From Raillietiella orientalis (Eukaryota), in contig JAYWIR010000026.1 in the NCBI GenBank assembly GCA_036172245.1, positions 372,001 through 436,000 of the forward strand: DNA of 64,000 nucleotides, written 5' to 3'. Below the pieces are notes generated by a model, which made no database searches, was not told the DNA's origin, and was given only the letters and a program-made list of their open reading frames with translations. Positions 1-64,000 of the stretch are shown here, one piece after another (positions within the stretch are counted from its first letter, which is position 1; each line of letters starts with the position of its first letter). Position numbers and translations under genes: made by a program.

Positions 1-594
1 AGACCGGCGAAAGATCTTCCGCCGCGGGTTCGCTGGAGCCTTAGCAGCGCGCCGTGACCGCCGACACACACACACCCCCTCTCCACGTCCGGCCGGGCTG
101 CTGCTCCAGGCGCTTGGGACGCGGAGGCATCTCCTCTTCCGCCGGAGGACGCGCAGCGGAGACACGGCGGGCCGGGCCGACGGAGCAGCCGCCAGGGAGG
201 CTCCCGGAAGAGTGGATGGGCTGAACGGGCGGTCCGAGAAACGGGTGGGCCCCGGTCGTCCTTCGACCCGACGCGGCGGTTGGGCCACCTTGCGGCGGCA
301 GTGGCCCGGCACCCCCTCCGCCACCGCAGCCGCGGGGCGGATCTCGGAAAGGAACCCGAGGGAAGGCATTGGCGGCGGCAGGGAGCGACAAGGAACGGCA
401 GCTGCTCCCCGCTGCCGCCCCTCCGCAAGTTCGGAGGGCGGTGGGCGCGTCCGCAACACGGGAAACCCGGCGACGCCATTGGGCGTCTCCTCTTCGCCGG
501 CGCGCAGCCGCCCAACTCTTCGTGGGGCACCGCAAGCGCGAAGGATTGGAAAAGATACGCACGCGCGCTCGTTGGACACATTTGCGTGCATTGC

Positions 595-1680
595 AATGGT
601 TATCAAAATATAGATGCGTTTATTATGTATATCTTAATGTATGTAATAAATTTGAATTAAATGAATGCATAATAAATCTATCGAATTGTGAACATGCATG
701 TTTCTATTTTATGGAAACATACATGTCTAACATATTAATAATATATTAATGCAAGTTATTCATTGTATTATTAATATGCATGTTGATAAATATCAACCAA
801 TTTCTATGCGAAGATCAATTTGTATACACATCTCTATATAAATGTAGATGTTAGTATACGTAATGGGCATGTTTTTAAAAATGTATGTATGTTTTTAATA
901 TGTATATATACTAACACATGATTCACTGTATGAATAATATGTGTCTCAGCTAGTACTAATAAAAATTATTAATGTTAAAAATGTCTATGAGGATGAGTAT
1001 TAATAAATGTGTACTTTCGAATGAATTTGTGCATTCATCTCTATACAAATGTACACCTTAAGATACGTATTAAATAATATGTCTATTCTTCATAATGAGG
1101 AGACGCATGTTAATACATGTTGAGGCATATGGTCAACTATTATATTAGAGAGTACGTATGTTAAAACGGTACTACTATTAGTAATACTTATGTTGATAAC
1201 TATTAATCAGCACGCATGGGAGGGTCTGCTTGGATCTCTGTTTTCGGAGCCTCAAACACATTTATCAATGAGCGCATTTACGTACACATTTATCAATGAT
1301 TATTAAAAAATGTGTACGTTGAAATGAATTCGTGAATTCATCTCTGTACAAATACGTACATTGATATAAATTAAATCTATTTTTTCCTTACATATGTCTA
1401 ATATATATTAACAATATACCAACACATGTGATTATTATATTAATAATATGTATGTCAATAAATATGAATGAATATATGCGCTCAAAGAATATTAATGTTT
1501 CACATATCTATAATAAATTTGACAGTAAAGTATACTTGCGTACTAATCTATACATAAATATATATACATATTGATGTACACAATGAGTCTATTCATTATT
1601 TTGCATGATCATAATAATATATATTACTCTATATTTAATGTATCCATATGTAGTAAACGTAAATAATGAACGTATGCGTT
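595..1680. repeat. AT-rich low-complexity island with degenerate internal repeats
   Basis: Abrupt switch from GC-rich to strongly AT-rich sequence; recurring unit ATGAATT.GTG.ATTCATCTCT.TACAAAT (~1021, ~1324, variant ~814). Confidence 0.8.
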
Positions 1681-2689
1681 TGCTTTCTGCGATCTCCGGG
1701 ATTCCGGCGTTCGGGATTTCGAGCCACGACTCTCGCGGAGCGCCGTGGTTGCCAGGATACCGACCTCGACACGAACCGCAAAGGCCGAGAGGCGGGGGGT
1801 CAGCTGGAAGGCCCGCGGCGGCGGCGGCGGCTCGAGGGTAGCGGGTTCCAAGCGCACCGCAGACCCCAGATGGTCTCGCGCCCGAGGCATGCTCTTTGGC
1901 TCGAGGGCCGTCGGGTGAGGTAAGGGGGGACCGGAAAGTACTCGGGAGCATGTCTTTTGCCTCCGAGCATGCCCTCTGCTGGTCGGGCCGGACCCGAGGA
2001 GTTTGTTCGTCCGCCTCCCACGCAACGGAGCGGGCAGAATGTTGGGGGAGGAGAGGAAGGAAGGCGCCCGCTCGCCTGCGCTGGGCGCCAGCGCCGCACT
2101 GTCGCCCGCCCGCCCGCGGATGCTCCGCGCTTCTCTTCCATCCGCTTCGCCGCCGCCGTGCGTCCCGGGCAGGAGGGGGTAGTGGATGGGGAAGGGAAGG
2201 GGAGCGGGGGGGCAGGCAGGCAATAAAAGAGGAAGCCGGGACGGCAGCAGGGCTTCCCGGGCAGCAGGACGCCGCACGTGCAGCGGGACGCGGAAGGAGT
2301 GCGGCCGGGCACATCTGGAAGTCATCCGGCGCTGGCGGCGGCGGCGGCCGGCCATAAAGAGGTCCACAAATTTCCTTTTTTCCTCCCCGCTGCTGCGTGC
2401 TTTCCTTTTTTAGAAACTCGAGGAGATTTATGCTCAAACAAATCGTCAATCTTCTCCGCGTCGAACCGTCCGTGACCTCTCGTGACCGTCGCCGCTGCTG
2501 CCACTACGGCAGCACCGAGCGGGCCGCTGTGAACTGCTCCCCTAGGATGCCCAGCATGCATTCCCATGACACAGTCCGGGGAGAGAGACGAAGGGAGGTT
2601 CGTCCAGCGACCACGGAGGTCACGACGACGACCTGTCCCTCCGTGACCTTTTCCTCCCTTCGGTCCGCATGCAGTGCTGAAGACTGGGG

Positions 2690-2875
2690 GCGCTCGCCAA
2701 GGTGTTTCACGCTGTCCGCGCCATCCGAGGGTGAGTATTCAATTCACAGGGGGGGTCCTCATAGGGACCACCCATGAATCCGGAAAGGCCCCGTAGGCAG
2801 TCTGCGCCTCTTACGCTTGAAAGGAGAGTCCCCAAGGTCATCGTCTCCCTGGTTGTCTCCGGAGGTAACCCAGCA
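2690..2875 (+). repeat. Dispersed repeat family A, copy 1
   Basis: Shares ACGCTGTCC..GCCA.CCGAGGG, TAGGGACCACCC.TGAATCC.G.AAGG, CCTCTTAC.CTTG and CCCTGGTTGTCTCCG blocks with the copies at ~14.4, 30.1 and 39.7 kb. Confidence 0.7.
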
Positions 2876-5849
2876 AGATGACCGGTGCCCACAGTCTTCT
2901 TGCGCTTCTTGCCGGCGGAGGCGGTTGCTGCTCCTTCTCAGCCAGCCTCTGCCGGGCTCATTTGTTCTTCCGCTGCTTCCGGTGGCGCGGTGGCGGCGCG
3001 GAGTCGTGTTGAACGGCCAATGACGAGGTGTGCTCGTGCTAATTGGCGGATGAAATTGCAGGCCGGGGGGGGGGGAGAAACAAAAAAAAGAAAAAGGAAA
3101 AAACCATTAAATCGATTGAGGCGCTTCTGTGGTCGCCGCGCGTGCGACCTGCTGCTGGCCCCGCCCGAGAGCAGATCTTTCGAATCGGTCCCGCCGGCGG
3201 CAGAGAGCCCGCTCCGGCGGCGCGGACGGTTTCCTCCCTCGGGGAACATCCCGTCGTCGCCCCTTGACGTGGGGAGAGGAGGAGGGGGGGAGCGGCGGCG
3301 GCTCGCGGAGGTCTCCCACCTACCCGTCGCTGCCACCACCCACACATCCCCGTCCCTTTCCCCCACCGACCCTCGGAGGGGTCTGCAACGACAGCTGAAC
3401 GAATGGCGAGGCACCAACCTCGTTCGCACGGAAATTCGCCGCGCTCTCTTTGGAACGCGCTGGCTGAGACGAATCGCGGCCGTCGATTAGCGACTGCGCA
3501 GGCGCGCCGGGCCCATTCATCGTCCCCCCTCCCCCCCTTGAGAAGGGGGGGAATTCTCTGGAGTGCGATCGCTCTGGCAGGCAGGCACTGGGGCACCGCC
3601 GCCGGCTTGGCGCAGATGGGGAGGCCTGCCCTCCACCTAATGAAGCATTCCGGAACGGAATGACACCGGGCCGCGCATCTGACCTGGGGACCCATGCCGC
3701 CGGGATCCGCGATATTCATCGTGGGGAGAGGGCAGGGATTTTTCTCTCTCTTCCCCCCTCCCTCTCTATGGGAGAGCCGGAGGCGTTGCGAATCACTTGA
3801 TGCGCGCGTCGTCGCGGGGACTCCCGTCTGCCGTCCGCCCGCCGAAAGGGCTGCTGGAACGTGGAGGTGCCTTCCGAGTCATCGCCCGTCCGGCAATTCA
3901 TGCCCCGCTGATTTATGGAAATGAGGCGGAAGAACAAACAAACGGCGCTCTGGCGCGTCCCCCCTCGAGGATGCAGCAGCAGCAGCGACCTCCGCGACGC
4001 TGGCGTTGCAAAGAAGGAAAACCACCGTCCACTTTGGTGTACAACCAGACGACCCTTCCTCGTGGAAGAAGAGTCACTGTCCGTGTAGGTGGGCATTCAG
4101 ACCGTGTCCTTGCTGAAAGGAGGAAGACCTATCGCCCACTTTGGTAGTCATCCAGACGAAGTCCCTGCTGAAAAAAAGGAAAGGAAATCGTCCGCTCCGG
4201 TGGACATCCAGAGGAGGCTCTCGCTCGGAAGGAGGACAACGCTCCTGAGGGAAGGAGGAGGCGGTGGGCAGATTTGCTGGAGTGGATGCACGAAAGAGTG
4301 CGCAGCAAGAACTGCGCGCAGCGGAGGATGCCATCGCTACGAATTCTCGGCCACTCTGCAGTTCCATCACTTCCCACCACTTCGCTTCCGAAGTCCTCCT
4401 CGGGGTTGGCGTTCTTTCCGCCGACCCCTGCTGCACGGCGCCCAGCATCACGCGGCCGTTGCGTCTTCGCCGGGCACTGCGAGCGGAGAAAAGAGGAGGA
4501 AAAATTGGATTCTGCCTTGGAGATGCCGGAGGCTATTTTCTTTGCCAGGGGCCTGCCAGCGTCACCGGTTCCTCAAGAGGGAGCTTCTGGGAGAAGGACG
4601 TCCGCTCCACCACCACCACGGTCCCTTCCTGCTATCCAGAGTGGACAAAGTCCGGTTCCCTTTCAGTAGCCCGCCTCTTCCGGGACACCCCCAGCTCTTC
4701 CGATCGGCGAGTGCCTTCAGCGATGGTGACCTACAGAGGGGAGAATTCGAGCGAAAATGCAGACCAACAGCAGTCTCTGGCTGGGATGTTCGGGAGACTA
4801 GCAGACCTGACGCGAGCGTGCAGAAGAAACGTGCAGCAGACCTGTAGCGAGCGTGCTGCTCCTGCCGGCCGTCGTCCCAAAGACTGCGCAGGACCTCCCT
4901 CGTCGCGAGACACCCGGGTCAAGGTCATGGCGACGGCCATGTCCCGTTTCGGACAGCACTGGCTTCGGGTGGCTCTCTTCTTCAGCGGCGGCGTCGAGCA
5001 CCCGCGGTCCGAGCATGGCAGAGCCGTCCCGGCGGCGCGGCTCGGCATCCTCCTTGCACCCCCCTTCCAGGGGAGGAGGGGAAGGCGCACCGGCTTCAGA
5101 GGAAGATGCGGGAGGTGGAAGGAGTCGCCAGCGGAGGGTCGGCGGTCTGTCCATGGTAGGACACCGAGAGTCTGCAGTCGCGGGAGAAAGGACTCCGAGC
5201 AGAGGTCATATCGGAGGCTCCCGGTGGAATTTGCCTGCCTTCGCGAGCACTGCTCTGGCAGGGGTACCAGGTGGCTCAAGGCGAGAAAAGCGCAAGCGTC
5301 TTCCCCTCCGCTTCCAGAGGTGTAGGATGCGGAAGCGTATCCAGGATTGTGGAGGCTTGGGAGCCAAGGGAAGAGAAAATTTTCGGAAAGCGCCCAGGAA
5401 GCCCGCGTTAAGAGATAGCAGATGGACTGTGGATCGCGACGCGAGAGTCATCGAAACTAGAGGGAAGAAGAAACAAGAGCAGATGCTTACCAAAGACATT
5501 CTGTGCATTCTCGTCCGACAGCCGGTTTCCCTTTCCAGAGTCGCTGGACCATGGCCTCTCATGGACCAAAATCGGAACCACACCCCACACCATGATCAGC
5601 GGCTGTGACTGCCACCGGTAGCCAAGGGCCGTGTGCCCACGATAATGGAGGGCAGCAAGAACGGCAGGAAGAAAAAAGCCCAGATTTCAAAGGGCACCGC
5701 GACCTCCTCACCTTCCTCTCTGAGCGCGCACTTGGCACTCCTGGACCCCCAGAAACTGCTGGATCCACTCAGCCCCTCGTTGGGTTGCCTACCAGAAGTG
5801 CATCGACGGGACTCTGTTTCAATGTTTTGCGCATTCCATCAGTCTCAAT

Positions 5850-6215
5850 AACCTACCCTGACCCACCTCCATTTGCATACCCACACCTAGGCAACCACAC
5901 CCAAACTAACCTAACCTAGTCTAATCACGTCTTACCAAATCTCACATCGCATCACTTCACCTAACCTCACTAACTTCACATCACTTCACATCACATCACC
6001 TACCTATCCTATCCTAATCACACCACACCTAACCTCACATACCTAACCGAACCCACATGAACCACCCGACCTAGCTCGCCTATCTAATCAGACAGAACGT
6101 AATCTAACTACACCTTACCGCACCACACCTAACGTAACCTACTCCTCACATGACCACCCTTAGCCTAAGCTAACAGAGTCACACCTCACCTAACTTAACT
6201 TAACCCACTACTACA
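5850..6215 (+). repeat. Degenerate pentamer tract (CCTAA/CACAT/CACCT), telomere-repeat-like
   Basis: G-poor strand with many CCTAA/AACCT units at ~5-nt periodicity. Confidence 0.7.
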
Positions 6216-7805
6216 CGCTTCTAAAGGGAGGTGGCCCTAGGAAAGACGCTGCTTTCCGGGAAGTCATAGACGATTCGTCTTTCGGACGGATTGGGCGCGC
6301 ATTTCCAGGCGTCCGAAACGGCGGTCGCAGGGCGGAACGAAGTGCGCAGGCGTGGGTGCAAAGAGCCGCCGCGTGCGTGAACGAGGGGGGCACCCGCCTC
6401 TCGGCCCGTCGTGGAACACGTTGCAGTGATCCCCGCCACCTCTGTGCCCGAACGCCAGTCCCCTCCCCTCGGCAGCCAGCCCTGCAATGGGGACCCCAAG
6501 CGAACGGGTGCACGACGGAGGAGGCGCAACTCCGCGCGGGTGAGCTTGCGCCGGGAAAGGCAAGCGGGCTGCACGGAGTCCGAAGGCGTCCCGCCTCGCT
6601 CCGGTCCCAAGCCACTCTTTCCCCTCCGCCCTCCCGCTGTCACTCCGCACCCACGCCGACGCGCCGCCATCTTGTGGAGGATCAACTGTTGCTGCCATCC
6701 TCGCGGGAGTCTCGAGGATGACAGCATCGAGCCACACGTCGCGTCGGTGAGGTCTTCGAGCCAGCAGTCTCGCCTCTTGGGCCCCGAAGGTCTTCGGCCT
6801 CTTGTGCCCCACTGCCCCCGCCGGAGCGGTGGCCGCTGGAGACGTTAGGAGGGTCTGGTCCTGTCGGCTGGCTGCCCGAGGTCCCGGATGCGGAGACCAG
6901 CTCTTCGAGGTCGCTGCCGAGGGAAGGACCACGCAGCGAGTGCCTTCCTGCCACAGCGACACCTGACCCGGGTCATGTTCGCCTCCCTCGGCGGACCCTC
7001 CCACTGTGCGGGCCGGTTCGAAGGACCAGCAAACTGTGCGGAGTGGACCGACGGCGTCGTCCACCCTTCGGCAGTCGGGCGTGTGCAAAGGAGGAAACGC
7101 AGCGGTTGAAACCGCCGCATCCTGTGGGCCGAGAAACTGCGCAGAATGCGCGCTGCTTAGCGGCGGAAGAAACTGACCGGTGGGTGCCTCAGGGGCACGA
7201 GGGTCGCTCGGAAAACGAGATGACCAAACATCTGAGGGTCAAAAAAAAAAAAGAAAAGAAAAATGAAAAAAAAAAATGAAAATGTATGTACATAATGTAA
7301 ATGAATGCACATTGCTGCTTAAGCAAGAGGTTGGTCCTGGAGGCGGTCAGCAACGCACTGAGAACTTTTCCCGACGATTTCTCGCGAGTTGTAGACGGGA
7401 GCGATTCTTGAGAGAGGATGGGGGAAGGGGGGGTCGTCTATCCCCATTGGGTGCCGGCGATGATATGCGCTGAAACTGTACGGGCTCTCCGGGTCGATCC
7501 TGACTCTCGCTCGTAGAGCGAACCTCATCCCCTGGGCGCGGCAACTGATGCGGAGAGATGCTGGCGAGAGAGATGCGAGGCCGGGGTGGAGCTCGAAGAC
7601 GCTCCGAGACGACGCTACTGCCCGGACGAAGACCGGTGACTGCTGTCAAAAGCGAACCCCATCTCGAGTTCCAATGGTCCGCGCCATCATCTTGGGATTT
7701 TATCTTGGGATGACCTTTTTTTTTTTTTTTGCACGTGTGGTGTGCGTGTTTTTTTTTTTTCGGCTTCCTGTTGTCTTTCCCGATTCTTTTGGTGCGAGCG
7801 AAAGG

Positions 7806-10800
7806 TCACACGCCTGGTAAGCAGTACCGAGAGTCAAGCTCTTTGACGCCGTACAGGGTCGTTCCGCCGGGAGGTAAAGCTTTGATCGGGAACGGGTCCC
7901 CGGGACTCAGATCTCCGTAGCAAAGCCTCGACTTGAACATGGCGAAGGGCTCGGGGTCCGTCTGGCAGGTGGACGGGTAAGTAAACTCCGCGCAGGGGCT
8001 GGGGAAGTTGGCCGCGTTAGCTGCGCCAGCAACGTTCGGCAGGAAGGTCTTGGATGTCTCCGGGTACCTTGCGGCCAGGGGAGGGTAAAACGGCATGCAG
8101 GGAGGGGAATTCGCCGAGCTGATGTTCTGATGCACCCCCGGGGGGTACCAACCACTGCCGCCGAAATCTGGAAGGCAGTTATTGGGAGGCGGCGCGAACG
8201 CTTCGACCTACTTCCTAGGTGGGAGGAGACGCCGTACGGCATCGCCTGCTGCCCGCTCATCATGTTGCCTAGGGTGGAGAGCTGGTGGCTCGTCAGCTGC
8301 TTCCGCAGCCGCGCCCTCCTGTTGCTGAACCACACTTGGATGTGGGCTTCGCTCAGCTTGCATCTGGATGGGCGGAAGACAGATGGCGTTAGCACGTCGG
8401 CTGCTGTTCGCTGAGAGGCGCGCATCGTCTTCGTTCTGTTTCTAGACTCCTCTTACCCTCCCCCGTCGCGGCTGCAATTCCCGAACACTTTCGCGATCGG
8501 AGAGCGAATGCGAGAAGAAGAAAGACTTAATTCTTTAGCATCCGAATTTATCAATTCCGAGTTGAGGGCAAATTTTGGTTACTGCGTTCCCGTGGGATTC
8601 AGCGTGCGAGTTGAATGAAGCGTTTGGATAAAATGGCTGCCATTATTCATCATCGATCGATCCTCTTTTCTCTCTCTCTCTCTCTGCTTGCTGGTGTGCA
8701 TCCGAAACAAATTCTCCGTGAGGAAGAAGAAGAAGAAGAAATAGCAGTTCTTCAAGATGGTAGTTCGGGCTCGCAACGGGAAACGGTAGTGTTTCGCGAG
8801 AGGCGCTCCGACGACCTTAGAAAACTCGAAAGGGTTTTTTTTTTTTTTCGTCCCGCGCGGGTTTTCCGCGAGTAACGCTGAGCATTGTTGCAGCACTGTT
8901 GCTCGTCCGGTCGTTTCCAAGGGAACCGTCCAGCCGAGCGGCTATTTTCGCTCCCTCCGCGGCGAGCGTGGAGCGCCCTCGATTTTGCGGCTTCCGGCCC
9001 ACACAGTCCGGGGGGAGAGGAGGAGCGAGGCGTACTTCTGGGCGAGCTCGTCTCTCGTGTACACGTCGGGATACTGAGTCCTCTCGAAGATCTTTTCCAG
9101 CAGTTCCAGCTGCTCCATCGTAAAGGTGGTGCGCATGCGCCGCTGCTTCCTTTTTAGCAGTATCCCCGGTTCCACATCCAGCTCGCCATCGGTTCCTTGA
9201 ATGTTTTTTTTTAAAAAAAAAAAGGAAAAATGGGTTACAGGGGGGAGAGAGCGGAGGTTACCAAGGATTCCGTTTATCGTGTGGTCACGTTTCTGGTACT
9301 CGAATTCTTCGTCCCTACTGAGCCCTCCTTCTCTGAGGAACCTGCTGATGGAGCTGATGCTGGGCGCCGTCTCCTTCGTGCACAGCCCTTCCTGAAAACC
9401 AAAGGAGGACTGAAGGTGCCGGAGAAGTGGACGTAGCTCCCTCCAGAACCAAACTCACTTGGATGAGTTTGTCGCGGACCTCCCAGGAAAACAAGCCCGG
9501 GTTCTCCCTCTTGTAGGCGTCCACCTTCTTCTCGATTATCGGGGACGCAACCCGCGGCTTGCTGCCTCCGATCACGCCGGGACGGATGGAACCCGTCTCC
9601 TGGTAACGGTTCAGGATCTTCGAAACGCACCCGTGGGACACGCGCAGCTGTCTGCTGATGACACAGGGCCTGACCCCCGCAGCCGCCATCTCCACGATCT
9701 TCAGCCGAATGTGATTGGGCAGCGGTCTTCCGTTTATGAATACACCTCCCAGCTGGTTCACCCTTCCTTGCCCTGGAACACGTAGCGCTCACCTTAACTG
9801 TGGGCGCAAAAAGCGCGCCAACCGCATTCGCATTGTTACCTTTCGAGAGCAGGGTTGCCAGAGTCTCTTTGCTGTTTTTGCACAGCTGGCTGTTCATCTT
9901 TAATTTTCTCATTAAATTTTAATCTATATTAATCTCTACTTTTCAGTTTGAAAAGCAAAAAAGAAAAAAAAAAAAGGATCCTCGAACAAATGGAATTTTG
10001 GAATCGCTCGTAGTCTGAAGCCAGAAGCGTACCTTCTCGGTTTCGGGCTGCTACTTTCTGAGCCCGAGATCATGGAAATGCATTCTTCCCTTCGTTACCG
10101 ATTCGAGCAGCACTTTGCCCTTTTCCCCACCTCTGCATGCGTCTCCCAGGGTGATGTCCTCCTTGCTTGTATCATCTTTTTCATTTACGTTTGCGCCTCT
10201 CGAAAGCTCGTGCGCAGGAAGACGCTCGAAAACGAACGTACGTTTCTCACGCGTTCATTCCTTGAGCTCAAGAGCCAGCGATGAGAGAATAGGGTCCGCA
10301 CAGGAATTCTTCCGGTTCAGAATGTAGCAGAAGACGTCCGCAACGAAGAATAATAAGTCACGGGGATCCTTCCTTTCACCTTGAGATGCCCACTCGCGGC
10401 GGGTCCTCTACCAGGCATCGTTTCCGTGCGCCAACAGACCGGCCGAGAGAATTCCCTCGAGTTCCGGAACGGGGAAAGGTTTCATTTTTCGGGGGGACAC
10501 CTCGTCTCGGAAAGCTTTCAGAAAGAAGGTTCCTCCTCCGTCTCCGAGACTCGGCTTTCCGGTTGCATCCCGGAGCTGTTCGGGAAGACACGGTGTCCTC
10601 GGAGACTTCCTCTCGATAGCACGCGGGAACTCCGTGCTGCACGCACAAACGAGCCGTGCAAACCCCTGCAACCCTTGCTGCCCGGAAAGGCGCTCTAAGT
10701 GGCGCTCCCTATGACATCTCGAGGCGCCGATCGGGCGCGAGGATTTCGTTCTTGCGTCCGATTGACGGGGCTGAATGATGCGCGCCAGGTCGCGATTCAG

Positions 10801-11307
10801 ATCGGCTCGGAGCGCGCGCGCGCCTTGAATCCGGGAATCTGGTGGCCCCCAGGGTAAGAAAGGGATGAGGAGGGAAGATCGCGGCAGAGATGCCCCCCCC
10901 CCCGTCCCCGTCATTTGGCCAACATCACCACTGCCTCCCCACGGCATGCCGCTGCTGCGCGCGACGTCTTCCGCGGTTGCTCTTTCAAGTCGGAGGAAGA
11001 AAGCATCCTTTTCTGTTTTTCTGACTTCCCTTCCCCTATTGTAGGCAGAGGGATGCGGCTACCTCTTTCGAGCCGCCCGAAGTCAACGGCGTTTGCATTT
11101 TCCTTTTCAGACAATGCCGATCAGCCGAACGGAAACGATCCGCCGCCGATAACGTCTCTGCCTGAGCTCAGCATTCGAAAAAGAAACACACACACACACA
11201 CGCACGCACGCACGCACGCACACACAAAACTATCCTTACGCAAACTCACCTTGGAAAGGATACGCCGTCAGCATGGATCCCATCTGAGACAGCGTCGTCA
11301 AAGACAT
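7806..11307 (-). CDS. Pax3/7: Pax3/7-class (gooseberry/paired-like) paired-box homeodomain transcription factor, 6 coding exons, 391 aa
   Basis: Hand-assembled GT-AG exons with consistent phases: 11307-11250 ([20 protein letters not shown]), 9772-9459 ([54 protein letters not shown]...WEVRDKLIQ), 9391-9262 ([20 protein letters not shown]...octapeptide HTINGILG), 9195-9036 ([25 protein letters not shown]...ELAQK), 8363-8212 ([22 protein letters not shown]...), 8167-7806 (Pro/Tyr-rich tail). Total 1176 nt, open frame. YPFQGQGRVN, the octapeptide and homeodomain Ser50 are diagnostic of Pax3/7. The last exon junction and the choice of start ATG (11307 vs 11283) are less certain. Confidence 0.95.
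11186..11226. repeat. (CA)n/(CACG)n microsatellite in Pax3/7 intron 1
   Basis: Directly visible just inside the first donor site. Confidence 0.85.
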
Positions 11308-11413
11308 CACGCGCACGCGATTCCGCGTCGCTACCTCCTCGCGCTGGAGTTGACAACTGCGGCGGCTACCCACCCGCGAGCCGTTCCCATCTGTGCCTCA
11401 CCGCCTCTCACCT

Positions 11414-11532
11414 ACTGCTGAGTCGCACCAGCATGACTCCCTTTAATAGAACCGGTCCTTTTGTGCTCCGCTAGCACCACGAGCCTATCCTATCAAAGAT
11501 GCCCCCCGGTCGGCCGCGGGCTCTGTGGCGGC
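11414..11532 (-). promoter_or_regulatory. Putative Pax3/7 core and proximal promoter
   Basis: TATA-like TATTAAA (minus strand, 11448-11442) about 135 nt above the ATG; N-box CACGAG 11478-11483; TCF-type ATCAAAG 11492-11498; GCCGCCA helper-like motif 11526-11532. Motif matches only. Confidence 0.4.
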
Positions 11533-14349
11533 GGGAGACTGTTATCCTCCGCAGCATAATTGTGTCCTTACGCCATTTGTAAAGACCCTCCATTACGCGA
11601 CGAAAGTACGCGAGGCGCGTTTCACGGTGGTCCGCCGGCTCGTCGCTCTTGACTCGCCTTCGCCGGCGACCCCGTTGTCGCTGGCTTTGGAGGTGTGAAA
11701 GCTGGAAGCGCGGTGGGGGGAAGGAGGGAGGGGGGATGGACCTCCTCGCCTTATGATCTTCATCCTTCTTTTCACCGTGTTCCGTTCTCGTAATTTATGT
11801 CCTCCGCCTGCGCGGCCGGCATTCATCCCTCTCCAGACGCTGCGAGCGGCCTCCGGCGGCCCGTAAACACACACGGCGTCTCGTTTGAGGAGTCCTGGGC
11901 GTCGGCGGTAAATCCATTTATACGCTAATTTGGGCGATTTGGATCGGACCCGGCTACTGGTTCGAGTGCCGATCTCGGGAGAACCTCCGCGAAACCGTGG
12001 AAACCGGCTAGCGAGGTCTCCAGGCAGCCTGCAGCTCGACCCCGGTTCCCTGCGATTTGCGGTCGCGCGCGCCGCCGGTGCGCCGACCGAGCGGAAAGCC
12101 TTCCGGCCGCTTCCGGATGGCTGCACCGTCGATGTGCGCCGTCGGACAGCCTCGCGCATCCGATCGAATCGCTTCGGGGGCGAACCCCCATCGAAAGAAA
12201 ATCCCTGCGTCCCAGCGCCGTCGCGCGGGACGGGGACCAGGAAAACCCTCTCACTGGCGTGCGCCGTGGGGAACCTCCCACCTGGGTAATCGGTGGACGG
12301 ATCGCAATCCGGGAATTAGCGGGCATCCCGTGCTGTCCAAAATGCTTCCCCGTTCGGAATCAGCAGACCTTTTCGACGAATCGAAAGACGAAATGTCCAC
12401 GAATGCGCCGGGATGCAGGAATTCATTCGCTTGTCTTTTGGCGCTCTCGAGACGGCCTGGACCGCTGGCGAACGGGAGGCGCTCAGCCCAGCAGGAGGAG
12501 GGGTGCCCTTTTCGAGAGTGACCGCTCAGCGGATCCGCTGGGCCTTCGCCTGCCTCCCGAGAAGCCGCCCGAGCGGTTCCGGAAGAGGAGGAGGGGTCCG
12601 GGGACACCTCAGCGCGCACCGCGTTCCTCGGCCACCCACACCGCGGGCGGAAGGAAGCGGTCCGAGGTGCGCGGGAAATCGTGCCGGCGACTTTCCGAGC
12701 ACATTATCGATCGCCTTTCAGCAGTCGGAAGGGTCGCTCTGGGCGGTCGAAGGGCACGCGTCACGCGGGAACAGCAGAGTCGAAGAAAAACCGCCGCGAC
12801 AAGCGCTCCCGTTCCTCTCCCTACCGCCTTGCGGAGGAACTTGGCACATCCAGGGAGCATCCTAAGCACCCGTCGAGCGCGTGCATCCGGGCCTGCCGCT
12901 CCGATGGAAACGCTGCGTTTCCATGACGAGCGCAGCGCGAACACGTCCAGTCAAGTAATGGGTCAGCCAGTCGAGAACTTCGTTCGTTGCATCATAGATG
13001 TCGACAGCGTGGGATCGAACCGAACATTTTCGGCACAACGCGGATAAAATGGCGACGGAACGACGATTTTTTCGCTTTTCTCGAAAACCCTCTTCAGCGG
13101 CACCGGTTCGCTGGAAGGACCGGTTCGCAGGATCTGCTGGTGGCGACTTGGGATCCATTCCCTTCAAGAACGACCACCACGTGGACCGTTCCGCGATTGG
13201 GGCTGGACAGGCTCCACACTCTGCTGCAGCTGTCGCCAGCCCGTTTTCCCTTCCGCTCTCCTCCCGGAAACCTTCCCGCCAAGTCTCTCTCCCGAGAGGC
13301 TTTCTGACCTCGGCATGGAAATCGACGCGCTCCGCCAATCGGTCGCTCTTAATTAGGCGAAAAATTTCAGCAGACGCGGATGGCACGGGACGAAATCCGT
13401 GACCTCTCGCCGGCGATGCGCTCTGCCGGCGTCGGCCGAAGAACCTGCGAATTCTCTTCACGGTTCCCGTCAGCAAGGGCAGGATTTCTCGCTCCTTCCC
13501 AGGAGCGGCAAGCGGCAATCGCTAAGGACGCTCCGTTAGTCCATCTTCCGGAAATTCGCCAAACCGTCACCTGCGACCCCCACCTGGCTCCTTGGGAGCC
13601 GATCAAACAACATCCAGTGGGTGCATCCCCGTCTGGAAAGCTCCCGGCGTGGCAGAAGAGGTTTCCTACTTGAGGAAGCATGTGGCCGCAGTTCCGCGCC
13701 GGCTGACGGAAGGAGCGAGGTCTCCGGTAAAAGAAGCCACGGCTTTTTATGGAGCCAAGTCGCGGCTATGGATTCCCGAAACCCTGGGCGCCCCCGAGGA
13801 GGAGATGCGACGTCGGGAATCGCCTGTCTCCTTCCGGAACCGCAAGACTCGCGCGGGCGGCCTGGGGCCAACGGGACCTCAGCAGAAGCCCTCCGCCCGG
13901 GCTTTCCGGCATGCATCACTCCCAGGGAGATGCAACTTTTCAGGCTTTGAGATTATAATTTCATTAGAGCCGCGACGAATGCGTTCCGACTTCTGGAGCC
14001 GGATGGGCCCAAGGCGGTGTCCCTTGCCCTTTCTCATCGCCAACTCCAATTACCCCATTGTTTCCCCCCATCATTCTTCTTAAAGCTTCGTTTTTCAGCA
14101 GAAAATCCGAGTAGAAAATTCGCATTTGTGATTGTCATGAGGGGGCACGAACAACAAGTGGCAGCCGTCAGAGTGCCCACGAAGCCAAATTAAATTCCAA
14201 GTCCTCTTCTGCAGTCAGAGAGAGGATGCTCACGACCTAAAGAGGGAGGTCACCTGACTTCCCTCTTTGGACTGGTTTTCAAATGTTTGCGGATCCTTTT
14301 GGGTTCTGCTGCTTTCGCTGCTTTCCTTTCAGTTTTTTTCTTTCTCCGA

Positions 14350-15000
14350 ACTCCTTTCCTTTTTGGGGGATTCTCAAGGAGTGCTGAAAAACCGTTCGCC
14401 TCCTCAGGCGGAGCTCACGACGCCCTTTAACGCTGTCCACGCCACCCGAGGGCGCGCGTGTTACTCTTCAAGTTATGGGGGCAACCTCGTAGGGACCACC
14501 CTGTGAATCCAGGAAGGCTCCAGAGGTATAAATCCGCTCCTCTTACTCTTGGGAGGGGAACCCGGAACGTCACCGTCACCCTGGTTGTGTCCAGAGAGGT
14601 CCCCCAAAGGGAACCTCGCCCTGTGCGTGTCCAGAGGGGTCCTCCGAAGGTCATTGTCACCCTGGTTGTCTCCGGGGGGAACCCTAGAATGGATGCGCCC
14701 CTCATTTCCTCCTCGGAAGAGAGCCCCGAAGGGACGCTTCCAAATTTCTCTGAAGGGCGTTCCCGGAAGGGAGCGTCGCTTACTTGCTTCTGATATTCTA
14801 AAGAACCAATTCCTCCAGGGGGGGCATTAACCAGCTCCATGGTACGAGATGGTGGGGATACGGTCCCCTCTCGGAAAAAGGCACGGATTCATTCTCTCAA
14901 CCGGAGGGAAACCCCGAAGCGAACCGGCGCCTCTTGATTCATGTAAGGATCCAGGGCGTCGACTTCCAATCCCGACCAGCTGATGGGGGCATCCGGTTTC
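14350..15000 (+). repeat. Dispersed repeat family A, copy 2
   Basis: Same blocks as copy 1, with an internally duplicated CACCCTGGTTGT; distal part CTTGATTC.TG.AAGGA.CC.G.G.GTCGACT aligns with ~40220-40250. Confidence 0.75.
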
Positions 15001-18000
15001 TATCAGTGCCACGCCCGAGGCAAGGCCATCCTGAGGGGGTGGGACTCGTAACCGACGACGAGCCCACTACTAGGCGCCGATCCTCCGCCTCGGAATTCGA
15101 ATCTGGAACGAAGCGCGAAGATCTCAGCCACTCAGACGCCCGGCGCGCAGGGACCGTTCTGCTCCATCTTCAGGTGGACTTCGTCTTCACTTTGATTTTA
15201 GAGCCCCATTTTCTTTGTACATGTCCCTGAGTTCGAGCGTGATGGTCAGCTGTGTTCGCGCTCAGCTGCTGCGGAATCGCTGAAGAGCAAAATGCTACAC
15301 GGATCCTTTCTGCGGGTGGACAGGACGGAGGAGAGTCCGCAGCGACCCTGCTCTGAGAATGCAATAAAAGGGTTGGGTGCGGAGGCGAATCAAACCGGCG
15401 TGTTCAGCTGGTTCCCTCGGGATGGCTGGCTCCCGACCAAGAGGAAAGAAAAGGGGTTACAGCGTCAAAGCAAGTGACCGAGAGGTTTCAAGCTATCCTA
15501 AGCCTCGAGCTGAACCACGACCATCCATGAGCTCCCTCAAAGGTCCCTTTCCGGCAGGAAGAATCGGCGCTTTCGAGTGAGCCGAACAGGGTCTTACTAG
15601 ATTCTCGGAAAGGTGTCGGTTGCTATGGACCGTGGAAGTCGGAAGCCGCTAAGGAGTGTGCAGCGCCTCATCCGCCGATGCGACGAGCACCAACAGCCGC
15701 CGGGACAGGGTCGTCCCTGCCTCCCAGCGTTCCGTCTCCGGAACACCCCAGGTTCCTCAGGTCAGTGGAGCCGATCTCTCTGTGGTCGGCACAGATCTTG
15801 GTGGTAGCGGTAGACACTGTGGCGACGTACGATGTGGAGGTGGGGTCCACGCTAACGGCATCCCGGAGCGGCTTAGTCGATCCCAATCCCTTATTCCCAC
15901 CTGCACTGGCTGCGCGCGTGCAGCACTGTACCACGGAGAAACAGAGTTCGTGTTTCCATAGCACCCGCACATTCCACCACGGCGATTCGTCTTATGAATT
16001 CTACTTGTTACACTTTTCCCGCAAATGATTGACTTTTCTCTATTTAATAACGCTGTTTTCTTCTTTTGCTTTTTTTTTCTTCGTAATTTGAAGACTCTCC
16101 ACATGACTGATTGCATTTTCTTCAAGATTACAAGAAGCCTGTAAACGTAAAGATGATTTGTTGCTACCTGAATGAACTCACCTGACCACTTGCCATCCGG
16201 TCTCTCTCTTAACGCCTGTCCACCTGCGAAGGCAGCGGGAAGTCCTCGTGGCTTATACCGTTTCTGTGATGCTCCCGTCCGAAGCCTTTTCGTCACTGGA
16301 CGGAGGAGATTCCCAGCTATCCCGTTTCGGGAAGCGCATCCCTCCGCGTGCCCTTCCTCTCCTCCACGGCCGAAGGAGCTTCGGGCATCCGCAGTTTCCA
16401 ATCACTCATTCTCCATGCGTTGTTTCATTGCGCCCCGCGTGCCCGCCGGCGGACGACCTGGCTGCCCCGGAAAAACGCGCGCGCGGCGGACCGGTCCTGC
16501 AAACGGCCCTTCTTCTCTTCCTCGAGGGCGCAGCTTCCACCGTCTCGTCCTTCCTTTCGGGGATTACCTCGCATGCCTGTGCGTTCGAATCCCGCTGGAT
16601 GCACGTGGGAGCACTTGGAAGAATCGGTCGGTCACGCAGGTCGCCTTTGAACGGTCGACCAAGTCCGTTCGCTTTCCACGCAACTCATTTCTTTCTTCTG
16701 CACCGTTCGCCCTGCGGCGTGTCACGCACTCGATGGGATTCACGGAACTGATCTTTTTCTTCCCATCATTGGTTTCGAGTGCCAAATTGGGGGTGAGCAG
16801 CGAAAAGAAAGGCTTCTGAGGGCGAACGGAGACGTGCGCAGGCGTGGACCTCGGGTGACCTACCTGGCCGTGAGCTCGCATCGAAACCTTTTTCCTCGGC
16901 CAGCAGAAATGCCGGGAGGCGTTGGCTTTTCCAGTTGACCCGCGCGCTCCGCACGTCCCCTCCGAAGAGTCCGCGCGGGTCAAACCTAGAAAACGTTCGG
17001 GGCGCTGAAAGAAAGGCGACTTCAGCCATTCCACGAGCATCGCGCCTATCCCCGAGGGATGGTCCGAATGCATCTTGAACGAATCCTCCAGGGAAATGGA
17101 AAGTGGATTGCAGCCTCGCTTTTCGGTGGATCTGAAGCTCCTGAAAGAAGTTTATTGCTCCTTCGAGACATGAAGAGCTTTTCACGAGTTTGTCTTCGCT
17201 CCAGGAGCGTGCATTCTTGATTTTTAGATGAAATTACCGTAGTTGCCGAGAAATCTTCGTGAAAACGCCGGGAACCACAGCACGACGGGGGGGGACATCA
17301 GGAAGACGCGATTGCTGCATAAAGATACCATCCGAGCAGAGAAACTCCTGCGCGAACCAATCAAAATTCGAGGACTTTTTCCAGCCAGCAGACACCAAGT
17401 GCGCCGAGTGCAGAGCTGGACTTCGCGGAGGCTCCCTTCTGAAAATGGCGCTCCGTCCGCTTCCGGGCAGGAAGAAGGGAGAATTTCCATCCCAGAAGCA
17501 TCAGAGTCCGGACGTCGAAGAGCAACGCAGGTGCCCTTTCTGCCTTCGAGGGAAGTCGCCTTGCGGAGGGCCTTTTGTTGTTGCTGCTGCTGTTTCTGGA
17601 GGGCGGCGGGAATACGCAAAAGCAGAGTGGTAGAAGTGGTCCGAGTGGTCGCTTCGCGTCTCCCCTGCGCTCGCGCTGATGGTGGCATCGCGCGGTAGAA
17701 AGGGCAGAGCACCAGAGGCCCTTCGGCAGCGGAGAGGAGGCCGCGGGTCCGATCCGAGGTGCGCTCCCCCGTGAAGGCAGACGCGGACTTCCCTGCCTGT
17801 CTCCCAGATGACCCTCAGGCAGCACCCCAGCCACACCCACCCATGACGCCGGCGGCTGCTGCCCGTCCACCGCGGGCGACCGCGACCCTGCGGATGGTTC
17901 GGTGCGGCTCTGGCGTGGCCCCCTGCAGTCTCAGCTCTTGCGCTGCCCACCCCGGATGCCCCCTTTGGCACGGTCAAGGGACCTGCCGGCTGTAGGTGCA

Positions 18001-18074
18001 CTGGAAGGACGCACGTGCCCCCGCGTCCGCCGCCCACGAAAACCCCGAACGACCTTGAAAACAAGAGCATGCGT

Positions 18075-19535
18075 TTATTACATACGTTCATGTGTAACGT
18101 TCACGTGTCGATTAATGTACAAGTCATTGAAAATTACAAGGGCCATAAAAAATTTATGTACATTAATACAGACACATTTATATATAGATCAATGCACAAG
18201 TTTATTTTTTAACATGCACATTTATTAACACGCATATTATGAACATAATTTATGAAATACTTATTATATACTTTTGTATTATAGATTCACATATAGGTAA
18301 ATATATATTATAAAGACCGTGAAAAATTAATACATACGTCTACCATATATATGTGCATACTTTTATATAAATTGACACGTACATTAATATGCAGATGAAT
18401 ATATATTCTAAATATTACAAAATTATGCATATTGATACATATGTATATTTATATGCAAATATGTTTTCCCATGCATATCGATTGATAGAATTAATAATAA
18501 GTATTAATATGAATTATTGATACATATATTGAGTATTACAAAAATAAATACATTTCCATTCTAATATGGGAATACTTCTATATAAAATGAATATAAATGA
18601 AATATGGAATTACATTATATGAAATATGAATTCTATTTATTTTATTTGTATTAATATGAATTGCACATATATTTATCAGCCGATTCGCCGTTTCCCGGGA
18701 AGGTTTCCTCTGCTGATTGTTGCCAATGACAGGAAAACGAAATGCCAAATTACTTTTTTTCTTCCTCTCTTTTTTTTTCGTTTCGATCTTTTTATTTGTT
18801 TGTTTTTTATTTTTTTCCATATCTATAATTGTCACCTTTATTTTTATTTCATGCATTCATTTAACATGCAGTTATTATATACATTAGTATATATATTCAT
18901 GTGCGTAAAAAACATGTGCGTTTGTTTTTATAGCCTCCATCGGAAATATTAATACGTATTGTTAATTAAAATAAATCCGCGCATGAATCGATGTGTTCAT
19001 TTATATATCGATATACATATTGGTATATAGGATAAAATATGTTTTTATGATCTTTGCAATCTGCGTATTAATCTATATGCAATTATAAGTGCTTAACATA
19101 TTATTAATTATATTAATACCTATAATGGCTATATATGTATATGTATATTATTCTTAATGATAAAAATTTATCGATATATTAATTTTTATATCAATATGCA
19201 TATCAATGTATAGAATAAACATATCTATTTATTTTTTTATAACTTTTAAAATATATTTTTTCTATACATCAATCTATATACAAACATATGTAATAAGCAT
19301 ATTCTAAGTTATATTAACAATATTTATGTTAATAAATATTAATAATTATGTGTATTAAAATAAATCTGTACATTAATCTCTCTCTCTATGTGCTTATTGA
19401 TATACATTACAAGTGTATATACATTGATTATTTATAATCTTTATAGCACATAATATGCATACATTAATCTATATGTAAACTTGCGTATTAATATTCATAA
19501 TGAGGTCGTGCATTTATTTTGATTTTGATTTTGAC
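18075..19535. repeat. Second AT-rich island of the same type
   Basis: Same composition and similar motifs (TACATTAATCT.T, ATGCATATTGATA) with sharp GC-rich borders. Confidence 0.8.
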
Positions 19536-22094
19536 TTTGGGCGTTCCGGGGTTCGAACCCACCACGCTGCTTTCGGCGGAAGAGGAATTCACGGCGGGCG
19601 CATGCGGAGTTTCCTGGGAAGCACCGGAGGCGGAAAGTCGATTGGGGAGTTGCATGCAACAAGTTGTCCGTATGCAGGAGGGGCGAGGAGTCAGCGGGTG
19701 CACCGATGCCTTCGGGCCAGCCCAAAGGAGGGGAACGCTGCAAGCTCTTGCATTTTGAGGGCTGCTGTCCAGCAAGAGGGGGGGCAACTCGCACGACTTT
19801 AAATGTGAGCTCATTGCTCAGAACAGCCCCTCATTGTGAGCGTGAGGCGAGGGCACACGCTCAGCGAACAGCACGTTCAGCGCTTCCGGAGAACACGGAC
19901 ACACCTGCAGGGGTCGGCCCGAGGCAGCCTGCCAGCTCCAGCGTCCGGAGGATGCTCCCGGAGGAAGAGGGCGTGGCCGCCTCACCCACAGCTTCCGGTG
20001 AGCCTTGGAGCGCTCCCGCCGACCCCCGGAAAGCACGACAAGGAGGAAGCCCCAAGAGTTTTGCAGGGGTTCGCGAATGGGCAGAGTTCTGAGCGGGGCT
20101 GCCCCTCCACCTGAAGTGGCGCCGCCCGAAAACCATCGTTTCATTTCCCTCGACAGCCGCTGCGCGAGCGCGCGGCAGCACCGTCAGAGCGAGCTCGCTC
20201 GGAGCGCCGAGGTCACGAGATCGGGATTTCGCCCTCGAGGTTCTGCTTCAGGTCGTTGACCCGGGTCAGTAACCGACTCGCAGCAGCGAAAACATTTGTT
20301 CCCGCAAGCGCGACTCCAGTGACCACTATTCCACGCGCCAAAAATGCGCCCCGACTTCCGCAGGTGGATTCCTGGGTTTTCCACGACGACCTGCGGATGT
20401 TGGTTTCTCTCGAGGTCCACGCTGACGTCATCGCGAAGTGCGCACAGGAGGTATATATCGAACTTGCTGTGTGGATTCTGGGGGAAAAAGAAAGAAAAAA
20501 AACGGCCGGTGTGGGTCGGCTTGCTAGCGGGCAGTGCACTACCTAGCCTGAAGCAAGCGGTCTCGTCTGAGGGAGGAGATGTACGTGGATTCTGTCCCAG
20601 CTGATCCCCACTCTGTCGCTGTTGGACCAAGAGCAGTGACAAGCCCAGACGACGCGGCACGTCCAATCTGCGTTTCGGGATGACGTTGCAAATTTCGTCC
20701 GCTTCGTCGCCTCGAGGTATCCGAAATGATGATGAGGGATGGGGGGTAAAGCAAATCTCGCGCTTTCTGGGGGGACCTTAGGCACGCGCTGAGGTAGGAG
20801 GGACTGACGCGTGTGGAGACCGTGCGACGTGCACGCGGAAGATCATTGCCGACGGGTTGGGTTTCGAGCCGCTGACGTGGGTCTCGAGAGATTCCTCAGC
20901 TGATCCAGCGGTGCTTTGGGGGGAGCGCTGGGTGGGGATGCGGCGAAGGTGGGCCACGCGTCCGTTATCCGTTCGTTTCCGCTGCTTGCTGCGAAGGTGT
21001 CGTGGGCGGGAAAGGCTTAGGCGTGGAGGCATGCAGAGGGACGAAAGGGAGACTCACTGACTCTTCGCAGGAGATCGGACGTAAATTTTCTCCAGACACG
21101 CAACATGACATTTCGCTGATCGACTTACAAATGAGGAAGTCGTTAATCATGAATCCATGACCTGATTTATCACTGACGCCGACTCGTGCTGGGTTCCCCC
21201 CCCCCCTTTTTTTCGTTTCCGGTTTGTCCTCTCGAGTATGCTGAAGTCAACAACCAGGCCACATAGAAAGAAGCAGCAGACGGTCCTTCGACAGTGACAG
21301 CTAAAAGCTGCGGACTATCTATCTATTTGGGATATTCGTCAGGGCATTCGTCTTGACCTGTCAACTGCTATGGTAAGCGACCAACTTTGACTCTTCGTGC
21401 TAAGAATCATCAACAGCAAAGGCAGCAACCATTATCCGATATCGACTGTCCTTCTATTCCTTGTGAGGACAAACAAGCTGCTGCTCGAAAAATCCCCCCT
21501 CTCCCTTCACACGAACGCCAACAGGCGAGAAAGCAAATCTGCTCTTCGTCCGTTTTGCATGACTCGCGGTCAAATGACAACACGGGGAAGCCTTTTGTGG
21601 AGGTGGAAGCGATCCCCGTCTAATCCCGTCCCTTCTACGGCCGCTCCTTCCTTCGCTCCCTAAAAGTTCTTGACCTTTGGAAATCCCAAGAGGTCCGGTA
21701 GGCAGTCACTTCCCAGCAGCACCAGGGAAAACAACTGTCCCATGAGGTTCACGAAACGTCACATGTGGCTCGGGTGAAGGCTTTTCCGAAGAAAGTCGTC
21801 CCATCTGAGGACGGTTGGACCTCGCCGGTTGTGGCGACCGTATCCGCCTCTCCGTGGGGATCCGGAAGGTAGTCAATTGGCTCTTGACTGCTTCTTTCGC
21901 CGTTCAGCCTGCTGCAGTTCCCAGGAAGAAGAGATTCCTTCGCAGCCAACCGCACGTGGAAGAAATGCCGCTCGCAAGGGGCCACTAGTGGTTCACGTTG
22001 GCGGCCCACTACGCTTCCAGTTTCGCCGTCGTTGCTAAGGGTGAACGAGTTTACCCGTAGTTGAAGTGAGTGCTCTGCGGCGGACCATTGCACT

Positions 22095-22510
22095 GCCGGG
22101 ATTCGAACCCGAGTTTTCTGGCTCTCCTTCCAATGGCGGAGGGGGGTTCCACGCCACTGGTCCACTTCTGCATGCCCAAACCTCGAAGCTGCGAGACTTA
22201 AGCACTGTCGAGACGAACTCATTGCTTCTCGCTCTCGGCTGCACCGTTGGCCGATTCGAGTCTGCGCCCTTCCTCTGTTCAACAATCGGCCGGGCCTACT
22301 CGCTCGCGATTCGGCTCCGCGCGCATTGTTGAGGCGAGAGCGCATCGCCTCTCGCACGCGACTGCACCGCCGCCGGGGCGCTGGGACACGCGCTCTTCCG
22401 TCATTCAACAATCGGCCGGGCCTACTCGCTCGCGATTCGGCTCCGCGCGCGGTTCCAGCATTGTTGGGCTACGAGGACTCCGCCCGCGGGGATTCCACCC
22501 GCAGCCTTCC
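22095..22510 (-). mobile_element. tRNA-derived SINE-like remnant with internal 47-bp exact duplication
   Basis: Minus strand has A-box-like TGGACCAGTGG and B-box GGTTCGAATCCC; 22098-22240 is collinear with 27019-27160; exact direct repeat 22278-22324 = 22404-22450. Confidence 0.55.
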
Positions 22511-23499
22511 GCCCGGCTCGAGGGGTTTGCACAGTCGGCCGGGCCAACTTCCACGAGCCTTTCCCTCTCGCGCGGCTGCGACGTCGGCATTCGAACCCGA
22601 GTCGTTTCGCCCCACCGTCCGAAGGAAAGGGGAGGAGCTGGGAAGTGCTTGCAAGCACGGTTCGCCTCAACAGCCCTGAAGGCGCAGGTGACCTCTGCGT
22701 CATGCTGGAAAACGAACCTCCAGCTTCTCTCTAATGAGTGCAGACACGTCGCCTCCGGCACTGAGACATCCTTCGTGGTGGCTGCGAAGATCAAATGCAA
22801 ACGTTAAATAACTCGGGGATGCTCCTTGCGGTATGCCTCCTCCTCCCGTGTTTCACTCCCGACCCTTTCTTCGTCTCTTCGTCTCCCAGTCGAATTCCAG
22901 CTGCACGCATATTGCTACAGAATCGCTTTTCGCCAACTTCTCTCCCTCTCTCTGCGGAGAGAGAGGGAGATTTTCCAGACCTGTTGTTGCTCATTCGTTT
23001 TCCCATCCGCATTCACCTTAAATGACAGAGCTCCTCCGCCATTTCTCCAAGTCAGCCGTGTCTCTCCTCGACGGCGATTTACTGTTTTCGTTCGTTCGAG
23101 AGGAGTACGTGGAAAATCTGCATTTCGCAAGACGACCGGGGGGATTGTCCTCGATACCGAGGCACAATGGGAAAATGCCCCCCCCCTCCCCCCGAGCCAG
23201 CCTTGAAGGCCTCGCTTCTTGTTATCCCGCAACCCGCTGCCGATTCATCGAACGTTGATGGATAACCGAAGAGCGGCGACGAAGGAAACTTCGAGGCGGC
23301 AGCTCTGTACCGAAGGCGCTCACCACCATTCCGCGTTCCCTCGGAAAGTCTGCCCTGCGCGCGGTTCGGGCGCATTCCGCAGTGGCAGACCCGCATTTTA
23401 CAATATCCAAACGCCACTCGGACTCCTTCTCCATTTGGGTTGCATCACTTCTTGTATCCTTCGTGTCATAATCCATCGAAATCTTTCTGAAGCTGTTTT

Positions 23500-23772
23500 C
23501 TTTTGGATATTCCTGCTTTGGATGTTTCTCTAAGATATTCTTCTGGATCTTCCTTTTGAATGTTCTTTAAGATGTTCTCTTGGACGTCGCCTTCGGATGT
23601 TTCTCTTAGGTGTTCTCTTGGATATTCCTTTTAAATGTTTCTCTTAGACGTTTCCTTTGATGCTCCTTTTGAATGTTGCTTTCAGATGCTTCTCCTGGAT
23701 GTTCCCTTTGGATGTTTCTCTTGAATGTTTGCTTTCGGTGTTTCCTTTCGATGTTGTCTTTGGATGCTTCGG
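23500..23772. repeat. Degenerate 12-13-bp minisatellite (approx. GGATGTTYCTYTT)n
   Basis: About 20 imperfect tandem units visible by eye. Confidence 0.8.
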
Positions 23773-25532
23773 TTGGGTGTTTGCTTGCGTCTTTCGTTGG
23801 GGTGATTCGCAGCAAACCGTGCGGTACGGCGCCTTCGCAACGAGAGCTCAAGAAGTCGGCCTTTCTCTGGTAGCAAAAAATGCTGAATTTTGGCGTGGAG
23901 GTTTCCTGGCAACGGAAGGAATGAGGTGCGGCGCATAGGCGCACGTGGGACGTGCAGGTAGGGAACGAGGAAACTGAGGAAGGTGCGTGCGTCCTGGGTC
24001 ATTGCGAGGCGGTGCGTTCATTGACAGAAAGCACGCGGCACGCACGCACACGGCTTCCCCCTTGCAAGACGTCCCTCCCCGCTTGGGAGCGTTTCCTTCG
24101 AGGGAAGCGCCTCCTCAAAGTCCCGTCGGTTCCTCGCCTTTCCTACTCCCTGAATTCCGCACGCCTGTTCGCGGGAAATTACAGGAGCTCCCTGCACGAC
24201 GTCTCTTTGCGGTTCCTCGACGGCTGCAGCTTTACGTCTCTCCAGCGTCCCCTCGTTGCTAAGCCCGCGATGGCACTGCCGGAGACCCATTCCTTCTTCT
24301 TCCTGACACTGCTGGCCTCAGTGGGATTTGGAAATCCTACAGAATGAGGACGGAACTCTGTCGGAAAAGAAGTCCTCTAAATGTAGCTGCTCTAAGAGAA
24401 GAACGGTTTCCTTATAGCGCTGCTGTTTCCAAGTTGCTGACCCTGGGATACAGGGAGAAGACGACAGAAGTAGTTGGTCGGTTGTCTTGCTGCTTCCCGT
24501 TTGGTGGACGCATTCTGGCGGTCCCGGGGTCGTTCGGCAGAAACGAGCTCTTCCCTGCGTTCCTCCTTGTGTGACGGGGTCATCTCTCCTGACTGGCCCC
24601 AGTGTCTGCTCTTCCACCACCCTGTGTCTCGGCTTCCCTGCTCGCTTTCCCGTGCCGGGCGGGTGTGGACTCTGAAGGGAACTTGCCCCCCCCCCCCCTC
24701 ATCCCACGACACGTCCTACGACTTACGATCTCTCTCTTCGCGGGCCCAATCACGGCTGGGCAGCTCTTAAGCTGCCCCTTGGATGCAGGGATGTCATATT
24801 TTCACGGAGTTTGCAGGGACGTCCCGGCCCTGGATTCGGATCCTGGTCAGCCTCTCCTCCAGACTACTGCCGCGGGCGAAGTGCCGTCTGCGCTCAGCGA
24901 CGGTCGAAGTCGTTCTTCATGGGAGCCTTTCCTCCGTGGTCCATGGGATACGTGCGAAGAAGAACAACAGCATGGACAGCCTTCGCGACTATACTTTCCT
25001 GAGTGACGCTCCTGGACTTGCTGTTCTCGAGGATTCCAGGGTTTGAAGGGGTCCGGCGAGACAGGGCTGCCATTCCCCTCCCTTGTCCTTGGATGTTTGG
25101 CCTGCTATCGGATCGGCCTCCCCAGGTTACTGCTGAAAACGGGGGGGTCTTTCTAAAATGATGGATGTGAGGAAGAGAGCATGGAGAAGAAGAGGATGCG
25201 GAGGCCTGGCTATGGCTCGACGTCCAGACGATTCGAGTGGTGTCGTGGTGTTCTCACGGCAACGACCGCCTCCGACGAACAGCGAATGGGTGAGGTTTGC
25301 AGCCTCCTGTGTCCGGTAAAACTGCTTTCGTGCGAGTGGGGGGTGGTGCGCTGCTCGTGAGGCGCCGCTGCTGTGTTTAGCGAACGGAGCGAGCGGTGAG
25401 GACGACGGCGACACGCCTGCGCGACCGCAAGCTCGCGCCGTCTCCGTGGTGACGCGCCACGAGCGGCTCCCCTCGCCCTCCTTCCTCGGCCACCACGCTC
25501 TGGCGACAGACAGGGGGAGGAGGACGAGGAGC

Positions 25533-25964
25533 ATGTGCGCGCCCCCGGTGATCCGGCCCCGCGAGCCTCCATCTCCGACCGGAGACGACGACTCTTCCCT
25601 GCGCCGGCAGTCGCTGAGGTCGGTGGCCGCCCCAGCGTTGGCTCCGCTGCCGCTGCTGATGGAGCTGCTGTTGCTGGCGTGTTCGGTCACAGGCTTCCTT
25701 GACGATCCCGCGGGCAAGGAGGACTGCTTCCATATGGCCTGCCTGGACTTCCACCGGGTGCAGACGCCCTTCATCATCGCCATCTGGGTCTTCAGCGCCA
25801 CCCTGACCAAGATAGGGTTCCATATGACCGAGAGGCTGTCGAAGATCTTCTCGGAGTCCTGCCTGCTGACAGTCGTGGGAGTTGTCGTGGGGCTTCTGCT
25901 GTTCTACACGAGTCGAAGTGCCCCCGGGAGGTCAGGAGCTCGGGTGCCCTGGGCTGCATCGTAG
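25533..25964 (+). pseudogene. 5' fragment of a plasma-membrane Na+/H+ exchanger (SLC9A1-5 / Nhe2-like)
   Basis: Translation ...LDFHRVQTPFIIAIWVFSATLTKIGFHMTERLSKIFSESCLLTVVGVVVGLLLFYT resembles the first NHE transmembrane segments, preceded by a hydrophobic signal-like stretch. Similarity stops at ~25910 and I see no downstream NHE exons (e.g. LPPII.DAGY) in the window. The conserved Pro of PESCLL is replaced by Ser. Confidence 0.75.
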
Positions 25965-27016
25965 GCTGCCACGAAAGCGTGCAGCCGCTGCGAGATGATG
26001 GCAATCCTGGCCGCGCGCGAGAAGAGCGCTCGGCAGGGTTGCCTCTCGTAGGGGAGAAGTAGCGCTGGTGTCAGGGCCACTTCGGCTCCCGCAGCGCTGG
26101 CATCCTCTGGCCGACTGTTCGCCGTCACAAGGGGCAGCCTCAGTACGAGGAGAGAGAAGAAGATGGAGGAAAGGTCGTCGCAGCGTGCCGTCACCACGAG
26201 TAGCCTCGTTGGGGCAACCACCGTCTCCTACACGCGGAGAGCGTCGAAGTGACCCGGAGTAGGAGATCAGGTGAGCGGGTGGCTTTAGACGACTGTGGAT
26301 GGACTTACACGACCTCGATGGGCGCACCTTAACCATCAGTACCCTACGAGGTCCTCAGGAACCACTGCCGAGAACTGAGAACCTGGCCCATTGCGTCCTC
26401 CATTCTCCACTTTGCCTCCCTCCTGTCCTGACCTACGGAGAGGATAGTCTTCCTCTTTGTGTACCAACTTTATTTATTTGCGTTAAATGAACGTCTCGGA
26501 AATTCGGGGTGAGCACGCCGGGGAGTTCCTTCGAAGTGGATGAACGTGCACCTGGGAGCACTGTAGGGGTACACGCTGGTCGGTAGCTGGGAGGTAAGGG
26601 AAGGTTTCAGAGGAATGGATCCAGGATGCGGGGAGTGAAGTACATCTCCAGTGACGGGATACTGGGAAGCCATCAAATACCTGGAAGGAGTGTTCCTGCC
26701 CATTCGTGAGCGCATCCCCCGGATGGACCAAGGCTCGCAACCCTGGCACGGGTTGTCCCGCCCAGCAGCCGATGTTTGCTGGAAGCAGGAAGGGCAAGCC
26801 CTTCAGCCTCCCTTCTGCCAGCGCTGCCCTGCAGGGGGCGCCTTTCCAAGATGTTGGGCGACGGACGGATGACGCAGCACGGAGGCGCTTCTGGTCCACG
26901 CACCCGCCGGTGTCTCCCACCGCCACGTGCCGCTGTCGTTTAGCGGCAAGGAGATCCACGCGTGCCGCATCCACGGCAGGGCGTGGGCCACGCCCTCGCT
27001 TGGTGTACCGCCGGTG

Positions 27017-27180
27017 GCGAGTCGAACCCACGTCTTTCCGCCGCCCTTCGGCGGGGAAGGTGGGGGTCCACGCCACTGGGTCACCGCTGCGTGCTCGAAC
27101 CGCGAAGCTGCGAGCGTATAAGGCATCGTTGTGGGGAGTTCATTGCCTCTAGCTCCGGGGATTCGAACCCGCAGCCTTCC
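27017..27180 (-). mobile_element. tRNA-derived SINE-like remnant (paralogue of the 22.1 kb copy)
   Basis: Shared blocks TCGAACCC, TCCACGCCACTGG, CGAAGCTGCGAG, TCATTGC.TCT.GCTC and GGGGATTC.ACCCGCAGCCTTCC. Confidence 0.55.
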
Positions 27181-30074
27181 TCTTCACACTGGGCAAAAAA
27201 CTACGTGCATTATTTCGCCACGTGGTCCGCAGTCACTCTGGCCCTCCCCCTGTCCCGGAGGCGGAGGGGCGGACGCCGAGCCCTCACATAGCTCCGTGCT
27301 TGGCTCGCGCTACACCAGCTCCCACACGATGCCTGTTCTCGGAGGTTCCCGCAAGTCGACCAGAAGTCACGGCGGACGAGCTGCGTGAACTGCCTGCCCT
27401 CTTCTGGCAGCACTGACACAGCCGCTGACCTTCCGGGATAGCGCCGGAAGGGTATCGACGACCCCTTCCCACCCCCAGGGTGCGCGTCTTGCCTCGTTGG
27501 TTGATCTGGCTGACCCTCCCGCCTCTCTATGCTGTGGCAGGCAGTCGATTGGCTGCCTCTGGTTCTTCTGCTGCTGGCAGGGGCTGAGGTTTCGCCCAGG
27601 AAAGAGGCCGTTGCCCTGTGCCGGCCCGGGGCTCGGCTCTCCGAGCGGACCGGATATACCGCAGGCCATTTCCAGAGCTGAGGTGGCGACGTCCATGTTG
27701 CGCTTCTCGACGCTGCCTCCCGACCTCACCGACCGCGTTGGCTGGTCACTCTTGACCAAACGTCCTCTCCGTCCTTTTGCCCTGGATTCTTCCGCACTTG
27801 GTGGTGCGCTCTTGGACCACGGAGGCTGTACGCACGGTGCTGGGGAGTTCGCTCTCCTCGAGGTGCTTCGCACAGCGGGTTTCGGGGGTCTGGCCGCCGC
27901 AGGCAGGTCTCTCGGGCGTCCTCCACCCTCCTCCCCCCCATCTTGTCGCGTTTTTCAGCGACTTCATCTTGAAGAACATCTCTCACTGGAGGGAACCTCT
28001 CTGACCCTCCCCCCGTGCACCGTCACCACCACCCCCGTGCTGTCTGAGATGATCCCGGACTGTCTTCCGATGGAGCTCGTGAGGTCCGCTGCACTACGAG
28101 CTTCGCACCGAGCGAAGAGGGCAATGTGGCGCCATCTTAGCAGATGCCCTTCATGAGGGTCCTTCAACTCGGTTCGTTCTGTGAGATTGTCGTCGGCGCC
28201 ACTGCAGCCATCGGCGAAAGGGCGCAGACTGGGAGGGTTCCTTCGCTTCCGTAAAGTTCGGTGGTGGACGACCACGCCTCCCAGACGCGAGGCCGAGTGG
28301 ACCGTAGGTTTCCTTTTTTTCCCTCGCAGGAGACCCCGAATTCCGGTACTCGCCACGTACGGCAGCTCTCCTTGAGCTGTGAGTGGATCCCCCCCCCCCA
28401 CGCCGCCGTGGTCACGGGTGCAGTCGGGTACTGCTCCGGGGTTGGCGCGAAGGGATCCGCCTACCGTTTCCATGACGTCACTGCCCCGTGTCGGAGATCG
28501 GGACCGCCTCGTCGCCGGGGTGCGACTCGTCCCCTTCTCACACCAGCCGCCCCGAACGCAAAAAAAATGTGAATGCACGAAAAAAAATTGCGCACGCGTA
28601 TGAGCGTGACCGTCAAGCACGCGCGCGTCTGCGCAGACGTGTGTGCCGCAATTCCTTTTATTGGTCTTTTTTGACCGCTGATGCCGCTTCCGGACCCTCC
28701 CTCCTCCCTAACTGGGGCACGCTCTGGAGGAGACATCATCCATGGATTCCACTACTCCACTCAGTGTTGCATAACGAAGCAGCATCCTGTCCTCAAATCT
28801 CAGACCATCTCTCTTTCTTTTTCCTTTTTTCGGTTTGCAATCTTCTGAGAATCGGAAAAATTCTCTCACTGGCATAGCAGAGCGCTCTATTAAGGGATAC
28901 AAGAAACTCAGACGTGGGAAATTTAGTTTCGAGTTTCAATAGCAGATGGCAGAGATTCACCACCTAGGATCGCGGTCGTGGGGGCTGAAATTTCAGTCTC
29001 CCATTATCCTTACGCCTTTTTATTCCATATGAAATTCATATGCATTTATGAAACGGCAAAGCGCAGCAAGGTGAACTCTTCTGCGGAAGGTGTTTCGTCA
29101 CGAATCCGACGAATGGTGAGTCACTTGAAGCGTTCCATCACGGAATTTGCTTCGTTCCCGGCTGCTCTTTCACTCTGCTTCCTCAAGCTGCTGATTGTTC
29201 TCGTGGAAGGTATCAGCGCTGCTCTCCCTTCTCTCCGCTCCTCAAGAGGAAACTCCAGGGTCGCAACAGGGAACAGGGAGCTTGCGGTGACGTCAGCGCA
29301 CACGCCGCCGCAGCGAAAGAGCGCGAAAGAGCGGATTCGAAGGGAACATTTGGGGTTCCCCGCCCTACAGGCAGCGCCCTCTCCGGGTGAGGAGGAGAAG
29401 CCAAGGACGGGGTTCCTCCGTGCGCTGGCCCTCGAGATGTCCGTCGAGCACCGTCGAGAACGGGAACAACGAAACCAAGCGATTCAGGGGCCCTTGGGGA
29501 AAGGGGAAGTGCAGGTCCTTCCGCCGAAGGAGACGTCGCACCCCAGAAGAGGCAGGGGATGTTAGGACGCAGTCCCTTCGAGCGCCGCGCTCGGGAGACT
29601 GGCAGGCAACTCCTGCAATGACGATGTCCTCGCCAAGGCAACTCTGTCCGGAAGATAACGATGCGGATGATGCGAGCCCATTTATCTGCCCTCGCAGCGA
29701 GTCAGCTTGCGCAGCCCAGTAAATTGAATGACACGCCGCAAAGCTCCGTGGCAGATTCGAATTGTCCACCGGGTTCTCGCTTCCGAGAGAACCGCCTGCT
29801 GGCCACCACCATGACTTTGACTGAGCACGCTCGTGAAAATGCAAATCGATTGCCCGTGTGGTCGGCCGTGCAGCTGCGGTCCGCTCGTGGCTCCAGGCGT
29901 CGCGTGTTCGAATCCCGTCCGCGAAAGGATGGATGGACGCAGAGAAATAGGGGGTGCGCGTCAAGTCTCGCAGTCCTTCCGCAGGATGGCGCTCGTTGGC
30001 CTGTTCGGGTGCGGCACTGGTGGCAGCAACCGGAAACCCCGGATGCGTCCGTTGAATGGTCGGGATGATGATGA

Positions 30075-30355
30075 CCCTCTGGAGTCCTTCCAGGAATCGA
30101 GGAGCCCTTCGGGGCTCTCTCGGAAGACAACCAGGGCGACGGTGACCTTCGGGCGGACCGGATGGTGACCCTCCCAAGCGTAAGAGGGACGGACTCCTTG
30201 CTGCGGAACCCTTCCTGGATTTGTGGGGCGGTGTCCCCTAGCTCCAAGAGTCAATGAGCACACTAGGGTGGGGTGAACAGCGTCAAAGAGCTCCTTGAGC
30301 CGCCAGGCGAACGTCCTTGAGGGCTTGGCGATCCTAAAAAAGGGAAAAGAAAAAC
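30075..30355 (-). repeat. Dispersed repeat family A, copy 3 (inverted)
   Basis: Reverse complement contains TTTGACGCTGTTCACCCCACCCTAG, AATCCAGGAAGGG, CCCTCTTACGCTTGGGAGGG and CGCCCTGGTTGTCTTCCG. Confidence 0.7.
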
Positions 30356-33300
30356 CCACACACAGCCGGCGGGCCACCTGCCTGGAAACCTGCCGCACGC
30401 CGGGCGAGCACCCTCCATTTCGATCCCGTCCGTCCACGGAGGCGACTCCCTGCCGTCTCCCGCGCCCGAGCGCCCACTGGACGGCATCTGGGAGGGACAT
30501 TCGGTGGTTTCGTCACGACCGCCTTATCGGCCAGCGTCCGCGGCCCGGCGAGGCGGAGGCTGCAAAGGAAGGCGAGGAACCGGGAGCAGAATGAAGACAG
30601 ACCTTCTTCGCCGCATCCTTCGGGAACAACCCGGGGGAACGGGAAGGGAACGTCGGCACCGTTTCCGCTCTCCCAGAAAGACGATCGCCCGCTTCACCCA
30701 CCCTTTTTCTTTCTCCGTCTCCATCCTCGACCTCTGTCCCTTCATTTTCCGGTGACCGGAAGCGGTGTCGACGTTTCCAGAAGAACAAGAGCAAGAGCAG
30801 GAACAAGAAGTGGAGCGAGAACTGTCATCCCTCCCTCCTGTCTCTTCGATTCGAGTCCGACGCCGCGATCTGTACCTGGTTCCGCAGGAAGATGGACACC
30901 CGGGCGCGCGCGCGCGAGATGGCCTAAGATTCAGAAGATACGTGGTGCTGATTGGCTACCCAGCGCGGGTCGAAATACCGGATGTCGTGGGAGGTGTTTA
31001 CTAGGACACCCTCCGCTCGTAGATCCCAGCATCCGTGGGGAGCAATTGCGGAATTCCGGGAGCGCTCTCCCGCGACCGTCGGCAAACAGCACGGCTCGAT
31101 GACCAACGCGCGCGATGCGATCGCAAGAGCTCGCAAGAGGCGAACGGTCGGACAATTCGAGGGTTTTTTTTTTTTATATAAAAGAAGGGAAGCGTCAAAG
31201 TAAACGCATGAGCAGTGTAAATGGCGAAGTAACTCAAAGGCTGATTGGATTTGAATCCGGGATGACCTGGGCGTTTGTTCAACGCAATAAGCATTGCATA
31301 ATGGTAAGACCATCGGTCCCGTCAAGTCTTGATTTTAGCACGACTTGCCTTCCGGGCGTCCGGTGCGGACAGGAGAGGATGGCCTCACAGCAGAGAGGAT
31401 GAGAAAGAGAAGAAAAAATTAAAAAAAAATACTTATATAAATATTAATAAACTCTGGGCAACACGGAAAGGGATTGCTGCCTGATGGAGACTGTCCTCTG
31501 CATCCTCTCCAGGACGCTGGCAAGTTCCCCTCTTGCATTATCCAGGTGGGGCCATGTGGTTGCCATCCGTAAAAAAACGTAGGGTGAAGTGGATGGCGTC
31601 CCTGCCGCTTCGTCCTCCACTGGCGTCAATACACGCCGCCATCATCCCGCGTAGGGAGCGAATCGCTGCTAGGGATGCGGCAGGCGGCAATGCGTCGCAC
31701 GCGAAGAGGGGTCTCTGTGCGTCACTGGGGTGCCACACGCGTTCCGGAGGGCACTCTCTGCAAAGCGCCCTCGCAACGGTCTCAGGTCAGCGCAGCTCAC
31801 GAGCAGGTTTCGCATTCCCAGCAGCAATTCGGATCCACACACTCCCCGGGTCCAGTGGTATCGGAAAGCGTTGCATGGGGAGACCCCAGTGCACCAGCGG
31901 AAGCGCCAACTCCCGTTACGCGAAAGGAAGGGAGCGGTCGTTCAGGAGCGCTGGGGGCCACTCGAGGTCTTCTTGTGGGATTCCCAGCAGCTCATCAGAA
32001 CGCGCAAGTCCCTTTGGGATGGAGACTTGGGGTCGCAGCGTCGGTCAGCTGACCCATGGTATAACCAGTGAGAGTCCTGCCTCTGGAGGAGATGCCTCAG
32101 AGGAAGGCTTCCCATTTCGCCGTTAGGTCGCTGCTGCCGAGGTGCTCCCTCAGGGAAGGCAGCGCTCCAGCAAAGGAAGTTGGTCCCACCAATGCACACT
32201 TAGTGAGATGCTCGATGATCTCCTGGAGCGTGCGGTTGTTGCAGAAGGAGCACAGGCCGCGCCGTCGTAGCTCGTCTCGTTGGTCCTCTTCCCTACTCTC
32301 AGGCGGTTTCCTGGAAACCAGGCGCCACCCTTCGTGGAGCGGCAGAAGACCCAGATGTCCTCCCTGATCGGTGCAGCTACTCGTCGCAGCTGGAGCCCGC
32401 AACGAGACTCGTCGCAATGGGGCAAGGGCTGGCCGGAGGTGCTGGAACCGGGTCGCATTGCGGCCTCGCGAGTCCCAAGACGCTTCAAGCCCAAGCGGAC
32501 GCACCTGGCCACCCGCGCGTGCCCCAGCACGGAGATCAGAGAATGCCGCCGCCACCCCTCGAAGGGCGAGCGAGATCTTCCCAACGGCCGCGAGAAGCTC
32601 CCCGGCTGAAATCCGGAACTTCTCTCATCGGCGGTCTGCAGCGAGAGGGCTGAAGGAGTTCGCGAACCCACCGGGGAGGCGGGAGACTCCCGAAGGAAGG
32701 CGTGGCTCCCTGAGGGCGACGGCCGAGCACCCCCCGCGTCGTCCTTCGCGCGATCAGGCAGCCCCTCCATGGGACCGATCATGTATGCCGATGGACCCCG
32801 GAATGCGGGCAGTCGAAACTCGGCGTCCCGGGGGACACCAAAGTGTGGCAACGGCTTCCAGCAGGCGAATCGAAACAAGATGAGATTTTTTGTGCAAATG
32901 GAGGCGAGTTGATCGAAAGCTTTGCCATGAGCAAGAAAAATCTTTTTTTTTTTTTTTTAAAGAAAGCTGCTGAACTGACGCTGCGGCACAAAATTGGAGT
33001 TTATCCTCGAGCTCGTGCGGATTCACCACGTTATACAGGCCTGTCGCGTTATACGAGTCCTCGTCATACACGGACGGCCACTGTAGCTCCAAGTGCCGTT
33101 TCCCCAGCCCGCTGGCCTGGAAACCAGTTTCCAAATGGACCTCCGAAAAGGAATTTGGATCCGGGCTTGGAGGCACTCTGATGGAAATCCGTTGGGAGAA
33201 GAGGGGTCGGCCGTCGGAGTTCGCGGGAGACGCTCTCTGGAGGGCGTCGCGGAGGAAGACAGAGCGATGGGACGGTGAGTGATTTAAGGTGGGAATCCGC

Positions 33301-36300
33301 GGAGGAAGGAAGCTGGATGAAGGAGGATGTCGCTTGCCTCATGGCAGCCTGGATCGCCGCGAAGAGCCCCGCGTTGGGAGCCGAGCGCGGAGACGTCGCT
33401 CGTGATTTACGGCCGCTGTGCGCGGTCAGAGCGGCCGTGGCGCACCGCTCCGCGGGCGGCTCGCGCTGGCCCGCGTCGGTGGGGGCGCCCGAGCCACCTC
33501 AGGGTGGAGCCGTGCGTGCGCCGGATCCTCTCTCTCCAGGCTCGCGAGGGTCGGAGGCGCAGGAGGTGCGCATCCCCGGTTTGGCGGCGCGGGGAAGGGC
33601 AGCCTGCCTCCTGAGCCTCTTTGGGGCGTGGCCTTCCGGCCCGGAAAGAGTCGGAGGAAAACTCCGAGGCTCCTCCGGTCGCACTCGGAAGGGCGCCGCT
33701 CCGTTCTCTCGCCCGCGCGCCGCCACCCTTCCTTTGGGCTCGGCCATCCTCCCAGGTCGAACCGGCGCGACACCGCGCTGCTGTGTGCTGCAACCAAAGC
33801 CAGGCATCTCCTCGCGCGCCACAGCTGCATTGATGCTGCTGCAACTCTTCTTCTCGTTGCCATTCGTGCTCCCTTCCGTTCCTGCTCTGTTCCTCTTCTC
33901 GCTCCTGTTGCTTTTCCTCGGGGTTTCGAAAGCGCGTGCGAGGTGCCTCTGCGCTGCGCCTCCTTCTGCAGGTCAGTCGACGGCGCCTCCCTCGCTCGGA
34001 AGCGTCCCCTCCTCGACCCCCCGACCGCGTCCGCGAGGGTGGGCGGCTCGAGGGGACCGCGGAAGGAACGCCCCTGTGTGCGCATGGGGAAAATTCGCCC
34101 CGCAGTCGGACCGGGCGCGCGCGGAGCCAACGGCAGCTGGACGGCGGCGGCTCCAGCTCTACGGAAGCAGGGGGACGGTCTCTAGCGGGCGGACGAATGG
34201 CTCCTTTCCCGCCCCCCGCTTTCGCCTTTCTCGCGTGGCGCGCGAAGCTCGGCGAAGCGCCATTCCCCCCCACCCTTCCTCCCCGAAAGGGGAAGAGGAA
34301 GCCCTCCGCCTCTGTCCGCCGCCACCGCCTAGTCTGGCGCCTCCGCTGCCGCGCTTTCCAGGTTTTTTACGAGTCACCTTGCCGATGGCGCCTGGCGCTG
34401 CCCCCCGAGGAAAGTCCAGGCTCCTCGGGAGCGCAGACGGAGAGGGGGAGGGTTCCCCCGGCTCGCCTTGGTTCCTGCCGAAGACGCCGTCCCTTCATCG
34501 CCCGAGAGAGCGAACCTCCGGAGGGGTTCGCGCCAAGGTCTTCGCAGGGTTCCCACGCCCGCCGAGACGCCTCTCTCTCCATCCCGCAGGGGGAGGGATC
34601 CTTTGACGCGTGGGACCTCCTGTGTCGGGCGTTCTGCCATTACAATGGGCCCCTGCATGACGCGGGCTCGTACAACGCTAGCTGAAAACGGAGAACGTCC
34701 TCGTACAACGCGGCTTACGGGACCCCGTACGGCCCTGTGGGTAAATTTAAAGTTTGTGGCGCAGCGGTCAGCTCAGCTGCTGCTTCTTTTTTTCAAAAAA
34801 AAAAAAAAAAGAAGAAGAAGAAGAAGAAAGAAAGAACGCGAACACGTGATGTGAGGGGGATGAATTCGCTGTCATTCAAATCTCCGTGATTCGAATGGAG
34901 AGACGAGATGCGTTTCCCGGCAACGAGGACGATAGCGCCGGAAGCAACGAGCCGAACGAATTTGCTGCACATCGAGAAAATTTCATTTGTTTTTCTGCTT
35001 CGAGTCAAATAAAAATCGAAATCGAAATGGGACTTTCACTTCCCTCTCCCTTTTTTCCAAAGAAAAGGAAAAAAGAAAATGAGGGCATACATATTGGGAA
35101 GGGTTGCCACGCTTTGGGATGCATTTCGCATGTTTTTTACGAATGGTCCACGCGTGGCCGCGGCCCTGCGCAACGCGGAAGGCGCCCCCCGCGGCGCGCA
35201 GGGTCGACTCGGCCCCGGGAAAGGGCGCCCGCGGCCTCTCGCCTACGATACCCTCCTCGGGGGAGCTCGCGCGTGACGCAACAATCGGCCTGGGAGTTCC
35301 CGCGCTCGTCGCCGCTAAAAATAGATGCGCGCGGCCTCTCCGGGCGAGCGTGGGCGTGAAACTCGAGCCTCCGCCGGTCCCCGGGAGCGAGGAGCCTTCC
35401 CCGGCCCTCGCCGCCGTCTTCCCGGTGCTCCTCCGCGGGTGGCGACCCGGGGGGTCCGGAACCGCTCCGCGGCCAGTCGGGCTTCTTCGAGTGGGGCGGG
35501 AAAACGGGGGAGGGAACTCCTTCCGACTTTCGGGGCGGTGCCCGCGTCCTCGCACTCGACCCGATCAGCTTGGCCCTGATGCGGAGACGCCGCTCTGCGT
35601 CCCCCCACGCAGCCCACGCACCACACGGCTGAAAGCCAGCTCGAAGCCACTCGTGGCTCGCCTTCGGAGAATGGCGTGCTCGAAACCGCCACCACCGACG
35701 GAAGCAGCACGGGGTGTTCGTGGTCGCTCTGAAGTCCTTGCTGCAGGCTGGGAGGAAGCTGCCTCCCTGCGAGCGCCTGGAGACGCGACTACCTCGGTGC
35801 CGATTTCCGTCTACGATGGATCCGGTCCGAACCTCATGCAGCCCGAAATGGCAGATCTTCGCGAAAGGGGCAGTCTGCCTTGAAATCGACGGGAGCAACG
35901 CCGAAGGGCAGCTTGGGTGGCCGGAGTGCTTGTCCGCGGAGAGGCGGAAGACGGAAGGGAATCAGGCGGGAACGAAAGAAACGAAAGGAGGTGCAAGAGA
36001 AACCCTTGGGACGGCTGCTGCGAAATCCCGGCAGTGATGAGCTCTCCTTGCTGGGGACCATGGTGTGGCCGCGTGGGTTGAGCCAGTTGGAACCACCCCT
36101 CCTTGGGCGTGGCTTTGAGGGGAAACGTGGCTCGGCGTGAGCCGGTCCCGGACCACTCGCCTTGAGCTGGAATGCTCGGGGGGCGAATCGGACCTCCGCC
36201 GACCTCGGGGTTGCAAAACGCGGTGGCAAGAAAGTTAACGGAACCGCAGCCTCGCGCGTTCCGCACCCAATCCTCTCTTCGCCCCGTGGGGGCAGCCTTT

Positions 36301-39300
36301 CTTCTGGGGTGACACAGCCGAGGAAGAGCTCCTGCGGAAGTGGGAGACCGGAAACCGGCGCGCCTCGCGTGCAGCTCAGAGGCGAGGCCGAGGAGGGCGC
36401 GTTTGAAGTGCTGCGCCCTATACAATCTTATCCGAGACACAGCAGCACGAGACCCATGCTCTGTAGGTCGCAACTAACGAAATGGATCAAGCTAAAGGAG
36501 GTACTTCCGGAACTGACCATCCTTACCATAGCGGATCTCCTCGTCTCCTGGTCAAATCTTCCAGCACCCATCCTTCTCACGCCCAAGCGAGATCTCCACT
36601 CTCCCACTTCCCAGACAGTGAACCTTTGATGTGCAAAATACGCTTAGGTCAAGAAAGATAAATGGGGCTGCAAGGATTATGCGTTTACGGAGTTTTCTCC
36701 GCAACTGCGCGAGTCGTTCTGCTAAGACGTCGGTTTTTCGTGTGGGCTTTTGTCCTCCAAGACCTGGTGGCCCGCATTGGGCTCATCATCCACGAGTGGT
36801 GGGGACCATGAGAACGTCCCCAGCCCTGCACTGCACGGTGCTACGCGCGGGACTTTGGGCTCGTTGAACCGATCTTACTAAACGGAGTGCCTCCTCTGCT
36901 CCCACTTTCTGAATTCGTGACGGAGGTCATAAAATGGGATGAAAGTCTGATCCATCCCACTTTCTTCTCATGAAATGCCTTGCGGTTATCCTTTGCCGTA
37001 TCCCTCGTTGAGGACGCTCAGCTGTTCATCGGATGTCTGTTTCTCTGAAAATGAAGCTGAGGAATCGCAGCCGCCTCACATAGGATGACCCTTCGTCGTA
37101 CATCACGTTAGGTCACGAAGAGGCGGGAAGGAGTACGTCGTCAGGCTGGTCGTCAAAACAGGAAGGGTGATCGTGAGAATGCAAGAAATGCAAATTGCAT
37201 CGCAGGCGCGAGAAAAGAAAAGGAGTCGAAGATTCTCATCCGTGTTCCTCGCTGTGGTCGTAACGCTTCCACTCGCATTTCATAGCGTGGATGATGATTC
37301 TCGGGGGACCAAAAACTCCGCGCGGCCACTTGGATCAACTGAATTGGGGATCGGATGGCTGCGGGTCAAGCGGTGACGCACGACGCAGGCAGGCTGAATT
37401 CCCTACTTCCGAATTCCCTACTGTCTTATCTCTGCCCGCTACCAAATATGGTGTGCATCAAAATAGGTGAGGTACGGTGCGGACGCGTGCGAAGCATTTT
37501 CGTCGATTCGGTGAAAGCGAGCGCTATTAACAAGCAGTCGAAGGAACGAAATGCAGTCGCCTTTTTTCCAGACGTAAGCCCTTGGCGGCCTTGAACTCTT
37601 CATCGCGAGTGTTTACCTTCTGAAGTACTTGTCCAGCCAACGCACCGCCGCCCAAGCGCTTGCCCGCAGGGACGAAAGAGGTCATTCGGGGGTTCGGGGG
37701 TTCAAAGATACTTCAAGGTACTCGAGACTTCTGGAGACGAGTGGCGATGCAGAGGCGAGGCTGAGAATTTGCCACTTCAGAGCCGGCCGCAGCTGTGAGC
37801 CCACGATCTTCATCGGCAGCTGCACACGAGGTCATGGTCGATGAACTTCTCCGCCTACCCCAACCTTAGACTGCACAAATGATAAAGATTCGTTAAAAAC
37901 AGGAAATGAATAACAGAATCCAAGTCGATGGCTGCTGGTGAGATATTTTAAGTGCAAGATAGATGGATGGACAGAAAGACGGACAGATAGAGCTTCCCGG
38001 TAGGACAACAGCCACGAAATTTAATGTGGATCTGATCCACATTTGTTTTTTGGACACAAGGTACAGAATACAATATGCACATCCAGAATTCATAAACTGG
38101 CAAAGATCGAAGTTTTCCATGACGATTTCCTGTCTTTCCATCTTTCTAGAAGTCTTAGAAATGCCATCAAAACATAGAATGAAGTCTGGATGTTTCCATG
38201 CCTTTTGAAAGAAGTATGCAGCTCCATCTGACCAGTTCCCGAAACACTTTCGTATAGTGCGCTGCGCTTCGTTTAGATGGCAGGATAGTGAGCAGCTAAG
38301 CGCTGCTTCCAGGGGCTCCGTGGGATTCTGATCCAAGCAGCCACTTCCACAGCCGCCTCTGCTCTAAGTCCAGAGTCCTGAAAGCTCTCAATCAAAGACT
38401 TATCTTTTCTTGTATTTTTTAATCTTTTTTTTAGATCGACCGACTCGCTAGAGACTTCTTCAGGGTGGCACTGTGATGAGAAAATGCTTGATTTCGATCC
38501 GCCGGTTCAATGTCGGTGAACACCTAACAATTTAACGCCAGCAAATCACTGGAAATCTTTCGTGAAGCAGCATTCGGGAAAAAGTAGCAGTTTCTAGGTT
38601 GCGGCTCAGGGTCATCGAGGTGTCGAAGAGGCTTTCTGGCACGATAATTCCTGCTGCGGTTCTGCCACAAGAAGCCACCGAGTCTCCTGTTCCTTGAGCT
38701 CCTCCAGCACATCCCACGTTCCTAGGGCTATCTCCAGGCAGGATGATAAGCTGGGGAGGAACTTGAGCAGCTTCGCTACTGCGCCTGCTCTCTGATTGCA
38801 CTTGTTCTAGAGCATTTTGTGAACCCTTTCGCTACTGTGAGCATCATTAAGTCTCTGCAGCAGCGTTCACATACGTCAGCTCACATCCGGTGAGTATTCC
38901 GGGAATCCCGGATCGTCGTCCACCCTCGAAATGCCAATTCTGCGATTGCTGAAAACCAGCGCAATGGTGAGCGATTGCAGAGGGCATCGAAAATGAAAGG
39001 CGAAACTTTTCTTTTCCTCTTTTTTTCTTTTTAGAGGAACATTCTGGAAATTTTTAGTACTTTCAAAATGGAGAATTCACAAAGACCGATCCCGTTCGTT
39101 GCGCTTCGTGAAGCAGCTGCTCCCCTAGGTGTGCCCTTCCGCAACGGGCTACTCGCACCTCACGCCCGCGTCGGCGGCCGATTGACCGCGGCTCCCGCAC
39201 GTGGGACCGAGAGTCGCGGTTTCGAATCGCCCCCCCAGGCAGGATGTCTCTGGTCGCCTCACGGTCCGGGAGCCGCGCTGGTGGAAGCCGTGGCCATCGC

Positions 39301-39699
39301 CATTGCCGTCTCTGCCATCGTCACCTTCCTCAATACCATCTTCCGGGTCGAACCCGTGGCTCTCTTCCGGCAGAGTGGCCGAGGCAGGTGGCTCTGTGCC
39401 TTCCACAAAGCTTGCCAACCTTCCCGCCTGCGGCGCCCTCGTCGCCGGCCTCCGCGGGGAGGTTCCTCGCAGTCTTGAGCGGATCGTGCTCCCTCGCTCC
39501 AGAAGCGCTCGATCGAGCATGCGCCCAAGACCACGCTGGTCTGCAGCCGGTCCCCGCGTTCTCCTCGGCGGCCAGTTCTTCCAACAGGGACTGGAGCACC
39601 ACCAGGACCAGGGACTTTATCCGGGCGTCGTCTTCTCCAGGGAGTCTCGTACAGGATCGCCACGTGCTGGGAGAGCCTCCAACTATCTGCCTGACGATG

Positions 39700-40290
39700 G
39701 AAATCCTTTTTTTCTGTCTTCTCAGTTCTTCGACACGGTTCCACACCACCCAAGGGTGGGTAATTCTTCAAGATACCCCTATCTTGAAGGGTACCCCGGG
39801 AAAGACCCGCCCTATGGATCCAGGAAGGGCTCAGATTCCGTTCCTCTCACGTCGGGGAAGGGATCCCCCTGGAAAGGGGGGTGGGATCAGACCTCCACCT
39901 TGGTTGTCTCCGAGGGGGAACCCTGAAGGTAATCTCCTTCCTCATTCTCTCCGGAGGACCCCGAGAGGGTCCGCTCCATTCTTTCTTCTCTGAAGGAAAC
40001 CCAGAAAGGATCCACTCCTGTTTTTACTCCTCTGAAGAGAACCCAGAAGGAACGTTTCCAAAGTTCAGAAGGACGCAGCTTCCCCGAAAGGATCGGCTCT
40101 CCTCTCTGCACTCCCTGGAGAGGTAGTGGTGACACACGTACTCCATCAGTCCGACGCGGAGGCCCCCCCCCGGAATGGGGTCCACTCCTTCACAGTCGAG
40201 GGGAGGAAACTCCCTACTCCTTGATTCCTGGAAGGACCCGGAGGTCGACTCCCATTTGTCCCAGCCCTCATCGGGGACATCCAGTTTGAA
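39700..40290 (+). repeat. Dispersed repeat family A, copy 4
   Basis: CCACACCACCCAAGGGTGGGTA, GGATCCAGGAAGGGCTC and CCTTGGTTGTCTCCGAGGGGGAACCCT, collinear with copy 2. Confidence 0.7.
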
Positions 40291-43079
40291 CTGCTACCAG
40301 TGCCGCACCCGGATGAATGTAAGCCAGCCAGCATCACCTTGTGGGGTGAACTCGGGACCCACGACGCACTGCGTCGATTCCTTCGGAGTATTCGAACGCA
40401 CGACGCATGGTGCCACCCGAGGAGACCACCGTAACTACACGACCTCCGACGCGGGCACGACGTCTTCGGCCACTTTCGACGGCGGCATACAGGTCTCGTA
40501 GACCTGCGTCGCCGTGGCGGAGGTGGGCTGCTGCCGGAAACGCAGCGGTCAGCTCTGACCGTATCGTCAGCTGCCCTTGCAGCCTCTTCAGCACCTCCGT
40601 GCTGAAGAGTCGGCTTGAAGAGTCGCAGCAGCAGGTCCTAGGGTTGCACCTCGTAGCCGGACGTCTCCTTGGCCCGGCCTCCGTCTCCAGCCTCCTCCTT
40701 TTGGTGCGTCTCCCTGGCGGCTGGCCGCTCATCCAGGAAGTGGTCCGGCGCTTCCTCGCGGCCAGAAGACGTTCTGGCTGCGGGCGCCATGAAGGGGCTG
40801 CAGCCGCACAGCAGGGTCGCTGCTGTCACCAGCGTCAGCGAGAAGGGCCGCGGGCTGGGAAGTACGCCGATTAGCACAAGGTCCTTTCTCCCCCCTTGAC
40901 CCCACTTTCATCCCACGGAGGAGGAATCGCGAGGAAGAGGTCATCTCGTCACTGGAAGCGGCTCAACTAGGCCACTGGTACATACGTCCGCCACGCGGGG
41001 TCACGCGCAGCGAGTGAAGGAGTGACGTGTGCATGCCCGTGACCTGACCGGGCTACCCTAGCCGTTGGGCGGAAAAATAGGGAAGGGAGCTGGGAGGCGA
41101 ATGGGAAGGCAAACAAGTGGATCGTCGGTGCCCATGGCGCTCTTCGGCGGGGTGGTGTCGAAGGCAAACGGCACTCGTCGATGTCCGCCCACGATCTTCC
41201 GAGGGCTCCTGAATGCCACGCCCTCTGCGCGCAGGAGAGGTCGGTTGCCAATGGGTACCCGGGATACAGACCCGACGGCGTGGCAACCGCCGCGGATGGC
41301 CTGTGCGCAGAGGAGGCTCTCCAGGATGACCGTTACCCCCACGGCGAAGACCGCCCGCCCAGAAGGGGTTGACCCGTTCAAACGCGTGTCCCGGCGGGAG
41401 GCGTCGCGCCGCGTGCGAAGGTAAGCGCTCGGCAGGGCTGGCACCATCCCACGGTGGGCGCGCGCCTCCTCCGGGAGCCCACGATCGCGTGAGCTGATAT
41501 GATCCCGGGCGGAGTGTTCCGCACCGCGGGATGCCCCCTAGGGAGAGAGGCTGCGAACCACTTCCGTGTCCTGCGATACTCAACGCGCGAAGACGGCGCG
41601 GGGGAAGCGGCGTGTGGGAACGTGCTGGCGATCCCTCGAGGGCGGGAGGCAAATCGTCCGAAGCCGCCCCCGAGGGCAGCCGAGCTCGGCGGCCCCCGGA
41701 GATGGCGTGAGGGGTACGCCCGAGAAAGGGTCGCCGTGGGGGAAGGCAATCAGAGGCAGGGAGGAAGAATGCGCCTTTGTCGGCGGAACCTCTGCGCCTC
41801 AAAGCGGACCCCTGCGTGGCGCGGACCGCCCTCGGCGGATCGGTGGCGCACGTGGACGACCGGAGGGCGGTCGCCACGCGGCAAATGAGGGGGCGGCCTT
41901 TTTGACCCGACACCGCCGACGCCTTATTAAGGCCTCGAGCGCCGCGCGCGCACGCTGCGCGGCCATTGTTCCGGCGCGCATTGGTCCCCCGTAGCAGCAA
42001 GGATCGATCATCCAAGATCCCCCGGGGGACCTCTTCCTCCTCCTTTTCACTCCCGAGACGGCGCGGCCGCGTATCCTTGGCAACACCCCGAGGCAACCGG
42101 CAGGATCCACGGGCCGCTCCGGACATTGCCAAGGAACCGTGGAACTTTCGAGACGCAGCCGTTGCCTTGGTGGGGGGGGGTTCTCCACCGCGAGAACTTA
42201 GAGAGCCCCGCCGTCGCGTCCAGAGGGCGAACCGTGGAATCCATGTCCTCGGGGACACTGAGGACCCGACCTCTGGAAGAGGAGACGAAACCCCCGGTCG
42301 CGTCGGCGGGAGTCCTGGACGGCTTGCGGGTCTCTCGTGCGCAAGCGCGAACCGGAGCACCTCGGGCGTGCTCGCCCGGTTTTTCCCTCGGGTAACGTGG
42401 ACAGCCGGAGGGAACGACCGAGCCACTTGCAGGTTCGACCCCCCCCCGCCTGGAGCAGAGCCCCCGAGGTTCCTGCCGCACGCGCCAGAGACGTCACCAG
42501 TCGGGAGGTCAGGTTGCAGGTGGAGCGCGAGGGCTCCCCCATCACCATCGCTCGTGCCCGCGGCTCGCTGCCGCTCGGAGGCAGGTCAACCTGGCGTCAG
42601 CCCTGCCGCGGCTGGGACGCGCAAAGAGCCAGCGATCCTGGAGCTCGGGTCACGTGCCTTCCCCTTGAGCCTTCAGCACCGCCGCGCTCCGCATAGCAAT
42701 CATCGCCATGGAGTCCCAAACACCCAGCCGTCCGACCCCCTCCTGCAACCACTGCGGCTGCGCGCTTCTTTCGGGAAGGGGAAAAACGAATGTGAGCTCA
42801 AGCCAGAAACCGCGGTTCAAATTCGGAATTTTTGACGGCCAGTGTCGAAGATTACGAATCCGGAATTCTGGATGACGAATGTCGAGGGTCTCCGATCGGG
42901 GGTATTCAGAAATCGAATCATAGTCATAGCAGCGCCTGAAGCAGTAGGATTTTCAATCCTTGGGAGGAGGATGAAGGCTTGCCAGAGCACACGCGCCGGC
43001 TCTTTCGCGTGGACAGGGGCTCAAGCGGTGGTGTCGAACCAACAGCCCCTCCCGTCTGTGTGTCTGGACCGAGTCACAA

Positions 43080-44365
43080 ACACGTGTTCTCATCTCGCGG
43101 AGGGAGGCCACGAATATGGGAGGACGGAAAGGGGCGCTCTATGGGAAGACGTCACTTGTAGGCACCGCCCGCGAGTGAAGATGCGCCCAGCGTGCTTCCT
43201 TACGAAGCTCTTAACGGCAGGCGGAAGACCAAAAGTGGAAAATGGATGGAGGAGGTGGCTGAGGGCCCGTGAAGAAGGAGGTTGCTCCAGCGGCAAGTGT
43301 GGCAACGTTCTGGGGGAATCCTCCGGCAATCGCTGCACCGTTCTGGAACCTGTGGCCGGGACACTCCCAAGGGAAAGAGCATAGGAGAACACGTTACAGT
43401 GGACTGCCACAGAAACGAAGGAGGTTCCTTCCTGCTTGCAAAAGCTGCAGGGCAGTACTGCGGAGGAGGAGCGTCTTCTCGAAGGCGCTGCTCCATCGAG
43501 GATCCTGGAAGACAGAAGCCTCTTCGTTGCAGCGTCTTCAATGGGGAGTCCGAGAGAATCAGACGCTCACTCCAAAGGATCAAACGGGAAGCTGGACGTG
43601 AGTCTCCAATCAGAGAGTGGAGACCTGGGCATCAGAAGAACCACCAAAACGGAGAAGACACGAATAATTTCTTGAACGGAACAATCGGGGAGAAGGCGCG
43701 CCTTGATCGCAGCGCCCAGAGTGGATTTGGGAAGACGAGGCTTGCGAAGGATCCCCGCGTGAACCGGGTGTCAGTAGAAAGTCTGATAATGTTTAGAATT
43801 TGGTGGGGTTGAGGAATTTCTCGCTGCCCACAAGATGTCCACTTTCGGGGAGGAGTTCGCGTGGCGATGCTCGCGACTCCATCTCTTGACGGTCTCTCAA
43901 AGCGTGGGCTTCGTCCGCGCTAACACACTGCACGTGATCGACTTGATACGCATTCTCGGCACGCGTCCCCGCATTGAGCGCACGCGCGCCACGCCTCAAA
44001 CTGTGTCCTTTCGACCAGCGGAAAACCGAGTCCGCCATTTGTGTTAGACGGTCGATGTGCCCGGCGACTCGGCACTGCGACCCACGAGAGCGGCGATCCA
44101 CCGGTTGGAGTGGTCAGTCTGTGACCCTCTGGGAGGAGTCGGAGAGTTCATCGTTAAGCCAAAGCAGCTCGAGAACAAGGAGCATCTACTGAAGCCGGGC
44201 AATGACTCTGCTAGCCCTTCTGCTGCAAAATGGTTGCGGGCAGACCCTAGCAGCCAAGTCAGGCAGGTGGTTCAGTGTTCATCTGAGTGGATTCCTGCAT
44301 CCGACTAGCACATGGGAGCCCAAGAAAAATGGAGGAGATGGTCCATACAGCAGTTCAGAGTGTTT
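43080..44365 (+). mobile_element. Possible heavily decayed retroviral-type integrase plus chromodomain (Gypsy/Ginger/Polinton-like fossil)
   Basis: Ordered motif remnants across frames: CSHLAEGGHEYGR (~43085), IGEHVTVDC (~43381), APSRILEDRS (~43490), HSKGSNGKLD (~43568), then GRWFSVHLSGFLHPTSTWEPKKN (~44260-44330). Motif spacing is compressed and frames are broken. Confidence 0.35.
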
Positions 44366-47300
44366 GGAGAGAGGAACGAGCGACGGTGTCCAAGCATCAG
44401 CAGATGCGTGTTGAGACATTCTTGAGACGATGTCGTGTTGGGACGAAAAGGTAATTATCGCAGCCTTCTGGACCACGGAAGGCTGCGGCATTCTGGATTC
44501 GCGATTCTGGACCGAGGGATGCTCATTTGGAAGACAGTGGACCCTTGGTCCTCAGCGATGGGGGAAACCCAGGAAGAGACCTTTCCATAGGGCCAAGTTT
44601 CTGGGCTCTCCGCTCTAAGGTTCAATGTAGCAGGAAGAATGCTTCCCTGATTTCCTGGTGCCTGTAACTGTTGAAATTCACTAACATGGAAGTTTCGCTC
44701 ATTCTTAAAAAGAGCATTTCCAGCATCTTGAATAATCGGCTGCAGCATACTGGAGATGTCTGCCTTACCAACAGAGCAGAAGGAACGCAAAAGAGATCTC
44801 TCTCAAGTGCGACGCTCCTTGCAATTCAGACCCATCTCTCGAAACGTTCCTTAGAGTTTCGAAATCCACTTCAGCTGCCTTGCTCGGGAACAAGAGCAAG
44901 GGAGTGCTTGCAGTGTGTGGTCACGTGTCTTCTCATTTTGGTTGTAGGCCATTTTGAAATCCGTCCCTCTTCCGTGTGTTCGCAGGCACGCAGCGCGTAG
45001 TACCTCATTGCTCATTGGTATTTGGGGACCCTCGCCCTAAGAACGTTGAGGATTCTTCGCGACGCTCGCGTACCTCGCGACTTCATTCGGTGTTTCGCAC
45101 CTCCTGGCGGCGAGGACCAGCAGCCTCCCGTTCTGAAGCCAACCGGTTGCAAATCCCGAGAGAGGATTGAGAAGCAGGTTTGGCCAAATCCGCCCAGGTT
45201 CGTTTCTATGGGTGACGACCGTTGCCAAGCGCATTGGACCATCCGAAACGTGCGTCTCCTGGCCTGGGAGCCAGGAGACGCACGGCCTTTGAACCCCGGT
45301 GACCAGAAATCGTGTACCATAACGACGGCAATAAGTATCGATGCGTATTTATGGTATAGCGACGAACACTGGAGGAGACCATTCCCATTCGATGGCGCAC
45401 CTGCCTTCGACTTCGCGGATGAGAAGGATTCGTCTGGATTATGAGTGAAGGGCGGAATTGGATGGAAGAGGGGGAGAGCTGGACAGGAACGCACCTATTC
45501 GAATGAGCAGAGGAGGTCCTCGCATTCCCGAGAGCGCACTCCGATGAAGAGAGTCGAAGAGGACGTGCCGCTGAATTCACGTACCCCCTCATGCCACCGC
45601 CACCTCCGGCACTTGAATCAGGGACTTTCGCTCCACAGCCACCCGAAGAAGGCTCACCTTCTTTCGCGTCAGTACTCAATCGTGTGTTGTGCACACGTTG
45701 TGTACCTCTTGTGTCGATTGTGCACGTCTGCTACACCGAATGATTCTGCATCGAATGACGGAAGGTCCACGCTCTTCTCCAATACGATCTGCATCATTCG
45801 ATGAGGGTCCACATTAGAGATGCGTTCTTGAGTTGTCACGAGACCATCACTTCTGACAGCATCCATTAAAAGCGGCATTGGACCGTCCCCTGCTGTGCTT
45901 CAGCGCTCGGAACCTGTGGGACATCTCTGTCCAGTGCAAGCGAGGTATCATAGCGATAGTCCACAGAAGTGCTACCCGATTCGTGAGCAGTTATACTGCT
46001 GCCCAGCGGGCCTCTCTGTTGTCGTGAATGCACGGTGCGTTTTTAGGAACGTTCCCTGACCGGCAAATGACCGAGAAACTCAGCCCAAGAGGGAAGTGGA
46101 GGCCACAGGATGGAGAAGATGCGCGTACCAAGACCTCCCACCACACGAGATGTGGACGGAGGACATCTGCGCTTGCGACCTCTCATCTGCTGTTCGCTCG
46201 ACAGCACCCGCATTCGCCGAAACGATGCGCCGAGCCGCCGCAGCATCTTCATCCACCGGCAGCGGACGGTGGCGAGTGGGCGGGAAGGCACGGAGGAATG
46301 GCGCGAACGCAAGCGCTGCCGCTTTTCAACGCGCGCCACCATCCCAATGAGTGGACGGGAAACCCCCTGATGGCCTGCTCCGTCCACGTTCCTTTCGACG
46401 AGGAAACCTTCTCGCCGCCTCGGCTGCTCGGGAATGACCTCTCCTCCAGCATCTTCGGACGTCTCGTGGAACGCCGCCTTGGACCATCCGCAAGTCTTCT
46501 TTCTCTTCTCTGCCGCTGCCTGTTGGCTGACAGCGGGAAGTGCATCTTCCCAGAGATGAATGAACTACGAAGATGCGAGCAGAAAATCCGCGGTGGTTTT
46601 GTTGCCTCCTGAGAAGGCGAGAAGCGGGCGTAGGAAGGGCGTGTTTCCTTTTTGTCAAAAAGGTCAGGTTGGATGAAGCGAGAGGCAGCCAGTTACCAAC
46701 GAAGACCTCCCCATTTTCGAAGACAGCTGACGACGTGTAAAGAGCCGACGAGGAGTGATCGAGTCGATGCGGAGGCGAATCCAAGGACTGCCTTGTGGGA
46801 CGTTGGGTGCTGTGCAAAAGGTTAACTGAGACATGGGGTCCACGCCAAGAGGTATTCCACGTTCAATGACTCTGTGAGCATATTTGGTCCTGTCCAATAG
46901 TCGTTCACATTTGCTCTTGTCCAAACGGTTCATGACCACATTTGGTGAATGGTTTATAAATAATACGAATTCTAATTCAATTTTGTAAGATTTTATTCAC
47001 GTCGTTCTTATAGTTCATAATGACTTTCGGATTTCCCTCTCTTCTTATTCTTCGTCATCAAGTCGAGCAGTGTTACTCTTAAGTCAATGAATGCACAGTG
47101 CGGTCGAAAAGTATTTGGGCTCAGATCGTTCGAACTTCGGAAAAGCGCAATATTTTTTTTTAATATTTTATTCATCCCAAATGGGATCCATGTGGCTCCG
47201 AGCCTGGCGCGGGATCCCAACTTCCTCATGGCACCGGCGTAGTGCTTTCCCTCCGTAGGAATCTCCTTCAAATGAGGTTGTCTGGATGTCGCTGATGAGT

Positions 47301-50300
47301 CTCTCTCAGCTGCCGTTCCGTTGGGTGAAAAACGGTCGGGAGGAAGACAATCCGGGGAGTACAGGTGGGGCGGTCCGACGTCGAGATGCGTCTTCGCTCC
47401 AGGAACTCTCCCGTCTCCTTGCTCGGGAGACAGGAAGCGCGGCGACGAACCGCGCACGCGGTTTCCGGTGAGCCCGAAAGTGTCCACCGCTCTTCGAGTC
47501 ACCTCACCGGCGGCGACGTGAGCTTTGGGTTATCGTGGCCACCGGACAACCTCTGCGTTCGTCGTCGCCGACCGACCGCCTTCCGTCTCGAAACCGCCGA
47601 AGAACGCTTTCACCATTCGCGGCTGTGTTCCCGTAGGGTCTTTTGAACCGGTGACGCTGCATCCCAAGGCGACCTGCCGTCACCACCTTCCTCCACGTCC
47701 GCCTCGAAAATTTCGCCAGAGGGCGAAACCCCAAAGCTGCTCAGAGCGCCTCCTCTCCGCAACAGCGAGCACGCAGTCACGCCGACCGTTCTGAGTACCA
47801 TCCAAGGAAGGTACATGGTGCAGGGTCCCCGCTGCCCGCCGGTACACGGCGTGACCACTGCGGCCTCGGAAGATTCAATTCTGCAACTTATGGACCGGGC
47901 TGCATACATCGCCCTGGTCATTCGCTTTCTATTCGTTAGCAGCCTCGGTCATACTTGACCAAATGCCTAATGGCGTATTCGAGCGCACGCATCCCGAAAT
48001 CTCAGCTTCCAGTTGTCGTCACTCCACCTTCGTCTTTTCCACCGTGGTGGGAGTTTCCCTTGGCACGCTCAGTTCATGCAAAGCCCTCTCCTCTCTTCTG
48101 CGACGCTCGAAACCCGGCCTTCCAGCCAGCTCCACGTGCCTCTGGCAGCTAGGCTGTCGACGCAAGAAGGGCTACCGTTGGTAGCGTAGCAACGGCACGA
48201 TTAGTGGACTTGAAGAACACGGCCATGCTGCATATGTGCCTCAGTGGATCTCTTACGGGACCACGTTTCAAGCGCCTTCCGGTGAGGGCCATGGTCCTTT
48301 CAGTTGACCACCCGGTACCGAATATCCACTAATGAAAGAGTGTGCTGAGGGAGGCGGTTCTGTCTCGACACGGCGAGATCTGACGGAGCGCTGCATTTTT
48401 TCTCAGGTTGGCAGATGCACGTCCAGTGCCACCCACTGTGGCGCCGATATGGGGTTCTCCGTTTTGGCTTTCTCAGCTCGGCCGGCCAGCTGCAGCGCCC
48501 CTCTGGCGGGGGATTGCCGAAGCCACCGGGAGGCGGTCGGTGGAGGAAGGCCAATCCAACGCGCTGCAGGCGGCTTCCAGGAAGTCGCGGACTGCGCGCG
48601 CACGCGCCGGGAACACGTCGGACGGTGGGACTTGCACTGCCAGCTGCAGGATCGACGGGAACAGCGTGGGGTCGCTTGTAGGTCCGCCGGGGAGGCAGAG
48701 CGCAAAGTGGGATAAGGGGGGAGGGGTGAGGGCTTTCCGCATCTTCTCTGTCGAATCGCCGTCCTTCCTGAAGCCTTGGATTTCTTTCGGATCCCCGCCG
48801 TGCGACCCGGGCAACTCTGCCGGTTTGCACACCGAAAGCGGAGGTTCGCCACGCGCCGAAGAGCTTCCGTGCGCGTTTCCGTGGCCACGGCGGAAGCCGC
48901 GGCGCATCCCGCGACGGGAGGAACTGGTGGCGTGGCCGTGGTGTGCCTCTCATTCAGAGGGATGGCGCCAGCTCCTGCAGGGACGAAGACCGGTGCTCCG
49001 GATGGATCCGCCGATGGGCGCTCTTGGGACGCGCTGCACGTCCTGGGGACGAGGCGCTTTCTTGGCGCAACGTCCCCCGAGCCGGTTTCGTGGCAACAGA
49101 GAGGGGCGACCGTGCGACGACGTGGCAACGGTGCGGTGGCGTCGCATCCCTCTCCACGTGCGCCATCGGCTGCACGCGCCACCGAAGCGGACGGCCTTCC
49201 CGCCGGTCTACTGGAAGAGACTGCGGATGCTCAGTCGGAAGCTCCCATCAGATGGAGAAAGAGGACGCTATCTCCCACCCGGGGCGTCCCTCCCAGCACG
49301 ACCCTTCGAGTGCCTTCCCTCGTTCGCGGCCGCGGCGGAGCTCTGGGAGGGGTCGACAGGCGTCCGATAGGGCGTCCCTACTGCTTCGGATGTTGGCCTG
49401 CTCGTCGAACCGGGAAGAAGCTCCGGCGACGGGTTGAGATCGTCCGGACAACCTGGGGACCCCGGAAGGCCCCTCGGAAGCAGAGGATCGGTAACGCCGT
49501 TCGGCAACCATGGCAGCAGCAAAGAGAACGGCGGGTGGTGTCCGGTCGTCGTCTTGGCAACTGCTAGAAGGCGATGAGAAGGTCACAAGAGCTGTAGGAG
49601 ACGGCAGCGGCGCCTGAGACCGTCCGTGGCCACGTCGGCAGCTGAACAACCAGAAGACGAGAGGCGCGTCGCCAGGGCAGTGGTACGCCCCCTGGGTTCC
49701 TCACAACCGCCGACGCTTTGTTTCCGGGGTCACGAGGGGACCTCTGGGGAGAAATCATGGCACTCCGGTAAGGACGTCGAAGCCCCCAAGTAGTCGCTAT
49801 CGGTCTCCCAGGGAAACGCCCTGTCCTCCGGGCGTACGGCGTGGTGGCCGCTTTGCGCCGCGCTCGTGGAGAGGCGCATCCTCCTAATCCTCCAGGGTGG
49901 CCTCGTCTCCCACGTGGCGCTCCCAGGTCGCAGAGCCCGCGGGTGGTCAGGCTGAACGCAAGCTGAGAGGTCGACGCACGGGAGTAGCTCTGCCACGTCC
50001 ACTCGGCGCCACTCGCGGCGGACGGCGCGCGCCGGGTGGCGCCGCCCTCAACCGGCCTCAGCGCTCCGGGAGATGGGCATTCTGCGAACACCTTCCCCAG
50101 AGCGTCAGCAAGAGCCAGGAGCATTGGAAATCGGCGCTGGTTCCCGCGGTCCCTGATGTGCCGCCCACCGTCCGGGCCGTTTATGGCTCCGTCCGGTAGG
50201 TCGGCTGCGACCGAGGCGATGCGCCCTTCTCGGACGGCGGACGTCCATTTGGCCAGAGAGCCGGAGCCGCTCTTTGGGCGTCTCGGGAGGTGCCTGGACA

Positions 50301-52782
50301 GTGCCACTCCCGCCGCGTGCAGCCCTGGCAACGAAGCACCCTAGCTCGAGGCGACCCCAGTGGGCAAGCACCGGGCTTTAGCGGCCGCGCTCCTCTGGGT
50401 CGCGGGCAGCACCTTCGGGTCGCACCCTCGATGACCAGGACGTTGCTCATGGTGGGGGTCACGATGGCCTGGTGACCGGCAGCCTGCAGGTGAGAACCGC
50501 ACCGTTCCAGAAGCAGTTCCGAGCCGCGCCCGCCGCTCCAGGCAGAATGCGGAGCAGTTCGCGCTGGAATTTGCTTGTCCTGACGAGGCATCTTCGTGGT
50601 CTTCGTTGCCCGAGCGCTGAATACGTGCTGCTGGAGTTCCATGGAGCAGTGTGCGGTGCCTGACGCATCTGCGAGCCGGCTGTCGCCCCGGCAGGGCAGC
50701 TTCGGAGGTCCCGGCGAGTGCCCCCTTCGCTCCTCTCCGTGGGCGCAGGAACCACCCCTCCGCGGCGGGATGGCGTCTGCTGGGATGACTCCCTGACCGA
50801 CGGCGGAGAGGACTAGGGGATAGTCATCCCGATCATGAGGGCGAGCCGAGGAGCGTGGGTGGGGCGCGGCGACATACCCTCCCTTCGCCTTGTCCCCGCT
50901 CCGGCAACCATGGCAACCGGCGAGATCGAGTCTGGTTGCGCAGGAACAGCCCCGAAGAGATGCCACAAGATTTCACGCGGCCCGTGCAGAGCGACAACGC
51001 GCTCCGGAAAGGGAGGGGGGGGAGAGGTCACCAGCGCAGGTTGGTGGCTGGCGGTCCGGTGGGGGCATTTTGAAGTGTGGCAGCCGGACAGACGCAGATC
51101 GCGGCGCGGGAGCCTCGCGGGGGAGAGACTGAGGGTTTGGCGTCGAAGAGGCGCCGAAGGGCGCGTTCGCGTTCCCGCCTGAAACTAGCGCGCGAACCCG
51201 GAAGCGCCACCGCGCCGCCCGTGGCTCCCGACCCCACAACGCGCACGCGCGTTCCTTCTCCGGCACGCATCTTGGCTTTCCCGGATCCGCGCACGCGCCC
51301 ACGACGCCCCTCTCCGTTCACCCGTCTACGGATTCCAATCCCACCCTTCCCAGGGCGGGATTGGAATCCGCGACGATAGGGGTCGCAGCCGCACAGCTGC
51401 GGTGCGGTCGAAGAGAAGAGCGACCCGTCCGCGCGGTGGCGGAGCGCGCGCACCGGGCGCACGACGACGCGCATGCGCGTTCCGGTCCCAGGGAGTTGGT
51501 TCTCCTCCCGGTCCTGACAGCGTAGGAGCCGCACACGTGCTGCTCGCAACGCCGCGCGCACGGCGCCCTGCCGCTCGCGGAACCCGTTCCCACGGGGGAC
51601 GTCTCGTTGCCACGAGGCGGCGTCGCAAGGTTACATGATCAGGGTTCATCTGTCTCCGGTGAACTCTCTTAGGGAGGAAATCGGACCCGTCACGCGCTCC
51701 CAAAGTCGTGACCCCTGTGGGAACTGCAGAGCTGCAGCTACCGTTCGTTCGCCGATGGGAGGGGGGAGGGCGATCTCCCCTGAGAAAGGCACGTGAGGGA
51801 GACGATGTTTGGCGGGAAACCGTCCCACCCGTTTGCTTTGCGCTCGCGAGGTTTCGTGTGCTATTAATAGAAGCTGGGGGAGGGCCCGCGCGGGCGTGCT
51901 GCTCGGTCTACGCCCAGCGCCGGCCCCCGGGTGGTTCCTGCGTGGGTCCCCGCGCAAGCCGCTGCGCGGAGACCGACCGACGCGGCCCAACAGCGCGACG
52001 GGTTCGGTCCGCGTGGGACGAGCGTTCGACGGCCCTCTCTCGCTCTGGCTCGTGCGCGTTTCCCTGGGGCTACGGTATCGGCTACCGATCGGCCAGGAGT
52101 CGCTGCCGCCCGCCTGGCATCGCCACCGGCGAGCGAGAGCACCGCTTCCTTTCCTCGAGGGTGCTCCCACCTTGGACGCTGCGAAGACTCGCAGCACTCC
52201 CGAAGTGGAGGAAGAAGGCCGAGAGCGAGGTAGGTGGTGGGTGGGTATGTGCAGCTCCGAGTCCTTCCCGCCAGTCGGCCTCTCTCCCAAGAGGTGGTCG
52301 ACGTCCAGAGCAAGGAAGGCGAAACTCTCGGAGCGCTGCCACAAAAAACCTCGCAGTTTTCTGTCGGGGACGCGGGAAGCCACCAGAAAAAGGTTAAAAG
52401 GCGAAGGACCAAAGCCACAACAACAAAAAAAAAATTCGGGCGCGCTCCCCCCTCGACGGAAGGAACCGACAGTCCGTCCGCTACGGAACCGCAAAGTCTA
52501 TAAATAAACCACTCGATTCCACGAATAAAAGAAATCTTCCAATTTATAGGTAAATCTATCAGATAAAGCACAGTACCCACTCTTTTTCTACTGTTCCTGT
52601 CCGACGGATTCCACGAATGGGAATCGTCTCAGCAGCCCCGGTCGGGACGTCGTGGCTGCTGCTGGGCAGGTGGGGCCGTTGGCCGTGCTGGGGAGACGCG
52701 GAGGTCTTCCCCGATCGAGCCCGGCGGTGGAAGTGGGCGAGGGCCCGACGGCCCGGCGCGTAAAAGGCATATATGAGTATTC

Positions 52783-52851
52783 TTTATTTCTTTTAATGCT
52801 TTCGATGCCTTGCTGTTAGGGAGCACACATATCACAGGAATTTTATCACAT
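52783..52851 (-). promoter_or_regulatory. E(spl) 3' UTR: two K-boxes and poly(A) signal
   Basis: Minus strand ATGTGATA (52851-52844) and perfect CTGTGATA (52837-52830), followed by AATAAA (52788-52783). Confidence 0.85.
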
Positions 52852-52927
52852 GTTGAGATCAGACATGAAGAAAAACATATTCACAATACGCCCGGGTCAA
52901 GTTTTCGGAAGGTCTTTGGGTAGGGTG

Positions 52928-53985
52928 CTACCAAGGTCTCCATATGCTGCTGGCCGAGGACAGGTTGAGGGGCTTGGAGGCGGCCAGCAGCTCTTCGTCG
53001 AGCTTCGTATTGCACACGTACGGAAGCGTCGCCGACTGCAGGCCTTCCTTGGGCGACCAGGGCGACCGGGATTCCGCGGGGGACTCGGCGGGCGAGATGG
53101 GCGACACGGGAGGAGTGTAGCACTCGTGCACGTTCACCACGAGCGGGACGGACCTGTCCAGCTGGGTCACGCAGTGGCCGAGGTGGGCCATCAGGCGGCT
53201 GCCCAGCTGCACGTCGATGCCAGGAGTGCGCGCCAAGCACTTGGAGATCTCACTCGCGCAGTGCGTGAAGCCGGCCTTGAACTTGTCCATCGAGTTCACG
53301 GGCTGCCCGATGCACAGCTGACCCAACCTCTTGAGCTTCCTCAGGTGGTTCACCGTCAGTTCCAACACGTCCGCCTTCTCCAGCTTGGAAACGTTGTCTC
53401 CTTCGGAGGCCACCGCGGTCACAATGAGCTCTTTGAGCTCGTCCAGGCATTTGTTGATGCGCGCTCTCCTCTTGCGCTCCAGCATCGGTTTCATGATCTG
53501 CAAAGATGGCGCGTTTACTGACCGCCTCGAGGGTCTCTTCCGTCGCTTCGTTTCTGCCGCTTTCGGTCAGCGCGCGCTCGCTCGCGGCTCCTCGGACGGG
53601 CAGCCGAGATCTTCGCCGGCGCGCTTCCCGCCGTTCCCACGGGAACGGCGGGAAGCGACGGCTGCACGCGCCGAACACGCGAAGCGCACGCCTCCGGAAC
53701 GAGGGAGGGGGGCGGGGGGTGCGCTCCCCGTCCGTCCTTATCTGCGTACGCGAATGCGTGTACATGGATGTGCACTCGACAGACGGACGTACACACGCGA
53801 AGGCTCGCCCGGACGAACAAACAGCAAACGCACGCAGCGCGTCGAAAGCAAACACGGCGCCCGCGCAACTCAGAAGAGACAGAGAGGGAGAGGGAGGGAG
53901 GGGAAAAAAAAAAGAAAAAAATGGTGCTCACTTTGCGGTACTGGTAGGTCCGGGATACTGGCTGGCACATCACAACCGTTGTCAT
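52928..53985 (-). CDS. E(spl): Enhancer of split-type bHLH-Orange-WRPW transcriptional repressor (E(spl)mbeta/mgamma-like), 2 exons, 207 aa
   Basis: Exon 1 53985-53932 (MTTVVMCQPVSRTYQYRK, donor GTGAG) and exon 2 53497-52928 (acceptor TTTGCAG; IMKPMLERKRRARINKCLDELK...KLEKADVLELTV...Orange FKAGFTHCASEI...WRPW stop). The SRTYQYRKxMKPMLERKRRARIN signature is typical of the E(spl) subfamily rather than hairy/deadpan. Confidence 0.96.
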
Positions 53986-54070
53986 GCTCGGATACTCGAA
54001 TGCGCACCGTTGCTCGGCGACGACGAAGCTGCGGGGACGACCACCTTCGACGGGCAGGCGGCAGGTATCG

Positions 54071-54186
54071 GAATGACAGGAGGGCCGCGCGCGCGAGACA
54101 TATATAGGAGAGCGTGGCCGAAGTCTCACCAGCTGGAGCGTGAGGTGCCCCTCGTGGGACCGTGGGAAACTCCGTGCGTTCCCACA
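54071..54186 (-). promoter_or_regulatory. E(spl) bHLH promoter: Inr, TATA and Su(H)/CSL sites
   Basis: On the minus strand TATATA (54106-54101) lies ~30 nt above an Inr match TCATTC (54076-54071); no upstream ATG in the resulting 5' UTR. Su(H) consensus sites CGTGGGAA 54161-54168 and TTCCCACA 54179-54186, plus variant CGTGGGAC 54153-54160. Confidence 0.8.
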
Positions 54187-54964
54187 CATTCGATACCACC
54201 TGGGTAAGACAAGAAGTTGGCGTTCTGCGACCATTTTCTCTTTCTTTCTCTTTCTTTCTTTTTTTTTTTTTTTTTTTTTTTTTTTCCTCTCTCCTCCTCT
54301 CCTCTTCTTTTCCCCTTCGCTCGCTCGCTCGCCGCACGTCCTCGCGTGCTGCGGGACGCGCCGCCAACTCTTTATTTCGGAGATTTCGTGCCACGAGCGC
54401 CAGAAAGAGCTGCCGGAGAGAGCTGCATCGGATTGCAGATGCGGGGAAAAGAAAAATATAATTGCGGCATTTAACGGATCGCAGATCGTTAATGAGAGAG
54501 AGAAAGAAGGAGGAAGAAAGAAAAAAAAAAAAAAAAAAAAAGGAAGAAAAAAAGGAGGGGGGAAGGGAAGAGGGAAGAAGAAGAAGAAGGAGGAGAGGGG
54601 AAGCGGAAAGCATTCGAGCGGGTGTTTCGAGGAGCACCTCGCGGGGGGTGAGCTGCTGGAGGATCCCGGGCGCGCCCAAGGGATTTTCGCTCCGGGTTGG
54701 GAGGGATGGGGGAGGGAAGGGGAGACCCCCCGGGCCCTCCCCCATTTCGTGAAATTAGCAGCGGCGACGGCGCTTTCTGGCCGCACGTCCGCCCGAAGAG
54801 CTCTTCGGCCGGAAAGCACCCCCGCACGAGCGAGGGGGGGGGACTTTGGCTTGGAGGGCGCGGCCTCAAAGAGCGGTTTATCGGAAGCGGCGGCGGAAAA
54901 GGCATCCGAAAGATCGATAGAGGAAATTCTTGAGGAGCACACCGAATTCTTCTCCGTTAACGCA

Positions 54965-55023
54965 CACCTGCCTCGTTTTCCCACACTCCCGGGCGAACGG
55001 GATGTGACGTCACGATCACCTGT
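54965..55023. promoter_or_regulatory. Candidate Su(H) plus proneural enhancer ~0.9 kb upstream of E(spl)
   Basis: RCAGGTG E-boxes (CACCTGC 54965-54971, CACCTGT 55017-55023) flank Su(H) site TTCCCACA 54978-54985. Confidence 0.5.
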
Positions 55024-56527
55024 AAACTTCCCCTTTGGGAGTCCGCCATTGTCGCCGGGAGCGCGCCGTATTCTCAACAAAAGTGGTGGCGCGGTGGATG
55101 TTATAAATCGGGGCGCGCGCCCGCGTCCTCGTCCGGGATCTTAACAAACGCCCCGACCCCCCCTTTCCCCTACTCGTCCTTTCACGGCGGCAACGACATT
55201 GTGCCCACGGGCGTCCGCGGGCATCATCCCGAGAGCAAGGCGCAGTCGTACTCGCCGCCGTGGGGGGGGGGGGGGGCCGGCGGGGGGAAGAAGCTGGGGG
55301 TGGCCCGATCATCCGAATTAGCGAACGCGCTATCTTCCGAGTCGATCGACGGGCAGCCTCCGTCCCTGAAGAACGTTCCCTCACTTTGGCAGAGTGTTTT
55401 TTTTTTTTCCTTCATATTCTTTCCTTCAAGGGAGAAGGGGGGGGGAGGAGGACGAGGGCGGAAGGCAACCCTTTCGAAAAAGACGCAGCAGCAGTTCTCC
55501 CTCCCTCCCCCCTCCCCTTCTCTCCTTTTTTTTCCTTATGTTTTGGCTGTTGCCCTTCCGGGACTTTCGATCCCCCCCGTCCGCAGGGAGATTTTTTTCG
55601 ATTTCGCCGCGTTCCCCGAAGGGGCTGACCACGCCCGCAACCCCTTCGCGATAAGGTCCGCCAGCGCGCGCTCGCGCGCGCGCAGTATTTGTTTACGCGG
55701 CGCGCTGATTGCGGGCTCTCCGCCGCAGATGCGGAGGAAAAGCCCTGCCTCCTCCTCCCCCGCGCCCCGCGGCATTCCTCGGCTCCGAATTCCTGAGATG
55801 GCTATCGGGAGGCTGACCACGTGTATAGTAAGCACATTCCAATAATTAAGGTGCTGCCGTTGTTGGAACGTGACTGACCCCCTGCTGACGTGCAGTTTCC
55901 TCTGTTCTTTTTAACTCGCGTCTTCCCTTTGAGAAATATCGTGGGAAACGCTCGCGCTCGAAACTCGACGCGCGTGTAATCCCGGCGCACATGCGCCGCA
56001 GGAGCCCGCCGGGACGCGCGTGCGTTGCCGGGACCGCCGGGACGCGCGTGCGCGGCCGGAAGGGGGGGGGCCGGGCGCGGGGCTCGCGGGTGCATGGGCG
56101 GCGCGACCCCGGGCATCCCCGCGAGTTTCCATACTTTTTTTTCTTCCTTTCCTCCTCCGCGTGCTCCCCACCCCACCCCATCTTCCTCTCTCTCTCCCCC
56201 CCCCCCCCGAACGCCCTTAAACGCCTGCGGGCTGCCTGCAGGACGCGATCGAGAGAACCGTTCCCGCCCTCGCCGCGCACGCGCGATGCCTCGGGGAGGG
56301 CGCGCTCGGTCACCGTGACGACGACGCTCCCGAGGCGGAAAAGGCAGCCCTTCCTCCTCGAAAATGAGAGATGATCATTCCTACAATTTTTTTTTATTCA
56401 GTTTTGGTTGGGCGGGAGCGAATCCCCACGACAAAACACTGCGCAAACAGCTGAGCATTTTGTTTTTGTTTTTTTTTGTTTTTTTTTTATTCCGACGAAG
56501 TCACCTGAAGATGCGGCGGCGACGTTG

Positions 56528-56563
56528 ACGACGACGAAGACGACGACGACGACGACGACGACG
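56528..56563. repeat. (GAC)n microsatellite between E(spl) and the BFM-like gene
   Basis: About 12 GAC units with one interruption. Confidence 0.85.
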
Positions 56564-57366
56564 GGCGAGCAGCCGCCCGACCGTGCCCGGGGGCCTGGGC
56601 TTCACCTTTTTCTTCTCCGATCGCGCGGAAAGGCCCGACAAAAGGGCCGGATGGAGGGCCGCCGTCTGCGGCGCGCAGGCTTCCCAGCAGGGAGGAGGGC
56701 TTCGGGACGTCTTGGCGCGCGCCCCCGTCTGGCTCGCTCCACCGGCGGCGCACCAGCCGCGCTCGGCGCGCGCGCGGTCTGCGCGCCAAGGCCGCCGCCG
56801 CCGCCTTCTCGCCGTGCGTTTCCGCTCTTCGCGCGCTCGGAGAACGGCGGCGGGGCCGACCCATCCGAGACAATCACGAGGGCAGGTAGGGCCGCTGCTC
56901 CTCCGCGACCATCTGTCGCCGCATTCTTCTTCCTTGAGGAAGGGAGCGACGCGGGGGAAAACTGCGGTTCACGTTTTACTCCCGCGTTGTCGGGGCAACG
57001 TGCACGTGCCAGACTCTCGGCGCGATGGCGTCCTTTCCTCTTCTTTCGCTCCCCTCCCCCTTCCTTTCTCTCGAAGAGCTATCTTCCTTCTTCGGGAGGA
57101 GGAAAACACCGATTCCAGGAGGGGGGGCTCTTCTGAAGTCTTTCGTCACTACCGACCGACCACGTTCCCGATTTTCGCGGTCAGGTCCGGCCCTTGCACC
57201 GCTTCGCGGGGGGTTCCCCTGGCTCTTCCGGACACGAGGTGCAAGGAGCGTGCACGTCTTGTACGATGCTCGGACGGGCACTGGCGAAGCCCCCGGGCAC
57301 GAACGTCGAAGCATCCATCCGACGAGCACGCTTTTTGTTTTTTGTTTTTGTTTTTGCTTTTTTGCA

Positions 57367-57384
57367 TATCACAGTCACTTTATT
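57367..57384 (-). promoter_or_regulatory. BFM-like 3' UTR: poly(A) signal and perfect K-box
   Basis: Minus strand AATAAA (57384-57379) and CTGTGATA (57374-57367), 70-85 nt after the stop codon. Confidence 0.75.
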
Positions 57385-57452
57385 CTTAAAGGTCATCGTG
57401 AAGTTCCGGCTTGAAAGACTTGCAAGTGTGTCGCCGAGGGCGGCGGGAAAAC

Positions 57453-58014
57453 TCAAGACGCGGTGGTCACCTCCCGGTGACGCTTGCTCAGGGAGCTCAC
57501 TTCTGCGGAATTGATCCAGAAGGTGCCCAGGAAACACTGCTGCGAGTACCCGTCGCTGTGGAGATCGACGGATTTCGTTCGTTCTTCCAGCACGGTTTGC
57601 AACTCGTCCCCGCGGGGGGTCGAGGAGGACCACCTCATGAATATGCGCTTCTCGGCGGCTTCGTTTAGGATGTTCTCTTCGATCTCCCTGCCAAACAGTT
57701 TGAAGGAACTGTTCGTGATCTTCCCAAAGCTTCCCTTCCTGACGCACAGAGCCTTGACTTTCTTCAAGGTCGATTTCAGAGCCTGCAAAGCAAAAGACAC
57801 GTTGAAAAAAAAAGGAAAAATAAAAAAAGAATGAATGAGCAAAACGCTGTCCGCGTATCCCCAGACCAAGGCAAAAGAAAAAAAAAAAAAAAAGAAAAAA
57901 GGAACACATCGAGCACAAAGCAAAGAGGGAAACCCCCAAAGGACCACCGGAAGAACCCCCACTTACGAATTTCACTTTGGGCAGGAAGGAGTGCCTCTTG
58001 ACTCTTGCGTCCAT
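57453..58014 (-). CDS. Bearded-family (BFM, E(spl)m4/malpha-like) Neuralized-binding Notch antagonist, 2 exons, 125 aa
   Basis: Exon 1 58014-57967 (AGC-ATG-G context; MDARVKRHSFLPKVKF; donor GTAAGT) and exon 2 57782-57453 (acceptor TTTGCAG; ALKSTLKKVKALCVRK...EIEENILNEAAEKRI...CFLGTFWINS...TTAS stop), phase 0. Basic amphipathic N-terminus, ENxxNE (N motif) and GTFW (G-motif-like) occur in BFM order; TATA upstream and K-box downstream. Confidence 0.75.
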
Positions 58015-58165
58015 GCTGCGTTTCCAGGGAGACGAGCGATACGTTCCGGCTTGGCACACTCGCGTCACAACACACCGCCCGATGAGCCGCTCGCCAGCCG
58101 TGTGAGCCTTGCGCCGCGCGAGCCACCGCAAGCGTTTCCAGCCCAGGCGGCGCGCAAGGACACGC

Positions 58166-58172
58166 TTTTATA
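58166..58172 (-). promoter_or_regulatory. TATA box of the BFM-like gene
   Basis: Perfect TATAAAA on the minus strand in a GC-rich context, ~150 nt above the ATG, with no intervening ATG. Confidence 0.7.
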
Positions 58173-60546
58173 GGCTCCGCTCTTCGCTTCCGGCAAAAGC
58201 AGGGTTGCACATTGGACGGCGGTTAACAGGTTCCGACTTGATCGAGGAAGCACTTGCGCGGAGGCCGCTGCGGCAGGCAGGGCGTGCGCAGGCCGGGAAT
58301 GCAGCCGGGCGGGCTGCACCGTAAGCTTCATCTCCTGGTACTTCGGGGAAGGAATGCGCCTCCGAGGACGAACACGTGAACGCGGCTCGAAAGAGCGTGG
58401 CCACCTGAGCGCGCACCGTGCCACCGATGCGGCTCGAGCCCGTAGCCGAGCAGAATCCCCGGTGGCTGCAGACTTGCAATGGCTCTGACCGGTCGTCATT
58501 TCTTGCGCACAAGACTTTTTTTCTGCCACGGTGTAAGCGACCTCCTCCTCAACTTTTCGACCATCAGATGCTTTCTTTCTTTTTGCTTTCGTTCGAGTGA
58601 GTCTTTTTTTTTTGAAAAAAAAGAAAAAAAAAAAAAAAAAACGAAATTTTTTTTTCCCCACTGCAGCCCCGGCATTCTCATTTTGAATCATTGCGTCTTG
58701 AGATCATTTGCTTTTCCACAAGCAGAGCATTCGTGCGTTCTGAAAAAATCCCAACATTGAAAGAAGGTGGCCATGGTTACTCATGCCATATTGTTGATGC
58801 GAAGAATGATAAACAAGGTGGCCATGGTTACTCAAGCCATATTCTGGCTCCTAAAACTGGCCGCTGATGGCATGGCAGCCCGTATCGATGGCGATGAATG
58901 CGAAAAGTGAGCGACTGTCCAGAAGGAGCAAGCGTCGGGAATAGGGATGTCGGCTGTTTCCAAGTTTCTTCACGAACTTTTGGCCACGAATTGTAGGTTT
59001 GGCTTGGACAGAATGCTTTCCTTTCCTTTTCGCTTGTGGTGCGCACTCGCGCTGTGTACATAACCTCAGCTGCACATTCAACCGATTTGCATGCACCAAC
59101 GCAGGCCGAGAGGGAATCCACGGACTACTCGAGCGCGTCTAAGCCAAAGTCTTTTACAGGCCCCCTTACTTCCGGGAGAGAACCCGCATGAAATGTGTTT
59201 TGAGATTCCCACCGAGGAAGGAAGGAAATTGAGAGGAAGAGGAAGGAAGTTGTAACAGTCCAAACCAAAGAACAAAATACCGAGCTAATCCATTTGCGTC
59301 TGGAACCATCGCTACTTGGGCATTCGGTTTTCTTCGCTTGTTGCTTTCTTGGTGCTGCTTTTTTTTTTTTTTTGTCTTTTCTTGAGAGGACAGAGGAGAG
59401 TTAAAGCCATCCTCCTTAAGAAGAAGAATACCGAGAGTAAAAATTGAGTTCACGTACGATGATGCATCTTCGTCGCATACTCATTTAATTAGCTCAGGGG
59501 CGCGACGTATTACGAGAGTTTAGACCAGCGGTGGGCACAGGGAAAGCGTGGCCTAAACAAAAGTTTCATTATTCTACTACTTCAGTTTCAGGAGTTTTTT
59601 GAAGAAAAAGAAATGCCGAAGAGTAAGTTCGTTCCCGAAAGATCTTCACGAAAGACCTCTCTTCTTGTAGCATTTGAAACTGTTGGTGAACATTGGCTCC
59701 CTTCAGCTGAAAGACGATTCGGATGCATCATTTGCGTTGTAACGGTCTCCTCGTTGCTACCGACGTCAAAGTTTGCTAACTCTGAACCCCCCTCGGGCAG
59801 TTTGTTCCCTTTTATTCGTTTTCGCGGTACGTAAACGCGGATCGTCCGGGAAGTCCAGCATTTACCTCGGGAATTCCTTGATGCCTGTTGATCCGTTATT
59901 CCCAGTTTCGTAGTTGGTTGAGTGGACCACCTGTGCCGCTCATTCCGTTCCCATCTGAGAGGGGTAAGGTTTCCAAAGAGTCTCGGACGGGAGAGGCGTT
60001 TCCTCCGGCCTGGTAGAAGACAGCTCTCAGGAGGAGGTGGATGACTGTGGCAGAGGAAAAAACTCTGACCCTTGCCGGGCATCATCGCAAAGAATCGTTG
60101 CTTTCTGTACGCATGCTGTGTTGTGTCCTGGCGTCTTTTCCGCACGCGAGTGCTGCTCCGTGACGACGGCCGCCTCCCGCCACGGTAGCTTCGTAGGAAC
60201 AGAGGGGGGAGCGACCAAGGAGGAGGATGCCCAAAAGCCCAAACTCTCCGTTCCTGCTTTCCGGCTTTCGAGCCTCGGCAGCGGCCCTACGGAAGACCGT
60301 TCTTCTACCACGGGAACCACCAGAGCGCGCAGCAGCAGCAGCAGCAGCACCGGGGCGACACTTGGTGCCTTCTTTCCCCTCTCCGAGAGGCGCGAGAGCG
60401 GGGCTGCAGCTTCCTTGCTGCGGAGCCCGTCCTCGTGTCGGGAGGCATGCTCTCCTAGGAGATTTAAGGGAGAGTAAATACCTTACTTTCACGCTTGACT
60501 CCCTGGCTTAAGGTGTGCGTCCGGGGTTGTCAATAGACCTGCCGAG

Positions 60547-60645
60547 CTCGTGGCAGGTGTGTGCCTAACACGAGCTGGCCACAAGGCAACAAGGTTAACC
60601 AATCGGGATTGCATGGGAAATTTTCGATTCCCACACTCCCACGAG
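60547..60645. promoter_or_regulatory. Candidate distal Notch/proneural/HES enhancer ~2.4 kb upstream of the BFM-like gene
   Basis: Within 100 bp: N-boxes CTCGTG 60547, CACGAG 60569, CACAAG 60580, CACGAG 60640; GCAGGTG 60553-60559; Su(H) TTCCCACA 60628-60635 with variants CATGGGAA 60612-60619 and CTCCCACG 60636-60643. Confidence 0.55.
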
Positions 60646-63106
60646 TGCTTATCCCTTTGTCATCTGCTCACATCTGCGGCTGCATCATTCACGGAGTTTT
60701 CCCATTGAGTGAGGGGGCGCGCGGGGGTCGCTTATTGACAACGTCTAAGGAAACCTGAAATTTTCCTTTCTTCAAGAATCGCGTTCGGCGTCTTGGTCAA
60801 TTGTGACCCGATCGTATCTTGGGCTTTCGCAAAAAAAAAAATAAAATAAAATAAAAAAATAAAATAAAAATAAATCACAAAAATACAGGGCTGCTATCGA
60901 AGCTGGAGGCAGCGCTTCCGGTCTCCCCGTGAAACGGATGCAAATTTTTCATCACCCGCTTGACGTGCATTTTTTTTTGGCATTTCATTTTATTTTTCGT
61001 ATTTTTTGCCCACTCGTGTCGAATGCGCAGGCGCGCGTGTCGATGCCTTCTTGGAGACCTCGCAGGCGACGCTTCCGAAGCCGCAAAAAAGCCTCGGCGG
61101 ATGGACTACTCGTCTTTAAACATCCGAAAAGGTTTTGGCGGAAGATCGGGATGCACGCGAGCTCGTGCGGATTTCTCCGAAAGAGACGAAACTTATCTCC
61201 TTAGTGACCGCTCACGTCCCTTCACGGGCCATCTGCAGCTTGTTCTTTGCTACTTGAGACTTTCTTCTTCTTCTTTTTTTATCGCAAAGTGATGAATGTG
61301 AAGTTTGTGCTTTTTGTTGCCTTAATTGTTCGAAAAAAATAAAATAAAATAAAATACAATCTCTAGAATGATCTCCCTGCTTCAGCTGGTCATCGGAAGC
61401 ATCCTTCCCTCCCAATATTCCCCCAAAAAGAGGGAAAAAAAGAATGGTTTACAGCATCTAATATTCACGTTACAATTCATGCATCTGCTTATATGTGTGT
61501 GTGTGTGTGTGCATACGCATGCACAGCCACACGTACGCATGCTAGAGTGCGCGTGCGAGTGCGTACGTGCGTACGCGCCGATTTCCTTTTACAGCCACTC
61601 GACGACTACCCAGCCTTGGACCGGCTCCAAGCAATGCCGCCGACACACGCAATCGATATGCAAGCGCATGCACTGGAGGTCTTTCTCATTTGCCTCAGGC
61701 GTCCGTAATGGAAGGGCGCGAAGAAGTTGTGGCGCGCGGAACGGAGTCGGTTCTTGGCGCTCGGCACTGCGCCAGCCGCACCACCATACATGACGGGATG
61801 AATCCACGCAGCTACTCCGTCCGCGCTGCGAGTGCGCTCGCTGTCTTGCAGACGATGCTCGAGCTGCCACGCTGCTGCTGCTTCCCGAATTCTCAACCTG
61901 CGCTCTGATTCAGCAGAAGTTCTGGGGAAAGGAGTACTAGCTGTTCCTTTAACCAGCGGCGTTATGATGCTGCTTTCGACTCTTTAGACGTTCCCCCCCT
62001 CCTTTTTTTTTTTTTTTTTTTGCTACTTCTACCTTATCAGTTGGGTAACTTCATCCTGAATCTGCCTGGGCAGCATGGATGGTTTCACGTCAATATTTGG
62101 AGATCTTCTGCGATTCTTCTAGAAGATCAACACGAACTCCAAAACAGGGGAACTGGTTGAGAGCCCAAGGAGGCCCGTGGACTCGTTGGCGGAGTCCAAA
62201 CGAGTGGAATCACGTCGAGTGCCTTTCGCTTAGCACTCGGCTGAAGGACTGCTCCAGATTTGAGGTCCGAGTTTCTCCAATCACCCCACACAACTCCGAG
62301 ATCAAGTCTTCGGTCTTCGCCGCACTCCCATCCGAAATGGGTAGACGGAACGATCAACGCCGCGCTGTGGCAGCCTCCCGCGTTCCTATCGGGTTCTTTC
62401 ACCACGAGAAGCCTCCGTCAAAGTCTTCCGCTTTTAGGTGCTCTTCTTGTAAACGCCTGAAGCTGCAAGTAGTTTCACTTTAATTTCACTCGTGGTGGGA
62501 AAACCCTCTGTCCGCATTAAGACCAAGACCGCCAGCATTCGCGTTCCATAGACGGTACCAGGAAACGCTACTGCAGATGTGATTTTTCCAATCAAATTAG
62601 CAGTTGCAGAAGTATGTTCTCAACCTCTTCTTTTGCACACAAAACAGGAAGATAAAAGTTTCGTTACAAAAGATCCGTGTTTTAGGTTTTCATTTTTCTT
62701 GCGTTTTTTGTTTTTTCGATGACCAAGGCTTTAGACATCCTTCTTTCTCCTCTCGAGAAATTTGGACTGTTTTCAGTTCAGAGTGCAAGAGGAAACTAAT
62801 TCGGCTCCCTACGATATGAATGTAGCCGGATTGCCGTCCTCAAGCATTCATAATAAATGGGAAAACTTTTGGCATCTTTACGTACAGGCCAAGGAGATTT
62901 GCATGATGAGAGAGAAACTGCCTGGAAGCGATCAATATGTGGGAGCGCCGATTTTTGTCTGCACGCTTCTTGGGATACAGGAAAGCAATCCTGATAAAAC
63001 TCAGAGGGTTAGTCATCGGTCATTTCCTTTTCTTTTTGAAATCAGGTTTTTGGCTCTTCATCTCAAGGAAGCGACGCATCGCGCGATAAATTCGTAGGCT
63101 ATGAAT

Positions 63107-63176
63107 TTGATCGCATTGTTTGGACCTCATTGTTATGATCTCATTGTTTGGGCCGCATTGTTATGATCGCATTGTC
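63107..63176. repeat. Short 14-bp tandem repeat (TGATCGCATTGTTA-like) x5
   Basis: CATTGT recurs every 14 nt with alternating variants. Confidence 0.75.
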
Positions 63177-64000
63177 GCCTGAGAGCGCTGAGGGAAACCT
63201 CCGGACTGGAGCACGTGTTGGGGAAAGCGCGCCGCGCGTTTCGCTCGCTTATTTTCGGGCATTTTCTCAAGTTCCAAAATTTCATACTTTTCGTTTCTGC
63301 TTTATGTATATTTATATATATACATATTTCATGATTTAGGCGACCGAAATTTCAGTTTGGTTCATTATTTTAGGAAAGTTTGACTTTAATTGCTGCATCA
63401 TCTCACCTTCTCTCTCTTTTTTTTCTTTTTTTCTTCTAAAAAAAAAAAAAAACACGAGCCTCGTGGAAGAAGTCGATGCAAAGAGATTTCATAAAAACAC
63501 CTGTATAATACACAATACCTGCTTTTAAAATAAAAACCCACACATCCAATCTCATGTAAGCCCTTAAGTATCTGTGGAACCGATGTCTTTATTGAAACGG
63601 AAAATTTCCTTGCGTTTGGGCAACATCCAAACATGTTTTTTGTTTTCCTATCTAATTGCAAGCTCCAACTCCTTTTGGATCATTTTTTGTTTCAAATTGG
63701 TCAAATTTGTGCCACCTTGACTGACAAGACAGAGCACACATTTGCAACTGCAAATTCGTTTCCACTGCCTTTAATTCTCTCTCCAGCTATATTATCTTTC
63801 CGGATACCTCTTCCATTCTGAGAGAAAGAAAACTTCAGTCATGTTTCAGGGAAATCAGGACCAGCATTCCTGTAACATGTCTACTATTTGCATCCTGATC
63901 ATAATCGTCGTCAAACAGTGGCAAGCAGTGTATACCGATGGATGACCCGCTGAACGTTGCTAAATAAGCATGCCGTCCAGAAACGTGAGTCCTTGTGGCG

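Follow-up and report, generated by a model that had tools for sequence, protein, structure and literature searches.

The window analyzed here, a 64,000-nt stretch of DNA, carries three genes on the minus strand that together span 7806..58172: a Bearded-like gene, an E(spl) bHLH-Orange gene, and a Pax3/7 gene (PaxA). The Bearded-like and E(spl) genes lie 3.5 kb apart, and 41.6 kb separates the E(spl) gene from PaxA, which is the next intact gene detected beyond it (Table 1). With a second Pax3/7 gene outside the window, they occupy a gene-poor block of ~270 kb. Our gene models confirmed the shared orientation over this span, which an earlier note had reported from the letters of the sequence. 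That note had also seen no other intact gene between the three, and this holds within the 148 of 674 intervening ORFs that were submitted to Pfam, where the one match was a low-complexity hit below cutoff. The note had overlooked a piece of a Na+/H+ exchanger gene between them. An intact exchanger gene was ruled out: the piece is a spliced fragment that is 88-94% identical to its parent, fuses two parent exons that lie ~7 kb apart, and has an internal deletion of ~150 nt. Since this fragment also went unflagged by Pfam, the ORF screen has limited sensitivity.

Table 1. Coordinates of genes and candidate elements, in positions of the window
Feature	Position	Strand	Remarks
Putative Su(H) cluster	60612..60643	-	One high-affinity and two weaker sites by consensus; ~2.5 kb upstream of Bearded-like gene
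TATA-like box	58167..58172	-	158 nt before Bearded-like ATG; consensus match only
Bearded-like exon 1	57967..58014	-	16 codons from ATG, then phase-0 intron; donor GTAAGT; joined frame open
Bearded-like exon 2	57453..57782	-	Rest of basic N-terminal segment, NxxN, GTFW, stop
K-box 8-mer CTGTGATA	57367..57374	-	79 nt past Bearded-like stop, just behind AATAAA at 57384
Inverted pair of predicted high-affinity Su(H) sites	54161..54186	.	10-nt spacer; consensus
E(spl) bHLH exon 1	53932..53985	-	18 codons, then phase-0 intron; choice of first ATG inferred
E(spl) bHLH exon 2	52928..53497	-	bHLH, Orange, WRPW, stop; bHLH2 (m-beta) type
Two K-boxes in E(spl) 3' UTR	52830..52850	-	At 52850 and 52836 (second is the full 8-mer)
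Na+/H+ exchanger 5' fragment	25324..25916	+	Spliced retrocopy, not intact; parent gene on contig C67
PaxA exon 1	11250..11283	-	Inferred start; in frame, GT-AG
PaxA exons 2-3	9262..9772	-	9772-9459 and 9391-9262; paired domain, octapeptide
PaxA exons 4-5	8212..9195	-	9195-9036 and 8363-8212; homeodomain
PaxA last exon	7806..8167	-	Stop

The E(spl) gene encodes a protein of 207 aa that ends in WRPW and matches the Pfam families HLH (E 3.6e-14) and Hairy_orange (E 4e-17). Its best 120 homologues are all of the bHLH2 type (118 by pattern and 2 by eye) and have the Orange pattern in common with the host; the named proteins among these 120 come from insects without exception. Comparison by eye with the her, bHLH1, hairy/dpn, and Strigamia sequences, in the first part of each of Dearden's supplements, also gave bHLH2 (m-beta) as the class, and there the basic region resembled pancrustacean bHLH2 and was unlike the Strigamia sequences. 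Genome searches identified five matches and five Orange domains in total, with one E(spl)-type locus among the matches, against an ancestral content of four genes (bHLH1, her, m-alpha, and bHLH2). The earlier note had proposed looking along the flanking scaffold for more genes of the complex; an HMM built from the 120 homologues and run against 4,600 ORFs in 204 kb returned no E(spl) gene or remnant besides this one, and a motif scan of an additional 80 kb found no further E(spl) gene. Reductions of the E(spl) complex are common (PMC4575448, PMC5644144).

The Bearded-like model has two exons joined by a GT-AG intron and encodes 125 aa. Its second exon, which was excluded from training, ranked 11th by codon score among 4,807 ORFs of at least 40 aa in 304 kb. 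The predicted protein contains the NxxN sequence NILN at residues 53 to 56, corresponding to motif 2, through which Bearded proteins bind Neuralized (PMC12678834; bioRxiv 2025.09.29.679213), and its context, E-N-x-x-N-E-x-x-E, occurs in 1 of 4,600 ORFs. NxxNE followed by GTF[FWY] likewise occurs in 1 of 4,600 ORFs versus 0.014 expected, for a pattern picked after sight of the sequence. The GTFW lies at residues 102 to 105, as GTFWI, 46 residues past NxxN, with flanks that differ and a pLDDT below 50. The N-terminal basic segment (motif 1) has a net charge of +4 and a helix predicted at a pLDDT of ~50; the AlphaFold model as a whole has a mean pLDDT of 51.9, too low to base a fold search on.

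For reference, a pattern scan yielded six loci, of which three were Bearded genes (two of them near-identical) and three were unrelated and discarded. The two distinct reference proteins matched Pfam PF15952 (ESM4) at E 2.5e-32 and 1.7e-21, whereas the Bearded-like protein matched no Pfam family at E 10, ESM4 included. An ESM4 profile search of the whole genome gave no matches, and searches of 1.84 billion representatives and of the Atlas gave one spurious match and none, respectively; one further database search was likewise blank. The similarity of the whole protein to the two real Bearded proteins is weak and was matched by 83 of 5,000 and 29 of 3,000 shuffles; for the full model, the count was 77 of 3,000. 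Of 1,617 background windows, 3 scored higher, and hhalign assigned the comparison a probability of 1.8%. Within motif 2, 9 of 20 positions are identical to P0246, a Pfam-confirmed Bearded protein. The motif 1 helix has a moment of 0.50, versus 0.80 and 1.01 in the references, and the C-terminal DRW-x-QA motif that both references carry is absent. Some Drosophila Bearded members also lack this motif. As candidates for a second Bearded gene, the top ORFs from a two-sequence profile (E of at least 0.5) had neither NxxNE nor GTFFW and were rejected; a search of the genome with P0246 found nothing, but it also missed the Bearded-like gene itself and hence is no proof of absence.

The protein resembles the Bearded family (Drosophila m-alpha, m4, and Tom; PF15952) in its small size, basic N terminus, NxxN, candidate GTF-W-like motif, 3' UTR K-box, and adjoining E(spl) gene, and it differs in having GTFWI rather than GTFFW, no DRW-x-QA, no ESM4 match, and an intron within motif 1. 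Where the earlier note had labeled the gene BFM, we class it as Bearded-like: the NxxN motif, the K-box, and the position speak for the label, while the missing database match and C-terminal motif speak against it. Membership in the family is probable on these features, and the status of the locus as an E(spl) complex, with a Bearded-class gene in cis with a bHLH gene, would depend on it.

Candidate regulatory elements accompany both genes. The K-box 8-mer has three minus-strand sites in 204 kb, two of which fall in the predicted 3' UTRs of the Bearded-like and E(spl) genes, with a chance expectation of ~0.003 per 300 nt; the stretch after the Bearded-like stop contains no Brd or GY box, only the K-box. 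Five Su(H) sites are predicted between the two genes versus 0.8 expected, in an interval picked after sight of the sequence. The inverted pair among the predicted sites sits 55 to 80 nt before a TATA-like box at 54106, and its spacer departs from the SPS standard of ~17 bp (PMC3261227), a feature that a gene need not have to count as an E(spl)-type repressor. The genome also carries neuralized, with the first NHR domain split over three exons, and two mir-2 hairpins whose seed matches the K-box.

The PaxA model consists of six exons (11283-7806) with an open frame of 383 aa and five GT-AG introns, the last of 44 nt. It matches Pfam PAX at E 8.9e-61 and has a paired domain, an octapeptide, and a full homeodomain, the combination that defines gooseberry-type Pax3/7 genes (PMC12486386, PMC7528073). 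A second octapeptide-bearing Pax3/7 gene lies 48 kb beyond PaxA, outside the window, and a third, prd-like gene without the octapeptide is on a different contig. This arrangement recalls the gsb/gsb-n pair with its unlinked prd (PMC7528073). It differs from gsb/gsb-n in that the PaxA homeodomain is visibly diverged from those of the other two Pax3/7 genes, and one-to-one orthology is presumptive. By domains and arrangement, we identify the linked genes as a tandem gooseberry-type pair.

To place the host, we used a mitochondrial contig, which is tied to the window by a NUMT on the window's own contig (82% identical). In this mitochondrial DNA, trnL2 lies between cox1 and cox2 and trnK adjoins trnR (gene orders compared with PMC12856591 and PMC10999652). 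The top three COX1 matches, among the best 8,000 word-sharing candidates scored, were pentastomids, by a small margin (72-73% versus 68-71%). A COX1 tree with 16 insects for comparison, and no Argulus, other crustacean, myriapod, or chelicerate, joined the host, on a long branch, to pentastomids (100/100). An odorant-receptor search, as a clade marker, gave no match and was uninformative. These sequences indicate that the host is a pancrustacean and most likely a pentastomid, i.e., a parasitic crustacean.

Taken together, the locus is probably a reduced pancrustacean E(spl) complex, composed of a bHLH2 repressor and a strongly diverged Bearded-family gene and followed by a gooseberry-type Pax3/7 pair, which supports the reading of the earlier note. 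Directly observed in this explanation are the modeled genes with their order, strand, and motifs, along with neuralized and mir-2 in the genome. By analogy with Drosophila, Notch and Su(H) would turn on the Bearded-like and E(spl) genes in cells that receive the signal; the bHLH protein would repress proneural targets via WRPW and Groucho, the Bearded-like protein would bind Neuralized via NxxN and block ligand activation, and mir-2-type microRNAs would dampen both transcripts via the K-boxes. On the phylogeny, bHLH1 and her would have been lost in the host lineage, and the gooseberry neighborhood would have been handed down from the pancrustacean ancestor. We propose that long-range enhancers, spread through the intergenic deserts, are the probable reason for its retention.

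Parts of this arrangement are already published, namely, two-gene complexes in mosquitoes and a gooseberry neighbor in Hymenoptera and Homalodisca; what would be new is an Oligostracan complex. Like the mosquito complex (m-alpha plus bHLH2/m-beta; Schlatter and Maier 2005, PMC1310631; PMC4575448), the host locus has one Bearded-like gene adjoining one m-beta-type bHLH-Orange-WRPW gene, with no her or bHLH1 found. The host, however, is a crustacean parasite by the placement above, both of its genes keep an intron, and its small protein, which has lost the C-terminal motif, goes unrecognized by Pfam ESM4. Its two genes are in tandem on one strand, whereas the papers on the mosquito disagree (head-to-head in PMC1310631, same strand in PMC4575448). 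Hymenoptera and Homalodisca share the gooseberry-type Pax3/7 gene next to the complex, but theirs is a three- or four-gene complex, in Hymenoptera with tubulin tyrosine ligase insertions (PMC4575448). Crustacean E(spl) complexes are known from Daphnia (four genes) and Eurytemora (expanded); both belong to Altocrustacea and have no reported gooseberry neighbor (PMC4575448), while the host appears to belong to Oligostraca and its complex is reduced.

It is rather improbable, in our estimate, that the 125-aa gene, though real, is instead specific to this lineage and unrelated to Bearded, or is a remnant of a Bearded gene that has given up Neuralized binding, beside a lone bHLH2 gene near gooseberry. 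The blank database searches, weak whole-protein statistics, absent C-terminal motif, and weakly amphipathic helix would all fit such a gene, and single-gene E(spl) reductions have been published, for example, in bugs (PMC4575448). Against this, the three candidate motifs stand in the correct order in the sole such ORF among 4,600, the K-box 8-mer follows the stop, the bHLH gene is 3.5 kb away, and m-alpha genes often escape BLAST (Dearden 2015, PMC4575448). Proximity of Pax3/7 to a real complex through chance or convergence, rather than pancrustacean inheritance, seems unlikely to us as well. PMC4575448 reports gooseberry flanking solely for Hymenoptera and Homalodisca and describes no such neighbor in Daphnia, Eurytemora, or the remaining insect orders, and a 41.6-kb gap with linkage examined here in one genome is compatible with convergence. 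Still, PaxA is the next intact gene detected, both linked Pax3/7 genes have the octapeptide like gsb and gsb-n while the prd-like copy is on a separate contig, and it is unlikely that these loci would have come together twice, independently, in genomes that measure hundreds of megabases.

The earlier note had also considered a host outside Pancrustacea. A chelicerate, myriapod, or other non-pancrustacean host, with a complex older than Pancrustacea, is now largely refuted and highly improbable. It could draw on the absent odorant-receptor match, from a search that was uninformative, and on a COX1 comparison confined to the best 8,000 word-sharing candidates with no chelicerate or myriapod in the tree. 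The position of trnL2 between cox1 and cox2, the pentastomid COX1 matches, the NUMT on the window's contig, a basic region that by eye is of the pancrustacean bHLH2 type and not that of Strigamia (in Dearden's alignment), and the repertoire of prd-like and gsb-like Pax3/7 genes all speak for Pancrustacea. With a host inside Pancrustacea, the complex is not moved outside this group in its origin, a shift that the note had made conditional on a non-pancrustacean host. The other half of its claim, a deeper Pax3/7 linkage, may stand, as the placement of pentastomids would put this linkage before its published date.

Dearden 2015 (PMC4575448) describes gooseberry as flanking the E(spl) complex in Hymenoptera and Homalodisca and dates the linkage to the ancestor that Endopterygota share with hemipteroids. 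The basal pancrustacean split separates pentastomids from these groups (PMC6684935), so with an Oligostracan complex across that split the gooseberry link would be far older than published. For a linkage examined here in one genome, we lean toward its inheritance from the pancrustacean ancestor.

The introns of the Bearded-like and E(spl) genes fall at the same aligned site, which hints at a HES gene as the ancestor of the Bearded genes. We know of no recognized relatives of the Bearded family. One possible though doubtful origin is that Bearded genes are duplicates of HES/E(spl), with motif 1 as an eroded version of the part where the bHLH basic region begins, and that the host gene retains the ancestral HES intron at that site. 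If so, the E(spl) complex would be a product of duplication instead of bringing together two gene classes without common descent, and the block of Bearded, bHLH2, and gsb pair would date to the pancrustacean ancestor, ~530 million years ago (PMC7528073).

Few gene complexes are conserved in arthropods, and the E(spl) complex is among them. Published sampling of it covers Altocrustacea only (PMC4575448), and an Oligostracan case would bracket it to the pancrustacean root. It suggests that gooseberry is part of an old regulatory block rather than an insect-only neighbor and that a morphologically reduced parasite retains both effector classes. If the coincidence of intron sites holds across species, it would give the Bearded family a testable origin.

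Joined exon models for three minus-strand genes, with GT-AG borders at every intron and with Pfam domains in the bHLH and Pax genes, confirmed the cluster that an earlier note had placed here, in a host genome of 210 Mb and 491 contigs (the window is G000:C26:372001-436000). The first exon of PaxA, a Pax3/7 gene, and its 44-nt last intron are predicted from sequence. The second exon of the small gene ranked 11th among 4,807 ORFs across 304 kb by codon score (exon excluded from training). Outranking it were known exons and a RING-gene exon, one antisense frame, one LINE fragment and one low-complexity stretch; by this score the small gene looks coding.

Coordinates of features in the host genome. 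Bare numbers are window positions, C numbers host contigs and L numbers fetched stretches of host DNA.
Feature	Position	Strand	Remarks
Small gene	58014-57967, 57782-57453	minus	two exons, 125 aa
bHLH gene	53985-53932, 53497-52928	minus	two exons, 207 aa; bHLH-Orange, WRPW at end
PaxA	11283-7806	minus	six exons, 383 aa; paired domain, octapeptide, homeodomain
Na+/H+ exchanger piece	25324-25916	plus	exposed by codon scan
Repeats	23497-23782; 26571-27251; 39696-40249		degenerate tandem array (13/38 nt); two copies of dispersed repeats, common to other loci
PaxB	C26:324-331 kb (L018:2171-9438)	minus, as PaxA	second Pax3/7, octapeptide-bearing; 48 kb past PaxA, outside window
RING gene	C26:298-299 kb		Pfam match among flank ORFs
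Inverted repeat	C26:449451-454223 (L007:3451-8223)		arms 1.8 kb, 99.8% identity
LINE-like ORFs	C26:570-596 kb (L069-L071)	both	dense
cox1 NUMT	L037:1380-1696		on C26
Hairy/deadpan-like pair	C1:11.596-11.607 Mb (L040-L041)		two genes ~7 kb apart, divergent transcription
Third Pax3/7	C3:3336-3348 kb (L038-L039)		prd-like; octapeptide not detected
mir-2 hairpins	C34:1089121-1089286 (L062-L063)		two, 100 nt apart; K-box seed
trnL2-like duplication	L035:1740-2313		around 440-nt spacer, cox1-cox2 gap of mitochondrial contig
Mitochondrial block	L035:4590-5420		rearranged, G-E-N-F-A-S1-nad3-R-K, unlike the Armillifer and Argulus tables as available

Between the bHLH gene and PaxA, the best 148 by codon score of 674 ORFs (at least 40 aa) gave one Pfam match, low-complexity and below the cutoff. 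The exchanger piece is 88-94% identical to a gene on contig C67, joins two parent exons ~7 kb apart, carries an internal deletion and ends after the second exon; the 5' end is kept and the 3' end absent, which is unusual. We take it to be a retrocopied fragment from the 5' part of the spliced C67 exchanger mRNA. Since Pfam did not flag this piece, the Pfam scan of the interval has limited sensitivity. In the flanks, a Pfam search of 136 of 2,773 ORFs recovered PaxB, the RING gene, a reverse transcriptase piece and two sub-cutoff matches. Upstream as far as ~C26:570 kb, no host genes were found by eye (final 80 kb by codon and motif scans only). From the interval scans and the PaxB find, the order is therefore small gene, bHLH, PaxA, PaxB, on a single strand in a gene-poor block.

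The bHLH gene is the sole E(spl)-type locus among five protein matches and five Orange domains in the host genome; by eye, two of the remaining loci resemble hairy/deadpan genes, another resembles Hey, and there is one weak match. All named sequences among its best 120 matches are from insects. The host and 118 of these carry a bHLH2-type Orange pattern, which we derived from the available supplements of Dearden 2015, and the remaining two are bHLH2-type by eye; Strigamia sequences in the same supplements differ from the host gene in the basic region. High-affinity Su(H) consensus sites number five from bHLH exon 2 to the small-gene stop, against 0.8 expected (interval chosen afterwards). Two predicted sites form an inverted pair ahead of a TATA-like box, 10 nt apart, unlike the 17-bp spacer given in the available text of PMC3261227. 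Two K-boxes lie 3' of the bHLH stop.

Pfam, a genome search with ESM4 (the Pfam Bearded-family profile), and representative-protein and Atlas searches did not identify the small protein as Bearded. For comparison, a motif scan returned six loci, three of them Bearded, giving two distinct reference proteins that match ESM4 at E = 2.5e-32 and 1.7e-21. Under the motif definitions in the available parts of bioRxiv 2025.09.29.679213 and PMC12678834, the small protein shares 9 of 20 residues with a Bearded reference over motif 2 (NxxN), followed by an LQ-x-V segment and then GTF, in the reference order. NxxNE followed by GTF[FWY] occurs in one of 4,600 ORFs (0.014 expected; pattern relaxed after the gene was seen). 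The K-box 8-mer occurs at three minus-strand places in 204 kb, two of them right behind the small-gene and bHLH stops (chance about 0.003 per 300 nt); the small-gene copy directly follows AATAAA, perhaps close to where the transcript stops. The host also carries neuralized and two mir-2 hairpins with a seed complementary to the K-box. Whole-protein similarity to the references is marginal (score reached by 83/5,000, 29/3,000 and 77/3,000 shuffles; 3 of 1,617 background windows higher; hhalign probability 1.8%), the Bearded C-terminal motif is absent, and the N-terminal helix has a moment of 0.50, lower than the references' 0.80 and 1.01. We consider the small gene quite probably Bearded-like, and do not claim family membership itself.

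Aligned without gaps to the two reference motif-1 (basic helix) windows, the small protein scores 27 in its best register and 16 in the next. The best register sets its phase-0 intron directly behind window position 8, and E(spl) has a phase-0 intron at the matching position when the two are aligned on K-P-x-L; at this site both hairy/deadpan-like genes show a splice acceptor. A 4-residue register shift abolishes the coincidence, and the second Bearded reference reads continuously across the site, without the intron. Against an E(spl) basic-region profile, one reference motif 1 tops 266,593 background windows (0/5,000 shuffles), the other is weaker (174/5,000 whole-protein, 8/5,000 window shuffles), and the small protein shows no similarity (2,461/5,000 shuffles); this basic-helix likeness could be convergence. 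We read the intron site as a hint that Bearded genes may descend from a HES gene, an origin proposed in none of the papers listed by our literature search.

PaxA and PaxB carry the octapeptide; the third Pax3/7 yielded none across the 7.3 kb that separate its paired box from its homeobox. According to the available text of PMC7528073, the octapeptide distinguishes gsb/gsb-n, which are neighbours, from prd, which lies elsewhere, and this split dates to Pancrustacea.

The mitochondrial contig (C282; G just 6.7% of its strand) reads cox1, trnL2, a spacer holding another trnL2-like copy, cox2, trnD, atp8, atp6 and cox3; a rearranged block comes next, in which trnR precedes trnK and nad5. The trnL2 was called at a relaxed threshold only and read by eye. 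In Pancrustacea, trnL2 characteristically lies between cox1 and cox2. The accessible gene tables of Armillifer (PMC12856591) and Argulus (PMC10999652) have the same trnL2 placement and trnK adjoining trnR, with trnK on the opposite strand to the host's. The best three of 120 COX1 matches listed were Armillifer (two) and Linguatula, at 72-73%, the remainder at 68-71% (scoring confined to 8,000 candidates). A COX1 tree of 20 rows (host, three pentastomids and 16 insects alone) united the host, on a long branch, with Armillifer/Linguatula at 100/100; 26 alignment columns unite host with pentastomids and 11 with insects. Of 54 cox1 matches in the genome, on many contigs, most are nuclear copies. 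The one on C26 is 82% identical to C282 and nearer to it than to seven other COX1 proteins, tying this mtDNA to C26. The host thus almost certainly lies within Pancrustacea, which refutes the non-pancrustacean host considered earlier, and very likely within Pentastomida, outside Armillifer + Linguatula. The available text of PMC6684935 places pentastomids in Oligostraca, the sister group of all remaining pancrustaceans.

By analogy with Drosophila (PMC6070291 and PMC4575448, in part), Notch and Su(H) would activate the small gene and bHLH gene in signal-receiving cells; the bHLH protein would repress proneural targets via Groucho, the small protein would compete with Delta for Neuralized, and K-box microRNAs would limit the output of both genes. 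We speculate that shared or interleaved enhancers lie in the gene deserts and would hold the Pax pair in place.

The locus is probably a further instance of the known E(spl) complex. The available text of Dearden 2015 (PMC4575448) reports this complex for insects as well as for Daphnia and Eurytemora, but not for Strigamia or chelicerates; gooseberry flanks every hymenopteran complex and Homalodisca's, a link dated to the Endopterygota + hemipteroid ancestor. Mosquitoes have m-alpha and bHLH2 alone, on the same strand, contrary to Schlatter and Maier 2005 (PMC1310631, available text), where this two-gene form is the ur-complex with genes head to head; the host tandem order agrees with Dearden 2015. 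A springtail retains her and bHLH1, with gooseberry not mentioned in the accessible part of PMC5644144. Our literature searches for a gooseberry link in crustaceans turned up Dearden 2015 alone, and among matches listed, no pairing of "enhancer of split" with pentastomids and one with Oligostraca, on Hairless; nothing closer emerged from the other searches. The origin beyond Pancrustacea, which the earlier note made conditional on a non-pancrustacean host, falls with the host mtDNA evidence. The host locus would extend the E(spl) complex to Oligostraca, and the gooseberry link may deepen to the pancrustacean root.

Follow-up and report, generated by a model that had tools for sequence, protein, structure and literature searches.

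Within the 64-kb stretch of DNA analysed here (hereafter the window), the minus strand carries a small predicted two-exon gene that is reasonably likely to be an E(spl)malpha-type Brd-class gene of the arthropod E(spl) locus, strongly diverged and equipped with one short intron. Downstream of it, at a distance of 3.3 kb and in tandem on the same strand, lies a WRPW bHLH-Orange gene. Established here are its gene signals and coding signature, the order of its motifs, the K box that it shares with the E(spl) bHLH gene and its linkage to that gene, and the proposed membership of the Bearded family is read solely from that motif order (a basic N-terminus, NILNE and GTFW) together with the position.

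Duncan and Dearden reportedly described, in 2010, an ancestral four-gene E(spl) complex with malpha as the single Brd-class gene. For insects and crustaceans, the presence of a Brd-class gene within the E(spl) complex has already been published as the ancestral state, with bHLH2, her, malpha and bHLH1 given as the members of the ancestral complex (Dearden 2015, PMC4575448). According to the same survey, malpha 'evolves rapidly', is found poorly by BLAST, and appears to be missing in a copepod, several bugs and a beetle (PMC4575448); the same gap for malpha is described in a springtail genome paper (PMC5644144).

Gene structure and coding signature

The first-pass annotation had listed a TATAAAA box, an ATG-free leader, a good start context, a GTAAGT...TTTGCAG intron, a 125-aa product, an AATAAA signal and a K box for this gene, and each of them was recovered at its position (Table 1). 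The start codon at 58014 is embedded in the context CGCAGCATGG, with A at -3 and G at +4, and the true 5'UTR is the 3' portion of the 151-nt leader. The predicted intron is T-rich (53% T, 40% GC), and its removal yields the predicted spliced product of 125 aa, a length that depends on the predicted splice. Bearded-family proteins are roughly 70-220 aa long. The frame of exon 2 stays open across the predicted intron, forming a 169-aa ORF, but has no ATG there. If the transcript were unspliced, the first in-frame ATG would yield 61 aa only, without the basic part and NILNE, and reading from the ATG at 58014 would lead into a poly-phenylalanine nonsense frame. Downstream of the stop, the K box is contained in CTGTGATATG (57374-57365), only a few nucleotides before the inferred cleavage site, and a motif scan of this predicted 3'UTR detected neither a Brd box nor a GY box.

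Table 1. Features of the candidate gene and of the neighbouring bHLH-Orange gene, in coordinates of the window
Feature	Coordinates	Strand	Description	Source
Candidate core promoter	58166..58215	-	CCAAT 58215-58211; TATAAAA 58172-58166; TSS position putative	Read from sequence
Candidate leader	58015..58165	-	TATA box to start codon, 151 nt without ATG	Sequence scan
Candidate coding exon 1	57967..58014	-	16 aa, basic	Translation
Candidate intron, predicted	57783..57966	-	Phase 0, 184 nt, GTAAGT...TTTGCAG, T-rich	Sequence
Candidate coding exon 2	57453..57782	-	109 aa + TGA; rest of basic segment, NILNE, GTFW	Translation
Candidate 3'UTR, predicted	57363..57452	-	AATAAA 57384-57379; K box TGTGAT 57373-57368	Cleavage site inferred
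Weak candidate control elements of the candidate gene	59067..59212	-	Su(H) core GTGGGAA 59212-59206; GCAGCTG ~59067	Sequence
E(spl)-type bHLH-Orange gene	52928..53985	-	Exon 1 53985-53932; intron 53931-53498; exon 2 53497-52928; ends in WRPW	Pfam, tblastn, read model
bHLH promoter	54100..54202	-	5' to 3': CAGGTG, TGTGGGAA, 10 nt, TTCCCACG, CAGCTG, TATATAT	Sequence
bHLH gene 3'UTR	52788..52927	-	TGTGAT at 52850 and 52836; AATAAA at 52788	Sequence

One alternative is that no protein-coding gene is present at all, and that the frame is open by chance in GC-rich DNA or the region yields a transcript of the E(spl) locus that is non-coding or regulatory. The GC content of the window is high (46-67% across 4-kb steps) and 248 stop-to-stop open frames of at least 120 aa are found in it, so the openness of the candidate frame is by itself uninformative in a window this full of long open frames. 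Moreover, exon 2 can be read through without a stop in two sense frames and in one antisense frame, and sequence searches recovered no homologue of the candidate. We nevertheless regard this alternative as improbable. In its predicted frame, exon 2 displays a GC3 periodicity comparable to that of the known bHLH exon, with GC at codon positions 1, 2 and 3 amounting to 0.45, 0.42 and 0.76 (0.56, 0.44 and 0.87 for the bHLH exon). For codon periodicity it ranks third in the window, within the top 0.64% of sliding windows; the two regions ahead of it are the bHLH exon and, at 25.6 kb, an exon-like stretch. The composition is likewise an outlier: R, P, G and A together make up 19% of the residues encoded by exon 2, versus a median of 41% among the 349 ORFs of at least 100 aa, with 1/349 as low or lower.

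Further points against a chance frame are the coherent order in which promoter, ATG-free leader, intron, stop, AATAAA and K box follow each other, and the K-box 10-mer common to the 3'UTRs of the candidate and the neighbouring bHLH gene. An antisense ORF over exon 2 (57481-57831) also scores for periodicity, and periodicity alone can therefore not assign the strand; the minus strand is fixed by the putative TATA box, the predicted GT-AG intron, the AATAAA signal and the K box. Scans of the window for Rfam families and tRNAs found nothing. We conclude that a small two-exon protein-coding gene probably exists here, with its splicing and expression predicted from the sequence.

The E(spl) locus and the shared K box

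That the candidate sits beside an E(spl) bHLH gene, as the first-pass annotation had it, is borne out by the neighbour. In Pfam, its protein matches HLH (E 3.2e-14) and Hairy_orange (E 5.7e-17), and it terminates in WRPW; the intron is positioned between YRK and IMKP. The best matches are insect E(spl) mbeta and mgamma proteins, with 52-55% identity over the full length, and identities to insect proteins span 52-59%, with none closer. From these domains, matches and C-terminus, the neighbour is a genuine E(spl)-type bHLH-Orange/WRPW repressor gene, and the only bHLH-Orange gene that tblastn detects within the window. In a quick tree of 41 insect and unnamed proteins, it is alone on an end branch of 3.91, versus a median of 0.09, far outside the insect proteins. 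As the bHLH gene is itself very diverged, a Brd partner that escapes detection is to be expected.

The promoter of the bHLH gene is organised around TGTGGGAA and TTCCCACG, which form an inverted pair of putative Su(H) sites with E-boxes flanking it; the spacer of the pair is presumably shorter than in the canonical paired site. Across the window, YGTGRGAA occurs 16 times versus 8.95 expected, a count reached by 4/100 shuffles, and 7 of the 16 sites fall within 51.5-56 kb (binomial P 5.5e-5). This seven-site cluster surrounds the bHLH gene and is situated 1.5-5.8 kb downstream of the candidate. Upstream of the candidate gene, no YGTGRGAA site is present within 2.4 kb; the site GGTGGGAA, at about -1 kb, misfits the consensus and is not above chance.

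On the same minus strand, 43 kb away, the window also includes a Pax3/7 (gooseberry-type) gene at 7.9-9.8 kb, the homeodomain of which is split over two exons. Its paired box is recognised by Pfam (E 8.5e-62) and is, among the matches, 83-90% identical to arthropod Pax3/7 (gooseberry/paired) proteins; these matches span chelicerates, springtails, crustaceans, myriapods and insects alike, with no nearest group. We read the host as an arthropod, probably a pancrustacean of a lineage that is poorly sampled or evolves fast. According to the survey of Dearden 2015, in Homalodisca and in every hymenopteran examined the E(spl) complex is flanked by gooseberry (PMC4575448). With the inverted Su(H) site pair and E-boxes at the bHLH promoter and the Pax3/7 gene in the same window, the locus is laid out as one would expect for an arthropod E(spl) complex.

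The two genes are further connected through their predicted 3'UTRs, and this connection is the strongest of the new evidence. That of the bHLH gene is short, running from the stop at 52928 to the AATAAA at 52788, and holds two K boxes, the second of which is inside CTGTGATATG (52837-52828). TGTGAT occurs 13 times in the window on both strands, seven of these on the minus strand, and three of the seven minus-strand copies fall in the two predicted 3'UTRs. These 3'UTRs together comprise 274 nt, where 0.03-0.05 copies would be expected (Poisson P 3.5e-6). The surrounding 10-mer, CTGTGATATG, has exactly two copies in the window when both strands are counted, at 52837 and 57374, one in each 3'UTR. 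Through this common K box, the candidate gene and its bHLH neighbour are predicted to be controlled alike after transcription. The K-box sequence CTGTGATA is what we take to be the full complement of the 5' end of the miR-2 family. K, Brd and GY boxes are described as known microRNA sites in the 3'UTRs of E(spl)-complex and Brd transcripts (PMC3261227; PMC4575448).

Candidate Bearded-family features of the predicted protein

As set out in a preprint, Bearded-family proteins carry an amphipathic helix as motif 1, a stretch of 10 aa that binds Neuralized as motif 2 and a GTFFW in a beta-hairpin as motif 3, the last proposed to bind the MATH domain of Traf4 (bioRxiv 10.1101/2025.09.29.679213). 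The Neuralized-binding consensus NxxN is reported for Delta, Serrate and Brd proteins (PMC12678834; PMC3241720). In the candidate, residues 1-45 contain 13 K/R versus 1 D/E. NILNE follows at residues 53-57, within an acidic stretch, and includes the sole NxxN of the protein (53-56), while GTFW is placed at residues 102-105, one F short of GTFFW. NxxN is a weak pattern, present by chance in roughly one in ten such proteins by a rough estimate, and GTF(F)W alone occurs twice in the six-frame translation of the window. The combination, N..NE followed 20-90 residues later by GTF(F)W, is found there once, at the candidate.

The first-pass annotation had claimed three family elements in family order, the first of them as an amphipathic helix. 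Basic N-terminus, NxxN(E) and GTFW do follow each other in that order, and this part of the claim is upheld; GTFW is short of one F, and the amphipathicity is not significant. For segments within residues 10-35, hydrophobic moments of 0.24-0.40 are reached by 13-47% of shuffles of the same residues, and the strongest moment of the candidate, at residues 35-52, is reached by 24% of whole-protein shuffles. The AlphaFold2 model of exon 2, computed from the single sequence without alignment (mean pLDDT 53), draws the basic N-terminal segment as a strand rather than a helix (pLDDT about 53-64). The same model places GTFW in a beta-hairpin (exon-2 residues 70-76 and 79-91), the only part at pLDDT 64-71. 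The C-terminal motif 4, or D motif, had been noted as absent, and indeed no such stretch is present in the 125-aa product; this motif is not universal in the Bearded family.

Searches for similar proteins returned little. Pfam has a model for the Bearded family, and a hit to the family profile had been put forward as a check on the assignment; exon 2 gave 0 families at E<=10, a weak test since the presence of the Bearded-family model in the Pfam copy used is unconfirmed. A Pfam run over 150 ORFs of the window, among them the antisense ORF and the open frame of 169 aa, yielded nothing for the candidate (E<=0.01). Searching 1.84 billion representative proteins with phmmer recovered no Bearded-family member; the sole match, P0122 (E 5.6e-4), is an 877-aa repeat protein aligned over 27 residues, which we read as chance. 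A word-indexed protein search produced 2 candidates, none of which scored, and 0 matches, and the ESM Atlas, searched twice, offered no usable match. The PDB sequence search gave only matches of E>0.3, to Cas2 and others, which were rejected as irrelevant, and a scan of metagenome contigs for the candidate pattern gave 535 pattern matches with 0 confirmed. The Bearded-family identity that the first-pass annotation had proposed is partly supported, by motif order, E(spl) position and K box, and is left without detected sequence or profile similarity.

These results bear on a second alternative, namely that the candidate is a real, K-box-regulated small gene that does not descend from the Bearded family, a lineage-specific or inserted gene under control of the E(spl) locus in which NxxN and GTFW would be coincidental. 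We consider this rather unlikely, although clearly less so than the absence of a gene. Congruent with such an origin are the lack of sequence or profile similarity to any protein, the non-significant amphipathicity of the N-terminal segment, the GTFW in place of GTFFW, the missing C-terminal motif and the predicted intron, and unrelated genes inserted in E(spl) complexes are described as still able to be Notch-regulated (PMC4575448). However, it would leave to coincidence three family features in family order and with plausible spacing, and a combined N..NE/GTF(F)W pattern that is unique in the window. Furthermore, the published ancestral complex predicts one such fast-evolving gene beside the bHLH genes (PMC4575448), and with a bHLH gene as diverged as the present one (3.91 vs median 0.09) an undetectable Brd partner is expected.

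Comparison with known systems places the same features in context. With the ancestral E(spl)malpha the candidate has in common that it is a small gene beside E(spl) bHLH-Orange genes, that its sequence is of the fast-evolving kind that BLAST tends to miss, that a gooseberry-type Pax gene is nearby and that K-box control is held in common with the bHLH gene (PMC4575448). It differs in that the window contains only one bHLH-Orange gene, with the candidate adjoining in tandem, and in that it has an intron and resembles no protein in profile or BLAST-type searches. To our knowledge, the Brd genes of Drosophila are without introns. The Drosophila E(spl) bHLH genes are likewise described as intronless by Schlatter and Maier 2005 (PMC1310631).

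Small size and microRNA boxes in the 3'UTR are also properties of the Drosophila Bearded family (E(spl)m4, E(spl)malpha, Tom, Ocho, Brd and Bob), as is the order of basic motif 1, NxxN motif 2 and GTFFW-type motif 3 (bioRxiv 10.1101/2025.09.29.679213; PMC12678834). Unlike these proteins, the candidate has GTFW and not GTFFW, a motif 1 that is basic and not measurably amphipathic, and no C-terminal motif; its gene has no Brd or GY boxes, no proximal Su(H) consensus site, and predicted splicing. In Anopheles gambiae and Apis mellifera, analogously to the arrangement here, one E(spl) bHLH gene and one Brd-type gene are found a few kb apart, described as a minimal mbeta/malpha pair (Schlatter and Maier 2005, PMC1310631). 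Those pairs are oriented head to head, whereas the present pair is in tandem, and the distance is about 8 kb in the mosquito versus 3.3 kb here (PMC1310631). The malpha proteins of both species were, moreover, recognisable by similarity to Drosophila, with almost 60% identity in the mosquito (PMC1310631), whereas the candidate is not.

Proposed function and meaning for the Bearded family

For an E(spl)malpha-type gene, the reading we favour, a mode of action can be proposed, all steps of which are carried over from the Drosophila family. Cells that receive the Notch signal would switch on the candidate gene along with the neighbouring bHLH repressor gene. The 125-aa product would then bind the E3 ligase Neuralized via NILNE, its NxxN motif. 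Neuralized would thereby be kept from Delta and Serrate at their intracellular tails, and the receiving cell could not signal back; Brd proteins are described as binding Neuralized in cells that receive the signal and as barring it from the tails of the ligands (PMC6070291). K-box microRNAs (miR-2-type seed) would act on CTGTGATA in the 3'UTR to limit the transcript, likewise for the bHLH gene. The predicted GTFW hairpin would perhaps provide a second protein-binding surface, comparable to what has been proposed for the GTFFW of E(spl)m4 with Traf4.

In lateral inhibition, the Notch response has the bHLH repressors as one arm and the Brd-class genes as its second, and the picture of how the Notch pathway works would be unchanged by the candidate gene. 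Its interest is rather comparative. Surveys report the fast-evolving Brd-class genes as missing in many arthropods (PMC4575448; PMC5644144), and position, coding signature, motif order and the shared K-box 10-mer taken together would offer a practical route to such 'missing' genes. The candidate would also add to the family an intron-bearing variant of GTFW type, which would show family residues that are dispensable.

More tentatively, we propose that this is a true Neuralized-binding Brd-class gene, spliced and invisible to profiles, from a lineage with an E(spl) bHLH protein far outside the insect cluster, in which the bHLH-Brd pairing and the K-box control nevertheless persist. If true, in many of the cases where malpha has been reported as 'lost' (the copepod, the springtail and several bugs and beetles) it would have gone undetected and not truly have been lost, and, if the host is outside insects and crustaceans, the pairing of bHLH and Brd genes would be older than published.

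Linkage of the bHLH gene to a Pax3/7 gene

The E(spl)-type bHLH-Orange/WRPW gene (bHLH gene) lies 43 kb from a gene of the gooseberry/paired type, the paired box of which is recognized at 9444-9773 (PAX, E 8.5e-62) and the homeodomain of which is divided between two exons. Congruent with this arrangement, PMC4575448 describes gooseberry-E(spl) linkage in Hymenoptera and a leafhopper.

Features of the window
Feature	Position	Strand	Remarks
Further K-box pair	5990-6022	minus	spacing 27 nt; ~1.8 kb downstream of last Pax coding exon
Pax3/7 (gooseberry/paired-type) gene	7907-9788	minus	paired box and homeodomain
Periodic stretch	25320-25964	plus	second-strongest codon periodicity of the window (periodicity scan)
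Short 3'UTR of bHLH gene	52788-52927	minus	two K boxes, spacing 14 nt
Inverted Su(H) site pair	54161-54202	minus	TGTGGGAA-N10-TTCCCACG; bHLH gene promoter
Antisense open frame	57481-57831	plus	117 aa; overlaps exon 2 of candidate
Two direct copies (...TGAGTAACCATGGCCACCTT...)	58761-58842	minus	about 30 nt each; spacing ~50 nt

Promoter and 3'UTR elements

The Su(H) pair in the bHLH gene promoter is flanked by CAGGTG and CAGCTG, with TATATAT located about 60-90 nt downstream. This layout is similar to that of Drosophila E(spl) genes, where paired sites are combined with E-boxes. The spacer of 10 nt is shorter than that of the canonical paired site (15-17 nt). Turning to the 3'UTRs, the second K box (TGTGAT, a microRNA site) of the bHLH gene is enclosed by the 10-mer CTGTGATATG, and the same 10-mer encloses the K box of the candidate, the predicted two-exon gene read as a diverged Bearded type. 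The additional K boxes near the Pax3/7 gene may be located within a long Pax 3'UTR.

Surroundings of the candidate and a second periodic stretch

The direct repeat is positioned 0.6 kb upstream of the TATA box of the candidate. The open frame opposing exon 2 displays a codon periodicity inherited from that exon. Neither a family match nor gene signals were detected for it, and we interpret this frame as mirroring the gene on the sense strand. No Pfam match was recovered for the periodic stretch at 25 kb; its translation shows a putative similarity to the membrane portion at the N-terminus of a Na+/H+ exchanger.

Divergence of the bHLH protein

In a quick tree with 41 insect and unnamed proteins, the bHLH protein (52931-53494) occupies an end branch of 3.91, versus a median of 0.09, a divergence far exceeding that among insect orthologues. 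Thus, the host is placed outside the sampled insects, or is very fast-evolving relative to them.
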